Source: Draconibacterium sp. (lineage in GTDB: Bacteria; Bacteroidota; Bacteroidia; Bacteroidales; Prolixibacteraceae). Taken from it: DNA of 64,000 nucleotides. Positions 1 through 64,000 of the stretch are shown here, in pieces. Within the stretch, counting starts at the first letter, position 1. Every line of letters starts with the position of its first letter. The stretch is taken from positions 12 to 64,011 of the forward strand of contig JBFXFM010000021.1 in NCBI GenBank assembly GCA_050179035.1, in the 5' to 3' direction. The notes under the pieces were generated by a model. It had not been told where the DNA came from and searched no databases. It saw only the letters and a program-made list of their open reading frames with translations. The translations under genes and the position numbers were made by a program.

Positions 1-121
1 ATGCCACAGTTTGCGGGCCGTTCATGATTTCGCCGGTTTCGCGCAACATGTGATAACCGTTTAGCGCAAACCTTATTTCGGGTTCGTACATGATGCCTAC
101 TTTTATGGTTGGCTGATTCAT
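1..121 (-). CDS. 5' part of a SpoIID/LytB-domain protein (runs off the left edge of the window)
   Basis: Own translation from ATG at 121: MNQPTIKVGIMYEPEIRFALNGYHMLRETGEIMNGPQTVA. It resembles the N-terminus of Bacteroidota SpoIID/LytB proteins, which as I recall follow GT2-DUF4922. Only 40 aa are visible. Confidence 0.55.
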   Translation of the reverse strand, partial: MNQPTIKVGIMYEPEIRFALNGYHMLRETGEIMNGPQTVA

Positions 122-177
122 TCTTTATTTATTAATTATTATTTTCTATTTATTAATTAACCTCATTATCCTATGCA

Positions 178-313
178 GATTGCTTCAGTCGTTCCTCCTT
201 CGCAATGACGGATACTTTTTTAGGGAGGTGGTCAGGTTTTTTGCGGCTTTGCCGCAAAAAACCTGACCTATTGTCCAATACGATACCGTCATTGCGAGTG
301 CAGCGAAGCAATC
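178..313. repeat. REP-like nested inverted repeat
   Basis: Outer arms GATTGCTTC..TTCGCAATGACG (178-210) and CGTCATTGCGA..GAAGCAATC (287-313); inner hairpin GGTCAGGTTTTTTGCGGC-TTT-GCCGCAAAAAACCTGACC (230-268). Confidence 0.8.
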
Positions 314-345
314 CGTTTGCAAATGTGCATTCCCTTTGTTTCTTG

Positions 346-1347
346 CTAAACAACATTTATTCGTAACCTGTTTTTTATCTCTTTTTTTAATTCTCTGAAC
401 ATTGCATCATCAACTGAAACCTGTTCAAAAATATTGGCGATGTCGGCGGCAGTTATTTTGTCGAAATCCTCTTTCCGGGGCGTGATGAAAACGCCGCCAA
501 AATCGACGGATGCCGGGCTGAGCAGAATCTGTTTTTCACCTTCAGCAAAAAATTGCGACGGACGGTGCAATTTCCTTGGAAATAAATGAACCGTCCATTT
601 TGCATCCGAAAAATAACAGAGCACATTCAGCATCGGTTCCTTTTTTTCGGGTTGAAATTCATGAAACTTTGCCGTAAAAAACGAAATCGCCTGAACAGCT
701 TCTTCAAAACCGGTGGCTTCGATGGAAATCATGCGGCGCAGGTAGTTTTCAAAAGCCCAGATTTTTGTTAACCCGGTTTCGGAAAGCAGGTTGTTTTTAT
801 CGGTTTTTAATATTTCAAATTCGGCCTCAACGGGCATAAAACCATTTTCGCCGGCCTGAAAATGAAGGTGGTCGGGAGCCGAAGCGCCACACTCGGGACC
901 GTTATAAAACACGGTGGAACCTTCCATTTTTTGAGCGATTTGCAACATTTCGGCAATGTTTTCAAAAAACAACTGGTCGGTGTGCGCAAGCGATGAAATC
1001 GTAAAATGCCGGTGAAAAATGGGGAAAGGATTCACCAGAATCTGAAACCTGTCGCCACAGCCGATGGCTTTTTGCTCAGCCGGACGGTTTTCGTCGCACA
1101 AAAAACATTTGCGGGCGGCAATCGATGCTGTATCGACTTTCGCAGCCGACGACCGGATTCGCTCGGGATTGAACTGCACTTTTACCACAAATCCTCCGAA
1201 ATCAAACTGCTTCTCCTCCACGCTGGCAAGTCCAGCGTAATTGGCTGCAGCCAGCGGCCAGTCTTGCTTTTGCTCTTCGGCAAATTGGGTCAAAACCTGT
1301 TCTGCATTTTGCCCGGTTTCGGAAATTATATCTTGCAGGTCGTTCAT
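346..1347 (-). CDS. DUF4922 family protein (HIT/GalT-like nucleotidyltransferase/phosphorylase fold)
   Basis: 333 aa; VKVQFNPERIRSS, CFLC, LVNPFPIF, HFTI, FYNGPECGASAPDHLHFQ (HxHxQ motif). Confidence 0.85.
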   Translation of the reverse strand: MNDLQDIISETGQNAEQVLTQFAEEQKQDWPLAAANYAGLASVEEKQFDFGGFVVKVQFNPERIRSSAAKVDTASIAARKCFLCDENRPAEQKAIGCGDRFQILVNPFPIFHRHFTISSLAHTDQLFFENIAEMLQIAQKMEGSTVFYNGPECGASAPDHLHFQAGENGFMPVEAEFEILKTDKNNLLSETGLTKIWAFENYLRRMISIEATGFEEAVQAISFFTAKFHEFQPEKKEPMLNVLCYFSDAKWTVHLFPRKLHRPSQFFAEGEKQILLSPASVDFGGVFITPRKEDFDKITAADIANIFEQVSVDDAMFRELKKEIKNRLRINVV

Positions 1348-1362
1348 AATTCAGTTCTCTTT

Positions 1363-1425
1363 CTCGCAGAGACGCGGAGACGCTTTTTTAAGAAATTCTT
1401 TAAAGATTCTTTGCGTCTTTGCGAG
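1363..1425. repeat. Intergenic imperfect inverted repeat (REP-like)
   Basis: CTCGCAGAGACGCGGAG ... CTTTGCGTCTTTGCGAG with an AT-rich inner palindrome, between GT2 and DUF4922. Confidence 0.65.
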
Positions 1426-1437
1426 CATATAATTCTT

Positions 1438-2904
1438 TCAATTCTTCTTCAAATTCATGTTTTTGCGGGCGAGCAGTTCGATGGTGCGGATGCGGTCTTT
1501 GTAAAGGTTGTGGCCGTTCATCACTTCGGTGCTCAACGCGGCGTCGGAGTTGTCGTCCCAACGGCGGCACAGGTAAATCGGGTTGTAAATTCGGCCAATC
1601 TGGTACCGGCGCGAAATGGCCAGCCCGAGCGCGTAATCCTCGCCGTAATTCACATTCGGCACCGGAATCTTGCGCAAAACCGGCGTGTAAAACGCCCGCG
1701 GAGCGCCCAGTCCGTTGATGCGCAACGCGTTGTTGCGACCGTTGTCGGGGGTCCACTCCTTGTGGTCGATAATGCCGGGCGGAATTTCTTCGAGCGCAAA
1801 GTTCACCATCTGGTAAGTGCCCACCACCATGGCGCAGTTTTGCGCATAAAACGCATCAACCACCTGTTGTACCGTGGTTTCATCGAAATAAATATCGTCG
1901 CTGTCGAGCTGAATCGCAAACTTTCCACAAGCGGCATTCATTGCTGCTTCGTTCCAGCAGCCACCAATTCCCAAATCTTTCCGTTCGGGAATTACATGAA
2001 TGAGTCGCTTGTCAGCCTGTGCATATTTTGCAATGATTTCGGTGGTGCCGTCAGTGGAGTAATTGTCAACAATAATCAGGTTAAAACTGAATGTTGTTTT
2101 TTGTGAAAGCACCGATTTGATGGCATCTTCGATGGTGCGCACCCTGTTTTTGACGGGTATGATAACCGATGCTTCGGTGGCAAATTCCTGCTCATCAAAC
2201 TTCACCGGGGTGAAAACAGGTTCAAGAAAAGCGCCTGCCTTTTTCAAGTGACGGGTGCACGCAATTTCCATTTCAATTTGAACGGCGCGGTTTTTCGGGT
2301 CAACATAGTCGAAGATTTTTTCGCCCGATTTGCGCAAATCCGACTCCTGTTCGGTGTACAAAAATTCGGGGATGCGAAGTACTCCTCCCAACAGCGAAAC
2401 ACCCAGCCGCAACGCGTACAACCCGGCAAATTTGTATGATCCGTCGATTCCGGCAGCGGCTTTTTTCAGCATTCCGGTGTTGTAAAACAGCACCGAACCA
2501 AAATTAAAATCGTCGCGCAAACTGCCTTCCTGGTAATCGATGACAGGCATGTTTTCAACCTTACCGTTTTTTACCGCGAGGTAGTTGGAATAGACCAACC
2601 CGCTTTGCGTATCGCTGGCAACCTGAAAAAATCTTTCCATGGCCAATTGTCCCATTTTCAGGGCGCTGGTGCGGTTGTAAATCATTGTGTATTCCGTTCC
2701 CGAAAGTTCAGCCATTTTCAGTACTGCTTTTCCTGAGCTGATTGATTCGGCTTCGAGCTGGTCAACGCCATCAATTTCAGCCAACTCACCGGGTTTGCAA
2801 ACCACAATAATTTTTGCAACCAGTTGCGATTTCTGCAGTCCGGCAACGGTTTGGAGCGTTTCTTCGGGTATTCCGAGTGGAAGAAAACAGGTTATGTTTT
2901 TCAT
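1438..2904 (-). CDS. Glycosyltransferase family 2 (degenerate N-terminal GT-A-like domain + intact C-terminal GT-A domain)
   Basis: 488 aa; SVIIPVKNR..IEDAIKSVL..Q, LIIVDNYSTDGT, IQLDSDD, GEDY motifs. Confidence 0.9.
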   Translation of the reverse strand: MKNITCFLPLGIPEETLQTVAGLQKSQLVAKIIVVCKPGELAEIDGVDQLEAESISSGKAVLKMAELSGTEYTMIYNRTSALKMGQLAMERFFQVASDTQSGLVYSNYLAVKNGKVENMPVIDYQEGSLRDDFNFGSVLFYNTGMLKKAAAGIDGSYKFAGLYALRLGVSLLGGVLRIPEFLYTEQESDLRKSGEKIFDYVDPKNRAVQIEMEIACTRHLKKAGAFLEPVFTPVKFDEQEFATEASVIIPVKNRVRTIEDAIKSVLSQKTTFSFNLIIVDNYSTDGTTEIIAKYAQADKRLIHVIPERKDLGIGGCWNEAAMNAACGKFAIQLDSDDIYFDETTVQQVVDAFYAQNCAMVVGTYQMVNFALEEIPPGIIDHKEWTPDNGRNNALRINGLGAPRAFYTPVLRKIPVPNVNYGEDYALGLAISRRYQIGRIYNPIYLCRRWDDNSDAALSTEVMNGHNLYKDRIRTIELLARKNMNLKKN

Positions 2905-2982
2905 ATATTTCTTGATTTCAATTTTTACAATTCATTTTTTGCGCCTTTCCCAAAATATTTTTCAGTCAAAATCCTTATTAAA

Positions 2983-3035
2983 GGCTAAAGCCGCGTTGTG
3001 TTTTGCTTTTTGCCCCAGGCTTAAGCCTGGGGTTA
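2983..3035. repeat. REP-like palindromes
   Basis: GGCTAAAGCC followed by the perfect palindrome CCCCAGGCTTAAGCCTGGGG. Confidence 0.7.
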
Positions 3036-3119
3036 AATAATTTGATTAACATGGCTTTAGCGTTTAATCTTTATGTTTTTTATTCTTTTCAATTTAAACT
3101 CAAAGCAAAAATTCGAATG

Positions 3120-6100
3120 TCATTTTATCCCAAAATACTTCAAAATCTGCCCCATCAATTCGTTCCGTTCGGTATCGGTTGTAATGGTTTCGAACGGGAA
3201 ACCAAAAACCATGGTTTTGGTTTTTCCATTGTTAGCCACTACAGCGCTTTTCTGATCGCCCTGATAGCGGAATAAAACGCTGGCTTCGTTGCCAACCGGC
3301 TCAATCGCATCAGGCGATTCGACCTTGTAAATGGCAGGATTATAATTCTGTACAAAATGGAAACCCGAAGGAAAATCAGTTTTCATGCTGTTGACAGGGA
3401 AAATTTTGCCCGACTTGCTGGCGTGGTTTGTCATGTGCCGGTAGTGCAGCACCGAAGCGGCAAATTTTGTAGCCAGCGTGTCACCACATAATTCGAGGTC
3501 GGTACCAACGTATGCACCCGAAACAAGGATTTTTGCATTTTCAGCCGAAGCATATTTTTCGATTGCGTTGCGCATCGCGGGTGTAAACAGCGTAAATGCC
3601 GGGGTGTTGGTTCCATACAACCGCCGCGTGGTTTTCTCTTCACCAAAAATAATGTCAAGCATCGCAAAACTGTTTTTATCCCAGTTGCCGGTTTCAAAAG
3701 CTTCGTCGCTCATCGAAATAAAACTGCCTCCATTGCTGACGATTGCAGCGCCGTGTACCAGTGGATAATCGAATGAATTGCCTGGTTTTACCAAAGCTTC
3801 CTGGTCGGCATGTGACGAGCCAAATCCCGAAGCATCATCGTCCTTCCACGGCGATTTTCTATCGGAATCGTACTGTTCGCCAATAAAGGCGATGTCATTT
3901 ATATAGGCTACACCTTCGTCTTCGGCATTATTAAAACCGGCCTCCTTTCCGTTATCAAACACCGCAGGTGCACAAATACGGTCGAAGGCATTGACTACCA
4001 AAACAGGTTTTTGGGTGCCATTAAAACTACAGGCCAGGATTTCGGAAGGGAAGCTTTCGCCACCGCTGTTTACTGCGGCAACTTTAAAACTGTAAATCAC
4101 TCCAGGTTTGATTTCGTTGAAAACAAAAGTGGTGTCAGTAACATCGGTTCCATTATCAAATCCATTGTTTCCGAGGCGTTTATAAATCCGGTACGAAGTT
4201 GGCACAGCCATGGGCTCCAGCGGGTCGGCCACCGGTTTCCAGCTCAGCCTGATTCTGTTATTTTCAGGTTGAATGGAAAAATGCGACACCGGCAGCGGCT
4301 GCACAGTGTAAGTTGTTCCGTTTTGTGCAGATAAAAACCTGAGTATGCCTTTGTAAAACGAGCGGCTGACATCGAATTTGAACCGCGGGTCAGTGGCCAG
4401 CGCCATGTCGGCAAAATTCTGGTGCGACAAAAACTCGGAGAGCATCGTGGGCACTTTTGGTTTCACGGCTTCGGAGTACTGTTTGTTCCACATGCCGCGG
4501 CGGGTCCATTCGGGCTCGTACAAGCGGCGCAAATCGTCGGTTACCTGAGTTTGGATGATGTCACACAAATCGCGGCTGGACCATTTCGACAGCCCGTTTG
4601 GAAAGGTGTCGGCACCAACTGTTGTATTATAAATGCCCAAAGTGCCTATAATAGCGCTGTCGGGAGTAATGCCTGCATCGGTATGAAAAGCCAGCGCCAG
4701 TTCCACCGGAATATTCAATCCGGGCGCGGGGTTGCCGGTTTTGGTACTGATTCCCATCAGGTAATTCACCCATTCGCCGCGACTCATGTAATCGTCTTTG
4801 TAATCTTCTTTTCCGCTTTCGCGCGCAGCATACAAAGCGGCGTTGGTGCCTCTGTGTGAGTAATCTTCCTTCTGCCGGTTGATGCTATACACTGTCGAGT
4901 CGGGCATTCCCGCATATTGCAGGTAGTAGCGCGCGGCTTCCTGGTAACGTGGCCGGCGGCTTGCAAACGGCAACCACAACGACGAATCGGTTTCAAAACC
5001 TTTTTCGTCACGGATTTTGCGCAGCATCTCAAGCTGCTCGGTTTTACCACGCACAATGTTGCTGGTTCCTCCGCCAAATTTTACCGCATCTGCCGAAACA
5101 AATCCGCCGGGTTCACCGGACTTGTTGCTGAGTTCAACGCTGCCGGTTTCGGGATTTTTGCCTTTTTCAAACTGAAAAGTACCGAGATAAATCCATGTTC
5201 CACCGCCCATTTGCTGGTTGATGCTGAATTCGGTTTTACCCCCGGCGTGGTGCACAGTGTATCGGGCACCGGTAATATTTGCTGCATCAGGACCGTACGA
5301 AACCGAAACTGAATAGCTGCCACTTTCGGGGAAGTCGGGCAGGTATTGTACAGATGCAGAACCTTTGGTATCTGTTTTTAACTTTCGGGTTTCGCCCATT
5401 TCAAATGGGTTTTCGCCATCGAAATAAAAGGGAACTTTCAGTCCGAAACCCTTGCGGTTATCGGGTTGCCAATTGCCGGATTCTATGTATTCCGCATTTT
5501 TAGAAGAGCCATCGGCATCGACAATAATTTCATTCTGCTGCGTATCGCGTTCTCGCGGAATGAGCACATTAGCGCCGGCATTTTCAAGCATTACCGCGAT
5601 GTACGGAACAACAAAACTCATGGTCCAGATATCTTCAACTGTCTGGAAAACACGGGCGCGCTGCCACTCCCACCGGTCAAGTGTATTTTCGTAATACCAG
5701 CCGTGGCTGTGCCATAGCGCAATGTGGCGACCGTTTAATCCTTCTGTAAATTTTGTATTTTTTGAGATATTCTCAACCAAAACAGGGCCGGAAGTTTTTT
5801 GAACTGACAAGCGTGCAGCATCTTTCGGATTTTCGGTGCGGTAATAATTGGGTATCAAATCGCTGATTTCCTTCCCCATCGTTTCGATGCTGAAACTGTA
5901 TTTTCTGAATTTTCTGCCCGATACATCTTTTAACAATGAATAGTAATCTTTTGTGTTCTCTTCGCGAAAAGGGTTATCAGAAAATCCGTCAGCCATTTTC
6001 AGCACAAACGTTTTTTGATTGTTGTCGATTATAACAGTATCAAATTTTGTTGAAAATGGAGTGCTTTTTTTAGCTTCCTGTGAAAACTTTCCGGCCGCCA

Positions 6101-6236
6101 CTTCTGCTTTTTTCAACAGTTTTTTGGGCTGTCCATTCACCGGATGTATTTGTATCCCGACAAACAGTAAAGCAGCAAGGCAAGTAAACACCAGGCGGCC
6201 AAACCCATTCCAATATATTGATTCCGAATGATTCAT
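3120..6236 (-). CDS. Large exported Amidase_3-like (N-acetylmuramoyl-L-alanine amidase fold) protein with an inserted golvesin/CBM-like domain and FN3 (family commonly labelled 'xanthan lyase')
   Basis: 1038 aa with an N-terminal signal-like segment; IALWHSHG..TVEDI..MLENAGANVLIPRERD, LAFHTDAG, PTMLSEFLSHQN; beta-sandwich insert ending in ADAVKF; FN3 (LSWKPV..YRIY..YSFKVAAVNSGGES). Confidence 0.75.
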   Translation of the reverse strand: MNHSESIYWNGFGRLVFTCLAALLFVGIQIHPVNGQPKKLLKKAEVAAGKFSQEAKKSTPFSTKFDTVIIDNNQKTFVLKMADGFSDNPFREENTKDYYSLLKDVSGRKFRKYSFSIETMGKEISDLIPNYYRTENPKDAARLSVQKTSGPVLVENISKNTKFTEGLNGRHIALWHSHGWYYENTLDRWEWQRARVFQTVEDIWTMSFVVPYIAVMLENAGANVLIPRERDTQQNEIIVDADGSSKNAEYIESGNWQPDNRKGFGLKVPFYFDGENPFEMGETRKLKTDTKGSASVQYLPDFPESGSYSVSVSYGPDAANITGARYTVHHAGGKTEFSINQQMGGGTWIYLGTFQFEKGKNPETGSVELSNKSGEPGGFVSADAVKFGGGTSNIVRGKTEQLEMLRKIRDEKGFETDSSLWLPFASRRPRYQEAARYYLQYAGMPDSTVYSINRQKEDYSHRGTNAALYAARESGKEDYKDDYMSRGEWVNYLMGISTKTGNPAPGLNIPVELALAFHTDAGITPDSAIIGTLGIYNTTVGADTFPNGLSKWSSRDLCDIIQTQVTDDLRRLYEPEWTRRGMWNKQYSEAVKPKVPTMLSEFLSHQNFADMALATDPRFKFDVSRSFYKGILRFLSAQNGTTYTVQPLPVSHFSIQPENNRIRLSWKPVADPLEPMAVPTSYRIYKRLGNNGFDNGTDVTDTTFVFNEIKPGVIYSFKVAAVNSGGESFPSEILACSFNGTQKPVLVVNAFDRICAPAVFDNGKEAGFNNAEDEGVAYINDIAFIGEQYDSDRKSPWKDDDASGFGSSHADQEALVKPGNSFDYPLVHGAAIVSNGGSFISMSDEAFETGNWDKNSFAMLDIIFGEEKTTRRLYGTNTPAFTLFTPAMRNAIEKYASAENAKILVSGAYVGTDLELCGDTLATKFAASVLHYRHMTNHASKSGKIFPVNSMKTDFPSGFHFVQNYNPAIYKVESPDAIEPVGNEASVLFRYQGDQKSAVVANNGKTKTMVFGFPFETITTDTERNELMGQILKYFGIK

Positions 6237-6252
6237 TATAAAGTTTCAGTAG

Positions 6253-7362
6253 TTACACTTTGATAAATATTTTGCGGCGGTACAAAACATAGCCAATTGC
6301 CCAGAAAACCAGCACGTGGCTGATGGCATACAACAGCGAGCCATTCAGGTCTCCCGCAAACGGTACGAAAATGTGATTGTACAACCACGACGAACCGCTT
6401 ACCACATTACCATCGGTACCCGTAATTTTGATTAGCCTACCTAAAATTTTTGCCCACAAACCCGAAAGCGCAAAAATGAAAAGCGGATTTACGCCAAAAA
6501 CCACAAAAAACGAAGTCCAGCGCGAGAATCCTTTTATATCGATTACCCAGACCAAAGCGCCAAGTAACATGGCCGCCCAGCCTGCTGTGTACAAAACATA
6601 CGAGCTTGTCCAAAGTGGTTTGTTGAGTGGAAAAACAAGTCCCCACAACGCACCGGCTGCAACACCTGCCACACCAGCCAGCAACAATTTATTGGGTACA
6701 TATTTCCGTTCGCTGGTTTGAATGAGGGTACCAGCCAGATACCCAATAATTACTGTTACCACCGCCGGAATTGTACTGAATAAACCTTCGGGGTCGAACG
6801 GTATTCCAAAACCTTTGTAAAGATGATTTTCGCCTAAAACAGCCCGGTCGAAAGCCAGTGTTGCATTTTGTTCGAGCGAGTATGGGTCGGAACCGCCAAA
6901 ATACCAGAGCAAGCCCCAGTACATCAGCAAAATGGCGCCACCCAGGTACGGCAAATATTTGCGATTTACCGCAAGCACCAGCACCGCGGCCAAGCCGTAG
7001 GCAATGGCAATTCGCTGCAAAACGCCCAAAATCCGGAGTTTTGAATAATCGGTGGCCCATTGTGGAAATGAGTTCAAAAACAGGCCAATGGCAAAAATCA
7101 GCAATGTGCGTTTGCCAATCTTTAAAAGTGACTCCTTATTTAATGTATTGCCGTATTTCGAAAACGAAAAAAACATGGAAACGCCCACCACAAATAAAAA
7201 GAAAGGAAAAACAAGGTCGGTGGGTGTGCAACCGTGCCATTTTGCATGAAGCAGTGGTGCATACACATGCGACCAGCTTCCGGGTGTATTCACCAGAATC
7301 ATCATGGCAACAGTAATTCCCCTTAAAACATCGAGGGCAAGGTAGCGTTCAGTTTTTGGCAT
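6253..7362 (-). CDS. NagX/DUF5009 (HGSNAT-like) membrane protein
   Basis: 369 aa; RYLALDVLRGITVAMMILVN, HAKWHGCTPTDLVFPFFLF, GVLQRIA, FDPEGL, NKPLWTSSYVL; multi-TM. Confidence 0.85.
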   Translation of the reverse strand: MPKTERYLALDVLRGITVAMMILVNTPGSWSHVYAPLLHAKWHGCTPTDLVFPFFLFVVGVSMFFSFSKYGNTLNKESLLKIGKRTLLIFAIGLFLNSFPQWATDYSKLRILGVLQRIAIAYGLAAVLVLAVNRKYLPYLGGAILLMYWGLLWYFGGSDPYSLEQNATLAFDRAVLGENHLYKGFGIPFDPEGLFSTIPAVVTVIIGYLAGTLIQTSERKYVPNKLLLAGVAGVAAGALWGLVFPLNKPLWTSSYVLYTAGWAAMLLGALVWVIDIKGFSRWTSFFVVFGVNPLFIFALSGLWAKILGRLIKITGTDGNVVSGSSWLYNHIFVPFAGDLNGSLLYAISHVLVFWAIGYVLYRRKIFIKV

Positions 7363-7379
7363 AGTTTAAAAATGTAAGA

Positions 7380-7401
7380 TGTATGACAGATTGCAAATAT
7401 A
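7380..7401 (-). promoter_or_regulatory. Promoter -7 element with a downstream GntR/FadR-type operator for the nagX-amidase operon
   Basis: Perfect TATATTTG on the minus strand (7394-7401); pseudo-palindrome TGTATGACA at 7380-7388. Confidence 0.5.
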
Positions 7402-7646
7402 TCAAAATATACACACGGCAAACAGGAATTGACTTAAAACACCATTTTTTTTCATGCTGAAATATTTCCTGCTTTTACTTGTTTATTCTCTTGAAAAGCT
7501 TCTCATAGAATTATATTTCAGCTATTTAATTATTGCTTAGATTGATTTATTAAAGAACAGGAATCAAATAAATACAAGATAAATCTATAATAAAGCAAAA
7601 AAGGCAGCAGCTGTTTTGCTTTCATAAATCAACCTTAAAAAAAATT

Positions 7647-7656
7647 TGGTAATACA
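7647..7656. promoter_or_regulatory. Candidate GntR/FadR operator upstream of murK-murQ
   Basis: TGGTAATACA, matching the TGTAnnACA sites at 7380 and 10267. Confidence 0.4.
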
Positions 7657-7759
7657 TGTTACATATTGTTTTGTGTTTAATCAATATTTCTATATTTACA
7701 CCTTGAATTGCTCGTTTAAACAATTCGCTATTTAACGTGATAAAAATGACAAATCGCTC

Positions 7760-8608
7760 ATGATACTGATAGCCGACAGCGGATCGACAAAAACAGCCTG
7801 GCGACTGGTTAACCAAAATGGTACGCAGGCCGAAATCACCACACAAGGTATGAACCCGTTTTTCAGAACCACCGATGATATTGCTCATGAAATCGGGGAA
7901 AAACTTTTACCGGTTACGGGAGCAGATATTTCAGAAATCTGGTTTTATGGTGCAGGGGTTGTGAGTGGGGAAAAAGGAGAAATTGTTAAACAGGCACTGC
8001 ATCGGTTTTATCCTGATGCCAGGATTGAAACTCAAAGCGATTTGGTGGGAGCTTGCCATGCGTTGCTGGGAAATCAGGCAGGCATTGCCTGTATTTTGGG
8101 TACAGGTTCGAATGCCTGTTATTATGATGGCAGTACTATTGCAGGGCATGTGTCTCCGCTGGGTTTTATTTTGGGCGACGAGGGCAGCGGTGCTGTGATG
8201 GGAAAACATCTGCTTGGCGATTATTTTAAGGAGGTTATGCCCACTGAATTACGGACTTCCTTTCAGCAAAAGTTTAACCTCACGCGCGAAGAAGCGCTGA
8301 ACCGTGTTTATCGAGAAGTACGGCCCAACCAGTTTCTGGCAGCTTTTATCCCTTTTTTGTCAGAAAATATAGCGCATCCTTATTGCCAGCTTTTTGTTGA
8401 AACCAATTTCAAAGCGTTTATCGAACGAAATGTGCTGAAGCTCCCTTCGAATCAGGGAAAGACGATTGGTTTTGCCGGTTCGGTAGCCTGGCATTTCAGC
8501 CCGGTTCTGAAAAAAGTGCTGGCACAATACCATTTTTTAAAACCTGTTATCCTCAAAGACCCGATTGACGGACTTGTTCAATACCATATACAACACATAA
8601 AAAATTAA
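7760..8608 (+). CDS. BadF/BadG/BcrA/BcrD-family sugar kinase (MurNAc/GlcNAc kinase, MurK-like)
   Basis: 282 aa; ILIADSGSTKT, FYGAG, ILGTGSN, GFILGDEGSG; directly upstream of murQ. Confidence 0.85.
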   Translation: MILIADSGSTKTAWRLVNQNGTQAEITTQGMNPFFRTTDDIAHEIGEKLLPVTGADISEIWFYGAGVVSGEKGEIVKQALHRFYPDARIETQSDLVGACHALLGNQAGIACILGTGSNACYYDGSTIAGHVSPLGFILGDEGSGAVMGKHLLGDYFKEVMPTELRTSFQQKFNLTREEALNRVYREVRPNQFLAAFIPFLSENIAHPYCQLFVETNFKAFIERNVLKLPSNQGKTIGFAGSVAWHFSPVLKKVLAQYHFLKPVILKDPIDGLVQYHIQHIKN

Positions 8609-8620
8609 ATCAAACCTGCC

Positions 8621-9442
8621 ATGAACCAGGAAAGTATTACCGAAAAAGATTCACTACACAACGATTTGGAAAAGATGTCGGTAAAAGACCTTTTACTAAA
8701 CATTCACGAAGAAGACAAGAAAGTTTTGCCAGCGGTAAATGCGACAATTCCGAAAATAGAAATGCTGGTGGAACAAATTCTGCAACGAATGAAAAAGGGA
8801 GGTCGTTTGTTTTATTTAGGCGCTGGTACCAGCGGCCGGCTGGGTATTCTGGATGCTTCAGAGATTCCGCCAACTTATGGTGTTGGTTACGACCTTGTAA
8901 TCGGACTGATTGCCGGTGGCGACCGCGCCATCCGCAAAGCTGTTGAGGCTGCCGAAGACAACGAAGAAATGGGCTGGAATGAACTTCAAAAATTTAATAT
9001 CAACACGTTGGATACAGTGGTTGGCATTGCTGCTTCGGGCCGTACACCGTATGTTGTTGGTGCGCTGCGCAAAGCCCGCGAAAACGGAATTCTTACCGGA
9101 TGTATTGTGAATAATCCGAACAGTGTGCTTGCCCAAAATGCTGACGTAGCTATTGAAGCTGTTGTGGGGCCTGAGTTTGTTACTGGTAGCACCCGCATGA
9201 AATCGGGTACATCACAAAAACTTATCCTGAACATGATTACCACTTCGCTGATGATAAAACTGGGCAGGGTGAAAGGCAACAAAATGGTAAATATGCAACT
9301 TACCAATCAGAAACTTGTACACCGGGGCACACGCATGATAATGGCCGAACTTGGGTACAACGAGCAAACTGCCAAACGTTTACTGCTTCTGCACGGGTCG
9401 GTGAATGCAGTGTTGGAAAAGGCCAATAATCAGGAATTATAA
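8621..9442 (+). CDS. murQ: N-acetylmuramic acid 6-phosphate etherase
   Basis: 273 aa; GAGTSGRLGILDASE, GIAASGRTPYV, VGPEFVTGSTRMKSGTSQKLILNM. Confidence 0.95.
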   Translation: MNQESITEKDSLHNDLEKMSVKDLLLNIHEEDKKVLPAVNATIPKIEMLVEQILQRMKKGGRLFYLGAGTSGRLGILDASEIPPTYGVGYDLVIGLIAGGDRAIRKAVEAAEDNEEMGWNELQKFNINTLDTVVGIAASGRTPYVVGALRKARENGILTGCIVNNPNSVLAQNADVAIEAVVGPEFVTGSTRMKSGTSQKLILNMITTSLMIKLGRVKGNKMVNMQLTNQKLVHRGTRMIMAELGYNEQTAKRLLLLHGSVNAVLEKANNQEL

Positions 9443-9448
9443 CCGGGA

Positions 9449-10180
9449 CTATTTTATTTGTTTGAAAAACTTGTTGTACAACTGCATATTGCGATCGATG
9501 TGCGCCTGCATTTTTTCGTAGGCCCGGTCGGCATCGCGCTCCCTTATGGCATTTACAATTTCTTTATGATATCCAAGCGTGATTTCCTTTTCACCCTCAA
9601 TGTTGGCGTAAATAAAGTTGCGCATTCGCGGTAAAAGGTTGTGTACCGGCTCCATGGTAACAATTACAAAAGGGTTTTCGGTGGCGCGGGCTACGGTCAG
9701 GTGAAAGCGGTTGTCGATGTCCGATTCAAGCTGCGTATTATCGGGGTTGCATTTGGCAAACTCAACTAAGTTGGCCTCCATGTTTTTTAAATCCTCATCG
9801 GTACGGTTAATTGCCGCCATTCGGGCAATTTCAGGTTCAAAAGCGAGCCTGAGTTCTATAATCTGTCCAATCAGGTTTTCATCAAACTTGAGGTCGTAAT
9901 ACAAATTCAGCGAGCTGATGGCATCTTTGATGTCGATGTTGGTAACCACCATTCCGCTACCTTTTTTAATCTGAATGAGGCCGCGTGCACTTAACCGCCT
10001 GAGCGCTTCTCGCAATGCAGTGCGGCTCACGGCAAACATTTCGCATAGTTCGCGCTCCGAAGGTAATTTCGAGCCAATCGGAAGTTTTTTCTCACGGATG
10101 GCACGTTCGATATTACGTTCAATCTTCTGGCTTAACGTTTGGGTGGTACCTATTTTCTGGAAAATCTGATCAAGATCCAT
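9449..10180 (-). CDS. FadR/GntR-family transcriptional regulator
   Basis: LPSERELCEMFAVSRTALREALRRL HTH plus FCD domain; likely start MDLDQIF at 10180 (the ORF track extends to 10291). Confidence 0.92.
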   Translation of the reverse strand: MDLDQIFQKIGTTQTLSQKIERNIERAIREKKLPIGSKLPSERELCEMFAVSRTALREALRRLSARGLIQIKKGSGMVVTNIDIKDAISSLNLYYDLKFDENLIGQIIELRLAFEPEIARMAAINRTDEDLKNMEANLVEFAKCNPDNTQLESDIDNRFHLTVARATENPFVIVTMEPVHNLLPRMRNFIYANIEGEKEITLGYHKEIVNAIRERDADRAYEKMQAHIDRNMQLYNKFFKQIK

Positions 10181-10266
10181 AATTAACTGGTGTTGAAAAT
10201 TGTATTGGTTAAGTAATCGATTTAACCCGATTGATACAAAGAAAATGATTTTTCGAAACCAAATGC

Positions 10267-10275
10267 TGTAATACA
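10267..10275. promoter_or_regulatory. Candidate autoregulatory GntR/FadR operator
   Basis: Palindrome TGTA-A-TACA upstream of the regulator gene. Confidence 0.45.
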
Positions 10276-10480
10276 TACTACAGAAATACATTTTTTTCGA
10301 AATGGCCGGTTCAGTTTAATTAGCTGAGCCACGATTCGGGGACCAGATTCTCAGGCGTTAAAAGATGTTATTACTGGGTTAAATTTGGGCGCGTGCGTTG
10401 GAAAGGTGCTGTGTGTTAAGTTATTTTGTCGTAAATTCACCCCGCTAAAAAAATTGTTTAACCAATTAAAATTAAATAAG

Positions 10481-11476
10481 ATGGCAGTCAGTTATAAAGA
10501 ATTAGGCCTGGTAAACAGCAAAGAGCTTTTTGCAAAAGCTGTTGCAGGCGGATACGCTATTCCGGCGTACAATTTCAATAATCTCGAACAGTTACAGGCA
10601 ATTCTTCAGGCTTGTGTTGAAACCAAGTCACCGGTAATTCTGCAGGTTTCATCAGGTGCCCGTAAATATGCCAACGCCACTTTGCTCCGCAACATGGCCA
10701 AAGGCGCTGTTGAGTACGTAAAAGAACTCGGTTACGAAATTCCGATTGTGCTGCACCTCGACCACGGCGACACCTTCGAACTTTGCAAAGAGTGTATCGA
10801 CAGTGGTTTTTCATCGGTAATGATTGATGGCTCGCACCACTCATACGAAAAAAATATTGAGCTTACCAAACAAGTGGTTGAATACGCACACGCTCACGGC
10901 GTTACTGTTGAAGGCGAACTTGGCGTTTTAGCCGGTATTGAAGACGATGTGGTTGCTGAACATTCAACTTATACCCGTCCCGAAGAAGTGGAAGATTTCG
11001 TTAAGAAAACAGGTGTTGATTCGCTTGCCATTTCAATCGGAACATCACACGGTGCCAACAAATTTACACCTGCGCAGTGCAAACGTAACGAAGAAGGTAT
11101 TTTGATTCCGCCAATGCTCCGTTTCGACATTCTCGAAGAAATTGAAAAACGTATTCCGGGTTTCCCAATCGTTCTTCATGGTTCTTCTTCGGTACCACAG
11201 GATTTGGTAAAAGAAGTGAATGAATACGGTGGCAAGATGAAAGATACAGTTGGTATTCCTGAAGAATGGTTGCGCAGGGCTGCAAAATCAGCTGTTTGCA
11301 AAATCAATATCGACTCTGACGGACGTATCGCGATGACCGCAGCAATCCGTAAAGTATTAACAGAAAACCCGGGCGAATTCGACCCACGGAAATACCTCGG
11401 TCCGGCCCGCGACTCGCTGAAAAAGCTGTACATGCACAAAAACGTTAATGTTTTAGGTTCTGCAGGACAGGCTTAA
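10481..11476 (+). CDS. fba: Class II fructose-1,6-bisphosphate aldolase
   Basis: YAIPAYNFNNLE, VLHLDHG, SVMIDGS, EGELG, SIGTSHG, VLHGSS, KINIDSD; start at ATG 10481. Confidence 0.96.
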   Translation: MAVSYKELGLVNSKELFAKAVAGGYAIPAYNFNNLEQLQAILQACVETKSPVILQVSSGARKYANATLLRNMAKGAVEYVKELGYEIPIVLHLDHGDTFELCKECIDSGFSSVMIDGSHHSYEKNIELTKQVVEYAHAHGVTVEGELGVLAGIEDDVVAEHSTYTRPEEVEDFVKKTGVDSLAISIGTSHGANKFTPAQCKRNEEGILIPPMLRFDILEEIEKRIPGFPIVLHGSSSVPQDLVKEVNEYGGKMKDTVGIPEEWLRRAAKSAVCKINIDSDGRIAMTAAIRKVLTENPGEFDPRKYLGPARDSLKKLYMHKNVNVLGSAGQA

Positions 11477-11524
11477 TTCAATTAAAAATGAAGAATTAGA
11501 AATTAAAATTTCTGAAATTATAGG

Positions 11525-11562
11525 AAAGGATGTTCGTCAACCGACGGATGTCCTTTTTTTTT
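11525..11562 (+). terminator. Intrinsic terminator of fba
   Basis: AAAGGATGTTCGTC-AACC-GACGGATGTCCTTT followed by a T-run. Confidence 0.85.
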
Positions 11563-11766
11563 GACTTCTGACGGGTTTCTGTTTGGCAATGATTGCTTTG
11601 CTTGCATTTTCAAAATATCGAAAGTATCAGAAGTCAGGAAACAAAGTTTTCGGCGAGTGCTTCCCTGAATTTTATAAAGCTGCTACTCCATTCATTTCAT
11701 TTTTCCTATTAATGTCAACTGTAAGCACAATAATTAATACTTTTATTACCCGTAATATAAAACATT

Positions 11767-12816
11767 ATGCTGCATCCTACTAACCAAAAAGCCTTGAAAC
11801 AAAAAATCTTATGGCACTTGAAACTGTTCTCAGGATCAATTCTCATCTCTGTTCTTTTTATGTTTATTCTTGGGCAACAAATTACATCGCCCGTGCAAAT
11901 GATTATGCCATTTGCACTTACATTTTTACAAATAGAAATCTTTATCTGGTTGGGAACGCGGTTTTTTAGTCCTATTAAAGTTGACTCATCTCATTTTAAA
12001 AGACAAATTGTAACCCGGCTCCTTTTATTCTATACAGTTGTACTCCTTCTGGCTTCGGCTCTTTTTATAATTGTGTATGCCATCCAGTATTCTATTTATT
12101 ACAACGATTTCAGCCAGTTTATTCCTTCGCTGCTACAGCTTGAAATGAAAGGTTTTTTTATGGCAACACTCACTGGCTTTGGGTTTGGCGCCATTTTTTT
12201 CTTTTATATCATGTGGGCACAAGCCGTTGAAAGGGCACAGAAACTCCGCGAGGAAAAACTTATTTTTCAATACGAAACTTTACAAAGCCAGGTAAATCCC
12301 CATTTTTTGTTTAACAGCCTCAACTCGCTGAGTTCGCTTATCAGAAAAGACATTGACCTATCGGAGTTATTTGTTTTGAAGCTTTCTTCGGTGTACCGTT
12401 TTATTCTCGATAACCGCGAAAAAGAACTGGTTCCGCTTTCCGGCGAACTCGATTTTGTAAACAATTACTTTTTTCTGCAACAACTGCGTGATGGCGACAA
12501 AATCATCCTGAAAAACGAAACAAGCGATGTTTCCGGGGTGCAGATTGTTCCGGTTTCGATTCAGCTTTTGGTCGAAAATGCGCTGAAACACAACATCTCG
12601 ACAAGAAAACAACCACTCGAAATTACAATTCACATGGAGGGAATCGACAAAATAACAGTCAGAAACAACCTTCAGAAAAAGAACCAGCTTGAACCTTCTT
12701 CAAAAATCGGATTGAAGAACCTGAACGAGCGCTGCCGGCTGATACTTGGCCGTGAAATTGAAATTCAGGAAACAGTGGATGAATTTGTGGTGAAAATCCC
12801 TCTAAAACTGACGTAA
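11767..12816 (+). CDS. LytS/YehU-family sensor histidine kinase
   Basis: 349 aa; N-terminal TMs; LQSQVNPHFLFNSLN, ELDF..Y..LQQLR, IQLLVENALKH, IGLKNL. Confidence 0.92.
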   Translation: MLHPTNQKALKQKILWHLKLFSGSILISVLFMFILGQQITSPVQMIMPFALTFLQIEIFIWLGTRFFSPIKVDSSHFKRQIVTRLLLFYTVVLLLASALFIIVYAIQYSIYYNDFSQFIPSLLQLEMKGFFMATLTGFGFGAIFFFYIMWAQAVERAQKLREEKLIFQYETLQSQVNPHFLFNSLNSLSSLIRKDIDLSELFVLKLSSVYRFILDNREKELVPLSGELDFVNNYFFLQQLRDGDKIILKNETSDVSGVQIVPVSIQLLVENALKHNISTRKQPLEITIHMEGIDKITVRNNLQKKNQLEPSSKIGLKNLNERCRLILGREIEIQETVDEFVVKIPLKLT

Positions 12817-12948
12817 TAGAAAATTGACAGTTTAAATTTGGTTGGAAGATGAAAAACCGATTCTTGATATTTGATACTGGATTTTTGAAAACTGATACTG
12901 GATTTTGGATACTCGATTCTCATTACTCAATTCTAAAAATCTGTTTTT

Positions 12949-13686
12949 ATGAAAGTGGTAATTGTTGAAGATGAGGCACTGGCGGTCGAAAAACTGGCGC
13001 ACCTGCTGCAAAAAGCTGACCCCGGAATCGAAGTTATACAGCACCTCGAATCGGTGGAGGATTCCATTAACTGGTTTCAGCAAAACCCTGCACCCGACCT
13101 TGTTTTTATGGACATTCAGCTTGATGACGGAATATCGTTTGAGATTTTTGACGCGGTGAAAATGGAAGCGCCTGTGATTTTTACAACGGCATACAACGAA
13201 TACGCAATCCGCGCTTTTAAAGTAAACAGTGTCGATTACTTATTGAAACCAATCGATGAATCGGCGCTTTTGGCAGCACTCGGAAAATACAGAAAACACT
13301 TTTCAGGTGATGTTGAATCCCGTATTTTCAAGGCTTTCAACCAGCTTTCGGCTAAATACAAAACCCGGTTCTTTGTAAAAACGGGACTCCGGTTTCATTC
13401 TGTTCCCGTCGAAAAAATCTGCATTTTTTTTGTTGAAGAACGCTGTTCGTTTATGGAAACAACCGAAGGGAAAATCTTCGACCTCGACTATTCGCTCGAC
13501 CAGATTGAGAAGATGATTAATCCTGAGTTGTTTTTCAGGGTAAACCGTAATTTTCTTGTAAACATCAACTGTATCGACGAAATTGTGGCATATTCATCAA
13601 GCCGGTTAAAACTCAAATCGGGCAAAACCGAAATTATTGTAAGTCGTGATAATGTGGCTGAATTTAAACAGTGGATGGACAGGTAA
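12949..13686 (+). CDS. LytTR-family response regulator
   Basis: 245 aa; IVEDE, DLVFMDIQL, IFTTAY, DYLLKPI; LytTR FFRVNRNFLVN. Confidence 0.95.
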   Translation: MKVVIVEDEALAVEKLAHLLQKADPGIEVIQHLESVEDSINWFQQNPAPDLVFMDIQLDDGISFEIFDAVKMEAPVIFTTAYNEYAIRAFKVNSVDYLLKPIDESALLAALGKYRKHFSGDVESRIFKAFNQLSAKYKTRFFVKTGLRFHSVPVEKICIFFVEERCSFMETTEGKIFDLDYSLDQIEKMINPELFFRVNRNFLVNINCIDEIVAYSSSRLKLKSGKTEIIVSRDNVAEFKQWMDR

Positions 13687-13766
13687 CAAAAAAGGCAAAC
13701 AACAAAGGATGTGTTTGATGCGTTTTCTTACTTTTCAGAAGAAATTTAAAATTATTGCTGGTTTAT

Positions 13767-13791
13767 GCAGGTTTTTTGAATAACCGGTGTC
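13767..13791 (+). promoter_or_regulatory. Candidate ECF-sigma promoter (autoregulatory)
   Basis: GCAGGTT-N13-GTGTC; the same motif with identical spacing recurs at 14398. Confidence 0.5.
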
Positions 13792-13823
13792 TTACTTTCA
13801 CTTCAACAGGATTGAAAAAATAA

Positions 13824-14396
13824 ATGACGGAAACGGAAATCATACAAAAACTTCAGCAGGGCAGCGAACAAGCCTTCAGACAATTAATTGAAAACTACCA
13901 AAAACTGGTGGTAAATACCTGTTACGGGTTGGTTCATAATACTGAAGATGCTGAAGATATTGCACAGGATGTTTTTATCGAAGTGTTTCGTTCCATTCAA
14001 AATTTCAGGGCCGATGCCAAACTTTCTACCTGGTTGTACCGCATTGCCGTAAACCGTTCGCTCAATCACATCCGCGACAACAAACGCCGCAAATGGTTTC
14101 AGTCGTTTGATGATGTGGTAAAGGAAAAAACTCTTCTGATTAACCACTATGCAAGCGAAAATCCTGGTACTGAACTCGAAAACATGCAACGTGCAACCAT
14201 TTTACACGAAGCCATCGGGTTGCTGCCCGAAAACCAGAAAACAGCTTTTACACTGAATAAGTACGAAGATCTTTCGTACAAAGAAATTGCTGAAATTATG
14301 GATACTTCGGTGGCATCGGTTGAGTCGCTTATTCATCGGGCCAAAGCAGGACTTCAGAAAAAATTATACACCTGTTATAAAAAAAAGTGCTTTTAG
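13824..14396 (+). CDS. ECF RNA polymerase sigma factor
   Basis: 190 aa; AEDIAQDVFI, STWLYRIAVN, LSYKEIAEIM..SVASVESLIHRAK. Confidence 0.95.
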   Translation: MTETEIIQKLQQGSEQAFRQLIENYQKLVVNTCYGLVHNTEDAEDIAQDVFIEVFRSIQNFRADAKLSTWLYRIAVNRSLNHIRDNKRRKWFQSFDDVVKEKTLLINHYASENPGTELENMQRATILHEAIGLLPENQKTAFTLNKYEDLSYKEIAEIMDTSVASVESLIHRAKAGLQKKLYTCYKKKCF

Positions 14397-14397
14397 C

Positions 14398-14422
14398 GCA
14401 AGTTATTTATTAATGTTGTGTC
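14398..14422 (+). promoter_or_regulatory. Second candidate ECF-sigma promoter, upstream of the anti-sigma gene
   Basis: GCAAGTT-N13-GTGTC; 20 bp between the two Gs, as at 13767. Confidence 0.5.
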
Positions 14423-14441
14423 ATATCAAAAAAATAAAACA

Positions 14442-14879
14442 ATGAATTGCAAGACTTTACATACGAAAATCATTTTCTTCCTTGAAGGGGAACTTCCTGC
14501 AAGTGAGATGGAAGAAATTAAAATTCATTTAGAAAACTGCAGCGATTGTGCCGCCTTTGCCAATGAAATGAAAAAGACACTTGCAGTTATCGAGAATGAA
14601 AAAATGCCGCATCTCAACCCGTATTTTTACACCCGTGTAAAAGCCAAACTTGAAAACCAGGCTGAAAATGTGGCTTTAGCCAGGCAAACACCGGTTTTGG
14701 TGCGTATCCTGCAACCTGCGGTATTCTCGTTGCTACTGCTGGCAGGAATTTATTCCGGAATAAAAATCGGTCAACCGGCAAAAATAAATTCCGATGTTCC
14801 GGTTTTTTCCGAAAATGAAGTGGTTCCCTATTTCAATGAAATGGAAACCGAAGCAATTGAAAACTTTTTAATGGAGTAA
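14442..14879 (+). CDS. Zinc-finger (zf-HC2) anti-sigma factor
   Basis: MNC..HLENCSDC (HxxxCxxC) and a single TM; likely start ATG 14442. Confidence 0.88.
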   Translation: MNCKTLHTKIIFFLEGELPASEMEEIKIHLENCSDCAAFANEMKKTLAVIENEKMPHLNPYFYTRVKAKLENQAENVALARQTPVLVRILQPAVFSLLLLAGIYSGIKIGQPAKINSDVPVFSENEVVPYFNEMETEAIENFLME

Positions 14880-14881
14880 TC

Positions 14882-15421
14882 ATGGTAAAAACCACTACAT
14901 ATCGAACGCTTATCTGGGTCATCGTTATTCTGGTGGCAACCAACCTGTCGATGGGCATCACCTTCCTGGTTCACAAACAGCAGGATTTGAAAGCCGCAAA
15001 ACAAGCGCAGGAAACAGCAATAGAGGTGCCAACGGAACAGCGCACAAAGTTTTTCAGGGAACAGTTAAATCTGACTCAGGATCAAGTTAACCAGTTCAGA
15101 GAGTTGAACCGCGGTTATAATCGCACTGCCTGGGAAATTACCCACCAACTTGAAGGTTTAAGAGCCCAAATGATTGAGGAAATGGGCAAGCCTGTGGCAG
15201 ACAGGCAGCGGTTAGATGAAATAACAAAAGAAATCGGAGAACTTCATACACGATTGAAAAATGTAACTATCGATTATTACATGGGAATGAAAAATGCCTG
15301 TGATGAAGAACAGAAAGAGAAGCTGAATGAAATATTCAGGTCGATGCTGAAACAAAACGAGGATGTTAAATTACCAGGAGGATACGGACGAAACGGAAGA
15401 GGATTCAGAAATAATAAATAA
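14882..15421 (+). CDS. Periplasmic heavy-metal sensor / Spy-CpxP-like protein
   Basis: 179 aa; N-terminal TM, LNLTQDQ motif, helical content. Confidence 0.75.
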   Translation: MVKTTTYRTLIWVIVILVATNLSMGITFLVHKQQDLKAAKQAQETAIEVPTEQRTKFFREQLNLTQDQVNQFRELNRGYNRTAWEITHQLEGLRAQMIEEMGKPVADRQRLDEITKEIGELHTRLKNVTIDYYMGMKNACDEEQKEKLNEIFRSMLKQNEDVKLPGGYGRNGRGFRNNK

Positions 15422-15441
15422 TCACTTAAAATTTTAAAACA

Positions 15442-15960
15442 ATGAAAACGAGTAAGTTAACAAAACTTGCCTGGGTGTTTTTTGCCTTGGCGGTAACATC
15501 AACCACTTTGTATGCACAAGGTTGGAGAAACGGGAAACAGCCTGGAAATGGCCGAAATAACTACTGTGTAAACCAGATTTTGGGTTTAAATGATGATCAG
15601 AAGGCAAAAATCGACGGGTTAAACGAAATGCACCAGACAAAAATGGGCGAACTCCGCACACAACGTCAGTCAACTACCGATGCCATCGAAAAAAGTGAGA
15701 TTCGCACGACGATGCTTAAAATCGTAAAAGCACACCGCGATGAGGTAAAATCGCTGCTCACCGCCGAACAACAAAAAGAGTACGATTTGCTGCAGACCCG
15801 CGGAAACTATGGAAAGGGCCGTGGAAATGCAAATTTTCAAGGTCGTGGACAGGGAAAAGGAAACTGCCAGTTTGCAGGTGACTACAGAAACCGCGGTAAC
15901 AGAAACGGCGGAGGTCAAGGTTATGGTAATCGCCGCAATCAAAATTGTTTCAGAAACTAA
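15442..15960 (+). CDS. Spy/CpxP-like periplasmic protein
   Basis: 172 aa; signal peptide, LGLNDDQ and LLTAEQ (LTxxQ) motifs, G/R/N-rich tail. Confidence 0.7.
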   Translation: MKTSKLTKLAWVFFALAVTSTTLYAQGWRNGKQPGNGRNNYCVNQILGLNDDQKAKIDGLNEMHQTKMGELRTQRQSTTDAIEKSEIRTTMLKIVKAHRDEVKSLLTAEQQKEYDLLQTRGNYGKGRGNANFQGRGQGKGNCQFAGDYRNRGNRNGGGQGYGNRRNQNCFRN

Positions 15961-16026
15961 ATTCATTAATAAAACTAAATTTTAAGGATTTAAATCCTAT
16001 CGTATTCACAATTAAAACTTTAAATC

Positions 16027-16689
16027 ATGAAAACAAGTAAATTATTTTTGGTTCTGGCAATTGCTCTCTTTGCATTTGCATCATGTTCAGAAGACATTAA
16101 CAGTACAGAAACAGACGAAGCTATTGCAGCAGAAGTGGATGAAAAAAGTGCCGAAGTGGCTGCTCTCTGTGGTACCTGCGATTTTACAGGTACACTAACC
16201 GAAGCCGAAATTACCAGTTTAATGGAAATGCGCGAAGAAGAAAAATTTGCCCGCGAAGTTTATCTTGCAATGAACACATTATATGATTATCGTGTGTTTG
16301 CCAATATTTCGAAGAGCGAGAATGCGCATACAAGTGCGGTTTTGTATCTCATTAATGGTTTTGGATTAACTGATCCAACTCCTTCCGGAGCCACAGAATT
16401 CAGCAACCCATTGTTTACTGATTTGTATGCTCAACTTACCGAAAAGGGCTCTGTCAGCCTGGTGGAAGCATTAAAAGTGGGTGCATTTATCGAAGAATAT
16501 GATATTGCCGATTTGGAACGCCATCTTGTTGAAACTGAAAATGCTACCGTTGCCAAAGTGTATGGAAATCTGCTCAGGGGCTCAAAATTTCACCTGAAGG
16601 CATTTACAAATGCGTTGAAAATTCAAGGCGAAACTTATACGCCAACTGTTTTATCGGTTGAAGCATATAACGAAATTATTGGAAATTAG
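16027..16689 (+). CDS. DUF2202 ferritin-like lipoprotein
   Basis: Lipobox FASC; MREEEKFAREVY, ENAH, IEEYDIADL, LLRGSKFHLKAF. Confidence 0.85.
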   Translation: MKTSKLFLVLAIALFAFASCSEDINSTETDEAIAAEVDEKSAEVAALCGTCDFTGTLTEAEITSLMEMREEEKFAREVYLAMNTLYDYRVFANISKSENAHTSAVLYLINGFGLTDPTPSGATEFSNPLFTDLYAQLTEKGSVSLVEALKVGAFIEEYDIADLERHLVETENATVAKVYGNLLRGSKFHLKAFTNALKIQGETYTPTVLSVEAYNEIIGN

Positions 16690-16734
16690 TGTTTCACAGA
16701 TTAGCGTTAGTGATGTTTGAGAAGTAGATGATGG

Positions 16735-16762
16735 CCCCGGCATTTGCCGGGGTTTCATTTTT
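16735..16762 (+). terminator. Intrinsic terminator
   Basis: CCCCGGC-ATTT-GCCGGGG followed by a T-rich tail. Confidence 0.75.
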
Positions 16763-16823
16763 ACAAACACAGTAACCTAATAAACAGACTTTTTTAATTA
16801 TTTACATTAACCCAGAAATCGAA

Positions 16824-17876
16824 ATGAAACGTTTTCCACTTCCCGATTTACTAAAAGGATTTGCAGTTTTACTGATTGTACCGGTGCATATTCTCGAAAC
16901 CTTTCTCGACTTTTCGGGTCGCGAAAGTGTATTTGGAAAGACTTTGCTGTTTTTGGGCGGACCGATTGCAGTGCCTGTTTTTATGATGATAATGGGCTAT
17001 TTTCTGGCCAAAAACCAGAAACCATTTGCCATTAATTTTTTCAGGGGCATCAAAATTTTTATTGCTGGTTTGCTGCTGAACATTGGGCTGAACTTTCATT
17101 TGTTATTGAAGATACAATTTGCTGCTTGGCAACTAAACCCGTGGGAGTACATTTTCGGCATCGATATTTTCTACTTTGCCGGTCTGTCCATCGTTTTCCT
17201 TTCGGTGCTGAAAACATTAAAATCCGGTCGTGAATGGATTGCATTGTTACTGGTTTTTGCGGTAGCCGGTGCAACTTCATTTGTAAATCAAAAGCTGATG
17301 GTACCTGAGCGAAATTACATTTTTCCGTTTATTGGCGGAACATGGTCATGGTCGTATTTTCCGTTATTTCCATGGTTGGCTTACCCGCTGGCAGGGTTTG
17401 CTTTTTTCCATTTCGAAGAGAGACTTTTGGCTTTTATCAGCAGGCAAAAGACCATTTCGGGTATTCTGTTTATCATAATTCTTGTATTTGTTTTGTATTT
17501 TGGAAAGCAAGGTTTTACAATAACAATTAATCTTCCATCTTATTATCATCACACGTTTTGGTTCTCGATATGGGCCTTTGGAGTTGTTATTTTATGGTCG
17601 GTGTTTTGGCAGTTTATGATGAATAAATTTCCCAAAAACCATTTGGGTGAATTTATTATGTGGCTCGGGAAAAACATTACTGTTTTTTATATCATTCAAT
17701 GGCTGATTATCGGGAATATTGCCACAGCTATTTACCAAACACAAACACTTAAAAGTTATCCATTCTGGTTTGCCGGAATTTTCAGCATAACAGTTTTAAT
17801 AACCTGGCTTGCTGAACGAATTGTGCAAAAGCGAATTAAGCATATCTTACCCATTGGATTGCCTTTGAAAAAGTGA
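16824..17876 (+). CDS. DUF1624/HGSNAT-like membrane acyltransferase-family protein
   Basis: 350 aa; multi-TM; DLLKGFAVL..H, PVFMMIMG, YFPLFPWLAY. Confidence 0.7.
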   Translation: MKRFPLPDLLKGFAVLLIVPVHILETFLDFSGRESVFGKTLLFLGGPIAVPVFMMIMGYFLAKNQKPFAINFFRGIKIFIAGLLLNIGLNFHLLLKIQFAAWQLNPWEYIFGIDIFYFAGLSIVFLSVLKTLKSGREWIALLLVFAVAGATSFVNQKLMVPERNYIFPFIGGTWSWSYFPLFPWLAYPLAGFAFFHFEERLLAFISRQKTISGILFIIILVFVLYFGKQGFTITINLPSYYHHTFWFSIWAFGVVILWSVFWQFMMNKFPKNHLGEFIMWLGKNITVFYIIQWLIIGNIATAIYQTQTLKSYPFWFAGIFSITVLITWLAERIVQKRIKHILPIGLPLKK

Positions 17877-17899
17877 AAAACAGTAATTATTGCTTTTGA

Positions 17900-18130
17900 T
17901 TTTTTGCTTACAATCAGCTTTCCCGATTCTGTTCTTGTGTTTCTGAATTCAACGAATATTGATAAATTCCACTTCTATAACGGTCTGCACCAAGTATCAA
18001 ATAGTTGGTTTAGCGGTCAACCAAAAATTGTTTAACCAGTTTTCCTTCGTTATTCAAAATATATAAAGAGACTGTTTCAAAATTTCACGTTGGGAAAACA
18101 GATGGGTAGAAATATACATTAACCATTTTG
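17900..18130 (-). pseudogene. Decayed T9SS type-A C-terminal sorting domain remnant
   Basis: Own translation: ..PT*NFETVSLYILNNEGKLVKQFLVDR*TNYLILGADRYRSGIYQYSLNSET, then a frameshift to RTESGKLIVSKK. Two in-frame stops and a frameshift. Confidence 0.55.
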
Positions 18131-18151
18131 CTGCATTGCTACCCGCATTTT

Positions 18152-18188
18152 GTTCCTAACGCCTGCTTGACGGCAGGCAGGGAACAAT
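18152..18188. repeat. REP-like palindrome
   Basis: TGTTCC..GCCTGCTTGACGGCAGGCAGGGAACA. Confidence 0.55.
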
Positions 18189-18375
18189 TAAACAAATTCA
18201 AAACAGTCTATCAATTTTGGTGAGTAAATTAAACCAAACTTCTACTAAGTTACTGTGAGCTAATAATCAAATAAACAGGGTTATTAATAGATTTATAGGT
18301 AATATTCAAATTCTGCCAACGACTGTTACCCTGAGTGCAGTCAAATGTTGTTCCAGCACCATTAAGTTTTTCTGA

Positions 18376-19395
18376 TTACATCGCCGATTCGAACTGTTTC
18401 AGAAACCTGACATCGTTTTCGAAAAAATGACGAATATCCTTGATTCCATAACGAAGCATTGTAATTCTTTCGATTCCCATTCCAAAGGCAAAACCTGTGT
18501 ATTTTTTACTGTCGATGTTGCAGGCTTCAAGCACATTCGGGTCAACCATTCCGCAACCCAGAATTTCGAGCCAGCCGCTGTATTTGCAAACATTGCAGCC
18601 TTTACCACCGCAAATCGAACAGCTCACGTCCATTTCGGCACTGGGTTCGGTAAACGGGAAGTACGACGGGCGCAAGCGGATTTGCGTTCCTTCGCCAAAC
18701 AACTCTTTGGCAAATTGCAGCAGTGTTTGTTTCAGGTCGGCAAACGAAACATTTTCGTCAACATACAAACCTTCAATCTGGTGGAAAATACAGTGCGAGC
18801 GTGCCGAAATGGCTTCGTTGCGAAATACGCGTCCTGGGAAAATCATACGGATTGGCGGCTGGGTGCGTTCCATTACGCGAATCTGAACGCTTGAAGTATG
18901 TGTGCGTAACAATACATCAGGATTTTTTTCGATAAAAAAAGTATCCTGCATATCGCGCGCCGGATGCTCGGGCGGAAAGTTCAGCGCCGAAAAAACATGC
19001 CAGTCATCTTCAATTTCAGGGCCTTCAGCAACTGTAAAACCGAGTCGGCCAAAAATGCCGATGATTTCGTTTTTTACGAGCGAAAGTGGGTGGCGTGTTC
19101 CCAGTTTTAAGGGTTCGCCGGGCATAGTGAGATCAATGCTTTGGTCGTTACCTCCCGCATTCTCAAAGGCTTCCTTCAGTACGTTAATTTTATCAAGAGC
19201 AAAATTTTTCAGCGTGTTAATGGCTTGCCCAACCTCTTTTTTCTGTTCGGGCGAAACGTTTTTAAAATCGTCGAACAATTGGCTGATGCTTCCTTTTTTA
19301 CTGATAAATTTTAGCCTGAGTTCTTCAACTTCCTCTTTTGTTGAAGCTGCTGCTTTCTCAATTTCTTCCTGTAAAGCCTTAATTTTCTCTAACAT
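18376..19395 (-). CDS. pheS: Phenylalanine--tRNA ligase alpha subunit
   Basis: HPARDMQDTF, LRTHTSSVQ, FHQIEGL, RPSYFPFTEPS, GFAFGMGIER; start MLEK at 19395 or 19401. Confidence 0.98.
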   Translation of the reverse strand: MLEKIKALQEEIEKAAASTKEEVEELRLKFISKKGSISQLFDDFKNVSPEQKKEVGQAINTLKNFALDKINVLKEAFENAGGNDQSIDLTMPGEPLKLGTRHPLSLVKNEIIGIFGRLGFTVAEGPEIEDDWHVFSALNFPPEHPARDMQDTFFIEKNPDVLLRTHTSSVQIRVMERTQPPIRMIFPGRVFRNEAISARSHCIFHQIEGLYVDENVSFADLKQTLLQFAKELFGEGTQIRLRPSYFPFTEPSAEMDVSCSICGGKGCNVCKYSGWLEILGCGMVDPNVLEACNIDSKKYTGFAFGMGIERITMLRYGIKDIRHFFENDVRFLKQFESAM

Positions 19396-19500
19396 CTGCA
19401 TTGCATTTTTATGATGGGCAAATGTAACCGAAATTTTTTTATTTGAATTTTATGTGTGCTTTGAAAAGAAAACCAGCAAAATTATTTACGTGAAGATAAT

Positions 19501-21225
19501 TTAACCAACCGGCAAACTGAAGCTTACAGTGGTTCCACTACCCTGAGTGCTTTCGACCCAAATGGAACCGTTATGTTTTTTTACCAGGTCGCTGCAAAGT
19601 ATTAATCCCATCCCTGTTCCTTTTTCATTAGCTGTTCCGGTTTTTGAGCGGATGGTTGAAATATTGAAAAGTTTTGCCTTTTCTTCGGCCGTCATCCCAA
19701 TCCCTCTGTCGCTCACCGAAACGGTAAATTTATTCCCGGCCTGGGTTAGCTTTATTTTCACGATTCCGTTTTCGGGCGAGAATTTTATTGCATTATCCAC
19801 GAGGTTTCTGAGGATTGTTTTCAGCATCATGTTGTCGACATGAATAAATTGACCATCATCTGCATTTTCAGTTTCAAGTTGAATTTTCTTTTTCAGTGCA
19901 ACAATTGCATAATCGGCAACAATATTTTTGCAAAGTGCGCCAATGTCGGTTTTTACAGGGTGAAACGGAAATTTGCCGGTATCGAGCCGTGCCCAGGTGA
20001 GTAAATCGTCGAGCAACCTGAAAATGCTGTGCGCGGAATTATGTATGTATTTTGAGTAGGTTTTTTGCTCGTTCTGATTCAGTTGTTCAAATTTATCATA
20101 TAATAAATCGGTAAACCCCAACAGTGTATTAAAGGGACTTCGTAAATCATGCGCCATCACCGAGATAAACCTGTCTTTATTCAGGTTAGATTTTTCAAGT
20201 TCCTGGTTCAGTATAAAAATCTCATCGCTTTTAGTTTTCATTTTCAGCCAGTTGATGGCAAGTATAAATAACAAAAAGCTCATAAAAATTCCGGCTGAAA
20301 AGACAGCAACAACCCTGAATGAAAAATAATCGGGTGTTGATTGATATTTTGTGAAATGCAAAGTCCATGTTTTCCCGTTAAAAACCAAAGGCATTTCCAG
20401 CGAATAGTAATGATTGGTTTGATTTGTCGTGCAAACCGAATCGCTGCTGAACAACACTGAGCCGGGATTTATCCCTTCATTGTCGTAAATGGTCAGGTTC
20501 AGGTTTTCATTTTTCCATTTACCGGTGATTCCTGTAATTAAATCGTTCATCCTGAACGGACTGAAAACCCACCCTGCAAGATATTGAGATGAATTATTAT
20601 TCGCCGGAGATGAATAATTTTTAAAAACAGGAACAAACATTATCGTTCCAGGTGATTTTTCGCTGACGGAATCCTGTAACAGAAAAACTTTATCGGAAAT
20701 TACAACGGCATTGCTTCTTTCGGCTAAAACCATTGCTTTTTTCCGCACGGGTTCGGTAAATGGGTCAAATCCAAAAGCTATCAGGTTACTGCCCGAAAAT
20801 GGTTCGATATATAACACCGAGGTGTAAAATTCGCGCGGACCTTCAGGTTTTACCCTGAAATCAGGAAAACCTTCTTTTTGTATTAGTTTTTCAAATTGAT
20901 CCAGTTGTTCTGACTGAATTTTTTTTACAAAACCGATTCCCTGAATTCCGGGCAATTCGCTCACCGATTTGTTTTGAAACTGGAAAAGTTTCCATTCATC
21001 ACGGGTAATACTGTCGGAGCTTGAGATATACGCTGCACTGCTGTACAAAACCTGTGCGTTAGCATTTAACTGATTTAAGATTTTGTTTTTATAATCCTGG
21101 CAGGTATTTTCAAAAGCTTGCTGGTTAATTAGTTTTAAGTCGGTAAAAGAAGAGATGGTTATTAACTCGGTAAGTAAAATACCTGCAAGCAGCACTAAAT
21201 AAGGCAGTAATGTAATTTTTTTCAT
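19501..21225 (-). CDS. CHASE-domain sensor histidine kinase
   Basis: 574 aa; two TMs flanking a CHASE domain (LPGIQGIG, YIEPFSGSN..AFGFD); AHDLRSP, NLVDNAIKF, DRGIG, GTGMGL. Confidence 0.92.
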   Translation of the reverse strand: MKKITLLPYLVLLAGILLTELITISSFTDLKLINQQAFENTCQDYKNKILNQLNANAQVLYSSAAYISSSDSITRDEWKLFQFQNKSVSELPGIQGIGFVKKIQSEQLDQFEKLIQKEGFPDFRVKPEGPREFYTSVLYIEPFSGSNLIAFGFDPFTEPVRKKAMVLAERSNAVVISDKVFLLQDSVSEKSPGTIMFVPVFKNYSSPANNNSSQYLAGWVFSPFRMNDLITGITGKWKNENLNLTIYDNEGINPGSVLFSSDSVCTTNQTNHYYSLEMPLVFNGKTWTLHFTKYQSTPDYFSFRVVAVFSAGIFMSFLLFILAINWLKMKTKSDEIFILNQELEKSNLNKDRFISVMAHDLRSPFNTLLGFTDLLYDKFEQLNQNEQKTYSKYIHNSAHSIFRLLDDLLTWARLDTGKFPFHPVKTDIGALCKNIVADYAIVALKKKIQLETENADDGQFIHVDNMMLKTILRNLVDNAIKFSPENGIVKIKLTQAGNKFTVSVSDRGIGMTAEEKAKLFNISTIRSKTGTANEKGTGMGLILCSDLVKKHNGSIWVESTQGSGTTVSFSLPVG

Positions 21226-21541
21226 ATTGCGGATGGTGGATTTATTGCAATTTCACATTCGTTTATCAGGCACATGAATAACATACTTTTCTGGGTTTCT
21301 TGTGGAATGTTGTTTATAAAATTTCCTGAAGTACTCCAAAAACCAATGGATTCAAATGCAAAGGCAGCCAGACAAATTCCGGTTAAATTTTTCAGACCCG
21401 TATTTTTTACCATTGTGCTGGTTTTAAGAATGAACCTTTTAAAAGTATAAAAAATTGATGTCTGTTATTCATCACAGCAACTTATTTCGCAAGGGGTTTG
21501 CTCGGCAAAAGTTTTTACCTATTTTTGCAACCGTAAAAACC

Positions 21542-21613
21542 GGCCCTATAGTTCAAGGGATAGAACGGAAGTTTCCTAAACTTCAAATTCGCGTTCGAGT
21601 CGCGGTGGGGCTA
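21542..21613 (+). tRNA. trnR: tRNA-Arg(CCT)
   Basis: GGCCCTA/TGGGGCT acceptor stem, GTTC/GAAC D-stem, GAAGT-TTCCTAA-ACTTC anticodon arm, TCGCG-TTCGAGT-CGCGG T-arm; CCA not encoded; TATTTTTG -7 element just upstream. Confidence 0.95.
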
Positions 21614-21615
21614 CA

Positions 21616-21645
21616 AAAGCTGCTGGTATCCGGCGGCTTTTTTTA
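21616..21645 (+). terminator. Terminator after the tRNA
   Basis: AAAGCTGCTGG-TAT-CCGGCGGCTTT followed by a T-run. Confidence 0.75.
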
Positions 21646-21690
21646 TACTTTATATTTTGATTTGCGTTAGCCGGAAATTTGTCAAATGAA

Positions 21691-22572
21691 CTAAACCGGG
21701 GCTTTTTCATCATCAGTGTATGGCGAAACAAGTTTCCTGCCTCCGTACGGAAACCTTTGCGACATGATATTCAAAATTTCGTTGGCAGTGCTTTCAATGG
21801 GCTTGTTTGATACATTTATTACAGTAAACCCGCCTTTATCAAAAATAAACATTGAGTTTCTTATTTCTTCGCGAACAGCGCGCTCGTCGATGTAAGTTTC
21901 GTTCTGGTGGTTATTCCAGCCCATTAATCGTTTTTTGCGATGGGCAATCAGTTGCGAAACCGAAATGTGCAGGCCAAAAACACGTTGAGGATCGACTTTA
22001 AAAAGTTCGTCGGGCGGTGCAATTCCGTTTACCAGCGGAACATTTGCCACTTTCCAGCCATACATGGCAAGGTAAACGCTGAGCGGAGTTTTGCCAGCCC
22101 GCGAAACACCAGTTAAAACTATTTCAGCACTTTCAAGCCTTTCGGGGCTCATTCCATCGTCGTGTGAGAGCGTGTATTCAATCGATTCAATCCTGTCGAA
22201 ATATTTGTGGTTTAACTCGCGGTAAAGTCCGGGGTACATCAGCGGTTTTGTTTCTGTAACCTCGTCGAGGTATTTTGCAAGTTTGTCGAACAGGTCAACC
22301 TCGCGCACGCCAAACTCGGTACAATATTGAATTATTTTATCTCTTAAAATGGTGTTCACCATAGTGTGTACAACAATTCCGCCATCAGTTTTAGCCCGCG
22401 TTACCACATCAAAAATCTCGTCTTCGTTTGTAACGTTTGGAACAATAATTACCGGAATGTTATTATTCGGATACTGAATGAGCAACGCCTGAACAACATT
22501 GTTGCCGGCCATTCCGCGTCCACCCGAAACCACGTAAATGGGAGGTGGAATATCTTTTCTTATTGTATTCAT
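21691..22572 (-). CDS. ppsR: PEP synthase/PPDK regulatory kinase-pyrophosphorylase (DUF299)
   Basis: YFDRIESIEYTLSHDDG, LTGVSRAGKTPLSVYLA..GWKVANVPL, PIESTA; likely start 22572. Confidence 0.9.
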   Translation of the reverse strand: MNTIRKDIPPPIYVVSGGRGMAGNNVVQALLIQYPNNNIPVIIVPNVTNEDEIFDVVTRAKTDGGIVVHTMVNTILRDKIIQYCTEFGVREVDLFDKLAKYLDEVTETKPLMYPGLYRELNHKYFDRIESIEYTLSHDDGMSPERLESAEIVLTGVSRAGKTPLSVYLAMYGWKVANVPLVNGIAPPDELFKVDPQRVFGLHISVSQLIAHRKKRLMGWNNHQNETYIDERAVREEIRNSMFIFDKGGFTVINVSNKPIESTANEILNIMSQRFPYGGRKLVSPYTDDEKAPV

Positions 22573-22781
22573 AGCTGTTGTTTTTTGGTAAAACAAAAAT
22601 AGTCAGCCGTAGTTTGTTTTGCCTGAAAAATAAAAACCGCTCCCCGCAGGAAGAGCAGTTTTAACAAAATAATAACGGATTGATTATGTTTAAACACAGA
22701 ACCAAAATACATTTTCTTTTGGAATGTGCGCAAACTTTGGGTATTTAAGTAATTAGAAAAAAAATGTCATATTTCAATTTC

Positions 22782-22883
22782 TTCACTCACCCCGAGTTCA
22801 CCCGATGTGAATCGTGAGAACTCTGCCCCTCTCTTTATAAAGAGAGGGGCGAAGCCACCTTGAGGTGGCTTGGGGTGAGTGAA
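22782..22883. repeat. Multi-branched REP-like palindromic element
   Basis: Outer TTCACTCACCCC/GGGGTGAGTGAA; inner GAGTTC..GAACTC, GCCCCTCTCTTTATAAAGAGAGGGGC and AGCCACCTTGAGGTGGCT. Confidence 0.8.
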
Positions 22884-22958
22884 TTAAAATACGGCAATAA
22901 ATACATCTTATTACTTAGTTTTTCACTTTGTGAATACTTTGATGGAGCCGTTTTAAAG

Positions 22959-23150
22959 CTACACAGAATCAGTTCGCTTCAAAGGTTTTATTGGTCTTAT
23001 AACCACTTCGGTTTCACACTGCGGACAAATATAAATTTCGCATCCGGTGCAGGCAAAACAGTTGCTGCAGGTTCGGGGCAAATCGAAATTTGAAAACCTG
23101 AATCCACATTTTTCGCAGGTATAGAAAACCTCTTTACGTTTGGTAATCAT
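22959..23150 (-). CDS. Small 8-Cys zinc-ribbon-like protein
   Basis: 63 aa; CxxC-x12-CxxCxxCxxC-x4-CxxC; start overlaps the permease stop by 4 bp. Confidence 0.7.
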   Translation of the reverse strand: MITKRKEVFYTCEKCGFRFSNFDLPRTCSNCFACTGCEIYICPQCETEVVIRPIKPLKRTDSV

Positions 23151-23959
23151 CTCACGAAATGTTTAACCAGTTTTAAAACACCAAAAACGATAACCAGGGT
23201 AAAAATAATTGCCGCACCCGAAGGAATATCGAGCATCCACGAAATAATTAACCCCGAAACCGAGCCAACAAATGCGAATAAAGTGGAAAGCAGGAGCAGC
23301 TTTTTAAAATCGCTGGTAAACAGGTTGGCTGTAGCCTGCGGAATGGTCAGCAGCGAAAGTATCAGTATAATTCCGACAACCCTGATGTTGAGTACCACTG
23401 TGAGCGCAATGAGTGTGATGATTACGTAATTAAAAAGCGTAACCGGCAATCCGGCGGTTCTGGCAAATTCCTCGTCGAAAGCGATGTATAATATTGGTTT
23501 GAAGAATATCAGAAATACAACAAGAATTATTGCAACAAGAAAAAACATCCACCAAAGTTCGCTGGTGGTTACTGTGAGTATGTTTCCAAAAAGGTAACTC
23601 ATCAGGTTTGGGGTGTAGCCGGGTGTAAGAAAAACAAAAATTATTCCGAGCGCCATCCCGAGCGACCACCAGATAGCAATCGACGAATCTTCGCGGATTT
23701 CGGCCACTTTTGTAAAAAATTGTATGCCCAATGCCGAAAAAATAGCAAAAAGTACTGCCCCTAATAACGGGTTAAATCCAAGGAAAAAGGCAAGACCGAT
23801 GCCGCCAAAAGAAGCGTGGGTTATTCCACCACTGATAAATACAATGCGTTTTGCCACAACATAACCACCAATCACGCCACACGAAATACTGGCAAAGACC
23901 GCTGACAAAAAGGCTTTTACAAAGAAATCATATTGAAGTAATTCGACAGGTGAGTTCAT
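23147..23959 (-). CDS. Zn/Mn ABC transporter permease (ZnuB-like)
   Basis: FISGGITHASFGG, SYLFGNIL, DEEFA, VVGIILILSLLTIP. Confidence 0.93.
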   Translation of the reverse strand: MNSPVELLQYDFFVKAFLSAVFASISCGVIGGYVVAKRIVFISGGITHASFGGIGLAFFLGFNPLLGAVLFAIFSALGIQFFTKVAEIREDSSIAIWWSLGMALGIIFVFLTPGYTPNLMSYLFGNILTVTTSELWWMFFLVAIILVVFLIFFKPILYIAFDEEFARTAGLPVTLFNYVIITLIALTVVLNIRVVGIILILSLLTIPQATANLFTSDFKKLLLLSTLFAFVGSVSGLIISWMLDIPSGAAIIFTLVIVFGVLKLVKHFVR

Positions 23960-24702
23960 GAAATGTGATTTTTTAAAACCCGGTGGGGCACTTTACCGTG
24001 AGAAATGAGTTGTATGGGACAATTATAATCGTCAAGCTGCTCCTGTGTGATTTTATTGTCGGTATGATAATGCAATCTACCGTTTACACAGGCAATGGTT
24101 TTTACATACCCTGCAATGGTTCCAACATCATGCGAAACCAGGATGATGGTCATATTTTCGTTTAGTTTTCCTAATTTTTCGTACAATTCGCCTTCAAAGC
24201 GGTTATCTACAAAAGTATCCGGTTCATCTAAAATCAGAATTTTTGGGTTGCTGATGATGGCCCTGCATAAAAAAACCCGCTGCATTTGTCCACCCGAAAG
24301 TTCGCCGATGGCTTTGTTGCTGATTTCTATTATCCCGGTTTCGGCAAGTAAATCGTTAACTCTCTGTTTTGTTTTCTCTTTAGTTTCTTTGGTTAAACTC
24401 ATTATCAACCCCGATTTTACCACATCGAAAACTGTGATGGGAAACCGGCGGTCGATGTTTTTTACCTGCGGCAGATAACCAATTGGTTTTTTCTGAAGAT
24501 TTATGTCGCTTCTGAAAATTATTTTTCCCTCAAAAGGTTGAATCAGCCCGAGAATAGCTTTTAAGAGCGAAGTTTTTCCACCACCGTTTGGCCCGATAAC
24601 TCCAATAAAATCGTTGTCAAAAATCTGAAGATTAACATTGGTAATAACCGGTTTACGGTCATACCCAACTGTCATGTTTTCGATATGAATTAAAGGTTCC
24701 AT
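23956..24702 (-). CDS. Zn/Mn ABC transporter ATP-binding protein (ZnuC-like)
   Basis: GPNGGGKTS, LSGGQMQR, ILDEP, LVSHD. Confidence 0.94.
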   Translation of the reverse strand: MEPLIHIENMTVGYDRKPVITNVNLQIFDNDFIGVIGPNGGGKTSLLKAILGLIQPFEGKIIFRSDINLQKKPIGYLPQVKNIDRRFPITVFDVVKSGLIMSLTKETKEKTKQRVNDLLAETGIIEISNKAIGELSGGQMQRVFLCRAIISNPKILILDEPDTFVDNRFEGELYEKLGKLNENMTIILVSHDVGTIAGYVKTIACVNGRLHYHTDNKITQEQLDDYNCPIQLISHGKVPHRVLKNHIS

Positions 24703-25574
24703 TACAAATTACTGATAATTGTTTGTGTCATTTCACGTAAGTTTCCTGACCAATCGGGACTGAGCGGATGTACCTGAACCACCTCGCCGCCGGTTTCTTC
24801 GGCAAAAACCCGGGCATGTTCACGATCGAGTTCGCCCTGAATATAAATCACTTTAATGTTTTCGCGCCTGGCTAAATCAATTAATTCGGTCATTCGTTGC
24901 GGCGTTGGTTCTTTTCCGCCCGATTCGAGTGAAAGCTGTTCAATTCCGTAATCGCGGGCAAAATAGGAGAGGCTCGGGTGAAATGTGATAATTTTTTTCC
25001 CGGGAAAAGGCGCCAGCTTACTGCGAATTTCAGCATCAACTGAATCGATTTCGGCGATAAATGTTTTGTAGTTGGTTTCGTATTTTTCCTTTTCTGGTGG
25101 ATTAATTGCCGAAATTTCGGTCAGTATTTTCGCTGCCATTTGCTTTACCAGCGCGGGCGAAAGCCAAATATGAGGGTCAACACCTGTCAGCATTGTTTCC
25201 CCGTTTTCAGTGGATTTATTGGCTGCAATCAGGTCGAGCCCCTCCGATAAATCAACCACTTTCATGGCTGGGTTGGCAGCAATAATTTTGTCTTTCCACG
25301 ATAGCTCGAACCCGATATAACCCATTCTGAACCAGATTGCGGTTTGCGCAATTCCCGCCATTTGCGATGGTAATAACGAGTAGGCAGCCGGACTGGTTCC
25401 CGGTGGTAAAAGAACATTGACAGTAAAATCGTTCCCTGCAATCTTTTCAATAAAGGTTTTTTGAGGCAGAATACTTACAGTAATGTTTTTTGATGAGTTT
25501 TCAACAGTAGCTTTTCTTTGCCCGCATCCGGCAAATATCAATGCTATTGAAAGAATCAGGATAAGATTTTTCAT
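24702..25574 (-). CDS. Zn/Mn ABC transporter substrate-binding lipoprotein (ZnuA/TroA-like)
   Basis: Lipobox FAGC; VSILPQ, DPHIWLSP, FHPSLSYFARDYG. Confidence 0.92.
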   Translation of the reverse strand: MKNLILILSIALIFAGCGQRKATVENSSKNITVSILPQKTFIEKIAGNDFTVNVLLPPGTSPAAYSLLPSQMAGIAQTAIWFRMGYIGFELSWKDKIIAANPAMKVVDLSEGLDLIAANKSTENGETMLTGVDPHIWLSPALVKQMAAKILTEISAINPPEKEKYETNYKTFIAEIDSVDAEIRSKLAPFPGKKIITFHPSLSYFARDYGIEQLSLESGGKEPTPQRMTELIDLARRENIKVIYIQGELDREHARVFAEETGGEVVQVHPLSPDWSGNLREMTQTIISNL

Positions 25575-25594
25575 ACTGATTTTAAGATTAATTT

Positions 25595-25879
25595 TTAATG
25601 TATGCAGTCGTGTTTATGTTCGTTGGCATCTTCTTTTGGAGGAACAGGGTCGTACCCCGAAGTTCCCCATGGATGACAGCGTGAAATCCGTTTTGTGGCA
25701 AGCCAGAATCCTTTAAACGGCCCGTGTATTTTAACCGCCTGCAAAGCATATTCTGAGCAAGTGGGGTAGTGGCGACACGACGCCGGTGTAAATGGAGAAA
25801 TGGCATATTTGTATATGTAAACCGGCACCAGCAACACCCATCCAATTAATTTGTATATGGTTTTTACAATACGCTGCAT
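25595..25879 (-). CDS. yidD: Membrane protein insertion efficiency factor
   Basis: [38 protein letters not shown]; likely start 25879. Confidence 0.92.
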
Positions 25880-26009
25880 AACTGCAAATTTATAATTTAT
25901 ACCGGAGTTCAAGAAAATATAACTGCAATTCATAACTGTTGATTTGAAATCAGTCTGAATGGCAATATATTTTTAAATTTGCGTCCATTCAGCAAAAACA
26001 AAAAAATAA

Positions 26010-26990
26010 ATGGAGAAGATAGTGGCAATTGGTGTCGATATTGGCGGAACCAACACGGTTATCGGCATTGTTGACCAGGATGGAACAGTGATATTAAAGA
26101 CCAATATTCCGACACCTGCTCATTGTGATTTTGAACGATATGTTGCAGATCTTTCGGATACCATTAAAAAGCTGATTTCAGAAGCTGAAAAGCAGGTTAA
26201 GAATGTGAAAGTTATGGGAATCGGTGTTGGAGCTCCCATTGGAAATTACCACACCGGAACCATCGATTTTGCCACCAACTTATCGTTTAAAGGACGATTG
26301 CCGGTTGTTGATTCGGTTCGTCGCCATTTCGCAGAAATTCCTGTTATTGTTCTCACCAACGACGCCAATGCTGCAGCCATGGGCGAAATGATGTATGGTG
26401 GTGCAAAAGGAATGCGCGATTTTGTGATGTTTACCCTCGGAACTGGTGTTGGAAGTGGTATTGTTGCCAACGGTAATCTGGTTATCGGAGCCGATGGATT
26501 GGCTGGTGAAATTGGGCATTCGGTTTTAATTCCGGGTGGAAGACTTTGTAGCTGCGGTTTTTACGGCCACCTCGAAGCATACTGTTCAGCTCCGGCTATG
26601 AAAAATACCGCCATTGAACTTTTGAAACAGGATGATAATACCCACAGTTTGCTTGCTAAAAAATCATTTGCCGAACTCGATTCGAAAATGATTTTTGAGG
26701 CTGCTGAAAAGGGCGATAAAATTGCACTCGAAGTTTTTGAAAAAACAGGCGAATGGCTGGGAATGGGACTAGCCAACACGGTGTATCACCTGAGCCCCGG
26801 GGCATTTTTTCTGTTTGGTGGGCCAACTGCTGCGGGTGATTTGCTTTTCAAACCAACAAAAGCCAGCATGGAAAAACATCTGCTTTCGATTTACAAAAAC
26901 AAAATTGAAATTCTTCCTTCGAAACTGAATCCTGGCGAAGCTGCAATTACAGGAGCAAGTGCTATGGTTTGGAAGGAGCTTGAAAAATAA
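26010..26990 (+). CDS. ROK-family sugar kinase (glucokinase-like)
   Basis: GVDIGGTNT, NDANAAAMGE, TLGTGVGSG, GEIGH, CSCG..GHLEAY. Confidence 0.92.
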   Translation: MEKIVAIGVDIGGTNTVIGIVDQDGTVILKTNIPTPAHCDFERYVADLSDTIKKLISEAEKQVKNVKVMGIGVGAPIGNYHTGTIDFATNLSFKGRLPVVDSVRRHFAEIPVIVLTNDANAAAMGEMMYGGAKGMRDFVMFTLGTGVGSGIVANGNLVIGADGLAGEIGHSVLIPGGRLCSCGFYGHLEAYCSAPAMKNTAIELLKQDDNTHSLLAKKSFAELDSKMIFEAAEKGDKIALEVFEKTGEWLGMGLANTVYHLSPGAFFLFGGPTAAGDLLFKPTKASMEKHLLSIYKNKIEILPSKLNPGEAAITGASAMVWKELEK

Positions 26991-27071
26991 GCCTGAATTT
27001 TTTTAAATTGGGTTTTCCATTCAACATTTACCCGATTTGTTACCGGATTAAACCAGTTTAAACTTTTGATT

Positions 27072-28496
27072 ATGAATAAAACACAAACAATTAATTTCCT
27101 GCTGATTTTGTTGTTGTTTGCCGGATTTCAGAAAAAAGCAAGTTGTAAAAATCCTCATCAAAAACATAAGGAGAAGATTTTCTTTTACCAGACAACCCCT
27201 GATAAATCGTTACTGTTTGCCAAACAGGAAATTAAAGCTCAAAGTACACCAGACAACAACAACCCGACCATTGAAATACTTACTGAAAAAACCTTTCAGG
27301 AAATGGACGGGTTTGGTTTTACGCTTACCGGTGGCAGCGCTTTTCATATCAATAACATGTCGGCAACAAAACGCCACGAACTTTTAACCGAACTATTTGC
27401 TTTTGATAAAGAAAATATCGGTATCAGTTACCTGAGAATCAGTTTGGGGGCATCGGATTTGGATGCTGAGGTTTTTTCGTACAATGATTTGCCTGCAGGT
27501 AAAACAGACGTGAAAATGGAGCGGTTCTCGCTTGCACCCGATAAAAAATTTCTGATACCTGTTTTAAAAGAAATTCTGGCTATCAATCCGGATATAAAAA
27601 TTCTGGCTTCGCCGTGGTCGCCGCCAACATGGATGAAAACCAACAACGCATCGAAAGGTGGAAGTCTGAAATCTGAATATTACGATGCCTACGCAAAGTA
27701 TTTTGTGAAATATATTCAGGAGATGCAAAAAGAGGGAATTGAAATTGATGCAATTACAGTACAAAACGAACCGCTGCACCCGGGAAACAATCCAAGTTTG
27801 CTGATGCCCGCAACCGAACAGGCCGATTTTATTAAACGCAGTCTGGGACCAGCTTTTCAGGCGGCAGGAATTAAAACAAAGATCATTATTTACGACCATA
27901 ATGCCGACAAACCCGAATATCCGATTTCGGTTTTAAACGATTCGGAAGCAAAGAAATATATCGATGGATCGGCGTTTCACCTGTACGGCGGTGTAATTGA
28001 AAATGTAAGCAAAGTGCATGAATCACACCCCGATAAAAACCTCTATTTTACAGAACAGTGGATTGGGGCTCCCGGCAATTTTGGCGGTGATTTACAGTGG
28101 CACGTGAAAAACCTGATTATTGGAGCATCGCGTAACTGGTGTAAAACTGTGCTCGAATGGAACCTGGCTGCCGATCCAAAGCAAAAACCTCACACGCCGG
28201 GCGGCTGTACACAATGTTTGGGTGCAGTAACCATCGATGGTGATTTGGTTGTCCGCAATCCGGCTTATTATATTGTAGCTCATGCATCAAAGTTTGTGCG
28301 ACCAGGTTCGGTGCGGGTGGAAACAAATATCCCGCCGGGGCTGCCAAATGTGGCTTTTAAAGCCCCCGACGGGACATTTGTAATTGTTGTGCTGAATGAC
28401 TCAGATTCAGGGAAAATATTCAATTTGAAAATTGGAGGAAAAACATTTTCCGCTTCTCTTGAAAAAGGGTCAGTGGGAACCTACATTTTGGATTAG
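27072..28496 (+). CDS. Glycoside hydrolase family 30 (glucosylceramidase / beta-1,6-glucanase-like)
   Basis: FQEMDGFG, ASPWSPPTWMK, TVQNEP (acid/base), YFTEQ (nucleophile); signal peptide. Confidence 0.92.
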   Translation: MNKTQTINFLLILLLFAGFQKKASCKNPHQKHKEKIFFYQTTPDKSLLFAKQEIKAQSTPDNNNPTIEILTEKTFQEMDGFGFTLTGGSAFHINNMSATKRHELLTELFAFDKENIGISYLRISLGASDLDAEVFSYNDLPAGKTDVKMERFSLAPDKKFLIPVLKEILAINPDIKILASPWSPPTWMKTNNASKGGSLKSEYYDAYAKYFVKYIQEMQKEGIEIDAITVQNEPLHPGNNPSLLMPATEQADFIKRSLGPAFQAAGIKTKIIIYDHNADKPEYPISVLNDSEAKKYIDGSAFHLYGGVIENVSKVHESHPDKNLYFTEQWIGAPGNFGGDLQWHVKNLIIGASRNWCKTVLEWNLAADPKQKPHTPGGCTQCLGAVTIDGDLVVRNPAYYIVAHASKFVRPGSVRVETNIPPGLPNVAFKAPDGTFVIVVLNDSDSGKIFNLKIGGKTFSASLEKGSVGTYILD

Positions 28497-28628
28497 TAAA
28501 AGGTACTTCGTAAATATTTTGCCAGGTTGTTTGCTAATGATTACAGCATAAACAATAATCGTATTCGGAATTTTAAGACCTGATGAAATTTTAGCACCAA
28601 AGAACGTTAAACTCTTGACCGTAATTAA

Positions 28629-29189
28629 CTATTTTGTTAAATCATCTAAACTGGTGGATTCGTATTCGTTGCGGTTGTTTTTCATGGCTAATGTTCCCTG
28701 TGCCGACCACATGGAAATTCCGTCTTTTATATTGCCTTTCATATAACATTTGCCTGTAATTCCGTCAAGTTTTCCAAGCCCTCCGTTGATATACATCTCA
28801 CCAAAAAAAGATTCTCTTTTGACATCATATACAATAATGCCGTTAAAAAAATAACAGTCACCGTTTTCACCGGTAATTGTTCCTTCAATGCTTTCGTAAA
28901 TTTTCCGGCCATTAGATTTTGGGTCCCATTGCCAATGCCAGATTTTAAACGGGCTTTCTTCAGGAATGATATTTCCCATCAAATTGCAATACCCTTTAAT
29001 TGTACCAGATGCAGGTAATCCGCACTCAAGCAGATTTGTAGTATCGGGTATTGTTTCAAACCTTGCAGCATGACTTTCCGGGTACTCTTCTGTGGCTTTA
29101 CACAGATCGTTGTAACTGATCATTCTATGATTGATTGAGCAGCCACCTGCCAATAAAACGGCAAAAATTAGAGGAATCAGATTTTTCAT
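28629..29189 (-). CDS. Hypothetical lipoprotein, possibly allene-oxide-cyclase/dirigent-like barrel
   Basis: Lipobox AGGC; INGGLGKLDGITG resembles the I.GGTG.F.GA.G barrel motif. Confidence 0.6.
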   Translation of the reverse strand: MKNLIPLIFAVLLAGGCSINHRMISYNDLCKATEEYPESHAARFETIPDTTNLLECGLPASGTIKGYCNLMGNIIPEESPFKIWHWQWDPKSNGRKIYESIEGTITGENGDCYFFNGIIVYDVKRESFFGEMYINGGLGKLDGITGKCYMKGNIKDGISMWSAQGTLAMKNNRNEYESTSLDDLTK

Positions 29190-29397
29190 AGCAATCATTT
29201 TTGTTGTTAATAATTTGAATTAAAGAACCTTGTTGTTTTTTAATCAAATTTCCAACAAAACGGCAGGCACTACATAGAAGCTATTCTCCGGATGATTACA
29301 GGGATTGATATTTGATTGAAAAATTTGTGCAGCGATTAAAATTATTGCGCAAAGCGGAGTTTTTTTAAGAATGATGAAAGTTATTCTTATGTAATAA

Positions 29398-31452
29398 TTA
29401 AAGCGTATCCTGCTCCTCCAGCCATTTTCCAACCCGGTCGTGTTCGGCCTGAAATCCAGCTTCGATATGCTTTATTATTGCCTGAAACCTTGGTTCATTT
29501 CTGATGCTGTCAAAAAGTGGGTCTTCCTTAATGAGATAAGTCCACCACTTGCCAAATACTTTCTTTTTATATAATTCCTCAAGATATTTGTATGCATTTT
29601 CTTTATCACCTTGAAAGGCATAAACTGCGGCAAGATCGCAGTAATCCAGCATTCGACCTGCATTTATCCTGCTCTTTTCAATACTTTCCAGGCTAATTTT
29701 TTTTTGAAGATTAAAATAGTAATTGGCCTTTTCGATTTTACCAACTTTCCAACAAGTATAACCAACAATTCGCGCACTATGAAAAGGAATTTCATTATCT
29801 TCTTCCAGAAGCGAAACAAATTTCATGGCATAATCATATGCTTCCTCGAATCGTTGTGAATTGATACAGGAATTAATTAAATCCACACTAATATTTCTCT
29901 TTTGACCAGATTCATAAATCCTTTTATTAATCTGATACCAAATCTCAGTATTTTCAGCTATCCATGCCTTAAAAATCAATAACGATAAAGAATCTCCATC
30001 AAGTTTTAATTTTTCCTGGAAATAATGTTCTGCCTGTTCATAGTGACCAACCAACCAAAAGGAATACCCTATTTCCCATAATAAATTAGGAAAATCTTTG
30101 CCATGATATCGTTTTGCGCATTCAAACAAATTGTAAAGACCCTCAACATGATCATCCTGTAATTCCCTGTGTATATAAGCCAGATTACGAAATGCATATT
30201 GGTAGTTTGGGTTGTATTTAATCGCTTTATTAAATTCTTTTATGGCTAACTCGTATTTACCCAATTGATTATATCGAACCCCTTTTAATACATATGCTTC
30301 TGAGCATTTATCGTCAAAACTTAGTGCCTTGTTTGCAAGAATTAACGCAGAATCCATAAAATCTTCAGAAAAGTAAGTTTTCCAGAAATTTTTATTAAGG
30401 TTTATTTTTGCCAATCCTATATAAGCTAAAGCAATTGTTGAATCCAATTCTATCGCCTTTTGAAAAAGATACCATGCTTTTTCCATTGAAAGCGAGTCTG
30501 GGCTATCATCAAGAATATCATTCCCTCTTTGGTAATAATCATAAGCTGTCAGGTTTATTGTGGGTACTTTTCGGATGAGTTGCATTTCTTCGGGTGTTAT
30601 TGCAGCTTGTAACTTATCGGCGACTGTCTCAGCAATATCGCTTTGAAGTGAAAAAATATCCTCCCAGTTCCTGTCGTAATTATCCGACCAAACATGTGTT
30701 TCATCTTTGGTGCGAATCAACTGTACAATTAATCGTATTTGATTCTCTTCTTTCTGAAAGCTACCTTCTAAAAGATATGCAACATCCTGTTCTCGACCTA
30801 TAGTAACGGCAGTTTTGTCACTATTCCTGTATTGCTCAACAGATGTCCGGGAAATAACGCGAAGGTCTTTGATTTTTGACAAATTCAGAAGAATGGCATC
30901 CATCATTCCATCTGCCAAATATTGATTTAGTGTATCATTACTCAGGTATTTAAACGGAAGCAAGGCTATCGATTTGTCCTTGATATTATCTTTTATAATG
31001 CTTTTTAATAAAAAAAAAGTCGATGGAATAAGAATAACCAGAATAGCCGCAATCCCGAAATAAATCTTTGAACGGGTTTGTTTTTTTGGGATTGTTTTAA
31101 CCAGCTGCTCAGCAGGTTTTTCTTCCGGTTCCAGATTTCTCAGTTCACCAGGAGCTACCCCAAAATATTCATGAAAGCATTTATTGAAATAGGTGGGACT
31201 TCCAAAGCCAACTCTGTACGAAATTTCAGCTACTGTCAGTTCTTCATTCTGCAATAACTCTTTGGCTTTTTTAAGTCTGATTTCGCGGATAAACTGGCTG
31301 GCATTTTGGTTGGTTATTGTGTTTAGTTTGCGGTTCAGGTTCGAGTGGCTCATACCGGCTGCCTTGGCCAGTTCTTCCGGACCAAAACCCTCGTTGGCCA
31401 GATTGGCTTCAACAAAAATGGTAAGCTTTTGTATCAAGGCATTTGGCTCCAT
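29398..31452 (-). CDS. Transmembrane AraC-type regulator (HTH + TM + TolB-N-like + TPR)
   Basis: 684 aa; AraC HTH (ISYRVGFGSPTYFNKCFHEYFG), TM, SIALLPF..GMMDAIL..LSKIKDLRVISRTS, TPRs. Confidence 0.88.
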   Translation of the reverse strand: MEPNALIQKLTIFVEANLANEGFGPEELAKAAGMSHSNLNRKLNTITNQNASQFIREIRLKKAKELLQNEELTVAEISYRVGFGSPTYFNKCFHEYFGVAPGELRNLEPEEKPAEQLVKTIPKKQTRSKIYFGIAAILVILIPSTFFLLKSIIKDNIKDKSIALLPFKYLSNDTLNQYLADGMMDAILLNLSKIKDLRVISRTSVEQYRNSDKTAVTIGREQDVAYLLEGSFQKEENQIRLIVQLIRTKDETHVWSDNYDRNWEDIFSLQSDIAETVADKLQAAITPEEMQLIRKVPTINLTAYDYYQRGNDILDDSPDSLSMEKAWYLFQKAIELDSTIALAYIGLAKINLNKNFWKTYFSEDFMDSALILANKALSFDDKCSEAYVLKGVRYNQLGKYELAIKEFNKAIKYNPNYQYAFRNLAYIHRELQDDHVEGLYNLFECAKRYHGKDFPNLLWEIGYSFWLVGHYEQAEHYFQEKLKLDGDSLSLLIFKAWIAENTEIWYQINKRIYESGQKRNISVDLINSCINSQRFEEAYDYAMKFVSLLEEDNEIPFHSARIVGYTCWKVGKIEKANYYFNLQKKISLESIEKSRINAGRMLDYCDLAAVYAFQGDKENAYKYLEELYKKKVFGKWWTYLIKEDPLFDSIRNEPRFQAIIKHIEAGFQAEHDRVGKWLEEQDTL

Positions 31453-31590
31453 TTACAATTAGCTTTGTTAGTCTATTGTTAATCAAACTATTAAAGGTAC
31501 AAATTTTTTATTTAAACACAACGGAGTCTAATTTTTTCTGAAGGCAAACTTCTGTAAAGTAATTTCGGTTGAATGTATAAGGAAATGGAC

Positions 31591-31637
31591 ATCAAAAAAA
31601 ACAGCGGAACCTTTTTTGATTCCGCTGTTTTTTTGAT
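31591..31637. terminator. Bidirectional-type terminator ending the DUF47-PiT operon
   Basis: ATCAAAAAAAACAGCGGAA..TTCCGCTGTTTTTTTGAT. Confidence 0.85.
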
Positions 31638-31651
31638 ATTATGGTAACAAG

Positions 31652-32713
31652 TTAAATTCCCATTGCATGAAGTGCCAGATAAACAAGCCCGGCAATCAGC
31701 ATACTCACTGGGATGGTCAGAATCCAGGCTACCAGCAGGTTCGACGCAACTCCCCAACGAACTGCCGAAAGACGTTTTGTCATACCCACACCCATAATTG
31801 AACCGGCAATGGTATGCGTTGTACTCACCGGAATTCCTAATCCTTGCGAAACACCAAAAAGTGTGATTGCACCGGCAGTTTCGGCAGCAACTCCTTCAAC
31901 CGGGGTCACTTTTGTGATTTTTGTGCCCATGGTTTTTACAATACGCCAGCCTCCCATCATTGTTCCCAACGAAATGGCTGCATAACACGAAATAGGAATC
32001 CATGCAGGTACATGTAAATGTTTTTTCCCGGCAGCATCAATGGTTTCCGATACATGTGCCCAATCAGGGATTGGTAATCCATCGATATTCAATTGGGCTA
32101 CATAAACAAGCATGGCCGCACTAATGATACCCACAACTTTCTGCGAGTCGCTGCCACCGTGCCCTAAACTGAATGCGCCGGATGATACAAGCTGTAATCG
32201 CTTGAACCATTTATTGGAATGGTGCGGGTTAGCCCGTCTGAAAGCCCACAAAATAACAATTGTTAACAGGTACGAGATAATCATACCAATTATTGGTGCC
32301 AGAAAAATAAAACCGATGGTTTTAAATATTACGGCCTGGTTAATCACTGTAAAAGTTCCGGTGTGTGCAACTGCTGCACCGGCAAAACCGCCTATAAGTG
32401 TATGCGACGAAGAAGATGGAATTCCAAAATACCAGGTGAGCAGGTTCCAGATAATGGCAGCAATAATACCTGCAAGAATAACCTGTAAGTTGATGACACC
32501 GCCGTCAACAGTTTTTGCAACTGTGTTTGCCACTTTCAGGTCGAAAATCCAATAGGCCATAAAGTTGAAAAAGGCTGCCCAGATCACGGCGGGCAGGGGA
32601 GCCAGAACTTTGGTGGAAACAACAGTGGCAATTGAGTTGGCTGCGTCATGAAAACCATTGATGAGGTCGAACACAAATGCCAAAACTATGATGATAATTA
32701 GCAATGTAAGCAT
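31652..32713 (-). CDS. Inorganic phosphate transporter (PiT family)
   Basis: NGFHDAANSIAT, GIPSSSSH, SLGHGGSDSQK, GIPVSTTH. Confidence 0.95.
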   Translation of the reverse strand: MLTLLIIIIVLAFVFDLINGFHDAANSIATVVSTKVLAPLPAVIWAAFFNFMAYWIFDLKVANTVAKTVDGGVINLQVILAGIIAAIIWNLLTWYFGIPSSSSHTLIGGFAGAAVAHTGTFTVINQAVIFKTIGFIFLAPIIGMIISYLLTIVILWAFRRANPHHSNKWFKRLQLVSSGAFSLGHGGSDSQKVVGIISAAMLVYVAQLNIDGLPIPDWAHVSETIDAAGKKHLHVPAWIPISCYAAISLGTMMGGWRIVKTMGTKITKVTPVEGVAAETAGAITLFGVSQGLGIPVSTTHTIAGSIMGVGMTKRLSAVRWGVASNLLVAWILTIPVSMLIAGLVYLALHAMGI

Positions 32714-32753
32714 AATCAGAATTTATTATTTCTAAACTTTTTGCTGAATAACA

Positions 32754-33407
32754 TCAGGCATATTTAACCAGAATGGTTTTCACCACATCGGCAACGTCTT
32801 CAATTTTGTTGGCAATTTTTTCAAAATTCAGCAGAATTTCCTTTTGCTTTATCAATTCAATCGGGTCTTTTTCGTTTTCAAAAAGCCCCGAAATAGCTTT
32901 GTGGTAAAGTTCATCCACGCGGCTTTCCATTTTGTGAATTTCTTTACAGGTTTTTAAAACCTTGTCAGCCTTTTTTGTGTCGTCCAATCCGCCTACAGCT
33001 ACTTTTATCAATTGGCTGCCCTGAGATATTTGTGTAGCCATTTCTTTCATAAAGCTGCTGAAGTTATTACAACGGTAAATTTCAATTTTACCCGAAGTTC
33101 CATAAATCAGGTCAACCACATCGTCGATGGTTGAAGTTAACTCATGAATATCTTCCCTATCGAAAGGGGTTATAAATGAACGATTTAACTCATCAAATAT
33201 CTTGTTAGTAAACTCATCGCCTTTTTTCTCGATGGCTTTAATTGTCAACCCAACTGTTAAACGCTCCTCGAGTGTTGGTGCATTAATCAGTTTTTCGAGT
33301 GCGGCCGATGCTTCAATTGTGTTTTCGGCTGCCTGGTTAAACATGGCATAAAATTTTTTCTCTTTCGGGGTAAAATACTTAAGTAAACCTGAAATATCCA
33401 TATGCAA
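32754..33407 (-). CDS. DUF47 (PhoU-like) phosphate transport regulator
   Basis: IEKKGD, FITPFDREDI, LDD.VD, ME..VD, IEDVAD. Confidence 0.93.
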   Translation of the reverse strand: MHMDISGLLKYFTPKEKKFYAMFNQAAENTIEASAALEKLINAPTLEERLTVGLTIKAIEKKGDEFTNKIFDELNRSFITPFDREDIHELTSTIDDVVDLIYGTSGKIEIYRCNNFSSFMKEMATQISQGSQLIKVAVGGLDDTKKADKVLKTCKEIHKMESRVDELYHKAISGLFENEKDPIELIKQKEILLNFEKIANKIEDVADVVKTILVKYA

Positions 33408-33642
33408 TTAATTTAGTCTGTTTTTGTCGATAAATCTGAACCCTGCTTATAATTTGCAGATAGCGTTATTTTTTACCGGCGCAAAAATGCAAATAAAATT
33501 GATTGTTGAAATATTTTTTTAACAAAGTTTACGCATTGTTAATCAGCGCTTAATGTGTTTTGATGCAATAGGTATAAAACAAAACAGCCGCTGCAGTTAC
33601 TGCGCGGCTTATTGTGTTTTCAATCCGTAATTATTGGTTATT

Positions 33643-33993
33643 TTATTTCGAGTTTTCCATTTTAATTTTAAGTTCGGTTTCTTTTGCATTAAGCGAAAGA
33701 ACCTGGGTAGCCGGTTTATATGAAATGTAACTTGTAACTACCTTGTACTCGCCTGGCTTCACCCCATTGAATGCAAAGTTTCCATCAAAGTCGGTGTAGG
33801 TTTTCAGGTCGGTACCTTCAATTTTTACTTCAACACCAGCTAGTGATTCGCCTGAGATTGCATCGGCAATTGAGCCTGCAAGAACAACAGTAGCTGCGTT
33901 ATCAACACTTGCCGGAGCTTTAGTTTCGTTTTCTTTGGCAGAAACTGCGATGGTGAGAACCAGTGCCAACATGCTAAAAATTATCTTTTTCAT
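33643..33993 (-). CDS. Stand-alone CarboxypepD_reg-like (TBDR N-terminal-extension) domain protein
   Basis: Signal peptide; GSIADAISGESLAGVEVKIEGT..TYTDFDGNF..SYISY; likely start 33993. Confidence 0.85.
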   Translation of the reverse strand: MKKIIFSMLALVLTIAVSAKENETKAPASVDNAATVVLAGSIADAISGESLAGVEVKIEGTDLKTYTDFDGNFAFNGVKPGEYKVVTSYISYKPATQVLSLNAKETELKIKMENSK

Positions 33994-34022
33994 TGCTTTA
34001 ATTTTTCTTCCATTATGCAACG

Positions 34023-34080
34023 TAAAAGTATGCCTACACTATTAAACCAGAATTACAGAAATATTACAGTTTTATTACAT
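34023..34080 (-). promoter_or_regulatory. Candidate Pho box (4 repeats, 11-bp period) + -7 element
   Basis: Plus strand from 34041: ATTAAACCAGA ATTACAGAAAT ATTACAGTTTT ATTACAT (TTA at 34042/53/64/75); TACTTTTA on the minus strand at 34023-34030. Confidence 0.7.
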
Positions 34081-34550
34081 TATTTTTCTTCTACATATTT
34101 TCGTTCGCTGATGAGATTTCCCAAGTCATCGTATTTTTTCCAGGTGCCGCTTTTTTCTCCATTAGTGTATTCAAGCTCATACAAAAGAACTCCGCTGTCA
34201 TTCCAGATTTTCCAATGGCCGTGTTTCTGGCCGTCCTTGTACCCTGCAACAGAAACTTTAATATTTTTATTGTTGTACATTTCCCAGGTTCCATCCATCA
34301 GGTTGTTTTTATATGAACGGATTTCGTTTATCTGGCCATTTTCGAAGTAGATTTTTACAACGCCCTCTTTTTTACCTTCAGTAATTTTCATTTCCATTTT
34401 TACCTGACCATTTTCGTAACTGGTTTTGTAGGTACCGGTGTATAGCGAATTGTTGAGGTAAAATAATCCGTCGGTTTCTTTTATATCTTGTGCATCGACC
34501 AGCGAAACCGCTAATAAAATAAGGCCAATTACGAATACAAATTTTTTCAT
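34080..34550 (-). CDS. Exported MORN-repeat (YwqK-like) protein
   Basis: Signal peptide; repeated G..K.YYENGQ / G.W..Y...G motifs; likely start 34550. Confidence 0.85.
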   Translation of the reverse strand: MKKFVFVIGLILLAVSLVDAQDIKETDGLFYLNNSLYTGTYKTSYENGQVKMEMKITEGKKEGVVKIYFENGQINEIRSYKNNLMDGTWEMYNNKNIKVSVAGYKDGQKHGHWKIWNDSGVLLYELEYTNGEKSGTWKKYDDLGNLISERKYVEEK

Positions 34551-34610
34551 TTTTTCATTTTTTTCGTATAACAAAGTAAACGTATTTTTTGAATTTAAGG
34601 TTTTAAAATA

Positions 34611-34638
34611 AGGCTCCGGGCAAAGTTGCCCGGAACCT
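34611..34638 (-). terminator. Hairpin downstream of TBDR-1
   Basis: AGGCTCCGGGCAA-AG-TTGCCCGGAACCT. Confidence 0.65.
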
Positions 34639-34676
34639 TCAAGCTGGTAAAAATCACCAACCTGTCATCACTAATT

Positions 34677-37601
34677 TTAATTTATCCTGTATGATAATGA
34701 GACGGTGTAGGTACGTCCCAGTTCGTATTGCTGGTATAAATAATCGTTGTTGTTGTATTTAACAGCTTTTTTAAATGCCGAATCGAGGATGTTGTTTACT
34801 TTAAATCCGAGGGTAAAATTGCGTAATACAGTTTTTGTAATGTTAAAATTCATCATTCCTTCGGTCGATTCATAAATGTCGGGTGTATCAATATTTGTCT
34901 CGGTCATCCGATCGCCAAATTTGTTGTAATCGAGTGTCGAGTTTAACCCTATTTCGGAATTTGAGTAGCTTAAATTTACATTTACAAGGTATGGCGACTG
35001 GCCAGGGAATGGTCTGGTTTTTTTAACCTCCCAGCCGTTGTTGGCAGCAGTTTCCTGTTCAAATTTGTTCACATCAACTTTCGAATCGATGAATGAAAAA
35101 TTGAGACCAAAACTAAAATCACGCAAACCATCAGCAATAAAATCGAGGTTTTTACGCGCTTCTAATTCAATTCCGGCAAGCTTACCTGTTTCGGAATTCT
35201 GATATTGAATTTGAGGATTTGGAACTTCGATAAGGTATTGCAGTACAATGGGGTTACTAAATTGTTTGTAATATGCGCTAACCGCAAACAACTCGCCAGG
35301 CCTTACAAACCATTCCCAACGGAGGTCGTAATTATTGATTTCGGTTCGTTTAAGGTTTGGGTTACCATTGTAAATTACACCACCAATAAAGTCGAACGAA
35401 GCAAAAGGCGCAAGTTCCCGCAGGTTGGGACGGGCAATGGTTTTACTGGCCGATGCTCTTACATTCATCGTTTCGGATAGTGCAAACACCAGGTTTACCG
35501 AGGGCAGCAGGTCTTTTTCATCAATTTCTCCTTCATAGTCGGCCAGATTCTCATCCGGAATGTATGAGAGCGCCACTACTTTTTCTCTGGGTTGCAGTTT
35601 CACTGACATGTAGGTGGTTTCGTAACGGGCTCCTACAATTGCCTTGAATTTTGGAGTGAAGTTGTAGGTTACCATTGCATACAAGGCATTAATATCGGTG
35701 GTTCCGAGATAATTGTTCTGATGTTTGGTTTGGTTGTACAAATAGTTGCCAATAATGTTTCTGTCTCTGGAATCAACTCCGATTATCCCTGTATTTGCAG
35801 GTCCGAAGTATTGATCTGAATTTCCGCCATAAGAAGTTCCTTTGTCGCGTTCGTACTGGTAAATGGTTTCAAAGAAATTACGCTCTTTGGTTGAATAAAG
35901 TCCGCCAAGCTTTATTTTGTTTGAACTGTTTTTTGATTGAAGAAATGGAATTGTGATGTCAATTTTTCCCTGTAACTGTTCGTCTTTTAATTCGCGCCAG
36001 AAATGAAAAGGCATATCGTATTCAGCCCTCGACATATAATATCCTGTGGTGTCATTATTTTCATCAAGTCGGTATGAGTTGGCGAAAAGCCGCATATCGG
36101 GTTCGTATTGTTTTGAAACGATTTTACTCCCACTGTAATCAATGCGGGTATTGTTCAGTCCCACGAAATTATGGTGTCCACTGATTTTGCCCATCTGCAT
36201 TTCGCGTTCGGTAAAACTCAGTGAGCGGGTTTGGAAGCGGGTATCGCCCGAAAGTGCAGCGGGGAAAACCCCATCCTGAAAACGTGCTGACTTCTCTGCA
36301 TCGTGGTTGTATGAATAGTTGATTTCAACTGAACCATTGTTGCTGTATTTAAAAGCCAATGTTGAAAGCCCGGTAATTTGCGGATTCTCGGTGGCTTTGG
36401 TGTCGTTCAGTATATAGTTTTCGCCCAATGCTTCAGCTCCGGCCTGAACAAGTTCCCAGTTGGCCGAAACGCCATCGCGGTAGTACGAAAAATTGCGGCG
36501 GTAATTTACACCCATAACAAAACCAATTTGTTTGTTGCGAAATACCTGCCATTGGTTACCAATTGAAAAAGCCACTTTCTGGTCGAGTGGGGCTGTCATT
36601 TCGGAGGGTGACATTTGAGAATTTACCGAACGGGCTGCATCATGGAGCAATGCTGCTTCATTTGGATATTTATCGCCCTGACGTGCTTTAATGTAGAGGT
36701 TTGTTGTTAACTCCCCGCCTCTGTCAACCAAAATACCCGGAATGTTGCGATATCCTTTGTCGTATCCAAGCCAATCGGTATTCGAACCCTGATAGGTTAA
36801 AAAGTCATTGTTAAAAGTTGATTGGTCGTTGTAGGCAGTGGAGATTTCAAAATTAAGCGTGAATTGTTCGGGGAAAGCTTTGGTTTTGATGTTCACATTT
36901 CCGCCGGTAAACGAACCAGGTAAGTCGGGAGTAAAAGTTTTTGAGGTGATAATGTTTTCGAGCAGGTTAGCAGGAATCAGGTCGAGGTCAGCAGAATTTT
37001 TATACGGATCAGTTCCGGGCAACTGCTGACCGTCCATTTGTACGCTTGAATAACGGTCGCCGAGTCCGCGAACAAATATGTCTTTGCCATTCATTACCGA
37101 AACGCCGGTAACTTTTATCATCGATTCGGCAGCATTCGAGCTTCCGAATCTTTTCATCTCAATCGAAGAAATCCCATCCTGTATTCCTTCAGCTTTTTTT
37201 TGCATGCTTAAAATGGCATTTTCGCTGTTGGTTAATTGTTTGGCCGTAATGGTAACTTCTGCAATTTCTTCAGTAGCTGGTGCCAACTGAATATTCATAA
37301 CTGTTACATCGCCGGGTTTTACTTCAATCCCTGAAATAGTTTGTGGTGCATACGAGATGTAACTAAAAACAAGAGTTACCATTCCTGAGGGCAGGTTTGG
37401 CAAGGTAAAATTACCATCGAAATCGGTAATTGTACCCGTTGTGGTTCCTTCAATAATAATGTTTACACCAATTAGGGTTTCCCCCGATTTTGCATCTGTA
37501 ATGGTGCCTCGAACAGTTCCTTTGTCTTGCGAAAATATGTTTTGTGATGACAGAAAGATGAAGAAAAGGATACTGAGAATTTTTACCAACTGTGTTTTCA
37601 T
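34677..37601 (-). CDS. TonB-dependent receptor (TBDR-1), no adjacent SusD
   Basis: 974 aa; signal, NTE domain, plug FVRGLGDRY..DLIPANLLENII..KTFTPDLPG.FTGGNVNIKT; C-terminal SLSYRIN. Confidence 0.95.
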   Translation of the reverse strand: MKTQLVKILSILFFIFLSSQNIFSQDKGTVRGTITDAKSGETLIGVNIIIEGTTTGTITDFDGNFTLPNLPSGMVTLVFSYISYAPQTISGIEVKPGDVTVMNIQLAPATEEIAEVTITAKQLTNSENAILSMQKKAEGIQDGISSIEMKRFGSSNAAESMIKVTGVSVMNGKDIFVRGLGDRYSSVQMDGQQLPGTDPYKNSADLDLIPANLLENIITSKTFTPDLPGSFTGGNVNIKTKAFPEQFTLNFEISTAYNDQSTFNNDFLTYQGSNTDWLGYDKGYRNIPGILVDRGGELTTNLYIKARQGDKYPNEAALLHDAARSVNSQMSPSEMTAPLDQKVAFSIGNQWQVFRNKQIGFVMGVNYRRNFSYYRDGVSANWELVQAGAEALGENYILNDTKATENPQITGLSTLAFKYSNNGSVEINYSYNHDAEKSARFQDGVFPAALSGDTRFQTRSLSFTEREMQMGKISGHHNFVGLNNTRIDYSGSKIVSKQYEPDMRLFANSYRLDENNDTTGYYMSRAEYDMPFHFWRELKDEQLQGKIDITIPFLQSKNSSNKIKLGGLYSTKERNFFETIYQYERDKGTSYGGNSDQYFGPANTGIIGVDSRDRNIIGNYLYNQTKHQNNYLGTTDINALYAMVTYNFTPKFKAIVGARYETTYMSVKLQPREKVVALSYIPDENLADYEGEIDEKDLLPSVNLVFALSETMNVRASASKTIARPNLRELAPFASFDFIGGVIYNGNPNLKRTEINNYDLRWEWFVRPGELFAVSAYYKQFSNPIVLQYLIEVPNPQIQYQNSETGKLAGIELEARKNLDFIADGLRDFSFGLNFSFIDSKVDVNKFEQETAANNGWEVKKTRPFPGQSPYLVNVNLSYSNSEIGLNSTLDYNKFGDRMTETNIDTPDIYESTEGMMNFNITKTVLRNFTLGFKVNNILDSAFKKAVKYNNNDYLYQQYELGRTYTVSLSYRIN

Positions 37602-37627
37602 TAATTAATTATTTGTTAGTACTTAAA

Positions 37628-37666
37628 AAAAATACCCCCGGAGTATTTTACTCCGGGGGAAATTTT
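37628..37666 (-). terminator. Intra-operon hairpin between T9SS protein 1 and TBDR-1
   Basis: CCCCCGGAGTA-TTT-TACTCCGGGGG, flanked by an A-run and a T-run. Confidence 0.75.
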
Positions 37667-37681
37667 TATTTTATGTGTGAA

Positions 37682-40651
37682 TTATCTCACAATCATTTTG
37701 TTTACTGCTTTATTTTCACCGGCGTTGAGCTGGTAGAGATAAATACCTCTTTGCAAACCTGAAACATTAACCTTGTAAGTTCCTTTCTGCTGAGTTTCGC
37801 TTATCACCGATTTTACAATTTTACCTGTAACATCATAAACCATCAGGCTTACATTGGCCATTTCAGGAATGGTATATTCAATGGTTGTGGTTCCGTCAAA
37901 AGGATTCGGATAGTTTTGTTTCAATTCAAAACTGTTAATCCCCATTTCGTTAACCGAAACGTACAATTCGCCAAAATAGCCCATATTATCCAGAGCAGTC
38001 CACATTTTAGCCCAGTTTTCATGGCCAAACGCTCCTTTGTAAGCTGTTTCCTCTAATCCTGTGGTTACAAAAGCACCGGTAATCGGAGCTACATTTTCCC
38101 AGGCTGAACTTTGCGGATTCGGACGTGGGTCGAGTTTTCCATCGGCTTCGCGCGAAATTCCCGATATCATTGGGTTTGCTATGGTATTTGCGTTAGCAGT
38201 TAAGTGGTTAACAAGAAAAGCGCCTGTTACATCTTCGGCATCGCTTGTAACCTGAATCATTTTACCGGCAGCAAGTTCGTCGCCAGCACCAAAACCAAAC
38301 CAGATGTTATTTTTGAAAACGAGGTCGCCGTTTTCCATGTGTTTGCGTGAGTCGGTTCCTTTGTCGGCAGCGCGGTCTTCCACTTCAATAGCGCTGAAAG
38401 CAAATTCAGTAAAAATTGAGTTGGCATACATACCACCTGCTCCATCGCGCAACATTAAAGCCACGTCGCCTACATTTGAAGCGGTTCCCGGGCCAATGTA
38501 AGTAGCATTGAAAATTGTAGGTTTTGCAAATCTTGGGTTATCATCGGGGTGAGCGCCATCGTGTTCGCCACCTGAGCCTGCATCGTCAGTACCCTGAATT
38601 GCAAACCAGAACTGGCCACCGCCTCTCCATCCGTCGTCATAATCAAAAGCATCGTCGCCACAGAAAGCAGCAATGAGGTATTTTGTCATTACAGTACCAC
38701 CCCAGAATTCGAAACCATCATCAGAGTTGGCAAACACTTCCACGTTTTCGATTACGGTCTGGCTGCCAACACCGGCAACCGACAAACCGTTGATTTCGTT
38801 ACCTGGCGAGAGTTCAGCACCACCGTGGCGTATTGAAACATATTTGAAAACTCCTGTATTGTGAGTATCGTCGTCTCCGCCAAATTTGGCACGTTCTTCA
38901 CCAGCAGGGATACCTTCAATTGCAGATTCGGCAGCGGTGAACCCGATAACGCCTTTACCCAGAAGGATAACACCACCCCAAAGACCTCGGTCTTCGTGGG
39001 TTAAATCAGCAGGGTCGGTTAAATCATCATCTTCGGCAGTGAAGATAATCGGGAGTTCAGCAGTACCTTCGGCCATAATTTTGGCATCGCGTGTAATAAT
39101 CAGTGCCGAAGCATTGTCACCGGTTGTAGGTGTTGCTTTGGCTTTGATAACCGTTCCGGCATCAATTGTTAAAGTACCCGATTCGAGGAAAACAAAACCA
39201 TCGAGCAGGTAAGTTTTGTCTGCTGTCCAGTGTGCATCACCGGTTAAGGTAGCGTCGGTAACCAATACTTCAGTTCCGCCGGCAGAGAAATCAAGATCCC
39301 CGAAATAACCCATTTTATCAAGTGCTGTCCAACCAAGCGCCCAGTTGGTTGAGCCAAAGGCTCCCCTGTAACTTGTGCTCATTATATTTTCATTGTCTGA
39401 AGAAGCAGAGCCGCTCCATGCCGGACTGCCGGCTGCAAGTCTTGGGTCGAGCTGACCATTAGCTTCACGGCTGATTCCGCGGAATTTTGGGTTTGCTATG
39501 GTATTTGCGTTAGCAGTTAAGTGGTTAACAAGAAAAGCGCCTGTTACATCTTCGGCATCGCTTGTAACCTGAATCATTTTACCGGCAGCAAGTTCGTCGC
39601 CAGCACCAAAACCAAACCAGATGTTATTTTTGAAAACGAGGTCGCCGTTTTCCATGTGTTTGCGTGAGTCGGTTCCTTTGTCGGCAGCGCGGTCTTCCAC
39701 TTCAATAGCGCTGAAAGCAAATTCAGTAAAAATTGAGTTGGCATACATACCACCTGCTCCATCGCGCAACATTAAAGCCACGTCGCCTACATTTGAAGCG
39801 GTTCCCGGGCCAATGTAAGTAGCATTGAAAATTGTAGGTTTTGCAAATCTTGGGTTATCATCGGGGTGAGCGCCATCGTGTTCGCCACCTGAGCCTGCAT
39901 CGTCAGTACCCTGAATTGCAAACCAGAACTGGCCACCGCCTCTCCATCCGTCGTCATAATCAAAAGCATCGTCGCCACAGAAAGCAGCAATGAGGTATTT
40001 TGTCATTACAGTACCACCCCAGAATTCGAAACCATCATCAGAGTTGGCAAACACTTCCACGTTTTCGATTACGGTCTGGCTGCCAACACCGGCAACCGAC
40101 AAACCGTTGATTTCGTTACCTGGCGAGAGTTCAGCACCACCGTGGCGTATTGAAACATATTTGAAAACTCCTGTATTGTGAGTATCGTCGTCTCCGCCAA
40201 ATTTGGCACGTTCTTCACCAGCAGGGATACCTTCAATTGCAGATTCGGCAGCGGTGAACCCGATAACGCCTTTACCCAGAAGGATAACACCACCCCAAAG
40301 ACCTCGGTCTTCGTGGGTTAAATCAGCAGGGTCGGTTAAATCATCATCTTCGGCAGTGAAGATAATCGGGAGTTCAGCAGTACCTTCGGCCATAATTTTG
40401 GCATCGCGTGTAATAATCAGTGCCGAAGCATTGTCACCGGTTGTAGGTGTTGCTTTGGCTTTGATAACCGTTCCGGCATCAATTGTTAAAGTACCCGATT
40501 CGAGGAAAACAAAACCATCGAGCAGGTAAGTTTTGTCTGCTGTCCAGTGTGCATCACCGGTTAAGGTGGCATCGGTAACAGTTATTATGGTTTGTGCATT
40601 CATTGCAAAAGCCATAATAAGAAAGGAAATCATTAAAGTAAATTTTCTCAT
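37682..40651 (-). CDS. T9SS-secreted protein 1: two tandem beta-helix-like domains + type-A CTD
   Basis: 989 aa; signal peptide; duplicated ~439-aa unit (TLTIDAGT, NEINGLSVAGVGSQT, DDGFEFWGG, DDAFDYDDG); CTD QNYPNPF..YDVTGK..GIYLYQL..KMIVR. Confidence 0.92.
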   Translation of the reverse strand: MRKFTLMISFLIMAFAMNAQTIITVTDATLTGDAHWTADKTYLLDGFVFLESGTLTIDAGTVIKAKATPTTGDNASALIITRDAKIMAEGTAELPIIFTAEDDDLTDPADLTHEDRGLWGGVILLGKGVIGFTAAESAIEGIPAGEERAKFGGDDDTHNTGVFKYVSIRHGGAELSPGNEINGLSVAGVGSQTVIENVEVFANSDDGFEFWGGTVMTKYLIAAFCGDDAFDYDDGWRGGGQFWFAIQGTDDAGSGGEHDGAHPDDNPRFAKPTIFNATYIGPGTASNVGDVALMLRDGAGGMYANSIFTEFAFSAIEVEDRAADKGTDSRKHMENGDLVFKNNIWFGFGAGDELAAGKMIQVTSDAEDVTGAFLVNHLTANANTIANPKFRGISREANGQLDPRLAAGSPAWSGSASSDNENIMSTSYRGAFGSTNWALGWTALDKMGYFGDLDFSAGGTEVLVTDATLTGDAHWTADKTYLLDGFVFLESGTLTIDAGTVIKAKATPTTGDNASALIITRDAKIMAEGTAELPIIFTAEDDDLTDPADLTHEDRGLWGGVILLGKGVIGFTAAESAIEGIPAGEERAKFGGDDDTHNTGVFKYVSIRHGGAELSPGNEINGLSVAGVGSQTVIENVEVFANSDDGFEFWGGTVMTKYLIAAFCGDDAFDYDDGWRGGGQFWFAIQGTDDAGSGGEHDGAHPDDNPRFAKPTIFNATYIGPGTASNVGDVALMLRDGAGGMYANSIFTEFAFSAIEVEDRAADKGTDSRKHMENGDLVFKNNIWFGFGAGDELAAGKMIQVTSDAEDVTGAFLVNHLTANANTIANPMISGISREADGKLDPRPNPQSSAWENVAPITGAFVTTGLEETAYKGAFGHENWAKMWTALDNMGYFGELYVSVNEMGINSFELKQNYPNPFDGTTTIEYTIPEMANVSLMVYDVTGKIVKSVISETQQKGTYKVNVSGLQRGIYLYQLNAGENKAVNKMIVR
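38170..39250. repeat. Copy B of the 1081-bp intragenic direct repeat
   Basis: Offset 1317 bp from copy A; six pairs of shadow ORFs in different frames translate identically; boundaries read by eye. Confidence 0.92.
39487..40567. repeat. Copy A of the 1081-bp intragenic direct repeat
   Basis: Matches 38170-39250; first mismatches at 39486/38169 and 40568/39251. Confidence 0.92.
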
Positions 40652-40692
40652 AATGTATTTATTTTCTGTGATTTAAAATAAAATAACGGGGG

Positions 40693-40750
40693 CGAAAAAA
40701 AGGTATTAATATTACAAGGGGGTTAATATTAATTTAAGGACTTGTTACAT
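40693..40750 (-). promoter_or_regulatory. Candidate Pho box (4 repeats, 11-bp period) for the T9SS-1/TBDR-1 operon
   Basis: Plus strand from 40711: ATTACAAGGGG GTTAATATTAA TTTAAGGACTT GTTACAT (TTA at 40712/23/34/45); degenerate -7 element TTTTTTCG. Confidence 0.65.
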
Positions 40751-40890
40751 TAGATTAATAAAAATGTAACAATTATAAAAATGTAATAGTAACAGCGTTT
40801 TCAGCTCTTGAGTATAGAAGCAATGGTGTTAACTAAATTTGACGTGTTAATGTTAACTTAAGAAACCGTAGTGCGATATTTAGGTTGGAG

Positions 40891-42651
40891 CTACCTTTTT
40901 GCCAGCGTAAACAGGAACTCGACACCACCGGTTTCGCGGTTACGCACCGAGATATCGCCTTTGTGCAACTGAACTGCGTTTTTTACGATAGCCAGCCCCA
41001 GTCCGGTTCCTCCGGCTTCGCGGGTGCGGCCATGGTCAACCCGGTAAAACCTTTCAAAAATCCGCGAAAGGTGTTCTTCCGGAATTCCGGCGCCCGTGTC
41101 GGAATACGAGAAATAGTAGTATTTATCGTCTTCGTGATAAACTTTTATCTGTATAGAAATTCCTTTTCCACCGTAATTGATCGAGTTTTCCACAAGGTTT
41201 TGGAAAACCGAGAAAAGCAGCGATTCGTTACCATTTATAATTGTATTTTCAGGGATTTCGGTTGTAAATCTGATGTTTTTTTCATCAATCCGGTTGGCAA
41301 AATTCTGGTAAACTTCTTCGATGAGGGTTTTCAAATCAGTTAGTTTAAACCTGAAAAGTTCTCCCGCGTCTTCAATGTTTGTCAGCAACGAAACATCGTT
41401 TATCAGGTGGGTGAGGCGCTGCGACTGCAAGTATGCTTTTTCAAGAAAATAGCGTTGTTTTTCAGCCGAAACAGGCCTGTTTTCCAATATTGTCTCAAGA
41501 TATCCTTTAATTGACGCCAACGGAGTTTTCAACTCGTGGGCAATGTTCGAAGTGAGTTGCTGTTTCATCAGCCTTCGCTTTTCGAGCCGGGTGATATCTG
41601 TAATCACGACTTCGAAACTAAGGTCGGGGAAAATGATGCTTTGTACTTTTAGAAATTTTTCGCCTTTTGAAATAGTAAACTCCGACTGTTGCAGATTTTC
41701 TGACGAACTGTTGGTAATTGACGGATTTTCTACAAACCGGGTTAGTTCGGCAAACTCTTCCATTTTGAAAATGTGCTCGGGTACAGTAACTTTTTTGTCG
41801 GATATCGAATTGAGGTACTGAATAAAATAGCGGTTCGAAAGTGTTTTTTGTTTTCCGGGCGAAAAGAAAGCGATGCCTTCGTTTAGCGCATTCAGATGGC
41901 TTAGCAGTTTTTCGCGTTCGGTGGCCAACTCGTCCTTGGTTTTTTTCAGGTCACTATAAATAGCAATAATTTGCGAACCAATCGTTCCCAGTTCGTTACC
42001 CGGAAATTCGGTAACCGTGTCAATCTGTTCTTTTTTACCAGCTTTTACTGCAAAATCGCGGAGCTTTGTAATGGCGTCGGCCATACGCGAAGTAATGAAA
42101 AACAATACAATACCAATAATGGAAAATGCAGCTACAATAAAAAAGATGTAATATCGCTCCGTCTTCAGAAAATTCTGGACCTGAACGTCGTAAACAACCG
42201 CTGTACGTACAAAAAAGTGACTGTATTTTTTGGCGTAATAGTAATAAACTTCATTTGTTGTATCCGAGAGGCGGATATTGGCTCCTGATTTGTGTTTAAA
42301 GGCTTTGTCAATTTCAGGTCGGTGGAGGTGGTTTTCCATGGTTCGGTAATTCTCAACCGAACTGTCGAAAATTACTTCGCCATTCAGCATAATAACAGTA
42401 ATTCTCAGGTGTTCCTGCGGAATTATTTCCTTTAATCCCGTAATGCGACTCATTTGGTTTTGTCTAACCAAATCGTTCTTTTCAATAAATAAAGCGGTGA
42501 TTTCGGTAATATTATCGAGCGTATTTTCCAACTGCCGGGTGCGGAATTTTTTCTCGCGTTCGTACTGAAATGCCAGCACGGATGCCGTAAACAAAAAGAA
42601 AACCACAATGTAGTAGAGAAAAATTTTTCCCCTGAAGGAATTTGAATTCAC
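40891..42651 (-). CDS. PhoR-like sensor histidine kinase
   Basis: 586 aa; two TMs; TSNIAHELKTPLASIKGYLET, NLVENSINY, DTGAGIP..RIFERFYRVD..R.REAGGTGLGL. Confidence 0.9.
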   Translation of the reverse strand: MNSNSFRGKIFLYYIVVFFLFTASVLAFQYEREKKFRTRQLENTLDNITEITALFIEKNDLVRQNQMSRITGLKEIIPQEHLRITVIMLNGEVIFDSSVENYRTMENHLHRPEIDKAFKHKSGANIRLSDTTNEVYYYYAKKYSHFFVRTAVVYDVQVQNFLKTERYYIFFIVAAFSIIGIVLFFITSRMADAITKLRDFAVKAGKKEQIDTVTEFPGNELGTIGSQIIAIYSDLKKTKDELATEREKLLSHLNALNEGIAFFSPGKQKTLSNRYFIQYLNSISDKKVTVPEHIFKMEEFAELTRFVENPSITNSSSENLQQSEFTISKGEKFLKVQSIIFPDLSFEVVITDITRLEKRRLMKQQLTSNIAHELKTPLASIKGYLETILENRPVSAEKQRYFLEKAYLQSQRLTHLINDVSLLTNIEDAGELFRFKLTDLKTLIEEVYQNFANRIDEKNIRFTTEIPENTIINGNESLLFSVFQNLVENSINYGGKGISIQIKVYHEDDKYYYFSYSDTGAGIPEEHLSRIFERFYRVDHGRTREAGGTGLGLAIVKNAVQLHKGDISVRNRETGGVEFLFTLAKR

Positions 42652-42666
42652 ACTTGTATTTTTGAA

Positions 42667-43353
42667 CTATTCAATATTTACAAAGCTGTAGCCGTACCCC
42701 GATTTGCCTTTTATATTATCGCTGTACTGGCCTATTTTCCTGCGCAAACGGGCAATATTCACATCCACATTGCGGTCGGTAACAATCACATCGTAATTCC
42801 AGATGCTTTTCAGAATTTCCTCGCGGCTGATGTATTTTCCCATATTTTTTACAAGCAATACAAGAATTTCGTACTCTTTGCGGGTGAGGTTAACTGGTAT
42901 GCCTTCAATCAGTGTTTCCTTTTTATCAGGGTTGATTTTCAGGTCGCGGTAAACCATCTGGTTACTTTCTTTTTCGGGTTTGGTACCTCTTTTCAAGATC
43001 GCTTTTATTCGGGCAATAATTTCCTTTATTGAAAAGGGTTTCGAGATGTAATCGTCGGCACCCACATTAAAACCGGTGAGAATGTCGTTTTCTTCGGTTT
43101 TGGCGGTAAGAAAAATAATAGGGATTTCAAGTTTTTTTTCTTTCCGTATCACATTGGCAACCTTGAAACCAGAGATTCCACCCATCATTACATCAAGCAG
43201 AATGAGGTCGAATTCCTCAAGTGGTTTTTTCAGTGCATCTTCGCCAGAGTGGGCAATATCAATGTCGAAACCTTCGCTTTCAAGATTAAATTCAAGAATT
43301 TCGCAAAGGTCTTTTTCGTCGTCAACGATCAGTATTTTTTTCTTCGATTCCAT
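42667..43353 (-). CDS. PhoB/PhoP-like OmpR-family response regulator
   Basis: 228 aa; IVDDE, LLDVMM, FLTAK, DDYISKPF; wHTH LTRKEYEIL..RNVDVNIARLRRKI. Confidence 0.92.
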   Translation of the reverse strand: MESKKKILIVDDEKDLCEILEFNLESEGFDIDIAHSGEDALKKPLEEFDLILLDVMMGGISGFKVANVIRKEKKLEIPIIFLTAKTEENDILTGFNVGADDYISKPFSIKEIIARIKAILKRGTKPEKESNQMVYRDLKINPDKKETLIEGIPVNLTRKEYEILVLLVKNMGKYISREEILKSIWNYDVIVTDRNVDVNIARLRRKIGQYSDNIKGKSGYGYSFVNIE

Positions 43354-43490
43354 TTTAAAAGGCTTATCAGAAATTTAACTTTAATTGAACCTAAATTTTA
43401 CATTTCGTGCAATTTGGCTGGTGTTGTTTATTCGCTGTCCTAAAAAACCTGTTTTATTAAACATTTTACCCGCCAGATATTACATAAATG

Positions 43491-43555
43491 TATAAGTAGA
43501 GCAAAGTTGTTACAATCCGGTCACTAAATTATTAAATATTATTAATTTATATTTG
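43491..43555. promoter_or_regulatory. Divergent phoBR/porin promoter region with a candidate Pho box
   Basis: GTTACAATCCG GTCACTAAATT ATTAAAT from 43509 (11-bp period); perfect TATATTTG on the plus strand at 43548-43555; weak TACTTATA on the minus strand at 43491-43498. Confidence 0.55.
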
Positions 43556-43580
43556 CGCCGACATTTTTTACAACATAATA

Positions 43581-44576
43581 ATGAAGCGATATCTACTGTT
43601 CCTGTTATTGACTTTATTCCCCGCATTTCTTTATTCCCAACCCGCTGAATTTGTTCCTTCCGGCAAACCATTTGCTACCATTTTCGCCAACTTCCACCAG
43701 GGAATTACAGGTTCGGCAAAAGAGGAAGCTGCTTTCGAACTTGTGCGCGGGTACATTGGATACGAGTACAATTTCAGTCCTGAATTTTACGCAAAAATCA
43801 ATGTGGATGTTGGAAGCCCAAACGACCTTTCGCCCTACTCGAAAGCGCGTCGTTATGCATATTTTAAAAATGCCTATTTGCGCTACATGAAAAAAGGGCT
43901 TACCATCGATTTCGGGTTAATTGATATGCGCCAGTTTAAGTTGCAGGAAGCAGTATGGGAACGCCGCTACCTTATGAAATCACTTGCCGATGAATACCAG
44001 CTTGGGCAGTCAGCCGACCTTGGAATGAACGTAAACTACAAATTTACAAACTGGATTGATGCCGATTTTTCTGTTTCCAACGGCGAAGGGTACAGCAGCA
44101 TTCAAATGGACGATGTGTTTAAATATGGAATCGGCTCAACAATTACATTACCTGAAGATTTTACCTCGCGAATCTTTTATGAATTCACCAAAAAGGAAAT
44201 CACCGAAACCACGCTAACTCTTTTTACTTCGTACGACTTTAAAAAGATTTGGAATATCGCGGGTGAAGCGGTGATGAGGCAAAACGACAAGTGGAAAGAG
44301 AACCAAAATATTTTTGGCTGGTCGGTATATGCAAAATACAACCTTACAAAAAAATACCAGCTTTTTGCACGTTACGACCGCGTAACATCTAATATTCTTA
44401 AAGACGAAATCAACCCGTGGAATCTGGCGAATGACGGAACTGCGCTTGTTGCCGGAATCCAGTTTCAGCCCATCAGCAAAATTAAAATGGCACTCAATTA
44501 CCACGACTGGTATCCGCTGGCTGCCAACATGGAAGGCGGTGGTTTTATTTATTTCGATGTTGAAGTAAAACTGTAA
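43581..44576 (+). CDS. Outer-membrane porin (possibly phosphate-selective OprO/P-like)
   Basis: 331 aa; signal peptide; amphipathic beta-strands; AYFKNAYL; C-terminal YFDVEVKL. Substrate inferred from context only. Confidence 0.7.
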   Translation: MKRYLLFLLLTLFPAFLYSQPAEFVPSGKPFATIFANFHQGITGSAKEEAAFELVRGYIGYEYNFSPEFYAKINVDVGSPNDLSPYSKARRYAYFKNAYLRYMKKGLTIDFGLIDMRQFKLQEAVWERRYLMKSLADEYQLGQSADLGMNVNYKFTNWIDADFSVSNGEGYSSIQMDDVFKYGIGSTITLPEDFTSRIFYEFTKKEITETTLTLFTSYDFKKIWNIAGEAVMRQNDKWKENQNIFGWSVYAKYNLTKKYQLFARYDRVTSNILKDEINPWNLANDGTALVAGIQFQPISKIKMALNYHDWYPLAANMEGGGFIYFDVEVKL

Positions 44577-44586
44577 ACAGCCAGCC

Positions 44587-45897
44587 ATGAAAAGAAATTT
44601 TATTCTGATATCTGCATTTATTTTAATGTTAGTTAGCTGCCGAAAAAGTGATTATGAGCTCGAAACCAGCGGCAATAATATTGTTGACAATGGTGCCGGA
44701 ACCGGAACTGTTACCTGGACAAAAGACAAAGAATATGTAATTGAAGGTTTTGTTTTTGTAAACGACGGGCAAACACTTACCATTGAACCTGGAACCGTGG
44801 TGCGCTTTGCAGCCGGTGAAGGTGAAAATGCCAGTGCGTTGATTGTTTCGCGTGGAGGTAAAATTATGGCCGAAGGAACTGCCGATGAACCCATTATTTT
44901 TACAGCAGAATCAGACGACCTGATTCTTTCGGTGGAAAAAGAAAAAAGGGGTTTATGGGGCGGATTGATGATTCTTGGAAATGCCCCGATTAACGTAAAA
45001 GGCGGCGAATCGACAATCGAAGGTATTCCTTTCTCAGAGCCGCGCGGTGTGTTTGGCGGGCCCGACGAAAACGACGATTCGGGTGTTCTGAAATATGTTT
45101 CAATTCGCCATGGAGGAACAAACATTGGCGATGGCAACGAAATTAACGGACTTACACTGGGCGGCGTAGGCAGCAAAACTATCGTCGATTATGTTGAAAT
45201 TATTTCGAATGAAGACGATGGAGTTGAAATTTTTGGCGGCACTGTAAACCTGAAACACATGGCGGTTTCGGGTTGTGGCGACGATGCTTTCGACTACGAT
45301 TTGGGCTGGAATGGAAAAGGGCAGTTCTGGCTCGCTGTTCAGAATGATAATCTTGGCGACCAGATTATTGAGGCTGGTGGCGGAACCGACCCTGTAATTG
45401 GTACGCCAAATTCACTTCCCAATATATTCAATGTTACCCTTGTTGGCAACGGAAATAATGGAGATGGCGGATGTGTGAAATTTTTTAATTACGCCGGAGG
45501 AAATATTGCCAACTCGGTTATTATCAACAATAATCACGGTATTTTGCTCGAAGTTACCGATGCCCAGCACGACAGTTACGCACAGTGGCTGCAAGGGAAA
45601 CTTGAGGTGAAGAACAATGTTTTTTACGATGTGGCATCTTCAACACCGGCAACAGTTTTTTCACTCACCGGTTTTTATTCGACCGACCAGCAAACTTTAT
45701 GGTCCAACAGTTTTGTCACTTCTAAAAACGAATTCACCAATCCGAACATGGATTGGAAAAACGGTGATTATTTGCCAAATCCGAAATTGCAGGGGAACAT
45801 GGCAGAATACCCCGATTCATGGTTTCAGGTTGTAAATTTTAAGGGCGCGTTTGGCGAAAGTAATTGGATTGAAGGCTGGACTTTGCTTGCAGAATAA
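44587..45897 (+). CDS. Lipoprotein carrying one copy of the same beta-helix-like domain as T9SS protein 1
   Basis: Lipobox LVSC followed by RKSDYELE; TLTIEPGT, NEINGLTLGGVGSKT, DDGVEIFGG, DDAFDYDLG. Confidence 0.9.
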   Translation: MKRNFILISAFILMLVSCRKSDYELETSGNNIVDNGAGTGTVTWTKDKEYVIEGFVFVNDGQTLTIEPGTVVRFAAGEGENASALIVSRGGKIMAEGTADEPIIFTAESDDLILSVEKEKRGLWGGLMILGNAPINVKGGESTIEGIPFSEPRGVFGGPDENDDSGVLKYVSIRHGGTNIGDGNEINGLTLGGVGSKTIVDYVEIISNEDDGVEIFGGTVNLKHMAVSGCGDDAFDYDLGWNGKGQFWLAVQNDNLGDQIIEAGGGTDPVIGTPNSLPNIFNVTLVGNGNNGDGGCVKFFNYAGGNIANSVIINNNHGILLEVTDAQHDSYAQWLQGKLEVKNNVFYDVASSTPATVFSLTGFYSTDQQTLWSNSFVTSKNEFTNPNMDWKNGDYLPNPKLQGNMAEYPDSWFQVVNFKGAFGESNWIEGWTLLAE

Positions 45898-46308
45898 TCA
45901 ATACACCGGAAAAAACCCGCTCACTCTTGATTTTACATTTTGCACACTGGCCAACATCTGCCGGGCATTCAGGTTAAAATATTGCTGGGCTTCGGTGTTG
46001 TTGTAAAATTTGCCAAATTTTCTGAGTGGTTTTACGCGCTGTTCAAGTGTATCGGCTAATTCCATAAACTCTTCAATGCCAACTTCCTGGGTTTCGAGCG
46101 TATAAATTACATCGGTTTCGTAATCGTAAGTAAAGTCGGCATGTAACGCCAGAACCCATTCCTGTGTTGTATCATCCTCGTTTTCACTTCTGAATTGGGT
46201 ATAACAAACAAGCATTCGGCCATCGGGCATTCCGAAAAAACTTACAGGCAAAAACGTCTGAAAACAGGTGTTATTCGATTTGTATATTAAACGTGATTTT
46301 GTTGACAT
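45898..46308 (-). CDS. Hypothetical cytoplasmic protein, paralog of 53189-53563
   Basis: MSTKSRLIYKSNNTCFQTFLPVSFFGMPDG; likely start 46308, preceded by AAAGGAGG. Confidence 0.8.
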   Translation of the reverse strand: MSTKSRLIYKSNNTCFQTFLPVSFFGMPDGRMLVCYTQFRSENEDDTTQEWVLALHADFTYDYETDVIYTLETQEVGIEEFMELADTLEQRVKPLRKFGKFYNNTEAQQYFNLNARQMLASVQNVKSRVSGFFPVY

Positions 46309-46352
46309 GGCGCCTCCTTTTTTTAATTTGAGCAAATTACACCGAATGATTT

Positions 46353-46410
46353 CAAAAGCAGCGAAAATCAGATTAATGTTTGGTAAACAATGGGTTAAAA
46401 AAATGTTACG
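46353..46410 (-). promoter_or_regulatory. Candidate Pho box for the 45898-46308 gene
   Basis: ATTAATGTTTG GTAAACAATGG GTTAAAAAAAT GTTACG from 46372; TGCTTTTG -7 element on the minus strand at 46353-46360. Confidence 0.55.
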
Positions 46411-46513
46411 TAAGCAAAGGGAAGGAATGTTGTAATTGTTGTCATTGTTGTTGTAGGATTACTGAAATTCAGGAGCTATGGGTTACCATTCCTTCTTCAG
46501 AACACAGCTCTTT

Positions 46514-46553
46514 GGGGGCTTTTTTATATTAGCCCCGGTGCTTTAGCCCGGGG
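46514..46553. repeat. REP-like GC-rich palindromes
   Basis: GGGGCT-TTTTTATATT-AGCCCC overlapping CCCCGGTGCTTTAGCCCGGGG. Confidence 0.55.
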
Positions 46554-46719
46554 ATCTGGCGCACCTCTCATAATCTGAAAGTAGTTTGAAATACAGGTGC
46601 TGACAACCGGTTTTTTCAGATTTACAAGTTGAGGCAGGATGTTCAAAAATCTAAGGCAAAACTTCAGCCTAAATCAGGTGAATGATTGTAAACCGTTTTT
46701 TGTATTTTTAAGAAAAAAA

Positions 46720-47256
46720 ATGATGAGACTTTTATCCTTGCTTTTCATTATAATTCTGGCCACCGGTTGCCAAACCGAAAACAGAAAGGCTGAACCCTCG
46801 CAAAAACGAAGCCACCCGAGCCATCGGTACAATTATGTAACTGTCGATACAACAACATTGAATTATTTCGAAACCGACTACCTGCCGGTTTACTCCGATA
46901 TTTATTATGAGAATGGCACACAGCGGTTCCCGATTACAGCCACTGTGAGTTTGCGCAACACTTCGCTTACCGATTCGGCGTATGTACTTTCGGCCCGATA
47001 TTACGACTCGTATGGTAAAATGCTTCACGTTTATATCGATTCCACCTTGTTGCTGTCGCCACTTGAGTCGGTTGAACTGGTAGTTGAAGAAGGTGAAAAA
47101 GCAGGTGGAGCCGGCGCTAATTTTATCATCGAATGGGCGGCTGCCAAATACACCAACCAGATGCTGATTCAATCGGTAATGATTAGCACGTACGGGCAGC
47201 AGGGCGTTTCATTTCTTTCGGAAGCGAAGGTTATTCAACGGAAAAACCGGGAATGA
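46720..47256 (+). CDS. DUF3124 lipoprotein
   Basis: Lipobox ATGC; YLPVYSDIY, TVSLRNT, RYYDSYG, GGAGANFIIEW, IQSVMI. Confidence 0.85.
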   Translation: MMRLLSLLFIIILATGCQTENRKAEPSQKRSHPSHRYNYVTVDTTTLNYFETDYLPVYSDIYYENGTQRFPITATVSLRNTSLTDSAYVLSARYYDSYGKMLHVYIDSTLLLSPLESVELVVEEGEKAGGAGANFIIEWAAAKYTNQMLIQSVMISTYGQQGVSFLSEAKVIQRKNRE

Positions 47257-47259
47257 TTT

Positions 47260-48393
47260 TTATTGTTCCAGATTCAACACTTTTGCAATTTCTGCCCACG
47301 AAATGTATTTGTAGTTCTGGCTTTTCTTTTTCCTTCCGTCGTAATTAAAACCATCCTGCACCACCAGCATTCCCTGCGGAAATCCGGGCAAAGCAACCGT
47401 GGTAATATCCAATCCGTCGGTTTCTTCAACACCATCAACAACTCCATCAGTAATCCTGAAACTGCCCAGATATTTGTTTTCTCCCTGCCGTTCGAAAACT
47501 GCGTACGAAAAGTTTCCCTGCGATGAGGCTACCAGGTAGCCATTTAGACTGTCGGTTGCATAAATCGCCAGTCCTTCAATATCGTATTTTATATTCAGAT
47601 TTTCTTCGGAGCTTTTTTGTATGAATTTCCCCTCGGTTGAACCCTCGGGTTCGGCGTCAAATTTCCAAATTCCGGCCTGTTCTTCACCGATGTAAAGGAT
47701 TCCGGTTTCGTCGTCGGCTACCATTCCTTCGGTTTGGGTGCCAATTTTCAGTGAGCGAACCAGTTTTGCATCAACTTTATTTTCGGCAGCAAAAAGTTCG
47801 TATTGTTCCACTTCGCCCGATTTGCCGTTTACAAAAACATAAAACAGCCCGGTTTTTTTACTTCGGTACATGCACAAACCATACACTTCGTCGCTCATGG
47901 CCGATTTGATAATACGGTTGTGTACCGAGTCGAGCCCACCATTTTCAACTATTCTGAAAAGTGAAACCGATTGCATGGTACGGTTGCTGGCAGCGAGAAT
48001 ATCGATGGTGTCGCCATTCAGCGGAAAACCGTAACGCAGGTCGCAATTGTTCATATCGCCGGTGGCGTAATAGTTGAGTTGTTTTCCGGTTAAATCGTAA
48101 GTTGCGAGTCCGCCTTTTTTATCGGTCCCGATAATTACTGATTTTTCAGGGTTTTGAGGATGAATCCAAATTGCCGGGTCATCAGCCGAATCGTCGTTTT
48201 TTCCGCGCGGTGTTGGTTCGGTTTCAATACTTGCGGCAACCAGATTCTTAATGTGTTCGCCTGCTTTGCGCGAGCCTTCGCCAGGGCGGTTACACGAATT
48301 AAATGTTATCAAAACAAACAGCCCGATAAACAGGCTGGTTGTTCCAGGGAATATTTTCATTTCTTTCATCGGTATTTTTGAATCAATTTTCAT
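47260..48393 (-). CDS. Beta-propeller phytase (3-phytase), lipoprotein
   Basis: DSADDPAIWIHP, IIGTDKKGGL, MNNCDLR, YGLCMY, TQTEGMVAD, YIGEE..GIWK, DIEGL, ETDGLD, VVQDG; lipobox FNSC; the true start may lie ~33 bp inside the ORF. Confidence 0.93.
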   Translation of the reverse strand: MKIDSKIPMKEMKIFPGTTSLFIGLFVLITFNSCNRPGEGSRKAGEHIKNLVAASIETEPTPRGKNDDSADDPAIWIHPQNPEKSVIIGTDKKGGLATYDLTGKQLNYYATGDMNNCDLRYGFPLNGDTIDILAASNRTMQSVSLFRIVENGGLDSVHNRIIKSAMSDEVYGLCMYRSKKTGLFYVFVNGKSGEVEQYELFAAENKVDAKLVRSLKIGTQTEGMVADDETGILYIGEEQAGIWKFDAEPEGSTEGKFIQKSSEENLNIKYDIEGLAIYATDSLNGYLVASSQGNFSYAVFERQGENKYLGSFRITDGVVDGVEETDGLDITTVALPGFPQGMLVVQDGFNYDGRKKKSQNYKYISWAEIAKVLNLEQ

Positions 48394-48400
48394 AAGTATT

Positions 48401-51274
48401 TTAAAAATTGAGTTTTAAACCAACCCGTGCCCACCAGGAGTAATATTCCTGTTGCAAAAGTTTATCGGGCGTACCCAGGTAGTATTTTAACGGGGCGTTT
48501 GTGAGATTTATTACATCGACAAAAACATTCAGATTTTTTGTGATTGAATAATTCGTTGTAAAATCGAAATGCCAGGCTTTATCGTAGTATTCATCCAAAT
48601 CGCTGTCGGCACCCAGTTCGTGTAAAAAGGCATCGTGATAATTGGCCGTAATTTTTGCATAAAACTTTTTGGTTTCGTAGAAAAGTGCAAGATTGGCTGT
48701 GTGTTTTGCCTGCCCCGGAAGCATTATTTTTTCCTTTTCGCCGTTTTCGTCAAAAAATACGCTCAAATCATCTTCACCAAAAATCACAACAGCGTCGCTG
48801 TAATTGGCCGGGTAGCGCTGGCTGATGTAAGCTTCTGAGAATGTGTAAGTATAGTTGGTATAAATTCCAAAGTTTTTCAGAAAGTTATCGAAAAAGAAAA
48901 GTTTCGACTGGTATTGCAACTCGGCGCCATATACAAAAGCATCGCGTCCGTTGGCTGCAATGGTAATTTCGTCGAGCGAGGTTCCGGTTGAAGCGTCGCT
49001 TTGGTGTGCAAACCGTTTAAAATAAAAGATAAAGTCGTCAATCTGTTTATAGAAAAAGCCCCCTGAAAGTAAGCCTTGTTCGCCAAAATAGGTTTCGCCA
49101 AGCAAATCGAAATTGATGGCTGTCGGGTATTTCAGGTCGGGGTTTCCAAAGGTGTATTGGTCGTTGTCTTTCTCTTCCTTGTAAGGCAACACATCTTTAA
49201 AATTGGGGCGCGAGTAGGTTCGTGTAACAGCAGCCCTGAAGTTTGTATTCTTATTCAAACTATATCTTACCTGCAATTGCGGTAGCAGAAACTGGTGCGA
49301 ACGCTGGTCGTTCAATGTGTCGAGCCGTACAAATTTCTTCCCGTCGGCAATTACATTGTGTCCGGTGTAGTTGATGTTGGTTTTTTCGAACCTCAACCCA
49401 CCCAACAACATCAGGTTGTTGAAGTTGTGTTTTATCATTCCGTAAGCCGCATAAATATCTTCGTTTGCGGTATAGTCAGCACCGTAAGATTCCTGTCGGG
49501 TTCTGGTGGGATCATACACAAACTGGTGCCTGTTGTATTCGTAAAAATCGCGCACTTTTTCGGGCGAAGGCATAGCTTCAATTACATAACCATGATTCAG
49601 CAGGTTGGGGTCGGTAAAACCATCACTCACACCGTAAAGCGTAAGCGGTTCAGCCACGCCGGGGTACGGATTTACTAATTTTGAATAAGGATATCCACCG
49701 TAAACCTGCGAGTTGTCGTCGCGGCTTTTATCTTTCATCCGTACTTTTCCCCCAAATTTGAAACTTCCGTTGCGGTAAGGTATTTCAAGATTCAGTTTTG
49801 CTGTTACATTGATGTCTTTGATGATGTTGTTTTCGAGCTGTAGTCCGTCAAATTCATATTTTGCATAATCAGTAACCAACTGCTCATCGCCTTCGGTAGG
49901 GTAACTAATGGTGGGCCAGTTGGGGTCGGTTAAATCAAATTTCATCATCACGCCGTGCCCCGGACTGTCGAACCCGGTTTCGAGACGGGTGGGGTCTTTT
50001 TCCGATGAATAGGCATAAGCAATTTCGTAATCGATTTTTGTTTTTCCCAGGTTGTGCATACCGCCGAGGTTCAGGGTGTAAATCTCCTGAACCTGCCGTG
50101 TATCGCGAATATCGTGCGCCACCGAGCAGTCGCGGTAAAGTGTTTCACTGATGGCATCGGAGGTTTCGTAAGTTATTCTGCGCCGCAGTTCCTGGTCGGT
50201 AAAACTGTTAAACATTCCGCGAAGGTAAACCGATGAACCTTCGTTAAAGATGTAGTCCATGGTTGTGCTCACGCCAATACGGGTGCGCGTAATATCGTAA
50301 TGTCGAAGTTCCATTTTCTTGTACTGCACCTTGTAATTGTCGATGCTGTCGCCCTGACTTCCCCAAAACGGACCTTTTATATAATTGAATTCCATGTTAT
50401 CGGAGCCCAGGTTGTTTTTGTAATAACTGCTGTTGAGGTAAAATCCGAATTTGCCGTAACGTGCGCCGTATGAAAACTGCACCTGGTAGTTTTCGGTTTG
50501 TCTCAGGTTGTTGTACCCCCCTGAAATTGCAGCCGAAATATCTGGTTTCTGGTCGAGCGCTTTTTTGGTAACAATGTTCACATTTCCGCCAATTCCATCA
50601 GCGTCCATATCGGGGGTTAGCACTTTGGTAATTTCAACAAATTCAATCTGGTCAGCCGAAATTACATCGAGACCAACATAACGCACATCGCCTTCGGGCG
50701 AAGGAATTTGTTCGCCGTTGATGTTAAAGTTGGTAAGCTCCGGCGGGGTTCCGCGGAGTTGTACAAAACGACCTTCTCCCTGGTCGCGCTGCAAGGTAAT
50801 TCCGGGGATTCGCTGAATAACTTCAGCCGCATTCATGTCAGGGAATTTCTCGATTTGTTCAGAAGAAACTATGTTTTTGATGTTTTCAGCTAATTTCTGG
50901 TCGAGCAGGGCTTTTTGCTGACCGCGTGCCAGCGCAGTTATATTAATTTGACCGATTTCCTGTGTTGACGGGTCGAGTGCGATTTTCAGGTTTTTAAGCA
51001 GAGGTTCTGAAAAACTTACCGGAACCACTTTCGTTTGATAACCCATAAACGAAACCAGCAGCGTTACCTGTCTGGATTTTATTCCTGTTAATTCGAAAAA
51101 ACCGTTGTTGTCGGTGATGGTTCCGTGGGTTGTATTTTCAACAACAATCCCTGCACCGGGCAGGGCTTCGTTGGTGGTGGCATCGGTAATAATTCCCGAA
51201 ACCGAATAATTCTGGGCAGCTAATTGTGTGGTTAGAATAAATGAGAAAAGGAAGACAAGGATTTTAGGCTTCAT
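48401..51274 (-). CDS. TonB-dependent receptor (TBDR-2, phytase-associated type), no adjacent SusD
   Basis: 957 aa; NTE; plug PDMNAAEVIQRIPGI.LQRDQGEGRFVQLRG..DADGIGGNVN; C-terminal GLKLNF. Confidence 0.95.
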   Translation of the reverse strand: MKPKILVFLFSFILTTQLAAQNYSVSGIITDATTNEALPGAGIVVENTTHGTITDNNGFFELTGIKSRQVTLLVSFMGYQTKVVPVSFSEPLLKNLKIALDPSTQEIGQINITALARGQQKALLDQKLAENIKNIVSSEQIEKFPDMNAAEVIQRIPGITLQRDQGEGRFVQLRGTPPELTNFNINGEQIPSPEGDVRYVGLDVISADQIEFVEITKVLTPDMDADGIGGNVNIVTKKALDQKPDISAAISGGYNNLRQTENYQVQFSYGARYGKFGFYLNSSYYKNNLGSDNMEFNYIKGPFWGSQGDSIDNYKVQYKKMELRHYDITRTRIGVSTTMDYIFNEGSSVYLRGMFNSFTDQELRRRITYETSDAISETLYRDCSVAHDIRDTRQVQEIYTLNLGGMHNLGKTKIDYEIAYAYSSEKDPTRLETGFDSPGHGVMMKFDLTDPNWPTISYPTEGDEQLVTDYAKYEFDGLQLENNIIKDINVTAKLNLEIPYRNGSFKFGGKVRMKDKSRDDNSQVYGGYPYSKLVNPYPGVAEPLTLYGVSDGFTDPNLLNHGYVIEAMPSPEKVRDFYEYNRHQFVYDPTRTRQESYGADYTANEDIYAAYGMIKHNFNNLMLLGGLRFEKTNINYTGHNVIADGKKFVRLDTLNDQRSHQFLLPQLQVRYSLNKNTNFRAAVTRTYSRPNFKDVLPYKEEKDNDQYTFGNPDLKYPTAINFDLLGETYFGEQGLLSGGFFYKQIDDFIFYFKRFAHQSDASTGTSLDEITIAANGRDAFVYGAELQYQSKLFFFDNFLKNFGIYTNYTYTFSEAYISQRYPANYSDAVVIFGEDDLSVFFDENGEKEKIMLPGQAKHTANLALFYETKKFYAKITANYHDAFLHELGADSDLDEYYDKAWHFDFTTNYSITKNLNVFVDVINLTNAPLKYYLGTPDKLLQQEYYSWWARVGLKLNF

Positions 51275-51318
51275 CGTTGATTTTTTATTTTCAGGAACGA
51301 TTGCTTATCGTAAAAATT

Positions 51319-51352
51319 CACCCTGAACAAAGCTGGAAGCCCGTTCAGGGTG
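51319..51352 (-). terminator. Intra-operon hairpin between T9SS protein 2 and TBDR-2
   Basis: CACCCTGAAC..GTTCAGGGTG. Confidence 0.65.
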
Positions 51353-51374
51353 ATATATTAAATCAATCAGGTTA

Positions 51375-53009
51375 CTAATTAATAATGATTTTCCGGGTTA
51401 CTGAACCGGTTTCGCCAGTAAAACGAATAAAGAAAATGCCTTTGTTTATTGCACTTACATCGATGGTTTGCCTTGTCGATTCAACCAACCCGCGCTGCAC
51501 GGTTTTGCCTGTAATATCGTGAATGCTGAATGTTTCAAAACGGTTTTCTGACAAATCAAAATTCAGTTTTCCGTTGTTCACAGGATTTGGATAAACGTTA
51601 ACCACGGGTTCGGCGCCGATTTGTTCTTTAACCGCATTTGTGCCCGATTTGTAATAAACCACTAATTGCGGAACACGCTCGGGGTGGTTCTGTCCGTCGC
51701 CGCCATCTTCCGGGTCGGCAATATTTTCGAACGATTCCAACTCGCGTGCATTTTCAGCTTCGCTCACGCCCTGGTTTTCACCTTCCATGATAAAAGCTAT
51801 GGCATTTCCCGAATTCCAGCCCTGTAATCCGATGATTTCCTGAACCACCGATTTGATATCCGCAGTGCGGTGTTTTGTGTAAAGTCCCCATTCTTCGGCA
51901 ACTTCCCAGCGTACCGAGGCTGAAGTTTTTGGTCTGTCGGTAATTAAAGCTTCCATGCTAAATGTTTCGGGGTTAGCATTTTTTTCGCCACGGATGGTGA
52001 TGTTGGCTTCATCAGTTGCCGATTTTCCTTCGTGCGAGTGGATTACAATATATGCCGAATCGATGGTAGCATCAGCAGGAATGGTGATTCCGCGGAAACG
52101 TAACCCAAGGTTTACAATGTTGATTGTACTGGCATCCACATATTCATACCCAATATCAAGGTCGTCATCATACAAATCGTCCATTTCATCGTTCTCCTGT
52201 TCGGCATCGTCTGATGATACATTGATAACCACACCTTCTTCCATGATGGTGTCGGTTTTCTGAATATAAACTTCCAGTTTTTCGTTGTCGGTTGTGCCTG
52301 CCGGTTCAGAATAATACACCACCAATTGCGGAACGCGCTCGGGGTGGTTCTGTCCGTCGCCTCCATCTTCGGGGTCGGCAATATTTTCGAACGATTCAAG
52401 TTCGCGTGCATTTTCGGCTTCGCTCACACCCTGGTTTTCGCCTTCAAGAATAAATGAGATGGCATTTCCTGAATTCCATCCGCTCAAACCAATTATTTCC
52501 TGAACCACCGATTTGATATCAGGTGTGCGGTGTTTTGTGTAAAGTCCCCATTCTTCGGCAATTTCCCAGCGTACCGAGGCTGAAGTTTTTGGCCGGTCGG
52601 TAATAAGCGCTTCCATAGTAAATGTTTCGGGGTTGGCATTTTTTTCGCCTTTTATTGTGATGTTGGCCACATCGGTGGCCGATTTTCCTTCGTGAGAGTG
52701 GATTACAATAAATGCCGAATCGATTGTTGCACCTGCCGGAATTGTAATTCCAAGGAAACGCATCCCAAGGTTTACAATGTTTATTTCGCTTGCATCAACA
52801 TATTCATAACCAATGTCGAGGTCGTCGTCAAACAAGTCGTCCATTGCATCGTTTTCCTGCTCTGCATCGTCAGACGAAACATTGATTACCACACCTTCTT
52901 CCATAATGGTGTCGGTTTTCTGAATGTAAACTTCCAGTTTCTTGTTTTGCGCAAAAACTGAAGTGGTAAAAAACAAAAGGAATAAGGAATAAAGTAGAGT
53001 TGATTTCAT
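51375..53009 (-). CDS. T9SS-secreted protein 2: two tandem acidic ~220-aa domains + type-A CTD
   Basis: 544 aa; signal peptide; units offset by 660 bp (SSDDAEQEND..DDDLDIG..LG.RF.GITIP..ATIDSA..WNSGNAI); CTD VYPNPV..DITGK..KIIIN. Confidence 0.9.
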   Translation of the reverse strand: MKSTLLYSLFLLFFTTSVFAQNKKLEVYIQKTDTIMEEGVVINVSSDDAEQENDAMDDLFDDDLDIGYEYVDASEINIVNLGMRFLGITIPAGATIDSAFIVIHSHEGKSATDVANITIKGEKNANPETFTMEALITDRPKTSASVRWEIAEEWGLYTKHRTPDIKSVVQEIIGLSGWNSGNAISFILEGENQGVSEAENARELESFENIADPEDGGDGQNHPERVPQLVVYYSEPAGTTDNEKLEVYIQKTDTIMEEGVVINVSSDDAEQENDEMDDLYDDDLDIGYEYVDASTINIVNLGLRFRGITIPADATIDSAYIVIHSHEGKSATDEANITIRGEKNANPETFSMEALITDRPKTSASVRWEVAEEWGLYTKHRTADIKSVVQEIIGLQGWNSGNAIAFIMEGENQGVSEAENARELESFENIADPEDGGDGQNHPERVPQLVVYYKSGTNAVKEQIGAEPVVNVYPNPVNNGKLNFDLSENRFETFSIHDITGKTVQRGLVESTRQTIDVSAINKGIFFIRFTGETGSVTRKIIIN

Positions 53010-53034
53010 AGTTTTTGATTTTGCAATTTTGATG

Positions 53035-53092
53035 CAAGATTAACAAGTGGCATTTAAACGCAGGTTACAATCAGATTAAGTGAATGTTACAG
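53035..53092 (-). promoter_or_regulatory. Candidate Pho box (4 repeats, 11-bp period) for the T9SS-2/TBDR-2/phytase operon
   Basis: TTTAAACGCAG GTTACAATCAG ATTAAGTGAAT GTTACAG from 53053; TAATCTTG -7 element on the minus strand at 53035-53042. Confidence 0.7.
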
Positions 53093-53188
53093 AAACATAA
53101 TTTCTGATTACAACTTTTTGTAAGAAATCGGTCACCAGGATTTTCACCCAGGTGAAAAGATTTTGCTCAAACAATGATTTGAATTTGT

Positions 53189-53563
53189 TTACGCAAATAC
53201 TGTCTCTTTTCTGCTTCCGGCCATTCGGTTAATATGTACCTGCGCTTCAGCATAACTATCGATATTGCGCAGCGATTTGGTAATTTTTATGCGGGTTTCG
53301 GGCCTGTCAACCATTTCCCTGAAATCGTCGAGGCAAATTTCGATACTGCTGTACCTGTAAATCTGGCCGGTTTCAAAATCATAGCTAAAATCTTCAAGTT
53401 CAGCAAAAACAAATTCAAGCCCTGTATTATGAAAGTTGATTTCGTAAAAACGGGCATAAACAAGCGATATACTTCCATCGGGCATTCCGTAAAAATAAAC
53501 GGGGAGTGCTGTATGAAAATAGGTCATGTTCGACTTATAAATTAAAACGGGTTTTGTGCTCAT
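53189..53563 (-). CDS. Hypothetical cytoplasmic protein, paralog of 45898-46308
   Basis: MSTKPVLIYKSNMTYFHTALPVYFYGMPDG; last gene of the plcP-like/GT operon; start 53563 or 53569. Confidence 0.8.
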   Translation of the reverse strand: MSTKPVLIYKSNMTYFHTALPVYFYGMPDGSISLVYARFYEINFHNTGLEFVFAELEDFSYDFETGQIYRYSSIEICLDDFREMVDRPETRIKITKSLRNIDSYAEAQVHINRMAGSRKETVFA

Positions 53564-53580
53564 ATTCATTCAATTAAAGG

Positions 53581-54567
53581 TTAAATGGTGTTACGCATAA
53601 TTATTTTTTCGATGATTTCGTTGGTTCTGTCGGGGAAATCAATTTTCAGCGGCTGTATGTTTTCGAGCCAAAGCCTGATTTTGGCTACATCTTCAGAGAG
53701 GTCGTTTAAAACCTGAACTCCCATTTCGCGCAGGAAAGCTGCATTGCATTGTTGTTCGTACTGGTTTTTCATCGGAATCACACAAAGTTTTTTCCCCATG
53801 TGAAGGGCTTCGGCCGGGGTTTCAAAACCGGCATTACAAAGAATCCCGCTGCAACTGATAAACGACTCGTGAAATTTTTCGATTGAAACGGGTTGAAAAT
53901 GAATATTTTGTTTGCTGTATGATTTTTGGCTGTGTTTCGAAAAAACTTCCCACTGTACCTGTGGAAATGCGCCTAAAACCCTTTCAATCTCTTCGTTACT
54001 GTACGATGGCAAATAAACCGAGTAGTGGTTGTTTGTGGAGTGATTTGCGTTTCGGATTGCAGTTCGGATTACCGGGCTGAAATTGAAGCTGTCGAGCTGA
54101 TTAAAATGAAACCCATATTTTAGCGAAACCGGCGCATAATTTCGGAGAATAAATTTTCCCAGTGCATCATGTTTTTCAGGTTTTGGAGTGGCGTTGTGCA
54201 AAACCGCATTCTGATGACTAAGCCCGATGCACTTTTTGCCCTTAATTTTGCAGGCCCAAGCCGAAACAGGTTCAAAATCGCTGATAACCAGGTCGTATTT
54301 TTGTACTGGCAATTTTATCAAATCAACAAGAAACCTGGGTAACCTTGACTTTGCAATTGTTTTTTTTAAATCAACACCGCCGGTTGTACCAAAAATAAAA
54401 CTCACGCCATAAAACCTGTATTTTACTTCGAACGGGAGTTGAATATCACCCTGAATTCCACTGACGAGCACGTCAGTTTCGGCCATTTTCTGCAGAACAG
54501 GAACGATTTCGGTTGCCCTCGCCAAATGCCCGTTGCCGGTTCCCTGAATTGCGTACAATACTTTCAT
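53581..54567 (-). CDS. GT-B glycosyltransferase (MJ1255/VC2487-like, related to GT28/MGDG synthase)
   Basis: MKVLYAIQGTGNGHLARA, VISDFEPVSAWA, NAGFETPAEAL..GKKLCVIPMKNQYEQ. Confidence 0.88.
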   Translation of the reverse strand: MKVLYAIQGTGNGHLARATEIVPVLQKMAETDVLVSGIQGDIQLPFEVKYRFYGVSFIFGTTGGVDLKKTIAKSRLPRFLVDLIKLPVQKYDLVISDFEPVSAWACKIKGKKCIGLSHQNAVLHNATPKPEKHDALGKFILRNYAPVSLKYGFHFNQLDSFNFSPVIRTAIRNANHSTNNHYSVYLPSYSNEEIERVLGAFPQVQWEVFSKHSQKSYSKQNIHFQPVSIEKFHESFISCSGILCNAGFETPAEALHMGKKLCVIPMKNQYEQQCNAAFLREMGVQVLNDLSEDVAKIRLWLENIQPLKIDFPDRTNEIIEKIIMRNTI

Positions 54568-54570
54568 TTT

Positions 54571-55407
54571 TTACAATATGTTGGTAAAAACAAGTTCTTT
54601 AATCAACGATTGGTATAACTGTCGTCCTTCGGGAATATCAGGTTCGTCATTGGGAAATTCGTCGTCGTTTTCGGTGTGGTAAAAAAGTTTCCATTCTTTT
54701 GAATCGTATTCGGCTGCGGTAAAATTTTCAACCCAGTCGCCGCAATTCAGGTATTTAATGGTTTTGCCATTTATAATCAGCTCTTTTTCTTTTGGGATGT
54801 GGGTGTGCCCGCAAATCACCGATTGATAGCCCTGCGTTTCGGCCACTTCGCCAATTTTCTTCTCAAAAACCGAAGGTTCGGGTTTTTCGCGGAGCCAACG
54901 TTTTTTAATACTCCGGTAAAAGATGATTTCGTTTTTTCCAAAAAGCCTTAAAAACGGCTGAAGTGCGTTGTTCAGCCACGAAAGCAATCCGTACGAAGCC
55001 GCCCCGATTTTGGCTAACCATTTTGTTTCGTGAATCACAAGGTCGAAAATATCGCCATGAAAAATCCAGGTCTTCTGGCCATCAAGGTCCAATACCAACT
55101 GGTTTACAATGCGCAGGTTTCCAATCTGAATTTTTTCAAACTTCCGTAAAAATTCATCGTGATTACCTGTAATGTAATAAACCTGAACCCCTCTTTCCAT
55201 CATTTTAATCAGCTGCCTGATTACTTTGAGGTGGGCTTTGGGGAAAAAATTTCGCGAAAACCGCCACGAATCAATGATGTCGCCGTTTAAGACAAGGGTT
55301 TTGGGTTGTATCGATTTCAGGTATTTTAAAACCTTTTTGGGGTGACAGGCGTGTGTGGCAAGATGAATATCGGATATTACAGCCACTTCCGGTTCTCTTA
55401 TCTTCAT
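54571..55407 (-). CDS. PlcP/LpxH-like metallophosphoesterase
   Basis: VISDIHL, NGDIIDSW, GNHDE, FHGD.FD.V....KWLA, CGHTH, YLNCGDWVE; likely start 55407. Confidence 0.88.
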   Translation of the reverse strand: MKIREPEVAVISDIHLATHACHPKKVLKYLKSIQPKTLVLNGDIIDSWRFSRNFFPKAHLKVIRQLIKMMERGVQVYYITGNHDEFLRKFEKIQIGNLRIVNQLVLDLDGQKTWIFHGDIFDLVIHETKWLAKIGAASYGLLSWLNNALQPFLRLFGKNEIIFYRSIKKRWLREKPEPSVFEKKIGEVAETQGYQSVICGHTHIPKEKELIINGKTIKYLNCGDWVENFTAAEYDSKEWKLFYHTENDDEFPNDEPDIPEGRQLYQSLIKELVFTNIL

Positions 55408-55428
55408 AGTTAATTCACTATAATGCTG

Positions 55429-55486
55429 CAAATTAGGCTGATTGTTATTAATCTACAGTTACAGTTCAGTTACGATAAAAATAAAG
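55429..55486 (-). promoter_or_regulatory. Candidate Pho box for the plcP-like/GT/hypothetical operon
   Basis: ATTAATCTACA GTTACAGTTCA GTTACGATAAA AATAAAG from 55447; CTAATTTG -7 element on the minus strand at 55429-55436. Confidence 0.65.
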
Positions 55487-55530
55487 TTAAAGGCAGCGAA
55501 GATTCAGATTTTACAGTTTCATGTTTTATT

Positions 55531-55576
55531 TTTAACCGGTTTTTAACCGGTTGAACAGTAGTGTTTTGTAGTTTTG
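55531..55576 (+). promoter_or_regulatory. Promoter of the DUF2062 gene with two TTAACC repeats 11 bp apart
   Basis: TTAACC at 55532 and 55543; perfect TAGTTTTG at 55569-55576. Confidence 0.5.
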
Positions 55577-55592
55577 CGGCGCAATGAAACGA

Positions 55593-55610
55593 ATCCCGAT
55601 TTATCGGGAT
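55593..55610. repeat. Short palindrome in the DUF2062 leader
   Basis: ATCCCGAT-TT-ATCGGGAT. Confidence 0.55.
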
Positions 55611-55690
55611 GAGTTACATCGGGTGAGAAAATTGATAAAATAGACGAAGCATAACCGCCAACTAATCAGCAACTTTAATATTTTGTACAG

Positions 55691-56185
55691 ATGAAAATAC
55701 GACCATTCAGATTCGATTCGATAAATACAATCCTGAACAGGCGCAAAGCGCGAATATTCAGGTTATTAAATGCCCAACCCGATAATCCGAAGCATAAGGC
55801 ACTTTCGATTACAACCGGTATTTATCTCGGGTTTTTTCCTGTAATCGGGGCTACTACAGTTTTAAGCCTGATAGTATCATTTGTTTTCAGGCTGAATCAT
55901 TTTTTGGTACAGGGATTAAATCTGTTGCTCGCACCGGTGCATCTTGCAGTAATTCTTCCTGTGCTGAAAGCAGGGCGGTGGCTGTTTTTTGGCGATGGAC
56001 ACGTAATCAGCGCAATTTCGTTTCAACATGGAATCAGCCTTGAAGCGTTTCAACCGCTTTTTGAAAGTGTTGCAGGCGGAATAGTTCTTTGGGCAATTGT
56101 TGCAGCAGTAACCAGTCCGGGCGTTTATTTTCTGATATTAAAAATCGTTGAAAAACAAATAAAGGAAACAGTTTCAAACCAATAG
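55691..56185 (+). CDS. DUF2062 membrane protein
   Basis: ALSITTGIYLGFFPVIG, FRLN, NLLLAP, GRWL; multi-TM. Confidence 0.8.
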   Translation: MKIRPFRFDSINTILNRRKARIFRLLNAQPDNPKHKALSITTGIYLGFFPVIGATTVLSLIVSFVFRLNHFLVQGLNLLLAPVHLAVILPVLKAGRWLFFGDGHVISAISFQHGISLEAFQPLFESVAGGIVLWAIVAAVTSPGVYFLILKIVEKQIKETVSNQ

Positions 56186-56206
56186 GATTAAACTGCATCA
56201 GGAAAA

Positions 56207-56245
56207 CAAAAACGGGCTGTAAACACCTGTTTTACAGCCCGCTGT
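56207..56245. terminator. Terminator between the convergent DUF2062 and peroxiredoxin genes
   Basis: ACGGGCTGTAAA..TTTACAGCCCG. Confidence 0.75.
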
Positions 56246-56270
56246 TCAAATGATATTCTTACAGCACCTG

Positions 56271-56981
56271 CTATTTTTTCAGAATTCTGTCAAGCACAGT
56301 TTCTTTCGAAATCTTTTTGGTACAGAAGAACCAGTCTTTGCATTCCAATCCTTCTTCTTTGCCGTCCATGCGGTCTTTTGCGGTTCCGCACGAACCGGCA
56401 GGCGAAATAATAACATCATCACCCGGACGCCAGTCGGCAGGTGTTGCAATTTTAAATTCGTCGGCAGTTTGCAGCGCAAGAATCACGCGGTACAGTTCGT
56501 CGAAATTACGGCCAAGGCTGAGCGGATAATAAATAATGGTGCGGATAACGCCAACCGGGTCAATCACAAATACAGCGCGAACAGCTTTTGTATTGCTTTC
56601 GCCAGGCATCATCATTCCGTATTTTTTAGCTACTTCCATCGTAATGTCTTCGATGAGCGGGAAAGTAACTTCCACGTCTTTCATGCCTTTGTACTCAATT
56701 TTTTCCTTGATGGTGCGCAGCCAGGCAATGTGGCTGTACAAACCGTCAACCGAGAGGCCCACGAGCTTGCAGTTGGCTTCGTTGAATTGTTTTTCGAGCG
56801 TGGCAAAAGTCATAAACTCCGAGGTGCAAACCGGTGTAAAGTCGGCCGGGTGGCTGAAAAGAATTACCCAGCTACCTTTGTAATCGGCCGGGAAATTTAT
56901 ATCACCCTGTGTTGTTACTGCCTTAAATTCAGGCGCTTTGTCGCCAATGCGTGGCATGGCATAAACTTGATTTTCTTCCAT
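56271..56981 (-). CDS. Peroxiredoxin (Prx6/archaeal-type)
   Basis: LFSHPADFTPVCTSE, GLSVDGLYSHIAW, VRAVFVIDP, YYPLSLGRNFDE, ATPADW..DWFFC. Confidence 0.95.
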   Translation of the reverse strand: MEENQVYAMPRIGDKAPEFKAVTTQGDINFPADYKGSWVILFSHPADFTPVCTSEFMTFATLEKQFNEANCKLVGLSVDGLYSHIAWLRTIKEKIEYKGMKDVEVTFPLIEDITMEVAKKYGMMMPGESNTKAVRAVFVIDPVGVIRTIIYYPLSLGRNFDELYRVILALQTADEFKIATPADWRPGDDVIISPAGSCGTAKDRMDGKEEGLECKDWFFCTKKISKETVLDRILKK

Positions 56982-57059
56982 TTTTATAAAATTTAAATAT
57001 TAATGTAATTATTTTGTTGGCCTTTCTGCGGCCATGGTTTTACTTTATTCAATTGATTT

Positions 57060-57479
57060 TCAGCATTTATTAAAAGTCCCTTTTATTTGCAACACAAATT
57101 CTTCGGGTTTAAAACCAGGCAGATGTTTGTTTTCGAAATATTTCCTGAGTAAATCGTCAAGTTCCGCATCGTGGTAATCTTCAATTAAATCGCAGGTTGA
57201 ACAATACAAATGATGGTGACTTTCAAGAATTCCATCGTACCGCATAAAATCGCGGTCGGTGGTAACTTTTTTTATCAGTCCGTTTTCAACCAGTATTTCA
57301 AGTACTTTATAAACTGTGCCGATGGCAATATTCGGATGTGTTTTTCTGATGAACTCAACAATGTTATCGGCTGTGGGATGATTATTCAACTCATAAATCG
57401 CTTCAAGAATAGCCATTCGTTGAGGAGTGATTTTCATTCCTTTTTCAGCCAGTTTCTGTTTTAATAATTCGTTGTCCAT
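57060..57479 (-). CDS. Fur-family regulator, PerR-like
   Basis: KITPQRMAIL, HPTAD, GTVYKVL, RYD, HHHLYCSTC; directly upstream of the peroxiredoxin. Confidence 0.9.
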   Translation of the reverse strand: MDNELLKQKLAEKGMKITPQRMAILEAIYELNNHPTADNIVEFIRKTHPNIAIGTVYKVLEILVENGLIKKVTTDRDFMRYDGILESHHHLYCSTCDLIEDYHDAELDDLLRKYFENKHLPGFKPEEFVLQIKGTFNKC

Positions 57480-57500
57480 TTTGTTTGAAAAATACTTAAA

Positions 57501-57515
57501 TAAGAATTATTCTCC
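57501..57515. promoter_or_regulatory. Candidate PerR/Fur box
   Basis: TAAGAAT-T-ATTCTCC (7-1-7 pseudo-palindrome) just downstream of a GACTTTTG -7-like element on the minus strand. Confidence 0.5.
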
Positions 57516-57624
57516 GTTAAGAACAAAAGTCATGTGAAAAGGTTTACGCGAAATTCAATATTGGGTTGATTTATTTATCATGTTTTAGGAATTTTTAAGA
57601 ACTGCTTGTTTTCAGGGAAAAAAA

Positions 57625-57662
57625 ACGGGACTTACCAGGTTTTAAGCCGATAAGTCCCGTCA
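57625..57662 (-). terminator. Terminator after DUF2147
   Basis: ACGGGACTTA..TAAGTCCCGT, with a T-run on the minus strand. Confidence 0.75.
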
Positions 57663-57684
57663 ATATTTTGAACTAAAAAATTAT

Positions 57685-58128
57685 TTACAAAGTTGTGCGG
57701 TACCACTCCGAGCTTTTGCCCATCCAGCGCATTCCCATCACAAAACCTTTCAGTTTCAGCAGGTCGTTGCCTTCAAGCCACGCATAACAATCGTAGGTTT
57801 TGCCACCTTTCGGGTCGTAAATTTTGCCGTCCTTCCACTCTTTTTCACCAGCATCGTAAACAAATCCGCTTAAAATCTGCAACCCAATCAACGAACGGGT
57901 TTGTAATTTTGCGTCCGGATTTTTGTCGTCAACCGGTGGCTTGCCATTCACATATTTTTCAGGAATCATGTACACGATAGTTCCAATGTACTTTCCGTTA
58001 ACTTTTTCGACTTTGATTTTTGTGGTTTTTTCGTCGTTCCACCAAATACCCACAATTTTATCGGCTTCCTGTGCAATGCCTGCCATGGTGTATAACCCAA
58101 GAAATAAAATGAGAATCAGCTTTTTCAT
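57685..58128 (-). CDS. DUF2147 exported protein
   Basis: IVGIWW, DDKNPDAKLQTR.LIGLQIL, WKDGKIYDPKGGKTY; likely start 58128. Confidence 0.9.
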   Translation of the reverse strand: MKKLILILFLGLYTMAGIAQEADKIVGIWWNDEKTTKIKVEKVNGKYIGTIVYMIPEKYVNGKPPVDDKNPDAKLQTRSLIGLQILSGFVYDAGEKEWKDGKIYDPKGGKTYDCYAWLEGNDLLKLKGFVMGMRWMGKSSEWYRTTL

Positions 58129-58228
58129 ACATTTCAATTTTAAATTTAGCGGAATAAATATATCAATATTTTAAACCTGAATCAGTACCTTGCTGTTCTT
58201 TTTCAAATTACTAAAAATCACTACCACA

Positions 58229-60616
58229 ATGAAGATTTTAAAACGCATTCTGATTGGGCTTGCAATATTGATAGTTTTAACTGTGCTGGCAGGTTTGTTT
58301 TTTCTGAAAAACCTTCAAAAATCGGCTATCCCTGATTATAATAAAGATGTAAAACTGGGCGGGTTAACCGCTGAAGTAACCATAAAGCGCGATTCGTTTG
58401 GTATTCCGCACATCGAAGCGCAAAACGAAAACGACCTGTATGTCGCGGTGGGTTTTGCAATGGCGCAAGACCGGCTCTGGCAAATGGATTTGTTGCGGAG
58501 GGTTACGCAGGGACGGCTTTCTGAAATTCTGGGCAAAGAACAGGTAAATACCGATTTGCTTTTGCGTTCGCTACGGTTTGAAGAAAAATCGGAGAAAATT
58601 ATGGTGGACTTGTCACCCGAAATCAAAGCAGCACTTGAAGCTTTTTCGGCCGGTGTAAATCAATATATGGCTTATCATCCGCTGCCGCCCGAGTTTAAAA
58701 TTCTTGGTTATCATCCCGAACCGTGGCAACCTGTTCATTCGGTAAACCTGATTGGCTACATGGCGTGGGACCTTTCATCGGGCTGGGGAATGGAGCTGCT
58801 TTTGGAGCAACTGAAAACAAAAGTTTCAGCACAACAACTTGTTGAACTAATTCCCGACCTTGCAAATGCAAAAACTGCTGTTTATCCCGAATTTAACAAA
58901 CCTGCAATTCCGGTTGGCGAAACACTTTTGTCAGCGTCTGAAAACCTTGATGCACTGGGTGCACAGGTTTTTTATGGCAGCAACAACTGGGCGGTTTCGG
59001 GAGCCAAAAGTACCAACGGAAAACCCATCATGGCCAACGACATGCACCTCGGCTTAAACGCGCCCGGAATCTGGTACCAAATGCACCAGCGTGTTGACGG
59101 TAAACTTAATGTAACCGGACTTGTATTGCCCGGCCAGCCGTTTGTGATTGCCGGCCACAACGATTCCATCGCCTGGGGAATGACCAATGTAATGGTTGAC
59201 GACCTCGATTTTTATGCCGAAAAACTGAACGAAGATTCAACAAAATATCTGCTCGATGGCGAATGGAAAGATTTGCTGGTGAAAACAGAAATCATAAAAA
59301 CCAAGGAAGGGGAGGAGGTTGAAAAAACGCTCCGGTTTACGCACCGTGGGCCAATCGTAAACGACTTTAAAAAGGAGGCGGCAACTCCGGTTTCCATCCA
59401 CTGGCTGGGTAACGAAATGAGCAACGAAATCCGCTCGGTATTTTTGCTGAACCGGGCAAAAAACTGGAGCGATTTCAGGGATGCGGTTTCCACATTTAAA
59501 GCCGTGAGCCAGAATATTGTGTATGCCGATGTTGCCGGAAACATCGGGCTGCAATGCAGCGCCGGTGTACCGATACGCGCGGGTAACGGCATTCAGGTTT
59601 ACCCCGGCGACAGCAGCAAATACGACTGGCAGGGAATGGTGCCGTTTGAAGAATTGCCGTTTGAGTTTAACCCGCCACGCGGGTATGTTTCGTCGGCAAA
59701 CAACAAAACTGTACCCGACGATTATCCCTATTACATCAGTTATTGGTTCGCCACCACCGACCGCATCGACCGTATCCGGGAAATGCTCGATGCAAAACCA
59801 CAACTGGGAACCGAGGATTTTGCCGCCATTCATGGCGATGTAAAATCGAAAAAAGCTGAAAAGTTTACACCGGTTTTTGTAGCAGCAATTAAAACAGATA
59901 CAAATCTGAGTGAAACTGAAAAAGTCGCTCTATCGAAACTTGAAAGCTGGAATTTTGAACTTACCCGCGAAAGCCAGGCGGCTTCGGTTTTTGAATTTCT
60001 TTACCGGAAAACTGCTGAAAATCTGATCAAAGACGATCTGACACCGGAGTTGTTTACTGCGGTAAAAGGACAGCGGATTTTACTTGAAAGCCTGATGCAG
60101 TATATTCTTACCAACAAAACTTCGGAATGGATTGATGACAAATCGACTACCGAAACCGAGACAATTGAAAACATTGTAGTGCGTTCGTATAAAGAAACTG
60201 TTGCAGAGTTAACGACAGATTTGGGCAGCGACCCTGAGAAATGGAACTGGGGAAAAATGCACACTTTTACCATGAGTCATCCGCTGGGCGTGGTAAAAAT
60301 GCTCGATAAGGCTTTTCACCTGAACCGCGGTCCCTACGAAACAAAGGGAAGTTTTCATACCGTTGGGCCTTACACGTACTCATATAACAATTTATACAAA
60401 GTGAATAAAGGCGCATCGCACAGGCATATTTTTACCACAGCCAAATGGGACGACTCTAAAACTGTGATTCCAACCGGAACCAGTGGCATTCCGGCCAGCC
60501 CGTTTTATCTCGACCAAACTGAAATGTACCTGAACAACCAGTATCATGCTGATCCGTTTAGCAAAGCAGAGGTTGAAAAAGCAGCAAAATTCAGCATGAA
60601 GGTTGTGCCGAAATAG
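58229..60616 (+). CDS. Penicillin acylase / acyl-homoserine-lactone acylase family Ntn-hydrolase
   Basis: N-terminal TM; RDSFGIPHI, AQDRLWQMD, GSNNW (Ser nucleophile), ANDMHL, NP..GYVSSANN, PTGTSG. Confidence 0.93.
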   Translation: MKILKRILIGLAILIVLTVLAGLFFLKNLQKSAIPDYNKDVKLGGLTAEVTIKRDSFGIPHIEAQNENDLYVAVGFAMAQDRLWQMDLLRRVTQGRLSEILGKEQVNTDLLLRSLRFEEKSEKIMVDLSPEIKAALEAFSAGVNQYMAYHPLPPEFKILGYHPEPWQPVHSVNLIGYMAWDLSSGWGMELLLEQLKTKVSAQQLVELIPDLANAKTAVYPEFNKPAIPVGETLLSASENLDALGAQVFYGSNNWAVSGAKSTNGKPIMANDMHLGLNAPGIWYQMHQRVDGKLNVTGLVLPGQPFVIAGHNDSIAWGMTNVMVDDLDFYAEKLNEDSTKYLLDGEWKDLLVKTEIIKTKEGEEVEKTLRFTHRGPIVNDFKKEAATPVSIHWLGNEMSNEIRSVFLLNRAKNWSDFRDAVSTFKAVSQNIVYADVAGNIGLQCSAGVPIRAGNGIQVYPGDSSKYDWQGMVPFEELPFEFNPPRGYVSSANNKTVPDDYPYYISYWFATTDRIDRIREMLDAKPQLGTEDFAAIHGDVKSKKAEKFTPVFVAAIKTDTNLSETEKVALSKLESWNFELTRESQAASVFEFLYRKTAENLIKDDLTPELFTAVKGQRILLESLMQYILTNKTSEWIDDKSTTETETIENIVVRSYKETVAELTTDLGSDPEKWNWGKMHTFTMSHPLGVVKMLDKAFHLNRGPYETKGSFHTVGPYTYSYNNLYKVNKGASHRHIFTTAKWDDSKTVIPTGTSGIPASPFYLDQTEMYLNNQYHADPFSKAEVEKAAKFSMKVVPK

Positions 60617-60633
60617 GGGAGAAAGTTGGAAGT

Positions 60634-60691
60634 CAGAAGTCCGGTGACCGGAGTCGGAAGAAACCCTCCGGTCACCGGACTTCCGGCTTTT
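60634..60691. terminator. Long hairpin between the convergent acylase and nagB genes
   Basis: GAAGTCCGGTGACCGGAG..CTCCGGTCACCGGACTTC. Confidence 0.8.
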
Positions 60692-61470
60692 TACACCGAT
60701 TCGCTGAAATATTTTACTGTACCTACTTTTAGTTCCATGGTAGCTTCCTCGTCGCAAACGATGATTCCTGCCGGGTGCATTTGCAAAGCAGAAAGTGTCC
60801 ACATGTGGTTAATGCCTTCTTCTACAACTTTTTGAAGCGCCCGGGCTTTTTTATAACCGTTCACAATAATCACCACTTCCTTTGCATCGAGTACTGTTTG
60901 TACCCCAACAGTAAGCGCCTGTTTCGGAACTTTGGCCAGGTCGTTATCAAAAAAGCGTGAGTTGGCCAGAATCGTATCGTAATTGAGGTTTACCAATCGT
61001 GTACGTGAACTCAGCGACGACCCCGGCACATTAAAAGCAATGTGTCCGTCGGCACCCATTCCACCTAAAAACAGGTGAATTCCGCCAAACGATTTGATTT
61101 TTGCTTCGTAATTTTCGCACTCTTTTTCGGGGTCAGCAGCATTTCCATCAAGAATATGAATATTCTTTTTATCGATGTCGATATGATTGAAAAAGGTGGT
61201 AAACATAAAACTGTGGTAGCTCTCCGGATGATTTTCATCGATTCCCACATATTCGTCCATGTTAAAAGTGACCACATTTTTAAATGAAACAACTCCTGAT
61301 TGATTCAGTTCAATCAGTTTTTTGTAAGTACCGATTGGCGACGAACCCGTGGGTAACCCCAGCACAAAAGGTTTTTCAGCCGTTGGTTTGAATTCGTTAA
61401 TTTTTTGTGCAATGTATTCAGCCACCCAACTGCTGATTTCGTCGTATGTTTTATGAATTATCAGTTTCAT
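60691..61470 (-). CDS. nagB: Glucosamine-6-phosphate deaminase
   Basis: [47 protein letters not shown]. Confidence 0.95.
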
Positions 61471-61571
61471 TTCCTACTATTTTTAATTATTAAAACAATC
61501 ACAATTTATGTTTCTGTTTTTTATTCTTTCATTCATGCATTATAGCATTCACGCATTCATGCATTCCAAAA

Positions 61572-63890
61572 TTAACTCCCCGCCACCGATTTCTCAAGTT
61601 TGAAAGCTTCTTCAAGAAACTCTTCCACACTCAGGTCGCGGTGATAAACCATTCCATGAGTGGCGCGTAGCAATGGCGATTCGTTTTGATAAAAGAAATC
61701 TTTTCCGAGCAATAATTGTATTTGTTTGTGCTGTTCGAACCAAACCCGTTGCGTCAGTTCGCTGAATTTTCCGTCGAGCTGGTAACTCGGGAAAGAGGCG
61801 TTTACCTGTGTTACATAACATTCGGAGAACGATTTGTCGAGCGTTGCCAATGCATTCAGCGACACAGGAACAATTACTTCCACGTCCCACGGATTGTATT
61901 TAAACCACACATTCCGGTAGCCAATAATTCGAAGTTTGCTCAGGTCCTCCTCTTTGCTCCACGCTTCAACAGCGCGGGCAATTGCCTGCAAAACCTTGTA
62001 ATGGGTGTCGGGACCGCTGCCCTGCGGGTCCATTGCCAGGCTGATTACCGTGGGTTTGTATTTTCTGAAATCTTCGAGAATTGGCAATACATCGCCTTCA
62101 AAATTGGGTGTACTTCCAAAAGTGCTTCCCTGGTAAAAACTCAGGCGCAGGTGGTGTACATTTTTTACCATAATTCCGTAGTGTGCCCAAACCAGTTCTT
62201 CCTCAAACTCGCGAATCATCCCTTTCAGCTTCTGAATTTTGGGTGGATTTTTCCCGCCATCGTAACTGGATTTCAGCGACGAAAGGATTTCGTAAATCAC
62301 ATCGCGGAGTTCGTCTTTCGATTTGATGTTCCAGATGGAAGCCATCGCGCGCACGGCGCGGTGACAAACACCCCGGCGCTTTTCGTCATTGTTCTGAGCC
62401 GCAATATTATCGAGATAATGGTAAATATCTTTGTCCCACTTGTATTGATACCCGTCTTTAAAAAAGTCGGGATAGTTTACCATTTCAATTTTTCCCTGGT
62501 TAATAAGGTCTTTTGTATCAACCAGCAAATCGTATAAAAAGCGGTTGGTTACAGCTGTAAACCCTGAAGTCAGCACCGAAAAATGCAATTCGTTGCTGGC
62601 ATCGCGGCTTTGGCGGTTGGTTGCCGGCATAATTCCCAGCATAATATCGTCGTGGTGCGGGCCGGTGTGGTAATAAACCTGATTTAATTCTTTTTGCATG
62701 CCCTTTTTCAGTTTCACTAATATCGAATCGATTACAGTTTGCACTGTGTTGTCGTTCAGATCAGGAATCATGCGGCAATATTTGTCGGCTTTCAGGTCGT
62801 CAACTTCGAGCTTTGGCCCGAATTTGTTGATTTTCCTGCAAAGTTCGATTACCGCCCGTTCGGTTTTCTTGTGTGTCCACGGGCCGGTTTTGTAAAATGT
62901 GTCGATACTGTCGTCGAGTTTCACAGCAGCGCCATCGGTTAAATAAAACCTGGCGTTGGGTAACTTTTGTAACGCAGTGGCTGGTGCGTCAACAGTTGGA
63001 ACGCTTTCAACCGCCAACTTAATTGTATCGGCAATGGCTTCGCCGGCGGCATACACAATGGCTTTTGCATTGGGGTTAAAACAAATTGTTCCGAGGCCAA
63101 TGGTAATAACAAGCCGGGTGCGCGAAACCTCAATTCCGCCAAGGTCGGTGGCCAAAACTGCCTGGGTCTCAAAATTTGTTTTAGTCAGCCGGGTCGAATC
63201 AAAATGCCCTGAACCTTTTGTATTAAAGGCAATATGTCCGTCGGGGCCAATGCCACTCATGAAAAACCCGATTCCGCCTTTTTCCCTGATATTGTTTTCG
63301 TACTGCGTACACCAGTTATCGATTTTAAAAATCGAATCCTGCTGTAGTTTTTCAAGTGCAGTGTGCGCTTCGCGGAAACGCAGTGTTAAATCAATTTTGT
63401 AATCGGGAAAAACTTCGGGAAAATGTTTTCCATCAGTAAGCCCGATATCTTCAGACTTTATCAGCAGCGATTTTGATTTATTAAACCCGAACCCTTCGAT
63501 ATAATTGACTTTGGCAAAGTTGTACAAACTGTTGTGTTGCTCTGACGCGATGGGATAAAAATCGCCCATCTGTACAAACTGAAGTTCGCTGAGATTTGGT
63601 TTTTCCTTCAGTTTCAGGTTGTATTTTTCAAACAGTTCCTTGCCTTGTTTGTTGGTCCAGTTATCGAGAATAAAATGCAGGTAATGAATAAAATACTGTG
63701 CTGTTTTACTGGCTGGCAAACTAACCACGCCTGTCGGGTTTTCGGCTGCCCACTCAATAAAGCTGAGCGCCGACAAAAGGCCTAACTGCGGAAAACTGGC
63801 CACTGTGAGAAACGGGGTTTTTGTTGAAATTTTTTTGATGCTGGCATTTTCAAGAAATGCCTTTTCAACGTTGGTGAATTTTGATTCCAT
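61572..63890 (-). CDS. NagB-like domain fused to a PIG-L/LmbE deacetylase-like domain
   Basis: 772 aa; GIGPDGHIAFN in the N-terminal domain; GPHHDDIMLG and GSGPDTH in the C-terminal domain. Confidence 0.85.
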   Translation of the reverse strand: MESKFTNVEKAFLENASIKKISTKTPFLTVASFPQLGLLSALSFIEWAAENPTGVVSLPASKTAQYFIHYLHFILDNWTNKQGKELFEKYNLKLKEKPNLSELQFVQMGDFYPIASEQHNSLYNFAKVNYIEGFGFNKSKSLLIKSEDIGLTDGKHFPEVFPDYKIDLTLRFREAHTALEKLQQDSIFKIDNWCTQYENNIREKGGIGFFMSGIGPDGHIAFNTKGSGHFDSTRLTKTNFETQAVLATDLGGIEVSRTRLVITIGLGTICFNPNAKAIVYAAGEAIADTIKLAVESVPTVDAPATALQKLPNARFYLTDGAAVKLDDSIDTFYKTGPWTHKKTERAVIELCRKINKFGPKLEVDDLKADKYCRMIPDLNDNTVQTVIDSILVKLKKGMQKELNQVYYHTGPHHDDIMLGIMPATNRQSRDASNELHFSVLTSGFTAVTNRFLYDLLVDTKDLINQGKIEMVNYPDFFKDGYQYKWDKDIYHYLDNIAAQNNDEKRRGVCHRAVRAMASIWNIKSKDELRDVIYEILSSLKSSYDGGKNPPKIQKLKGMIREFEEELVWAHYGIMVKNVHHLRLSFYQGSTFGSTPNFEGDVLPILEDFRKYKPTVISLAMDPQGSGPDTHYKVLQAIARAVEAWSKEEDLSKLRIIGYRNVWFKYNPWDVEVIVPVSLNALATLDKSFSECYVTQVNASFPSYQLDGKFSELTQRVWFEQHKQIQLLLGKDFFYQNESPLLRATHGMVYHRDLSVEEFLEEAFKLEKSVAGS

Positions 63891-63896
63891 ATTCTG

Positions 63897-64000
63897 CTAT
63901 TTTATCATTGACAATTTTTCGAGGGCATATGCTGCAATGCCCATGGTTCCGGCCTTTGTGCCGAGTTCTGAGAATTTTATCTCGGTGTCGCTGCTGATGT
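63897..64000 (-). CDS. C-terminal end of a ROK-family protein (probable NagC/XylR-like repressor); truncated by the window
   Basis: Own translation: ISSDTEIKFSELGTKAGTMGIAAYALEKLSMIK*. Confidence 0.65.
   Translation of the reverse strand, partial: ISSDTEIKFSELGTKAGTMGIAAYALEKLSMIK

Follow-up and report, generated by a model that had tools for sequence, protein, structure and literature searches.

Two operons of one plan, each with a T9SS cargo gene ahead of a SusD-less TonB-dependent receptor, in a PhoBR-flanked phosphorus-scavenging island of a Draconibacterium-like bacterium

A phosphorus-scavenging island of a Draconibacterium-like Prolixibacteraceae bacterium, flanked by phoBR and spanning about 31.6-55.4 kb of the 64,000-nt stretch of DNA analysed here (the window), holds two modules built to the same plan. 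In each, an 11-bp-phased (G/T)TAAC box array is followed by a gene for a T9SS type-A cargo protein, a terminator-like hairpin and a TonB-dependent receptor (TBDR) that is not of the SusC type (Table 1). The explanation we favor as a whole, with a probability of roughly 0.55, is that the island is controlled by PhoBR, and that its two operons would supply an accessory protein in excess for capture ahead of the TBDR.

By Pfam and NCBIfam the island contains PhoB and PhoR equivalogs, PHO4 with PhoU_div, a phytase, and a pair consisting of a PlcP-like metallophosphoesterase and a glycosyltransferase. The phoB/phoR region scores 317 bits with NF053854 and 673 bits with NF053855, both above cutoff. 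The original prediction held that the segments 40651 to 34677 and 53009 to 47260 share one architecture, and each element that it listed was found where it had been placed or close by. Two neighbors that it did not mention are phoR and phoB, directly upstream of module 1, and the beta-propeller phytase gene, the last gene of module 2. A third, related unit lies between the modules, and its gene pair, the 331-aa protein and the beta-helix, is also found in locus L001 and in six metagenome loci.

Table 1. Positions of the features discussed, numbered along the window
Feature	Position	Strand	Description
Cleanest Pho-box array of the window	34037-34080	-	CTGTAAT x3, 11-bp spacing; precedes the gene (34020 to 33643) of a small secreted protein that has CarbopepD_reg only
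TBDR1	34677-37601	-	CarbopepD_reg_2 + Plug + TonB_dep_Rec barrel; not SusC/RagA
Hairpin 1	37627-37659	-	11-bp GC-rich stem CCCCCGGAGTA/TACTCCGGGGG (37635-37659), 3-nt loop, U8
Cargo 1	37682-40651	-	989 aa; Sec signal peptide; two PF28492-type right-handed beta-helix units (about 40588-39272 and 39271-37955); T9SS type-A CTD (37912-37688)
Exact 1081-nt repeat, copy A	39487-40567	-	Identical to 38170-39250
Exact 1081-nt repeat, copy B	38170-39250	-	Identical to copy A
Array upstream of cargo 1	40707-40750	-	ATGTAAC / CCTTAAA / TATTAAC / CTTGTAAT, 11-bp phase
phoR	42651 to 40891	-	Bacteroidota-type equivalog model
phoB	43353 to 42667	-	Bacteroidota-type equivalog model; phoB + phoR together 40891-43353
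Third related unit	43373-45897	+	Pho-box-like site (43373-43416), then two genes
331-aa protein of third unit	43581-44576	+	Signal peptide; weak DUF2490 match
Beta-helix of third unit	44587-45897	+	436 aa; lipoprotein-type PF28492; 41% identical to cargo 1 domain
Top-scoring Pho-box-like site of the window	46368-46411	-	24.3 bits; upstream of small ORF p145 (46335 to 45898)
Beta-propeller phytase	47260-48393	-	PF02333, 358 bits; begins 7 nt after TBDR2
TBDR2	48401-51274	-	TIGR01782 (TonB-Xanth-Caul), 471 bits against cutoff 310; N-terminal CarbopepD_reg; Plug + barrel
Hairpin 2	51318-51353	-	14-pair stem, then AUUUUUA; between cargo 2 stop codon and TBDR2 ATG
Cargo 2	51375-53009	-	544 aa; Sec signal peptide; two CBM-like beta-sandwich domains (A 52949-52302, B 52286-51642); T9SS type-A CTD (51596-51381)
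Array upstream of cargo 2	53049-53092	-	CTGTAAC / ACTTAAT / TTGTAAC / CGTTTAAA, 11-bp phase

The four-repeat boxes are present 5' of both cargo genes. A PWM trained only on the regions upstream of cargo-2 homologues from 76 other genomes, where the motif is an 11-bp-periodic TTAAC at a median of 104 nt before the ATG, gives 12.4 bits for the cargo 1 array, which ends about 55 nt 5' of its ATG, and 16.7 bits for the cargo 2 array; a scan for periodic CTGTAAY finds both as well. Scores of at least 12 occur at only 7 of 127,914 window positions, and of the six site clusters with the best scores five precede genes of the island. The 300 nt ahead of TBDR1, of TBDR2 and of the phytase gene contain no Pho-box-like site, the PWM maxima being -1.5, -2.9 and -5.4. 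The repeat unit matches the core TTTAACA obtained by DAP-seq for the PhoP regulator of Riemerella, also of the Bacteroidota (PMC9603813). Judged by sequence, the arrays would be under PhoB control.

The predicted strong hairpin between cargo and receptor genes is likewise there in both modules. Hairpins 1 and 2 have free energies of -24.1 and -29.3 kcal/mol (z = -5.3 and -4.7 against shuffles), and they top the list of terminator-like structures between 33.9 and 53.7 kb, their stems being the longest and the richest in GC. Hairpin 1, placed 22 nt past the cargo 1 stop codon and ending 26 nt before the TBDR1 ATG, has the canonical anatomy of an intrinsic terminator, as found in efficient terminators; across both modules the gap from hairpin to TBDR ATG is about 26-45 nt. 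Do related loci have such a hairpin? A strong, non-random one is present in 55 of 70 cargo 2-to-TBDR and 23 of 24 beta-helix-to-TBDR intergenic regions, with unrelated sequences, and in only 4 of 20 regions where the TBDR comes first; in some homologous loci the spacer is just 6-36 nt and the hairpin is absent. What is conserved is structure rather than sequence. The enrichment where an accessory gene precedes the TBDR supports the proposal that the hairpins set the ratio of the two products, and we infer co-transcription with partial termination across them.

Both cargo proteins carry a Sec signal peptide and the predicted tandem units and type-A CTD (PF18962/TIGR04183, above cutoff), both are strongly acidic (pI about 4.2), and their domains are indeed unrelated to each other, beta-helix in cargo 1 and beta-sandwich in cargo 2. 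The two cargo 1 units, of about 439 aa and offset by 1317 nt, are 100% identical in DNA over 1081 nt. Could so exact a repeat be an assembly artefact? Unitig depths in three metagenome runs (X1, X5 and X7) rule this out, the 1081-bp unitig having about 2x and the 296-bp junction unitig about 1x depth. In run X6 one contig omits 38170-39486 (1317 nt) and represents a single-domain allele; the duplication is very recent and strain-polymorphic. The closest relatives of cargo 1 have a single domain, and two or three units, 73-99% identical to one another, are found in 10 of 79 beta-helix loci, seven of the ten with a T9SS CTD. The domain model (pLDDT 96.6) is a right-handed beta-helix with weak structural matches to PL6 lyases, polygalacturonases and tailspikes. 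Asp/Glu clusters are invariant across the family and may serve catalysis instead of binding; an enzymatic role for the beta-helix is equally plausible. Cargo 1 probably belongs to the ElpS/FII/BT4056 group, as judged from its fold and Pfam family, the context of its gene and the lipoproteins among its relatives.

The duplication in cargo 2, two units of about 215 aa offset by 660 nt, has about 85% DNA and 91% aa identity. The copies differ mainly at third codon positions, which points to purifying selection on both. Among the 81 closest cargo-2 loci, from several orders, 69 have two domains in one ORF, and one locus has three. Domain identity averages 80% within a protein versus 65% between proteins, and for 68 domains the nearest neighbor holds the same position in another protein, versus 2 for which it holds the other position, so that the duplication is inherited and not transient; the closest relative of cargo 2 (80% identity) is single-domain. 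The bivalency originally proposed for both cargos is therefore typical of cargo 2, and in the cargo 1 family it is sporadic and here a recent polymorphism. The domain model (pLDDT 94) is closest in the PDB to a chondroitin-sulfate-binding CBM (8wab; E 2e-7, TM 0.55-0.70) and an alginate-binding CBM (7vbo), and the modelled CBM-like fold is consistent with a binding role. The domains, each with a net charge of -28, probably bind Ca2+; with such acidity, cation bridges would be needed for them to bind phytate or another polyanion directly. The core domain occurs in 10,809 representative proteins (E<=1e-3), including giant T9SS proteins in which 3-8 copies accompany PKD, cadherin-like or CotH domains. 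We found no published description of the family in the literature.

The receptors are SusD-less as predicted: both score far below the SusC/RagA cutoff (TIGR04056), and no SusD family match was found among the neighboring ORFs scanned against Pfam across 31.6-55.4 kb. TBDR1 resembles TIGR01782, yet scores below the model cutoff. The phytase has a lipoprotein-signal-like N-terminus (..LITFNSC) without the acidic surface-export motif, and probably faces the periplasm; in homologous loci the TBDR-to-phytase spacer has a median of 19.5 nt. Is the T9SS-TBDR linkage conserved, as one would think if the products work together? In our neighborhood survey the cargo-2 homologue is followed by a TBDR gene of the same orientation in 82 of the 84 loci retrieved; of the remaining two, one is cut by its contig end and the other has, 1.7 kb downstream, a TBDR match that is only partial. 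The phytase is matched in 67 of these 84 loci, and nearly always has the same orientation too. For the cargo 1 family, 34 of 44 loci with flanks have a TBDR directly adjacent on the same strand, and five more have one within 4 kb. By gene neighborhood, cargo 2 is a widespread partner of a putative phytate-degrading system.

Pairs of a TBDT and a pectin-lyase-like surface protein have been described as BT4055/BT4056, Fjoh_0545/Fjoh_0546 (FII) and CC0171/ElpS (Price 10.1101/2023.03.17.533168; Lidbury PMC8115612; Le Blastier PMC2996285); the ElpS/FII/BT4056-type proteins are abundant exoproteins, induced by phosphate starvation and encoded next to TBDTs. Price, Deutschbauer and Arkin (2023) proposed that the BT4056/Fjoh_0546/ElpS group is an alternative TBDT lid (10.1101/2023.03.17.533168), and AlphaFold-Multimer contacts of BT4056 on BT4055 are published. 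Cargo 1 very probably belongs to this family, and the idea that such proteins replace SusD is accordingly not new for module 1. In F. johnsoniae, Fjoh_0545 (the TBDT) and Fjoh_0546 adjoin phoBR; Pi depletion raises their expression about 2^8- and 2^10-fold, and FII ranks among the major exoproteins (PMC8115612). Reads under Pi depletion are about 8,000 for the TBDT versus 119,000 for FII, a transcript ratio of about 14:1 that argues against a 1:1 lid complex. In Caulobacter, elpS is Pi-induced and the adjacent TBDR gene (cc0171) is reported to be constitutive and independently expressed; ElpS is released into the medium, and its overproduction raises extracellular alkaline phosphatase activity. 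The TBDT-phytase pair Fjoh_1368/Fjoh_1367 of F. johnsoniae is Pi-induced and its neighbor Fjoh_1369 is not, so that the pair probably lacks a cargo-2-like partner, and the accessory protein would then not be essential for this transporter type.

Might the accessory proteins be Pho-regulon exoenzymes or free scavengers rather than transporter partners, and adjoin TBDRs because of a shared pathway? The beta-helix would then be a lyase, hydrolase or phosphoesterase helper that frees P-containing fragments, cargo 2 a general adhesin or CBM-type module, and SusG-type surface enzymes and secreted phosphatase helpers their analogues. The lyase-like matches and acidic clusters of the beta-helix family, the release and phosphatase effect of ElpS, the excess of FII transcript and the repeated core domain in giant T9SS proteins all fit. 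We consider this unlikely however, as same-strand TBDR adjacency is near-invariant across distant lineages, beyond the expectation for pathway co-membership, BT4056 has modelled contacts with BT4055, the best structural matches of cargo 2 are non-catalytic binding modules, and neither Pfam nor NCBIfam finds a catalytic family in the cargo proteins.

The hairpins might also be ordinary efficient terminators that set no ratio, the TBDR genes being separate units whose promoters are constitutive or under a different regulation, so that gene order is conserved and expression uncoupled. The textbook form of hairpin 1 and the behavior of cc0171 speak for such an arrangement, which is nevertheless distinctly improbable: PWM maxima before the TBDR and phytase genes are far below those at the cargo genes, little room is left between hairpin and TBDR ATG, the homologous F. 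johnsoniae TBDTs are strongly Pi-induced, and hairpin enrichment only in the accessory-to-TBDR order fits attenuation better than generic termination. Somewhat doubtful, too, is the view that the tandem duplications are neutral and short-lived, arising by unequal recombination in repeat-prone genes for secreted proteins, and are not adaptations for bivalency. It draws on the identity of the cargo 1 copies, the single-copy allele in another metagenome and the single-domain closest relatives of both cargos; it is opposed by the prevalence of two-domain cargo 2 across orders, the selection on both of its copies, the inheritance of its duplication and the recurrence of independent 2-3-fold duplications among beta-helix loci.

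According to the reading we prefer, accessory-excess capture under PhoBR control, PhoB~P would act at the phased array under phosphate limitation and transcription would proceed from the accessory gene. Most transcripts would stop, or gain stability, at the stem-loop directly 3' of that gene, and a minority would read through into the TBDR gene, itself without a box, and in module 2 onward into the tightly coupled gene for the lipoprotein phytase, leaving the accessory protein in large excess over the transporter. Exported by the T9SS, and then surface-tethered or released, the accessory proteins would act upstream of the TBDR in capture or preparation of an organophosphorus substrate. Cargo 1 would be a T9SS-sorted version of the ElpS/FII/BT4056-type proteins; cargo 2 may capture (Ca-)phytate for TBDR2, with the phytase hydrolysing it in the periplasm.

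How do the modules compare with known systems? The module 1 pairing is a variant of a known family. As in BT4055/BT4056, Fjoh_0545/Fjoh_0546 and CC0171/ElpS, a beta-helix gene stands beside a non-SusC TBDT gene, next to phoBR in a phosphate-starvation context, and like BT4056, FII and ElpS, cargo 1 is a presumably exported, abundant candidate for a non-SusD partner or lid. It differs in having a Sec signal peptide and a T9SS type-A CTD in place of the lipoprotein anchor, in its tandem duplication and in preceding the TBDR, with the terminator-like hairpin between, whereas in F. johnsoniae the TBDT is first. The modules share with SusC/SusD (PusCD) a CarbopepD_reg-extended TBDR beside a presumed substrate-capturing surface protein, and a degradative enzyme in the locus, in PUL-like logic; unlike SusD, both cargos lack the SusD fold and a lipobox and are T9SS-sorted, the TBDRs are far below the TIGR04056 cutoff, and the accessory protein probably goes far beyond a 1:1 ratio. 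Lim et al. (2007, ISME J) reportedly noted that in many Gram-negative bacteria beta-propeller phytase genes stand beside genes for TonB-dependent receptors. Module 2 resembles such pairs, Fjoh_1368/Fjoh_1367 among them, in having a TIGR01782-type TBDR followed by a PF02333 phytase in a Pi-starvation regulon, and differs from them in the T9SS tandem CBM-like protein encoded ahead of the TBDR, here as well as in about 80 other genomes. An abundant secreted or surface binder that feeds a TBDR is also the principle of the hemophore-type systems HasA-HasR and HmuY-HmuR, although the presumed ligand here is an organophosphate instead of haem and the proteins come from unrelated families. As for the hairpins, in the Rhodobacter puf operon and in E. 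coli malEFG intercistronic hairpins set subunit ratios, the mRNA of the upstream gene being the more abundant.

The 31.6-55.4 kb segment of the window is, by ORF listing and Pfam and NCBIfam scans, a coherent phosphorus-acquisition island (see the table below). It holds two modules, each consisting of an accessory gene (cargo 1 or cargo 2), a hairpin and a gene for a TonB-dependent receptor (TBDR, or TBDT), with a phytase gene added at the end of module 2. Among the matches listed, those closest to either cargo protein are from Prolixibacteraceae/Draconibacterium MAGs, and the window's DNA is also present in biofilm, landfill and wastewater metagenomes. Both cargo proteins are probable type-A substrates of the T9SS, as the original prediction had it: a Sec signal peptide, judged by eye (cargo 1 begins MRKFTLMISFLIMAFAMNAQ, cargo 2 begins MKSTLLYSLFLLFFTTSVFAQ), is combined with a C-terminal sorting domain (CTD) that scores 52.1 and 54.2 bits, respectively, against PF18962 (cutoff 27), and 48.4 and 51.3 bits against TIGR04183 (cutoff 23). 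Cargo 1 has no lipobox Cys and carries the T9SS CTD instead. The receptors were expected to lack SusD, and the profiles agree. Each TBDR has a SusC-like N-terminal CarbopepD_reg domain, but the scores against TIGR04056 (SusC/RagA) are 81.6 bits for TBDR1 and 66 bits for TBDR2, far below the cutoff of 368, with the match mainly N-terminal (residues 29-135 and 24-429, respectively); no SusD family match was found among the neighbouring ORFs scanned with Pfam and NCBIfam.

Features of the phosphorus-acquisition island and Pho-box-like sites scored with a matrix learnt from other genomes
Feature	Position	Strand	Remarks
PlcP-like metallophosphoesterase + glycosyltransferase	55431->53581	-	Pfam/NCBIfam; 53581-55486 with a periodic CGTAAC/TGTAAC site at 55486-55447
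p126, small ORF	53189-53569	-	directly upstream of cargo 2
Pho-box-like site, 16.7 bits	53092-53049	-	cargo 2 downstream
cargo 2	53009->51375	-	signal peptide, two units, T9SS CTD
TBDR2	51274->48401	-	TIGR01782 (TonB-Xanth-Caul), 471.3 bits, cutoff 310: member
beta-propeller phytase	48393->47260	-	predicted enzyme; PF02333, 358.3 bits, above cutoff, profile positions 25-358 of 375
DUF3124 lipoprotein	46639-47256	+	between phytase and p145, opposite strand to both
Pho-box-like site, 24.3 bits	46411-46368	-	p145 downstream; highest score in the window
p145, small ORF	45898-46335	-	
331-aa signal-peptide protein + 436-aa lipoprotein beta-helix	43581-45897	+	beta-helix at 44587-45897
Pho-box-like site, 13.6 bits	43373-43416	+	331-aa/beta-helix pair downstream
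PhoB + PhoR	43353->40891	-	Bacteroidota equivalogs NF053854 and NF053855, both over cutoff
Pho-box-like site, 12.4 bits	40750-40707	-	cargo 1 downstream
cargo 1	40651->37682	-	signal peptide, two units, T9SS CTD
TBDR1	37601->34677	-	TIGR01782, 253.9 bits, below cutoff of 310: distant relative only
MORN-repeat protein	34080-34574	-	between CarbopepD_reg-only protein and TBDR1
Pho-box-like site, 13.2 bits	34080-34037	-	CarbopepD_reg-only ORF downstream; most regular box in the window, CTGTAAT x3 at 11-bp spacing
small secreted CarbopepD_reg-only protein + its Pho box	33643-34080	-	
PhoU_div + PHO4 transporter	33407->31652	-	

Several other residents of the island deserve mention. The PlcP-like metallophosphoesterase and glycosyltransferase resemble a pair listed for F. 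johnsoniae (Fjoh_0541, PlcP) that remodels lipids under phosphate starvation, and the domain of the small CarbopepD_reg-only protein is the same as the N-terminal extension of the TBDRs. The small ORFs p126 and p145 are paralogous, with the common pattern MSTK..LIYKSN..F..LPV.F.GMPDG and a local alignment score of 222; neither has a signal peptide or a Pfam match. In L001, a homologous locus from elsewhere, two small unannotated ORFs occupy the equivalent position. The plus-strand stretch 43373-45897 forms a third accessory/outer-membrane pair, made up of a Pho-box-like site, the 331-aa protein and a PF28492 lipoprotein beta-helix that is 41% identical to cargo 1 and has a lipobox (..LVSCRKSDY). 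The 331-aa protein, which has a weak DUF2490 match and is possibly a small beta-barrel, stands there in the place of a TBDR, and the pair recurs at L001 and at six metagenome loci (L123, L130, L133, L135, L140, L147, L150 region).

What kind of protein is cargo 2? Its two 215-aa units are ~85% identical in DNA and 91% in protein, with the differences mostly at third codon positions, and to judge from these sequences both copies are under purifying selection. The unit has no sequence match in Pfam, NCBIfam or the PDB. The AlphaFold model of the domain is a beta-sandwich (pLDDT 94.3) whose best PDB fold matches are the chondroitin-sulfate CBM 8wab (E 2e-7, TM 0.55-0.70) and the alginate CBM 7vbo (E 1e-5), both of them binding modules for polyanionic glycans. 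The domain carries a net charge of -28, and its invariant residues fall mostly in acidic clusters (DD.E, DDD.D, DPEDGGDG) that look like Ca2+ sites. A HMMER search of 1.84 billion representative proteins found the domain in 10,809 proteins at E<=1e-3, many of them giant T9SS proteins with 3-8 copies of the core domain beside PKD, cadherin-like or CotH domains, so that the cargo 2 fold is a common surface-protein module without a family in the Pfam copy used. Thousands of very large proteins, of up to 5,880 aa, carry 3-8 repeats of the core (residues ~20-180), and in the giant proteins sampled (P0245-P0386) it is accompanied by PKD, cadherin-like, LTD or CotH domains as well as a T9SS CTD. The window's cargo 2 belongs to the subfamily that covers the full 220 residues.

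The strongest evidence on cargo 2 is its gene neighbourhood. All three distant homologues picked from long contigs show the order cargo2-like gene, TBDR, phytase on one strand. In 80 loci taken from GTDB species representatives, the cargo2-like gene is followed by a same-strand TBDR2-like gene wherever the contig is long enough. Of the 84 fetched loci, 67 have a phytase match, placed behind the TBDR or immediately ahead of the cargo gene and almost always on the same strand. Loci without a phytase have the cargo2-TBDR pair alone, or the pair and then a metallophosphoesterase. In two homologous loci (L002, 4894-7757; L077, 4688-7656) the cargo2-TBDR(-phytase) operon lies beside a TPR histidine kinase and a LuxR/GerE-type response regulator rather than PhoBR, a hint that those lineages use another regulator, perhaps a substrate-specific one. 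F. johnsoniae has a Pi-induced TBDT-phytase pair, and because the neighbouring gene, Fjoh_1369, is not Pi-induced, a cargo-2-like partner is probably absent there; if it is, the cargo 2 accessory would be lineage-restricted and presumably non-essential for that transporter type. Our literature search turned up no description of the cargo 2 family and nothing relevant on a T9SS partner of a TBDR-phytase pair.

Cargo 1 has a different fold. Its two units are 439 aa each, and their DNA copies are identical over 1081 nt, a degree of identity that raises the question of an assembly artefact. Read depths rule this out: in three public runs a 1081-bp unitig is covered at double the level of its flanks, with a 296-bp junction unitig at single depth. 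These three runs carry the two-unit allele, and a fourth, wastewater run X6, holds a near-identical strain in which the contig cleanly skips exactly 1317 nt (38170-39486), giving a single-domain allele. The cargo 1 duplication is thus genuine, very recent and polymorphic among strains. The unit has more than 7,800 homologues carrying PF28492 (Beta_helix_4, a newer Pfam family); the assignment is precomputed for 120/120 of the homologues listed, nearly all of which, including the closest at 89% identity, are ~550 aa long, that is, one unit plus a CTD. A PDB sequence search with the cargo 1 domain gave nothing useful. The AlphaFold (AF2) model of the domain is a right-handed beta-helix (pLDDT 96.6), and the Foldseek matches are all beta-helix proteins, with weak similarity to PL6 lyases, polygalacturonases and tailspikes; the beta-helix may have an enzymatic role. 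We surveyed 79 metagenome loci of the family, which occurs in three forms: with a signal peptide and T9SS CTD, as a lipoprotein by a TBDR, often with PhoB nearby, and as a lipoprotein with the CRKSDY motif by a homologue of the 331-aa protein. Forty-four loci have at least 1.5 kb on either side; in 34 of them a same-strand TBDR1-like gene is the direct neighbour (18 downstream, 16 upstream), in 5 more such a gene lies within 4 kb, and in 4 the 331-aa partner takes the place of the TBDR. A genome-neighbourhood survey had been proposed as a check on the pairing of T9SS proteins with TBDRs, and for both accessory families the pairing is borne out.

How general is bivalency? Two units in one ORF are found in 69 of 81 non-redundant cargo-2 loci and three units in one locus; most of the apparent single-unit cases are cut by contig ends. 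Units within one protein have a mean identity of 80% (range 67-99%), versus ~65% between proteins for same- or other-position units alike, and a unit is closest to the other unit of its own protein in 66 cases, to the same-position unit of a different protein in 68 and to the other-position unit of a different protein in 2. This pattern indicates a duplication passed down among related species and, in the longer run, homogenised or renewed. Among representatives of the family's 50%-identity clusters, proteins with one unit are common too, so that both architectures occur. In the beta-helix family, 10 of the 79 loci have 2-3 units, which are 73-99% identical within a protein versus 35-52% identical to the window's; seven of these ten have a T9SS CTD, and in the lipoprotein forms of the 79 loci no duplication was found. 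Independent tandem duplication thus recurs in both families, which is suggestive of selection for multivalency. Protein lengths had pointed to a lineage-specific origin of both duplications, a reading that the genome survey overturned for cargo 2 and that stands for cargo 1 only. Thus the original description of two internally duplicated cargos was correct as far as it went, but bivalency is typical of cargo 2 and a recent polymorphism in cargo 1.

A scan for CTGTAAY x4 at an 11-bp period gave seven matches in four clusters, versus 0.5 expected (64 kb, both strands), and each cluster sits upstream of an island gene on the minus strand. As the CTGTAAY unit was taken from the window itself, an independent matrix (PWM) of 44 nt was built, with a training set confined to the 250-nt upstream regions of cargo-2 homologues from 76 other genomes; the strict scan had been dropped for those genomes because it transferred poorly (only 1 of 76 loci at >=20). 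The PWM converged on TTAAC-type units in 11-bp phase, a median of 104 nt before the ATG. It reaches 12 bits or more at only 7 of 127,914 window positions and recovers the repeat boxes that had been described upstream of both cargo genes. No Pho-box-like site was found within 300 nt upstream of TBDR1, TBDR2 or the phytase, where the PWM maxima are -1.5, -2.9 and -5.4. The window's repeat unit resembles TTTAACA, the conserved DAP-seq core of PhoP in Riemerella anatipestifer, a member of the same phylum (PMC9603813), and the Bacteroidota -7 promoter motif TAnnTTTG has no exact match near the boxes. We conclude that these arrays are very probably PhoB operators and that phosphate-responsive expression of the TBDRs would depend on the cargo promoters; by analogy, the induction data from F. 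johnsoniae support such Pi-dependent transcription.

The predicted hairpins between cargo and TBDR genes are strong, folding at -24.1 kcal/mol (hairpin 1, z = -5.3) and -29.3 kcal/mol (hairpin 2, z = -4.7), and no other terminator-like site in the region has a stem as long or as rich in GC. They are not copies of a repeated element, as each sequence is unique within the window. In hairpin 1 a stem of 11 pairs (8 GC) leads into U8, the GC-rich stem-loop and U-tract of an intrinsic terminator; hairpin 2 has 14 pairs and the weaker tract AUUUUUA. For other loci, the best local stem-loop between accessory gene and TBDR was compared with shuffles of the same spacer, considering spacers of at least 40 nt. 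For cargo2 followed by TBDR (70 of 80 spacers; median spacer 95 nt), dG was <= -17 kcal/mol in 54 and z <= -2 in 55, with a median z of -5.3. For beta-helix followed by TBDR (24 spacers) the counts were 20 and 23 (median z -5.95), and for TBDR followed by beta-helix (20 spacers) they were 7 and 4 (median z -0.36). Stem sequences are unrelated between loci, and TBDR-phytase spacers are short (median 19.5 nt). A strong stem-loop is therefore a conserved feature of the junction specifically where the accessory gene precedes the TBDR.

What might such a stem-loop do? Its restriction to accessory-first junctions and the want of boxes before the TBDRs fit an attenuator or mRNA stabiliser that over-produces the accessory protein. 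Read counts from Pi-depleted F. johnsoniae, ~5,700-11,600 for the TBDT and ~84,000-162,000 for its beta-helix neighbour FII, are an independent hint of accessory excess, albeit with the gene order reversed. Two points count against an attenuator: the anatomy of hairpin 1 is that of an efficient terminator, and RT-PCR in Caulobacter indicated that the TBDR there is constitutive and independently regulated (Le Blastier et al. 2010, PMC2996285). The one RNA run found was set aside as transcript evidence, as it contained 5% of the sampled words and is an unrelated ice metatranscriptome.

The best-supported model is a Pho-regulated pathway of capture, import and hydrolysis, in which abundant T9SS-exported accessory proteins would act upstream of dedicated TBDRs. 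Module 2 would be directed at phytate, given its tight coupling to a phytase whose N-terminus has a lipoprotein-like signal without the acidic surface-export motif. Both cargos are extremely acidic, so any phytate binding would need cation bridging, and with a high accessory:transporter ratio, a shuttle of the hemophore kind or a surface "net" would be a better fit than a SusD-like lid at 1:1. In the most far-reaching reading, cargo 2 would found a new, "phytate-capture" class of TonB-transporter partner that depends on the T9SS. Its tandem CBM-like domains, binding Ca2+ and evolving in concert, would bind metal-phytate at the surface and pass it to a dedicated TBDR for periplasmic hydrolysis; selection for multivalency and a conserved attenuator between the cistrons, over-producing binder relative to channel, would make up a general design rule, convergent with the T9SS beta-helix/TBDR modules. 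We give this whole scheme a probability of roughly 35%. In soils and sediments no pool of organic phosphorus is larger than phytate, and we know of no established route for its passage across the Bacteroidota outer membrane. A conserved surface accessory for the TBDR-phytase pair would offer a concrete, testable route of phytate uptake, and a T9SS-sorted class would join the short list of non-SusD transporter partners. The design rules, namely the accessory-first hairpin, recurrent duplication in both families and box-less TBDRs, lend themselves to simple genetic tests in relatives that can be cultured.

How do these modules compare with known systems? In F. johnsoniae the pectin-lyase-like lipoprotein FII (Fjoh_0546) adjoins the TBDT Fjoh_0545 and phoBR; both genes are strongly Pi-induced and FII is a major exoprotein (PMC8115612). 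BT4056 of B. thetaiotaomicron is 40% identical to Fjoh_0546, is related to Caulobacter ElpS (CC0170), and has been proposed as an alternative lid for the TBDT BT4055, with the proximity kept in 621 genera (Price et al. 2023, 10.1101/2023.03.17.533168). We strongly infer that cargo 1 belongs with these TBDT-associated beta-helix proteins, from its fold, the InterPro pectin-lyase assignment in those papers, the phoBR/TBDT context and its lipoprotein relatives next to a TBDR and PhoB. Like them, cargo 1 is a beta-helix adjoining a non-SusC TBDT. Unlike them, it has a T9SS sorting signal in place of the lipid anchor, which in ElpS is marked by an LAGC lipobox (Le Blastier et al. 2010, PMC2996285), and it differs further in its tandem duplication and in a gene order with a hairpin. 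Non-SusD proteins as TBDT partners, and a Pi-regulated beta-helix/TBDT pair, are already published, and module 1 alone adds little to that work. New, as far as the literature was searched, are the T9SS-sorted variants, the cargo 2 family with its near-obligate link to a phytase TBDR, a tandem duplication that is conserved or recurrent, and an intercistronic hairpin that depends on gene order.

What the first reader, a model, noticed from the sequence alone, without database searches (positions are those of the whole stretch)
38170..40567. Apparently perfect 1081-bp intragenic duplication with diverged flanks in T9SS protein 1
Seen: 39487-40567 and 38170-39250 (offset 1317 bp, in frame) appear nucleotide-identical, since six shadow-ORF pairs in other frames translate identically. 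The remaining ~236 bp of each 439-aa unit is clearly diverged (NPKFRGISREANGQLDPRLAAGSPAW.. vs NPMISGISREADGKLDPRPNPQSSAW..). Inference: an older duplication whose core was recently homogenised by gene conversion, and a ready substrate for RecA-mediated copy-number change. An assembly artefact (consensus copied into both units) is the main alternative.
Basis: partly seen in the sequence, partly recalled or inferred. Interest (0 to 1): 0.7.

Follow-up and report, generated by a model that had tools for sequence, protein, structure and literature searches.

The report
Homogenised tandem repeat in phosphate-locus surface protein
A secreted two-module protein in a phosphate-scavenging gene cluster of a Prolixibacteraceae bacterium has two old modules whose 1.08-kb cores have been made identical by recombination, a real but familiar kind of repeat evolution that recurs across this protein family.

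Summary
Window 38170-39250 and 39487-40567 are identical over 1081 nt, at an in-frame offset of 1317 nt. Both lie in one gene (37682-40651, minus strand, 989 aa): signal peptide, two ~439-aa right-handed beta-helix units, and a type IX secretion (T9SS) C-terminal domain.

The two-unit structure is not an artefact. k=31 assemblies of ten public metagenome runs break at the repeat edges. They give a 1081-nt node at about twice flank depth and a 296-nt linker node at about flank depth.

The duplication is old:
- The linker and the terminal tail are saturated at synonymous sites.
- The linker groups with linkers, and the tail with tails, of syntenic 3-unit orthologues (91% bootstrap).
- A sister species carries an orthologous linker.
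- Cores are identical within the genome but have dS 0.70 against the sister species.

This is concerted evolution by gene conversion or unequal recombination. It is family-wide, and other lineages carry 905-1257-nt perfect repeats. One-unit alleles are firm in the sister species and only apparent in this one.

Caveat: two core sites differ among independent assemblies, so one or two masked differences between the copies cannot be excluded.

The units probably belong to the phosphate-starvation-induced beta-helix partners of TonB-dependent transporters (TBDTs), the ElpS/BT4056/FII group. This is a new member of a known kind, of moderate interest.

The parts
37682..40651 (-). Gene for a 989-aa T9SS cargo protein: signal peptide, beta-helix unit 1, linker, beta-helix unit 2, tail, C-terminal sorting domain.
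   Evidence: ORF list and translation. AlphaFold2 model with mean pLDDT 90.2 shows two beta-helix units plus a C-terminal beta-sandwich, with low-confidence hinges at aa 454-456 and 896-906.
40589..40651 (-). Signal peptide (aa 1-21, MRKFTLMISFLIMAFAMNAQT).
   Evidence: Read from the translation. Helix at aa 2-16 in the model.
39487..40567 (-). Identical core, copy in unit 1 (aa 29-389).
   Evidence: 0 mismatches over 1081 nt against 38170-39250.
39251..39486 (-). Inter-unit linker (aa 390-467). It is the diverged C-terminal part of unit 1 plus a hinge, and is positionally orthologous to the internal linkers of 3-unit orthologues.
   Evidence: A separate 296-nt node at about 1x depth in X1-X6, X9 and X11, and a 241-nt fragment in X10. 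An ~82% identical counterpart occurs in sister-species runs X27 and X28.
38170..39250 (-). Identical core, copy in unit 2 (aa 468-828).
   Evidence: A 1081-nt k-mer node at about 2x depth in X1-X6.
37934..38169 (-). Terminal tail of unit 2 (aa 829-906). It is homologous to the linker but 56% nt identical. It is orthologous to the tail of the single-unit relatives and to the last unit of the 3-unit orthologues.
37685..37912 (-). T9SS type A C-terminal sorting domain (aa 914-989).
   Evidence: PF18962 at 52.1 bits (cut-off 27) and TIGR04183 at 48.4 bits (cut-off 23).
37635..37659 (-). Strong terminator-like hairpin (11-bp stem, 8 GC pairs, T run) between this gene and the TonB-dependent receptor gene.
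34677..37601 (-). TonB-dependent receptor (CarboxypepD_reg + Plug + barrel) directly downstream. It is the conserved neighbour of this family.
   Evidence: The same neighbour is present in L014, L016 and L018.
40891..43353 (-). phoB (42667-43353) and phoR (40891-42651) directly upstream on the same strand.
   Evidence: NCBIfam Bacteroidota PhoB (316.9 bits) and PhoR (673 bits) equivalogs.
43581..45897 (+). Divergently transcribed pair. A 331-aa outer-membrane porin-like protein, and a 436-aa single-unit beta-helix paralogue (40% identical to the unit) with a lipoprotein signal (…LVSC).
   Evidence: tblastn and translations. The same pair is present in syntenic locus L014, where the 436-aa protein carries PF28492 Beta_helix_4.

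Best explanation
The gene encodes a T9SS-exported protein made of two tandem ~439-aa right-handed beta-helix modules. The tandem arrangement is old, at least as old as the split from lineages that now carry three units at the same locus. The first ~360 codons of the two modules have been copied onto one another by homologous recombination so recently that no difference is visible over 1081 nt. The event was non-reciprocal gene conversion, or possibly rounds of unequal crossing-over.

The tract stops within a few bases of where unit homology begins on the N-terminal side. On the C-terminal side it stops where the linker and tail are already about 45% diverged. These are places where a heteroduplex can no longer extend, so the boundary sustains itself.

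The same identical repeats are substrates for recombinational loss of one unit, giving N-flank + core + tail with no novel junction. Such one-unit alleles exist in nature.

Shown: the identity, its boundaries, the age contrast, the independent recovery of the structure, the family-wide pattern, and the 1-unit/2-unit polymorphism in the sister species.

Inferred: the molecular mechanism (RecA-type recombination), the direction of conversion, and the function. The proposed function is a phosphate-starvation-induced, surface-exposed substrate-capturing or -processing partner of the adjacent TonB-dependent transporter.
For: Identity and boundaries.

Real architecture. Runs X1-X6 each give a 1081-nt node at about 2x depth, a 296-nt linker node at about 1x, and distinct N-flank and tail contigs. 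At 83x in X6 the core is 148.7, the linker 81.1 and the flanks 80.6-83.1. X9-X11 show the linker node and the same break points. The method can detect unequal copies: in X8 paired variant contigs of about 8-9x each appear inside the core.

Old duplication. Linker against tail has dN 0.50 and saturated dS. The tails-versus-linkers split has 91% bootstrap, and Q-linker plus Q-tail are sisters in 0 of 500 replicates. The syntenic orthologue has 3 units. An orthologous linker occurs in the sister species.

Concerted evolution. Core dS is 0.70 against the sister species, with dN/dS 0.04, versus 0 between the copies. The core tree groups units by protein. Across 117 multi-unit homologues, within-protein unit identity is 70-98% against 40-60% between proteins. 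In the core, the nearest unit belongs to the same protein in 237 of 295 cases, against 92 of 292 for the linker/tail. The identity profile falls in the last 80 aa across the family.

Recurrence. Perfect intragenic repeats of 1136 nt (L016), 1257 nt (L099), 1040 nt (L124) and 905 nt (L113) occur in other lineages, while L014 and L018 units are only 77-79% identical.

Copy-number alleles. P0014, P0048 and P0085 equal N-flank + core + tail, and 550 aa = 989 - 439. X25 (287x) and X29 give one contig through the gene. X27 and X28 break at the core edges and hold linker-type contigs. X7 has a contig that skips exactly 1317 nt.

Function context: with PMC8115612 and bioRxiv 10.1101/2023.03.17.533168.
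Against: Exact identity is not independently proven. Sites 38912/40229 and 38966/40283 are called A,G in the window and X2-X4, G,G in X1 and G,A in X5-X6. X3-X6 share the same flank haplotype. This fits strain SNPs fixed in both copies, but equally fits real differences between the copies that bubble popping hid.

The X7 one-unit contig is weak. Its mean depth (10.4 against 7.6 next door) is what a collapsed 2x core with a clipped low-coverage linker would give.

All three closest relatives are single-unit. A single-unit ancestor with later acquisition of the linker by recombination with a foreign allele is therefore not strictly excluded.

Gene conversion and unequal crossing-over cannot be told apart from sequence.

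Homology to ElpS, BT4056 or Fjoh_0546 was not tested by sequence. No expression or biochemical data exist for this gene.
Confidence: 0.8

Rival explanations
1. Assembly artefact. The assembler collapsed two similar units and wrote one consensus twice, or created the second unit outright.
For: The window's sequencing technology is unknown. De Bruijn assemblers traverse a collapsed node twice and pop SNP bubbles. Two core sites are called differently by independent assemblies that share the same flanks. Many family members with perfect repeats are short-read MAGs.
Against: The linker, with both of its junctions into the core, is recovered as its own node at about 1x depth in X1-X6, X9 and X11, and in part in X10. 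In X1-X6 the core is one 1081-nt node at about 2x. Where the copies really differ (X8), the same pipeline keeps both variants. The linker has the sequence expected of an inter-unit linker and has orthologues elsewhere. At most one or two isolated SNPs could be hidden.
Confidence: 0.07
2. A recent simple tandem duplication of a single-unit gene, with no ancient two-unit stage. The single-unit state of the three closest relatives would then be ancestral.
For: P0014 (93%), P0048 (85%) and P0085 (79%) are single-unit. X25 at 287x shows that the single-unit form is genuine in the sister species.
Against: A fresh duplication would make the whole 1317-nt unit identical. Instead the last 236 nt are 56% identical with saturated dS. 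The linker groups with the linkers of 3-unit orthologues, not with its own tail. The sister species also has a minority allele with an orthologous linker. Single-unit forms are exactly the product expected from recombination between the cores.
Confidence: 0.05
3. Homogenisation through cycles of unequal crossing-over (expansion to three units, contraction to two), or through import of a unit from another strain's allele, rather than intrachromosomal gene conversion.
For: Unit number varies between 1, 2 and 3 among relatives. X8 looks like an inter-lineage recombinant. Its N-flank, unit-1 end and linker are identical to the window, but unit 2 and the tail are 4-7% diverged. In 3-unit proteins the two linkers are more alike (73%) than linker and tail (56%).
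Against: Producing two identical cores with distinct linker and tail needs two crossovers, both at the extreme edges of the core. A single conversion tract needs one event. No run shows the 3x core and 2x linker depth expected of a 3-unit allele in this species.
Confidence: 0.25

Closest known systems
Identical long tandem repeats in Gram-positive surface proteins: Cna B repeats and SasG/Aap G5-E repeats of Staphylococcus, alpha C/Rib of group B Streptococcus (own knowledge). Also the in-frame repeat recombination of Helicobacter cagY (PMC2194252).
   Same: In-frame tandem units within one exported or surface protein. The units are nearly or fully identical at the DNA level. The number of units differs between strains through homologous recombination with no novel junction.
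   Different: Those units are small (about 80-190 aa) Ig-like or stalk modules in pathogens, often linked to immune escape. Here each unit is a 439-aa enzyme-like beta-helix in an environmental Bacteroidota bacterium. There are only 1-3 units. Only the core is homogenised, and the linker and tail stay old.
Bacterial concerted evolution by gene conversion between dispersed paralogues, such as tufA/tufB and rRNA operons (own knowledge). Recent long-read evidence in Mycobacterium tuberculosis (PMC12046097). Horizontal-versus-vertical repeat evolution (PMC5120217).
   Same: Paralogous copies are more alike within a genome than orthologues are between species. Synonymous sites are homogenised. The tract ends sharply at diverged flanks.
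   Different: Here the copies are intragenic and adjacent, so the same recombination also changes unit number.
ElpS (Caulobacter), BT4056 (Bacteroides thetaiotaomicron) and Fjoh_0546/FI-FIII (Flavobacterium johnsoniae): phosphate-depletion-induced beta-helix outer-membrane lipoproteins next to TonB-dependent transporters, proposed as transporter 'lids' (PMC8115612; PMC2996285, as cited there; bioRxiv 10.1101/2023.03.17.533168).
   Same: Pectin-lyase-like beta-helix fold. Immediate neighbour of a non-SusC TonB-dependent receptor. Location in the phoBR cluster, with a phytase/TBDR pair and PiT/PhoU nearby. A single-unit lipoprotein paralogue sits beside it.
   Different: The described members are single-unit lipoproteins. 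This gene has two units and is exported and anchored through a T9SS C-terminal domain instead of a lipobox. Sequence homology to the named proteins was not tested here.

Membership tests
T9SS type A cargo protein | C-terminal Por_Secre_tail sorting domain above the curated threshold | tested here: met
   PF18962 at 52.1 bits (cut-off 27) and TIGR04183 at 48.4 bits (cut-off 23), aa 914-989. Beta-sandwich in the model. Foldseek matches RemA-CTD in T9SS complexes (8gl6_D).
T9SS type A cargo protein | N-terminal Sec signal peptide | tested here: met
   MRKFTLMISFLIMAFAMNAQ, read from the translation. No predictor was run.
T9SS type A cargo protein | Host encodes the T9SS machinery | not tested
   Not searched in the window. 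The rest of the genome is not available.
Pfam PF28492 Beta_helix_4 | Match to the family HMM | tested here: inconclusive
   A scan of the local Pfam copy returned only the CTD for this protein, and PF28492 seems to be missing from that copy. Precomputed PF28492 hits are on record for all 120 listed homologues, including P0014 at 93% identity.
Pfam PF28492 Beta_helix_4 | Right-handed parallel beta-helix fold | tested here: met
   AF2 pLDDT 90.2. The best PDB matches are beta-helix glycosidases, lyases and tailspikes, at E about 1e-4 only.
ElpS/BT4056/Fjoh_0546 (FI-FIII) TBDT-associated Pho-regulon beta-helix proteins | Adjacent to a non-SusC TonB-dependent transporter | tested here: met
   TBDR at 34677-37601, 80 nt downstream. 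The same arrangement occurs in L014, L016, L018 and L099.
ElpS/BT4056/Fjoh_0546 (FI-FIII) TBDT-associated Pho-regulon beta-helix proteins | Member of the Pho regulon or located in the phoBR cluster | tested here: inconclusive
   Located directly downstream of phoB-phoR, within an island with PiT/PhoU and a phytase plus TBDR. Induction by phosphate depletion cannot be tested here.
ElpS/BT4056/Fjoh_0546 (FI-FIII) TBDT-associated Pho-regulon beta-helix proteins | Outer-membrane lipoprotein (lipobox cysteine) | tested here: not met
   This gene has a plain signal peptide and a T9SS CTD. The neighbouring 436-aa paralogue does have …LVSC.
ElpS/BT4056/Fjoh_0546 (FI-FIII) TBDT-associated Pho-regulon beta-helix proteins | Sequence homology to the named proteins | not tested
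The genome scan returned only closer relatives.
Concerted evolution of intragenic tandem repeats by homologous recombination | Units more alike within a genome than orthologous units between species, including at synonymous sites | tested here: met
   0 of 1081 differences within the genome against dS 0.70 to the sister species. The pattern is family-wide.
Concerted evolution of intragenic tandem repeats by homologous recombination | Evidence that the duplication predates the homogenisation (mosaic ages, positional orthology of the unconverted parts) | tested here: met
   Abrupt boundary. Saturated dS between linker and tail. Tails-versus-linkers split at 91% bootstrap. Orthologous linker in the sister species.
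Concerted evolution of intragenic tandem repeats by homologous recombination | Copy-number variants with recombination-type junctions in natural populations | tested here: met
   Sister species: X25 and X29 are one-unit, and X27 and X28 hold one-unit plus a minority linker-bearing allele. Own species: only the low-depth X7 contig.
Concerted evolution of intragenic tandem repeats by homologous recombination | RecA dependence and measured conversion or deletion rate | not testable with these tools
   Needs genetics in a cultivated Draconibacterium or Prolixibacteraceae strain.

The most novel reading that the evidence does not exclude
Tandem arrays of one to three TonB-transporter-associated beta-helix modules may be a selected, tunable device. 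Recurrent conversion would keep the modules identical in many Bacteroidota lineages and beyond. Recombinational gain and loss of modules would adjust the valency or reach of a T9SS-anchored phosphorus-scavenging protein. This would be a contingency-like locus in free-living environmental bacteria rather than in pathogens.
Probability: 0.15. Interest if true: 0.6.

Novelty: new member of a known kind. Interest (0 to 1): 0.35.

Why it matters
The locus is a clean natural example of intragenic concerted evolution. Its old, positionally orthologous linker and tail date the duplication independently of the homogenised core, and one-unit and two-unit alleles segregate in wild populations.

There is a practical warning. 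Short-read assemblies of this widespread protein family can collapse the units or write them as perfectly identical, so unit counts and 'perfect' repeats in MAGs need long-read confirmation.

The finding also draws attention to multi-unit, T9SS-anchored versions of the uncharacterised beta-helix proteins that sit next to TonB-dependent transporters in phosphate regulons. Published work has so far described only single-unit lipoprotein forms.

Tried and rejected
- The repeat finder reported only a 300-nt family because of its reference-copy cap. A direct offset comparison was used instead.
- The local Pfam and NCBIfam scans name only the CTD. A sequence search of the PDB found nothing. Foldseek gave only generic beta-helix hits, so no enzymatic activity can be assigned.
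- The first genome scan found only UBA8494 as a close relative.
- A scan with the paralogue alignment returned only Prolixibacteraceae and Bacteroidales relatives. It did not reach B. thetaiotaomicron, F. johnsoniae or Caulobacter, so homology to BT4056, Fjoh_0546 and ElpS remains untested.
- A scan with PhoR showed that the nearest Draconibacterium genomes carry a different cassette (TBDR followed by a 37%-identical 2-unit protein) at this position, not an orthologue.
- I first read the X7 contig as proof of a one-unit allele in this species. I downgraded it because its depth fits a collapsed core.
- I first read the core SNPs shared by both copies in X5 and X6 as direct proof of ongoing conversion. 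I downgraded this because bubble popping gives the same picture.
- No run with raw reads holds this sequence, so copy-specific phasing was impossible.
- The sigma-70 promoter scan was at background and does not apply to Bacteroidota.
Full report
**Observation.** A base-by-base comparison at offset 1317 shows one uninterrupted identical run, 38170-39250 = 39487-40567 (1081 nt). Both copies lie in ORF 37682-40651 on the minus strand (989 aa), and the offset is 439 codons.

In gene orientation, identity begins 6 nt inside the shared 'VTDATL' codons. Two synonymous differences precede it, and before those lie the signal peptide in unit 1 and the linker in unit 2. Identity ends abruptly after '…ANTIANP', where similarity falls from 100% to about 55-60%.

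**Anatomy.** The protein consists of:
- a signal peptide (aa 1-21);
- unit 1 (aa 22 to about 455);
- unit 2 (about 457-895);
- a T9SS type A sorting domain (aa 914-989; PF18962 52 bits, TIGR04183 48 bits).

An AlphaFold2 model built on 45 two-unit homologues has mean pLDDT 90.2. It shows two right-handed beta-helices, low-confidence hinges at aa 454-456 and 896-906, and a C-terminal beta-sandwich. Foldseek against the PDB gives only generic beta-helix glycosidases, lyases and tailspikes at E about 1e-4. A sequence search of the PDB gives nothing. Homologues carry the recent Pfam family PF28492 'Beta_helix_4'.

**Is the structure real?** Public metagenome runs from landfill, biofilm, wastewater, cave and subsurface studies hold this DNA at 99% identity or more.
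- In runs X1-X6, the k=31 contigs give a node of exactly 1081 nt at about twice flank depth and a 296-nt node (linker plus two 30-nt overlaps) at about flank depth.
- In X9-X11 the core is in pieces, but the linker node and the break points at the repeat edges are the same.
- At the highest depth (X6) the flanks are 80.6-83.1, the linker 81.1 and the core 148.7.
- The approach can see unequal copies. In X8 the core splits into paired variants of about 8-9x each, with shared stretches at about 15x. The tail exists only in a 4%-diverged form that runs on into the core, while the N-flank and linker are identical to the window. X8 is most simply one genome whose two cores differ by several percent, probably an inter-lineage recombinant.

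The two-unit architecture is therefore not an assembly artefact.

**Limit on 'perfect'.** These contigs are simplified, so isolated SNP bubbles can be popped even at equal frequency. This point about the assembler is my own knowledge.

Two core sites are called differently by different runs. At 38912/40229 and 38966/40283 the calls are:
- A,G in the window and in X2-X4;
- G,G in X1;
- G,A in X5 and X6.

X3-X6 share one flank haplotype. Either these are strain SNPs that now sit in both copies, which would be conversion caught in action, or the two copies really differ at one or two sites and every assembly, including the window's, hides it. No run with raw reads was available. I put exact identity at about 70% and identity of at least 99.8% at more than 95%.

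**Age of the duplication.** Three lines of evidence show it is old.
- The 236-nt linker against the corresponding tail has 56% nt identity, dN 0.50 and saturated dS.
- In a neighbour-joining tree of this segment (67 columns), the terminal tails of Q, P0014, P0048, P0085, P0001 and P0002 separate from all internal linkers with 91% bootstrap. Q's linker and tail are never sisters (0 of 500). Whether Q's linker matches linker 1 or linker 2 of the 3-unit proteins is unresolved (39%).
- P0002 lies in a fully syntenic locus: paralogue and porin-like gene, then PhoB, PhoR, a 3-unit T9SS protein, a TBDR and a MORN protein.

**Concerted evolution.** Against the sister species (UBA8494 Prolixibacteraceae, L001, 86-88% nt) the core has dS 0.70 and dN/dS 0.04. 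Between the two copies there is no difference over 1081 nt.

In the core tree, units group by protein rather than by position. Among the 117 multi-unit homologues of the 120 listed:
- units of one protein are 70-98% identical, while units of different proteins are 40-60% identical;
- the nearest core belongs to the same protein in 237 of 295 cases, against 92 of 292 for the linker/tail segment;
- within-protein identity is 0.85-0.92 over aa 120-340 and falls to 0.53-0.61 in the last 80 aa.

At the DNA level, homogenisation ranges from 77-79% identity (L014, L018) through 97-98% (L017, three units, linkers included) to perfect tracts of 1136 nt (L016). A distinct subfamily, 37% identical, occupies the same position in Draconibacterium and Mariniphaga genomes. 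It carries perfect repeats of 1257, 1040 and 905 nt.

The window is thus an extreme but typical member of a family in which tandem units are repeatedly homogenised.

**Copy-number change.** The three closest relatives (93, 85 and 79% identity) are single-unit and equal N-flank + core + tail + CTD. The lengths fit exactly: 550 aa = 989 - 439.

In the sister species the picture is firm.
- X25 (287x) and X29 give one contig straight through the gene, so the one-unit form is genuine.
- X27 and X28 break at the core edges, giving a 1076-nt core node.
- X27 and X28 also hold small contigs (301 nt at 5x; 120 nt at 11x) that lie on the window's linker at about 82% identity.
- A loose end in X27 reads '…SIESPKLRGI', which is the linker type.

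That species therefore carries both alleles, with a homogenised tract whose edges lie within about 15 nt of those in the window.

In the window's own species, X7 has a contig that skips exactly 1317 nt. Depth there is low, and the contig's mean depth (10.4 against 7.6 for its neighbour) is what a collapsed core with a clipped linker would give. I treat this as suggestive only. No run shows the 3x core and 2x linker depth expected of a three-unit allele.

**Mechanism.** The simplest account is a single non-reciprocal conversion tract, or several, covering the whole stretch of high homology. The tract stops where homology ends on the N side and where old divergence begins on the C side.

Unequal crossing-over certainly operates, since it explains the unit-number variants. 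But it would need two edge-placed exchanges to give this allele. The two mechanisms cannot be separated from sequence. The direction of conversion is unknown.

**Context and likely function.** On the minus strand the order is phoB, phoR, this gene, a strong terminator-like hairpin, a TonB-dependent receptor, a MORN protein, a PhoU-like protein and PiT. Divergently transcribed are a porin-like protein and a single-unit lipoprotein paralogue. Further on lie DUF3124 and a beta-propeller phytase with its own TBDR.

This mirrors the F. johnsoniae phoBR cluster. There a TBDT and the beta-helix 'hypothetical lipoprotein FII' (Fjoh_0546) are among the most strongly phosphate-depletion-induced exoproteins (PMC8115612). 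It also matches the BT4055/BT4056-ElpS pairing, proposed as a transporter plus its lid (bioRxiv 10.1101/2023.03.17.533168).

I infer that the units belong to this group and act at the cell surface to capture or process a phosphorus-containing substrate for the adjacent receptor. Sequence homology to the named proteins, and regulation by phosphate, were not tested.

**Verdict.** The phenomenon is a known kind: concerted evolution and unit-number variation of tandem repeats in exported bacterial proteins. It appears here in a new setting, with large beta-helix modules in a T9SS cargo protein of a phosphate regulon in environmental Bacteroidota. Interest is moderate.

Noticed in passing
window 29398-51274: A phosphorus-acquisition island. 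It contains PiT plus a PhoU-like protein (31652-33407), a TBDR, the two-unit T9SS protein, PhoR/PhoB, a porin-like 331-aa protein plus a lipoprotein beta-helix paralogue (43581-45897), DUF3124 (46639-47256), and a beta-propeller phytase (47260-48393) with a second TBDR (48401-51274).
   Followed up: partly
window 37635-37659 (-): A strong terminator-like hairpin (11-bp stem, 8 GC pairs, T run) lies between the stop of the T9SS gene and the start of the TBDR gene. The two genes may not be simply co-transcribed.
   Followed up: no
L099 12267-18121; L113; L124: In the nearest Draconibacterium and Mariniphaga genomes the segment after phoR is a different cassette in the opposite order. A TBDR comes first, followed by a 977-aa two-unit T9SS beta-helix protein that is only 37% identical. 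That protein itself carries 905-1257-nt perfect intragenic repeats. This looks like cassette replacement at a conserved locus.
   Followed up: partly
run X8 laid on window 37589-40567: A natural mosaic allele. The N-flank, the start of the unit-1 side and the linker are identical to the window. Unit 2, the tail and the downstream DNA are 4-7% diverged, with identical and diverged core segments alternating. It looks like an inter-lineage recombinant with non-homogenised cores.
   Followed up: partly
window 38912/40229 and 38966/40283: These two core positions are called differently in independent assemblies of near-identical strains: A,G; G,G; or G,A. They are either SNPs fixed in both copies or differences between the copies that assembly masked.
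   Followed up: partly
L001 13-181 and 4530-4696: The UBA8494 contig holds further stretches 69-73% identical to the core, upstream of its single-unit gene. More paralogues of the beta-helix unit therefore lie nearby.
   Followed up: no
L008, L009 (Shewanella), L003/L010/L011 (Verrucomicrobiota), L002 (Melioribacter): Relatives of the unit occur well outside Bacteroidota, at 30-46% identity. Multi-unit forms are also labelled Acidobacteriota and Zixibacteria in the protein hits. The family, and its tandem-unit habit, are phylogenetically broad.
   Followed up: no
L016 6441-7203: Next to the two-unit gene and TBDR of L016 lies a large LRR-Roc-COR-TIR protein, which looks like a defence or signalling gene. 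It is unrelated to the finding.
   Followed up: no

What the first reader, a model, noticed from the sequence alone, without database searches (positions are those of the whole stretch)
37682..45897. One uncharacterised beta-helix-like domain deployed three times, by two export routes
Seen: the same domain (TLTI.(A/P)GT, ALI..R..KIMAEGTA..PIIFTAE.DD, GLWGG, NEINGL...GVGS.T, DDG.E.(W/F)GG, DDAFDYD.G..G.GQFW.A.Q) occurs twice in the T9SS protein and once in a lipoprotein. The lipoprotein has an acidic/Lys stretch after the Cys that resembles the Bacteroidota surface-export signal. The conserved Asp clusters suggest Ca/metal binding. From memory, the family resembles phosphate-starvation lipoproteins found next to TBDRs in Proteobacteria (e.g. 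Caulobacter ElpS); this is unverified. Inference: a phosphate-mineral or organophosphate binding/mobilising protein of unknown biochemistry.
Basis: partly seen in the sequence, partly recalled or inferred. Interest (0 to 1): 0.66.

Follow-up and report, generated by a model that had tools for sequence, protein, structure and literature searches.

The report
Phosphate-starvation ElpS-family beta-helix surface proteins
Three copies of a beta-helix domain flanking the phosphate-sensing genes phoB/phoR belong to the already described but biochemically unsolved ElpS family of phosphate-starvation surface proteins, so this is a new member of a known family rather than a new kind of system.

Summary
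One ~400-aa domain occurs three times: twice in a 989-aa T9SS cargo protein and once in a 436-aa lipoprotein (38-39% identity, E 1e-86). The domain is Pfam PF28492 (Beta_helix_4), with more than 8,000 clusters at 50% identity.

I located Caulobacter elpS using published primers. ElpS is a true homologue (39% over 205 aa, E 5e-39), and its neighbouring TonB receptor matches the one beside the T9SS gene.

The literature already describes this family: ElpS, Flavobacterium FI/FII/FIII, and Bacteroides BT4056. Its members are strongly phosphate-starvation induced, surface or secreted, and TonB-transporter-linked. No biochemical activity is known.

The locus here is a Pho island containing phoBR, pitA, phytase, a PlcP-like phosphoesterase and a porin. 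Pho-box-like TGTAAY repeats at 11-bp spacing lie upstream of both beta-helix operons.

Points that may be new:
- The two T9SS copies share 1,081 nt at 100% DNA identity, while their tails are only 50% identical. Read depth in four metagenomes shows this tandem pair is real. The pattern points to gene conversion.
- The lipoprotein is paired with a porin, not a TonB receptor.

Most likely mechanism: metal-dependent extracellular capture of a phosphorus-containing ligand. This is unproven.

The parts
37682..40651 (-). T9SS cargo protein, 989 aa. Layout: signal peptide (..MNA|Q), Beta_helix_4 copy 1 (aa 24-462), copy 2 (aa 463-901), type A C-terminal sorting domain (aa 914-988).
39487..40567 (-). 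Core of domain copy 1. 1,081 nt, 100% identical in DNA to 38170-39250.
   Evidence: In Logan assemblies it forms a separate 1,081-nt contig at 2x depth.
38170..39250 (-). Core of domain copy 2, identical to copy 1.
39251..39486 (-). Tail of copy 1 plus the inter-domain linker. Only 50% aa identity to the tail of copy 2. Unique junction at 1x depth.
37688..37912 (-). T9SS C-terminal sorting domain (Por_Secre_tail / TIGR04183).
34677..37601 (-). TonB-dependent receptor 1 (CarboxypepD_reg + Plug + barrel), immediately downstream of the T9SS gene. Closest of the two window TBDRs to Caulobacter CC0171.
   Evidence: The same pairing is seen.
40891..42651 (-). phoR (Bacteroidota PhoR equivalog NF053855, 673 bits against a cutoff of 500).
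42667..43353 (-). phoB (NF053854, 317 bits against a cutoff of 270).
43581..44576 (+). 16-stranded general porin fold (OmpC/OmpF/OprP-like). First gene of the porin-lipoprotein operon.
   Evidence: Pairing conserved.
44587..45897 (+). Beta_helix_4 (ElpS-family) lipoprotein, 436 aa. Cys18, conserved CRKSDYxLE tether, beta-helix at aa ~38-380, conserved C-terminal GAFG..NW..GW motif.
40711..40727 (-). Pho-box-like site ATTAAC-N5-TGTAAT, 60-76 nt upstream of the T9SS gene. Conserved in L002 (GTTAAC-N5-TGTAAT).
43509..43525 (-). Pho-box-like site AGTGAC-N5-TGTAAC in the phoB/porin divergent region. It lies about 23 nt upstream of a TAnnTTTG -7 box and falls in a block conserved across four genomes. 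The L009 orthologous site is a perfect match.
34041..34079 (-). Array of four TGTAAT half-sites at 11-bp spacing, upstream of the CarboxypepD_reg-PhoU_div-PitA genes. This is the best Pho-box-like site in the window.
47260..51274 (-). Second Pho module: TonB-dependent receptor 2 (48401-51274) plus beta-propeller phytase (47260-48393).

Best explanation
Both genes encode ElpS-family (Pfam PF28492, Beta_helix_4) right-handed beta-helix proteins of the phosphate-starvation (Pho) regulon. Both proteins are placed outside the outer membrane. One is a lipoprotein, co-transcribed with a Pho-controlled porin. The other is a T9SS cargo protein carrying two gene-conversion-homogenised copies of the domain, co-transcribed with a TonB-dependent receptor. 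Shown here: homology to ElpS, the fold class, the export signals, the Pho-island context, the Pho-box-like sites, and conserved TBDR adjacency across phyla. Inferred: the domain is a non-catalytic or weakly catalytic capture module. A ladder of about 11 invariant Asp/Glu residues on successive helix rungs would hold divalent metal, probably Ca2+. Through that metal the domain would bind an anionic phosphorus-containing ligand at the cell surface and pass it, or the phosphate released from it, to the adjacent outer-membrane channel. Tandem copies would raise valency. My confidence in family membership, Pho control and surface location is about 0.9. My confidence in the capture mechanism is about 0.45.
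For: - ElpS homology: E 5e-39, with all family-invariant acidic residues retained.
- PF28492 is annotated on the window's own lipoprotein and on every homologue listed for either protein.
- The AF2 model has pLDDT 78 and pTM 0.81. It is a beta-helix with only generic fold matches.
- PhoR and PhoB equivalogs score above their curated cutoffs.
- PitA, PhoU_div, phytase and a PlcP-like phosphoesterase lie in the same island.
- Pho-box-like repeats are enriched: 41 found against 21.8 expected. They occur at 7.4 per kb in island promoters against 0.36 per kb in other intergenic DNA. They recur upstream of the orthologous operons in five other loci.
- TBDR adjacency holds in Caulobacter, Prolixibacteraceae, Acidobacteriota and Zixibacteria.
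- Published work: ElpS is Pi-starvation induced and surface-exposed, and the purified protein has no pNPP phosphatase activity (PMC2996285). F. johnsoniae FI is the most induced gene and makes up 18.7% of the Pi-deplete exoproteome, which is an abundance typical of binding proteins (PMC8115612). BT4056 is proposed as a TBDT lid, with gene proximity conserved in 621 genera (bioRxiv 10.1101/2023.03.17.533168).
- Apart from R174, no basic residue is conserved in the family. Anion binding would therefore need a metal bridge.
Against: - No ligand, metal or transporter interaction has been demonstrated for any member of the family.
- AlphaFold-Multimer gave few high-confidence BT4055-BT4056 contacts (the Price preprint).
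- Proteins with two to six tandem domains cannot act as a 1:1 lid on a transporter.
- The lipoprotein copy here sits next to a diffusion porin rather than a TBDR. That fits a protein releasing a small product at least as well as a capture model.
- Stacked acidic residues on beta-helix rungs are also the hallmark of glycosidase and lyase active sites.
- The Pho-box motif was derived partly from the same regions it was scored on. No expression data exist for this organism.
Confidence: 0.55

Rival explanations
1. The domain is an extracellular enzyme: a lyase, hydrolase or phosphodiesterase of the pectin-lyase-fold type. It would cleave an anionic phosphorus-containing polymer (teichoic acid, phosphoglycan, polyphosphate, eDNA) or a glycan that masks such a substrate. 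The products would enter through the adjacent TBDR or porin.
For: - It has a right-handed beta-helix fold. The best, though weak, Foldseek matches are carbohydrate-active enzymes: AlgE4 epimerase, pectin methylesterase, PL3/PL6 lyases and GH110.
- Invariant Asp/Glu residues sit on successive rungs, with one invariant Arg (R174).
- The lipoprotein is paired with a diffusion porin, which suits a small product.
- Lidbury et al. modelled FI/FII on a polygalacturonase (PMC8115612).
Against: - Foldseek E-values are all above 1e-3 with TM 0.16-0.36, so only the fold class is shared.
- Neither a single sequence nor a profile finds any relative among PDB sequences. No catalytic Pfam family matches.
- The order of the GH28 motifs (NTD, DD, GHG, RIK) is not reproduced (read directly from the sequence).
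- Purified ElpS had no pNPP activity (PMC2996285).
- Very high abundance in the exoproteome is unusual for an enzyme.
Confidence: 0.27
2. The domain mobilises mineral phosphate. The acidic ladder would sequester Ca2+, Fe3+ or Al3+ at mineral or colloid surfaces, freeing orthophosphate, which then enters through the Pho porin or the TBDR.
For: About 11 invariant acidic residues and almost no conserved basic ones. Porin pairing. Occurrence in sediment, groundwater, cave and landfill metagenomes. Very high secreted abundance of homologues (PMC8115612).
Against: There is no direct evidence. Stoichiometric sequestration by a protein is costly. The strict TBDR pairing across phyla suggests a specific ligand larger than orthophosphate.
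Confidence: 0.1
3. The domain is an accessory or activator of secreted phosphatases, as originally proposed for ElpS, for example by scaffolding or stabilising them or supplying them with metal.
For: Overexpressing ElpS raised alkaline phosphatase activity in the supernatant although ElpS itself was inactive (PMC2996285). A phytase and other Pho enzymes lie nearby.
Against: Deleting elpS had no effect on phosphatase activity (PMC2996285). No phosphatase gene is consistently adjacent, whereas a TBDR is.
Confidence: 0.06
4. The tandem duplication in the T9SS gene is an assembly artefact, and the real gene has one domain, like the 93%-identical 550-aa homologue P0134.
For: P0134 and two other close relatives have a single domain. 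A perfect 1,081-nt repeat is hard to assemble from short reads.
Against: In four independent metagenomes the core is a separate contig at about twice the flank depth (33.8 against 15.7-17.4; 34 against 15-19; 32.8 against 17.4-17.7). The unique 296-nt junction carrying tail 1 is present at single depth. The single-domain relatives may themselves be collapsed repeats.
Confidence: 0.02

Closest known systems
ElpS (CC0170/CCNA_00169) of Caulobacter crescentus, with its neighbouring TonB-dependent receptor CC0171 (PMC2996285)
   Same: Homologous beta-helix core (39% identity over 205 aa, E 5e-39). All family-invariant acidic residues are kept. Both are lipoproteins. A homologous TBDR lies next door. 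Both are linked to phosphate starvation.
   Different: ElpS has a Pro/Thr-rich linker and a different C-terminal part. It is released with the help of a T2SS. It has no T9SS form, no tandem copies and no porin partner.
Flavobacterium johnsoniae FI/FII/FIII lipoproteins (Fjoh_3856, Fjoh_0546, Fjoh_4889; PMC8115612)
   Same: Bacteroidota ElpS homologues. They are among the most Pi-depletion-induced genes and proteins. FII lies in a phoBR operon with an OprP-type porin and a TBDT, which is very like the arrangement here.
   Different: Homology to the window proteins is inferred through ElpS and was not tested directly. FI-FIII are single-domain lipoproteins. The tandem T9SS form and the porin-lipoprotein operon were not described there.
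Bacteroides thetaiotaomicron BT4055/BT4056, a putative TBDT 'lid' pair (bioRxiv 10.1101/2023.03.17.533168)
   Same: Same family according to the authors (ElpS and Fjoh_0546 homologue). A surface lipoprotein is encoded beside a non-SusC TBDT. The proximity is conserved in 621 genera.
   Different: The lid role is a prediction with few confident contacts. Multi-domain T9SS proteins cannot be simple 1:1 lids. The window's lipoprotein is not next to a TBDR.
Pectin-lyase-fold enzymes (GH28 polygalacturonases, PL1/3/6 lyases, CE8 pectin methylesterases, AlgE epimerases)
   Same: Right-handed parallel beta-helix with acidic residues stacked on successive rungs.
   Different: Only the fold class is shared (Foldseek E above 1e-3, TM 0.36 or less, about 10% identity). 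There is no profile match and the catalytic motifs are not reproduced.
Hemophore and SusD-type surface capture proteins that feed TonB-dependent transporters
   Same: Proposed working logic: an abundant surface or secreted binder is encoded next to the transporter and induced by starvation for the nutrient.
   Different: Unrelated folds. No ligand is known for this family.

Membership tests
ElpS / FI-FIII / BT4056 family (Pfam PF28492 Beta_helix_4) | Significant sequence homology to ElpS itself | tested here: met
   elpS was located with the published primer GTGAAGCTGTATAGAAACCTAA. It encodes a 515-aa protein with an LAGC lipobox and a C-terminus matching the published tagging primer. BLASTP against the lipoprotein gives E 5e-39. 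tblastn with the T9SS protein as query gives E 6e-25 for each of its two domain copies.
ElpS / FI-FIII / BT4056 family (Pfam PF28492 Beta_helix_4) | Match to the Pfam model PF28492 | tested here: met
   The precomputed annotation lists PF28492 for the 100%-identical protein P0001, for the gene in L001, and for every homologue listed for either protein. The local Pfam copy lacks this model, so I could not rescore it.
ElpS / FI-FIII / BT4056 family (Pfam PF28492 Beta_helix_4) | Right-handed parallel beta-helix fold | tested here: met
   AF2 model with pLDDT 78 and pTM 0.81. All top Foldseek hits are beta-helix proteins.
ElpS / FI-FIII / BT4056 family (Pfam PF28492 Beta_helix_4) | Encoded next to a TonB-dependent transporter | tested here: met
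   The T9SS gene is directly upstream of TBDR1. The same pairing appears in L002, L005, L009-L013 and in Caulobacter. This feature is not met for the lipoprotein copy, whose operon partner is a porin.
ElpS / FI-FIII / BT4056 family (Pfam PF28492 Beta_helix_4) | Induced by phosphate starvation through PhoB | tested here: inconclusive
   The genes flank phoBR. Pho-box-like repeats lie upstream of both operons and are conserved in orthologous loci. No transcript data are available. Induction has been shown only for homologues (PMC2996285, PMC8115612).
ElpS / FI-FIII / BT4056 family (Pfam PF28492 Beta_helix_4) | Located on the cell surface or secreted | not testable with these tools
   Sequence signals only: lipobox LVSC followed by the conserved CRKSDYxLE, and a type A T9SS C-terminal domain.
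T9SS type A cargo | C-terminal sorting domain above the curated cutoffs, plus an N-terminal signal peptide | tested here: met
   PF18962 scores 52 bits against a cutoff of 27. TIGR04183 scores 48 bits against a cutoff of 23. The signal peptide ends ..AMNA|Q.
Bacteroidota surface-exported lipoprotein (lipoprotein export signal) | Lys/Gln followed by acidic residues immediately after the lipidated Cys | tested here: inconclusive
   The sequence is C-R-K-S-D-Y-E-L-E. C18, R19, S21 and D22 are at least 90% conserved in 42 orthologues. The acidic residues are not contiguous as in the published consensus (recalled from memory). No scoring matrix was available.
Specific carbohydrate-active beta-helix families (GH28, PL1/3/6/9, CE8, AlgE) | Significant sequence or structure similarity and the family's catalytic motifs | tested here: not met
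   Foldseek E is 1.3e-3 or worse with TM 0.36 or less. phmmer and a profile search against PDB sequences find nothing. No Pfam family matches in 24 diverse members.
SusC/SusD pair | SusC-family TBDT with an adjacent SusD lipoprotein | tested here: not met
   TBDR1 matches TIGR04056 only over its N-terminal 100 residues (82 bits against a cutoff of 368). No SusD family hit was found in the genes scanned.
Phosphate-regulated porin (PhoE/OprP analogues), for the gene at 43581-44576 | 16-stranded porin fold under Pho control. Anion or phosphate selectivity. | tested here: inconclusive
   The fold criterion is met (TM 0.62-0.69 to OmpC/OmpF/OmpU and 0.67 to OprP, E about 1e-12). A Pho-box-like site lies upstream. 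Selectivity residues were not examined. There is no sequence-level match to Porin_O_P.

The most novel reading that the evidence does not exclude
The ElpS/Beta_helix_4 domain is a metal-bridged 'phosphophore': an extracellular capture module for a phosphorus-containing ligand that feeds a dedicated TonB-dependent uptake route. Bacteroidota and other phyla would have built polyvalent versions of it, as T9SS-delivered arrays of two to six copies kept near-identical by gene conversion. A lineage-specific lipoprotein version would be coupled to a Pho-regulated porin.
Probability: 0.3. Interest if true: 0.7.

Novelty: new member of a known kind. Interest (0 to 1): 0.42.

Why it matters
The family is very large: 8,219 clusters at 50% identity, found in Bacteroidota, Proteobacteria, Acidobacteriota, Zixibacteria and Verrucomicrobiota. 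Its members are among the most strongly induced and most abundant extracellular proteins under phosphate limitation. Yet no ligand, metal or activity is known for any of them. Solving its function would define a TonB-dependent branch of bacterial phosphorus acquisition, relevant to soils, sediments and the gut. This window adds no new family. It does offer a compact, well-delimited Pho island in which the domain appears in two anchoring modes and with two channel partners. It also offers a clear case of domain homogenisation that could guide construct design and hypotheses about valency.

Tried and rejected
- The local Pfam and NCBIfam libraries gave no family for the domain. The name of PF28492 came only from precomputed annotation. 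A literature search for 'PF28492' found nothing.
- Searches of PDB sequences with one protein and with a 24-member profile found nothing meaningful. The best hit was a 39-residue stretch of apyrase at E 0.47.
- Foldseek gave only the fold class.
- The listing of cluster members on ten single-domain representatives gave no useful taxonomy.
- The lookup of P0139 failed.
- No RNA runs hold the locus.
- I considered that the third T9SS protein (51375-53009) might be a fourth, diverged copy of the domain. It is unrelated.
- I considered that the tandem duplication was an assembly artefact. Read depth rejects this.
- I considered a fresh duplication rather than gene conversion. This is disfavoured, because the tails are only 50% identical while the cores are 100% identical, and the single-domain orthologue differs from the core by 12% in DNA.
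- A strict Pho box (one mismatch or fewer) is not present upstream of the two beta-helix operons in this window. Only two-mismatch sites are.

Full report
**What is there.** The region holds the following genes, left to right in window coordinates.
- A TonB-dependent receptor (TBDR1) at 34677-37601(-), with CarboxypepD_reg, Plug and barrel domains.
- A 989-aa protein at 37682-40651(-).
- phoR at 40891-42651(-), matching the Bacteroidota PhoR equivalog NF053855 at 673 bits against a cutoff of 500.
- phoB at 42667-43353(-), matching NF053854 at 317 bits against a cutoff of 270.
- A 331-aa outer-membrane protein at 43581-44576(+), transcribed divergently from phoB.
- A 436-aa lipoprotein at 44587-45897(+), starting 11 nt after the outer-membrane protein gene.

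The 989-aa protein has a signal peptide and a type A T9SS C-terminal sorting domain at aa 914-988, above both curated cutoffs.

- The lipoprotein aligns end to end with two consecutive segments of the T9SS protein, at 38% and 39% identity (E 1e-86 and 3e-85).
- tblastn finds exactly these three copies in the window.

**The two T9SS copies are not independent.**
- A 1,081-nt core is 100% identical in DNA between them (39487-40567 and 38170-39250; spacing 1,317 nt).
- The last ~75 residues of each copy are only 50% identical. The best 80-nt local stretch of tail DNA is about 69% identical.
- The closest relative, P0134 in locus L002, has a single domain. It differs from the core by 12% in DNA and carries the tail-2 type.

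A perfect core flanked by old, diverged tails points to gene conversion, or unequal exchange, between domains that were already duplicated. It does not look like a fresh duplication.

This pattern is general in the family. In 117 relatives with two or three domains, the domains within one protein are 68-98% identical to each other. The same proteins are only 38-71% identical to the window protein.

The pair is not an assembly artefact. In Logan assemblies of four unrelated metagenomes (landfill, biofilm, cave and one unspecified), three things hold:
- The core is a separate 1,081-nt contig at about twice the flank depth. Examples are 33.8 against 15.7-17.4, and 34 against 15-19.
- The unique 296-nt junction (39221-39516) is at single depth.
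- The flanking contigs stop at the repeat edges.

**What the domain is.**
- The local Pfam copy has no model for it. Precomputed annotation assigns PF28492, named Beta_helix_4, to the window's own lipoprotein and to all listed homologues of both proteins.
- The family is very large. It has 8,219 clusters at 50% identity with E of 1e-3 or better, and proteins carry from one to six copies.
- An AF2 model of the lipoprotein (pLDDT 78, pTM 0.81) is a right-handed parallel beta-helix.
- Foldseek against the PDB gives only fold-class matches: AlgE4, pectin methylesterases, PL3/PL6 lyases, GH110 and tailspikes. The best E is 1.3e-3, TM is 0.36 or less, and identity is about 10%.
- Neither phmmer nor a 24-member profile finds any relative with a solved structure.

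**The ElpS test.** I took the cloning primer for the elpS start from Text S1 of Le Blastier et al. (PMC2996285) and searched genome contigs with it.
- This located the gene in three Caulobacter vibrioides assemblies.
- The ORF (L008:3937-5484, 515 aa) has the LAGC lipobox at 17-20 described in the paper. It ends in TACTSLPTN, which matches the published tagging primer.
- BLASTP against the window lipoprotein gives 39% identity over 205 aa, E 5e-39.
- tblastn with the T9SS protein as query gives E 6e-25 for each of its two domain copies.
- The receptor encoded just downstream of elpS (CC0171) matches TBDR1 (E about 1e-27) much better than the window's second receptor (about 1e-10).

The homology is therefore real, and the beta-helix/TBDR gene pair is conserved between an alphaproteobacterium and this Bacteroidota genome.

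**What the literature already says.**
- ElpS is induced by phosphate starvation and is a surface lipoprotein. It is released in a T2SS- and protease-dependent way. The purified protein has no pNPP phosphatase activity, although overexpression raises phosphatase activity in the supernatant (PMC2996285).
- In Flavobacterium johnsoniae, three ElpS homologues were described: FI, FII and FIII (Fjoh_3856, Fjoh_0546, Fjoh_4889). They are among the most Pi-depletion-induced genes. FI makes up 18.7% of the exoproteome. Two of the four low-Pi hypothetical lipoproteins reported there lie downstream of low-Pi TBDTs. FII lies in a phoBR operon with an OprP porin and a TBDT (PMC8115612).
- A 2023 preprint proposes that BT4056 of B. 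thetaiotaomicron is a 'lid' for the TBDT BT4055. BT4056 is 40% identical to Fjoh_0546 and is an ElpS homologue. The gene proximity is conserved in 621 genera, but there are few confident AlphaFold-Multimer contacts (10.1101/2023.03.17.533168).

The family, its Pho regulation and its link to TonB transporters are thus known. Its biochemistry is not.

**The context here is a Pho island.** Besides phoBR it contains:
- PitA/PHO4 (31652-32713) and PhoU_div (32754-33407).
- A small CarboxypepD_reg protein (33643-34020) and a MORN_2 protein (34080-34574).
- DUF3124 (46639-47256).
- A beta-propeller phytase (47260-48393) with a second TBDR (48401-51274).
- A second T9SS protein (51375-53009).
- A glycosyltransferase plus a PlcP-like metallophosphoesterase (53581-55431). 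This is the lipid-remodelling pair known from Pho regulons (PMC4796936).

The core arrangement is: beta-helix protein plus TBDR, then phoR and phoB, then divergently the porin and the beta-helix lipoprotein, followed by PlcP, phytase and PHO4. This arrangement is conserved in Mariniphaga, Maribellus and a 6-Mb relative. The closest relative (L002) adds pstB and phoU. In Acidobacteriota and Zixibacteria, multi-domain Beta_helix_4 proteins again follow a CarboxypepD_reg-type TBDR directly.

**Regulatory sites.** The promoter regions of the island contain direct repeats of TGTAAY at 11-bp spacing. This is the architecture of the E. coli Pho box (CTGTCAT repeats; established knowledge).
- With up to two mismatches there are 41 matches in the window, against 21.8 +/- 4.4 in shuffles. 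None of 100 shuffles reached 41.
- Fourteen matches fall in 1,893 nt of island promoter DNA. Only two fall in 5,543 nt of other intergenic DNA with the same G+C content.
- In-register arrays of three or four half-sites precede three operons: the CarboxypepD_reg-PhoU_div-PitA genes (34041-34079), the second T9SS-TBDR2-phytase operon (53053-53091), and the PlcP operon (55447-55474).
- Two-mismatch sites precede the T9SS beta-helix gene (40711-40727) and lie in the phoB/porin region (43509-43525).
- The phoB/porin site falls in the one block conserved in a four-genome alignment. It lies about 23 nt upstream of a TAnnTTTG -7 element.

I derived the motif partly from these same regions, so I checked five other loci. 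There the repeats recur upstream of the orthologous beta-helix/TBDR, porin-lipoprotein, PlcP, CarboxypepD_reg and TBDR2 genes. One of them, in L009, is a perfect TGTAAC-N5-TGTAAC upstream of the porin. This is good but indirect evidence for PhoB control. No RNA data exist for this organism.

**The lipoprotein's partner is a porin.** The 331-aa protein has no Pfam family. NCBI names its homologues 'porin', and they number only about 400. Its AF2 model (pLDDT 76) is a 16-stranded barrel. It matches OmpC, OmpF and OmpU (TM 0.62-0.69) and OprP (TM 0.67) at E about 1e-12. In this lineage, then, one ElpS-type protein is coupled to a TonB transporter and another to a diffusion channel.

**Mechanism.** I aligned 127 diverse domains, ElpS included. 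The residues conserved at 90% or more, beyond glycines and core hydrophobics, are W124, E145, D163, E185, D210, D211, E214, D232, D233, D236, D238, Q246, E262, N282 and N309. An Asp also aligns with lipoprotein G264 in 87% of the domains. R174 is the only invariant basic residue, and that is in a smaller alignment.

The strand pattern of the model places 'NEDDG-VEIF', 'GDDA-FDYD' and the flanking E185 and E262/D264 at equivalent positions on four successive rungs. This implies a stacked acidic ladder.

A site this acidic cannot bind phosphate anions directly. It could hold Ca2+ or another metal that bridges an anionic ligand, or it could be a catalytic groove.

My preferred reading is metal-dependent capture of a phosphorus-containing ligand, handed to the adjacent channel. 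The arguments for it are:
- The very high abundance of homologues.
- The lack of pNPP activity in ElpS.
- The obligatory TBDR partner across phyla.
- The tandem copies, which would add valency.

The main rival is an enzyme acting on an anionic polymer. The porin pairing and the fold keep that rival alive. Cation sequestration from mineral phosphate and a phosphatase-accessory role are less likely alternatives. A strict 1:1 'lid' model fits poorly with proteins of two to six domains.

**Verdict.** The finding is a new member of a known, published and Pfam-listed family whose function is still open. Three elements appear not to be described in the papers I could read:
- T9SS-delivered tandem arrays homogenised by gene conversion.
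- The porin-coupled lipoprotein variant.
- The candidate Bacteroidota Pho box.

These are modest extensions, not a new kind of system.

Noticed in passing
51375-53009 (-): A second T9SS cargo protein (544 aa, Por_Secre_tail at 472-543) lies directly upstream of TBDR2 and the phytase. It consists of two tandem 220-aa copies (52281-52940 and 51621-52280) that are 89% identical in protein and 84% in DNA. The acidic domain has no Pfam family and is unrelated to Beta_helix_4. It is absent from the orthologous position in L010 and L011.
   Followed up: partly
34041-34079, 40711-40727, 43509-43525, 46394-46410, 53053-53091, 55447-55474: A candidate Bacteroidota Pho box: direct TGTAAY repeats at 11-bp spacing. 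It is 20-fold denser in the promoters of the phosphate island than in other intergenic DNA, and it recurs upstream of orthologous operons in five other loci.
   Followed up: yes
43581-44576 (+): A 331-aa protein without any Pfam family folds as a 16-stranded OmpC/OprP-like porin. It forms a conserved operon with the beta-helix lipoprotein in Prolixibacteraceae-like genomes. The family is narrow, with about 400 homologues.
   Followed up: yes
33643-34574 (-); L002:12384-13316; L005:8525-9424; L013:12533-13390: A MORN_2 repeat protein (164 aa) and a small protein consisting only of a CarboxypepD_reg domain (125 aa) follow TBDR1. This pair recurs after the TBDR in L002 and L005, and a MORN_2 protein also neighbours the Zixibacteria locus. 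The small protein is preceded by the strongest Pho-box-like array.
   Followed up: partly
53581-55431 (-): A glycosyltransferase (Glyco_trans_1_3) plus a PlcP-like metallophosphoesterase. This is the phosphate-starvation lipid-remodelling pair, with a Pho-box-like array upstream (55447-55474).
   Followed up: partly
relatives P0121-P0240: In 117 relatives with two or three domains, the copies within one protein are 68-98% identical, while the same proteins are only 38-71% identical to the window protein. This indicates family-wide concerted evolution or recurrent duplication of the domain.
   Followed up: partly
38000-40000: The repeated core has a higher G+C content (0.478; tail 1 is 0.513) than the neighbouring genes (0.41-0.44).
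   Followed up: no
45898-46335 (-) and 46639-47256 (+): A 145-aa ORF without any family and a DUF3124 protein lie between the lipoprotein and the phytase. A two-mismatch Pho-box-like site (46394-46410) lies between these two ORFs.
   Followed up: no
L002/L003/L004 (P0134): The 93%-identical single-domain orthologue comes only from short-read metagenome assemblies. It could be a collapsed version of a tandem gene, so counts of one-domain relatives may be inflated.
   Followed up: no
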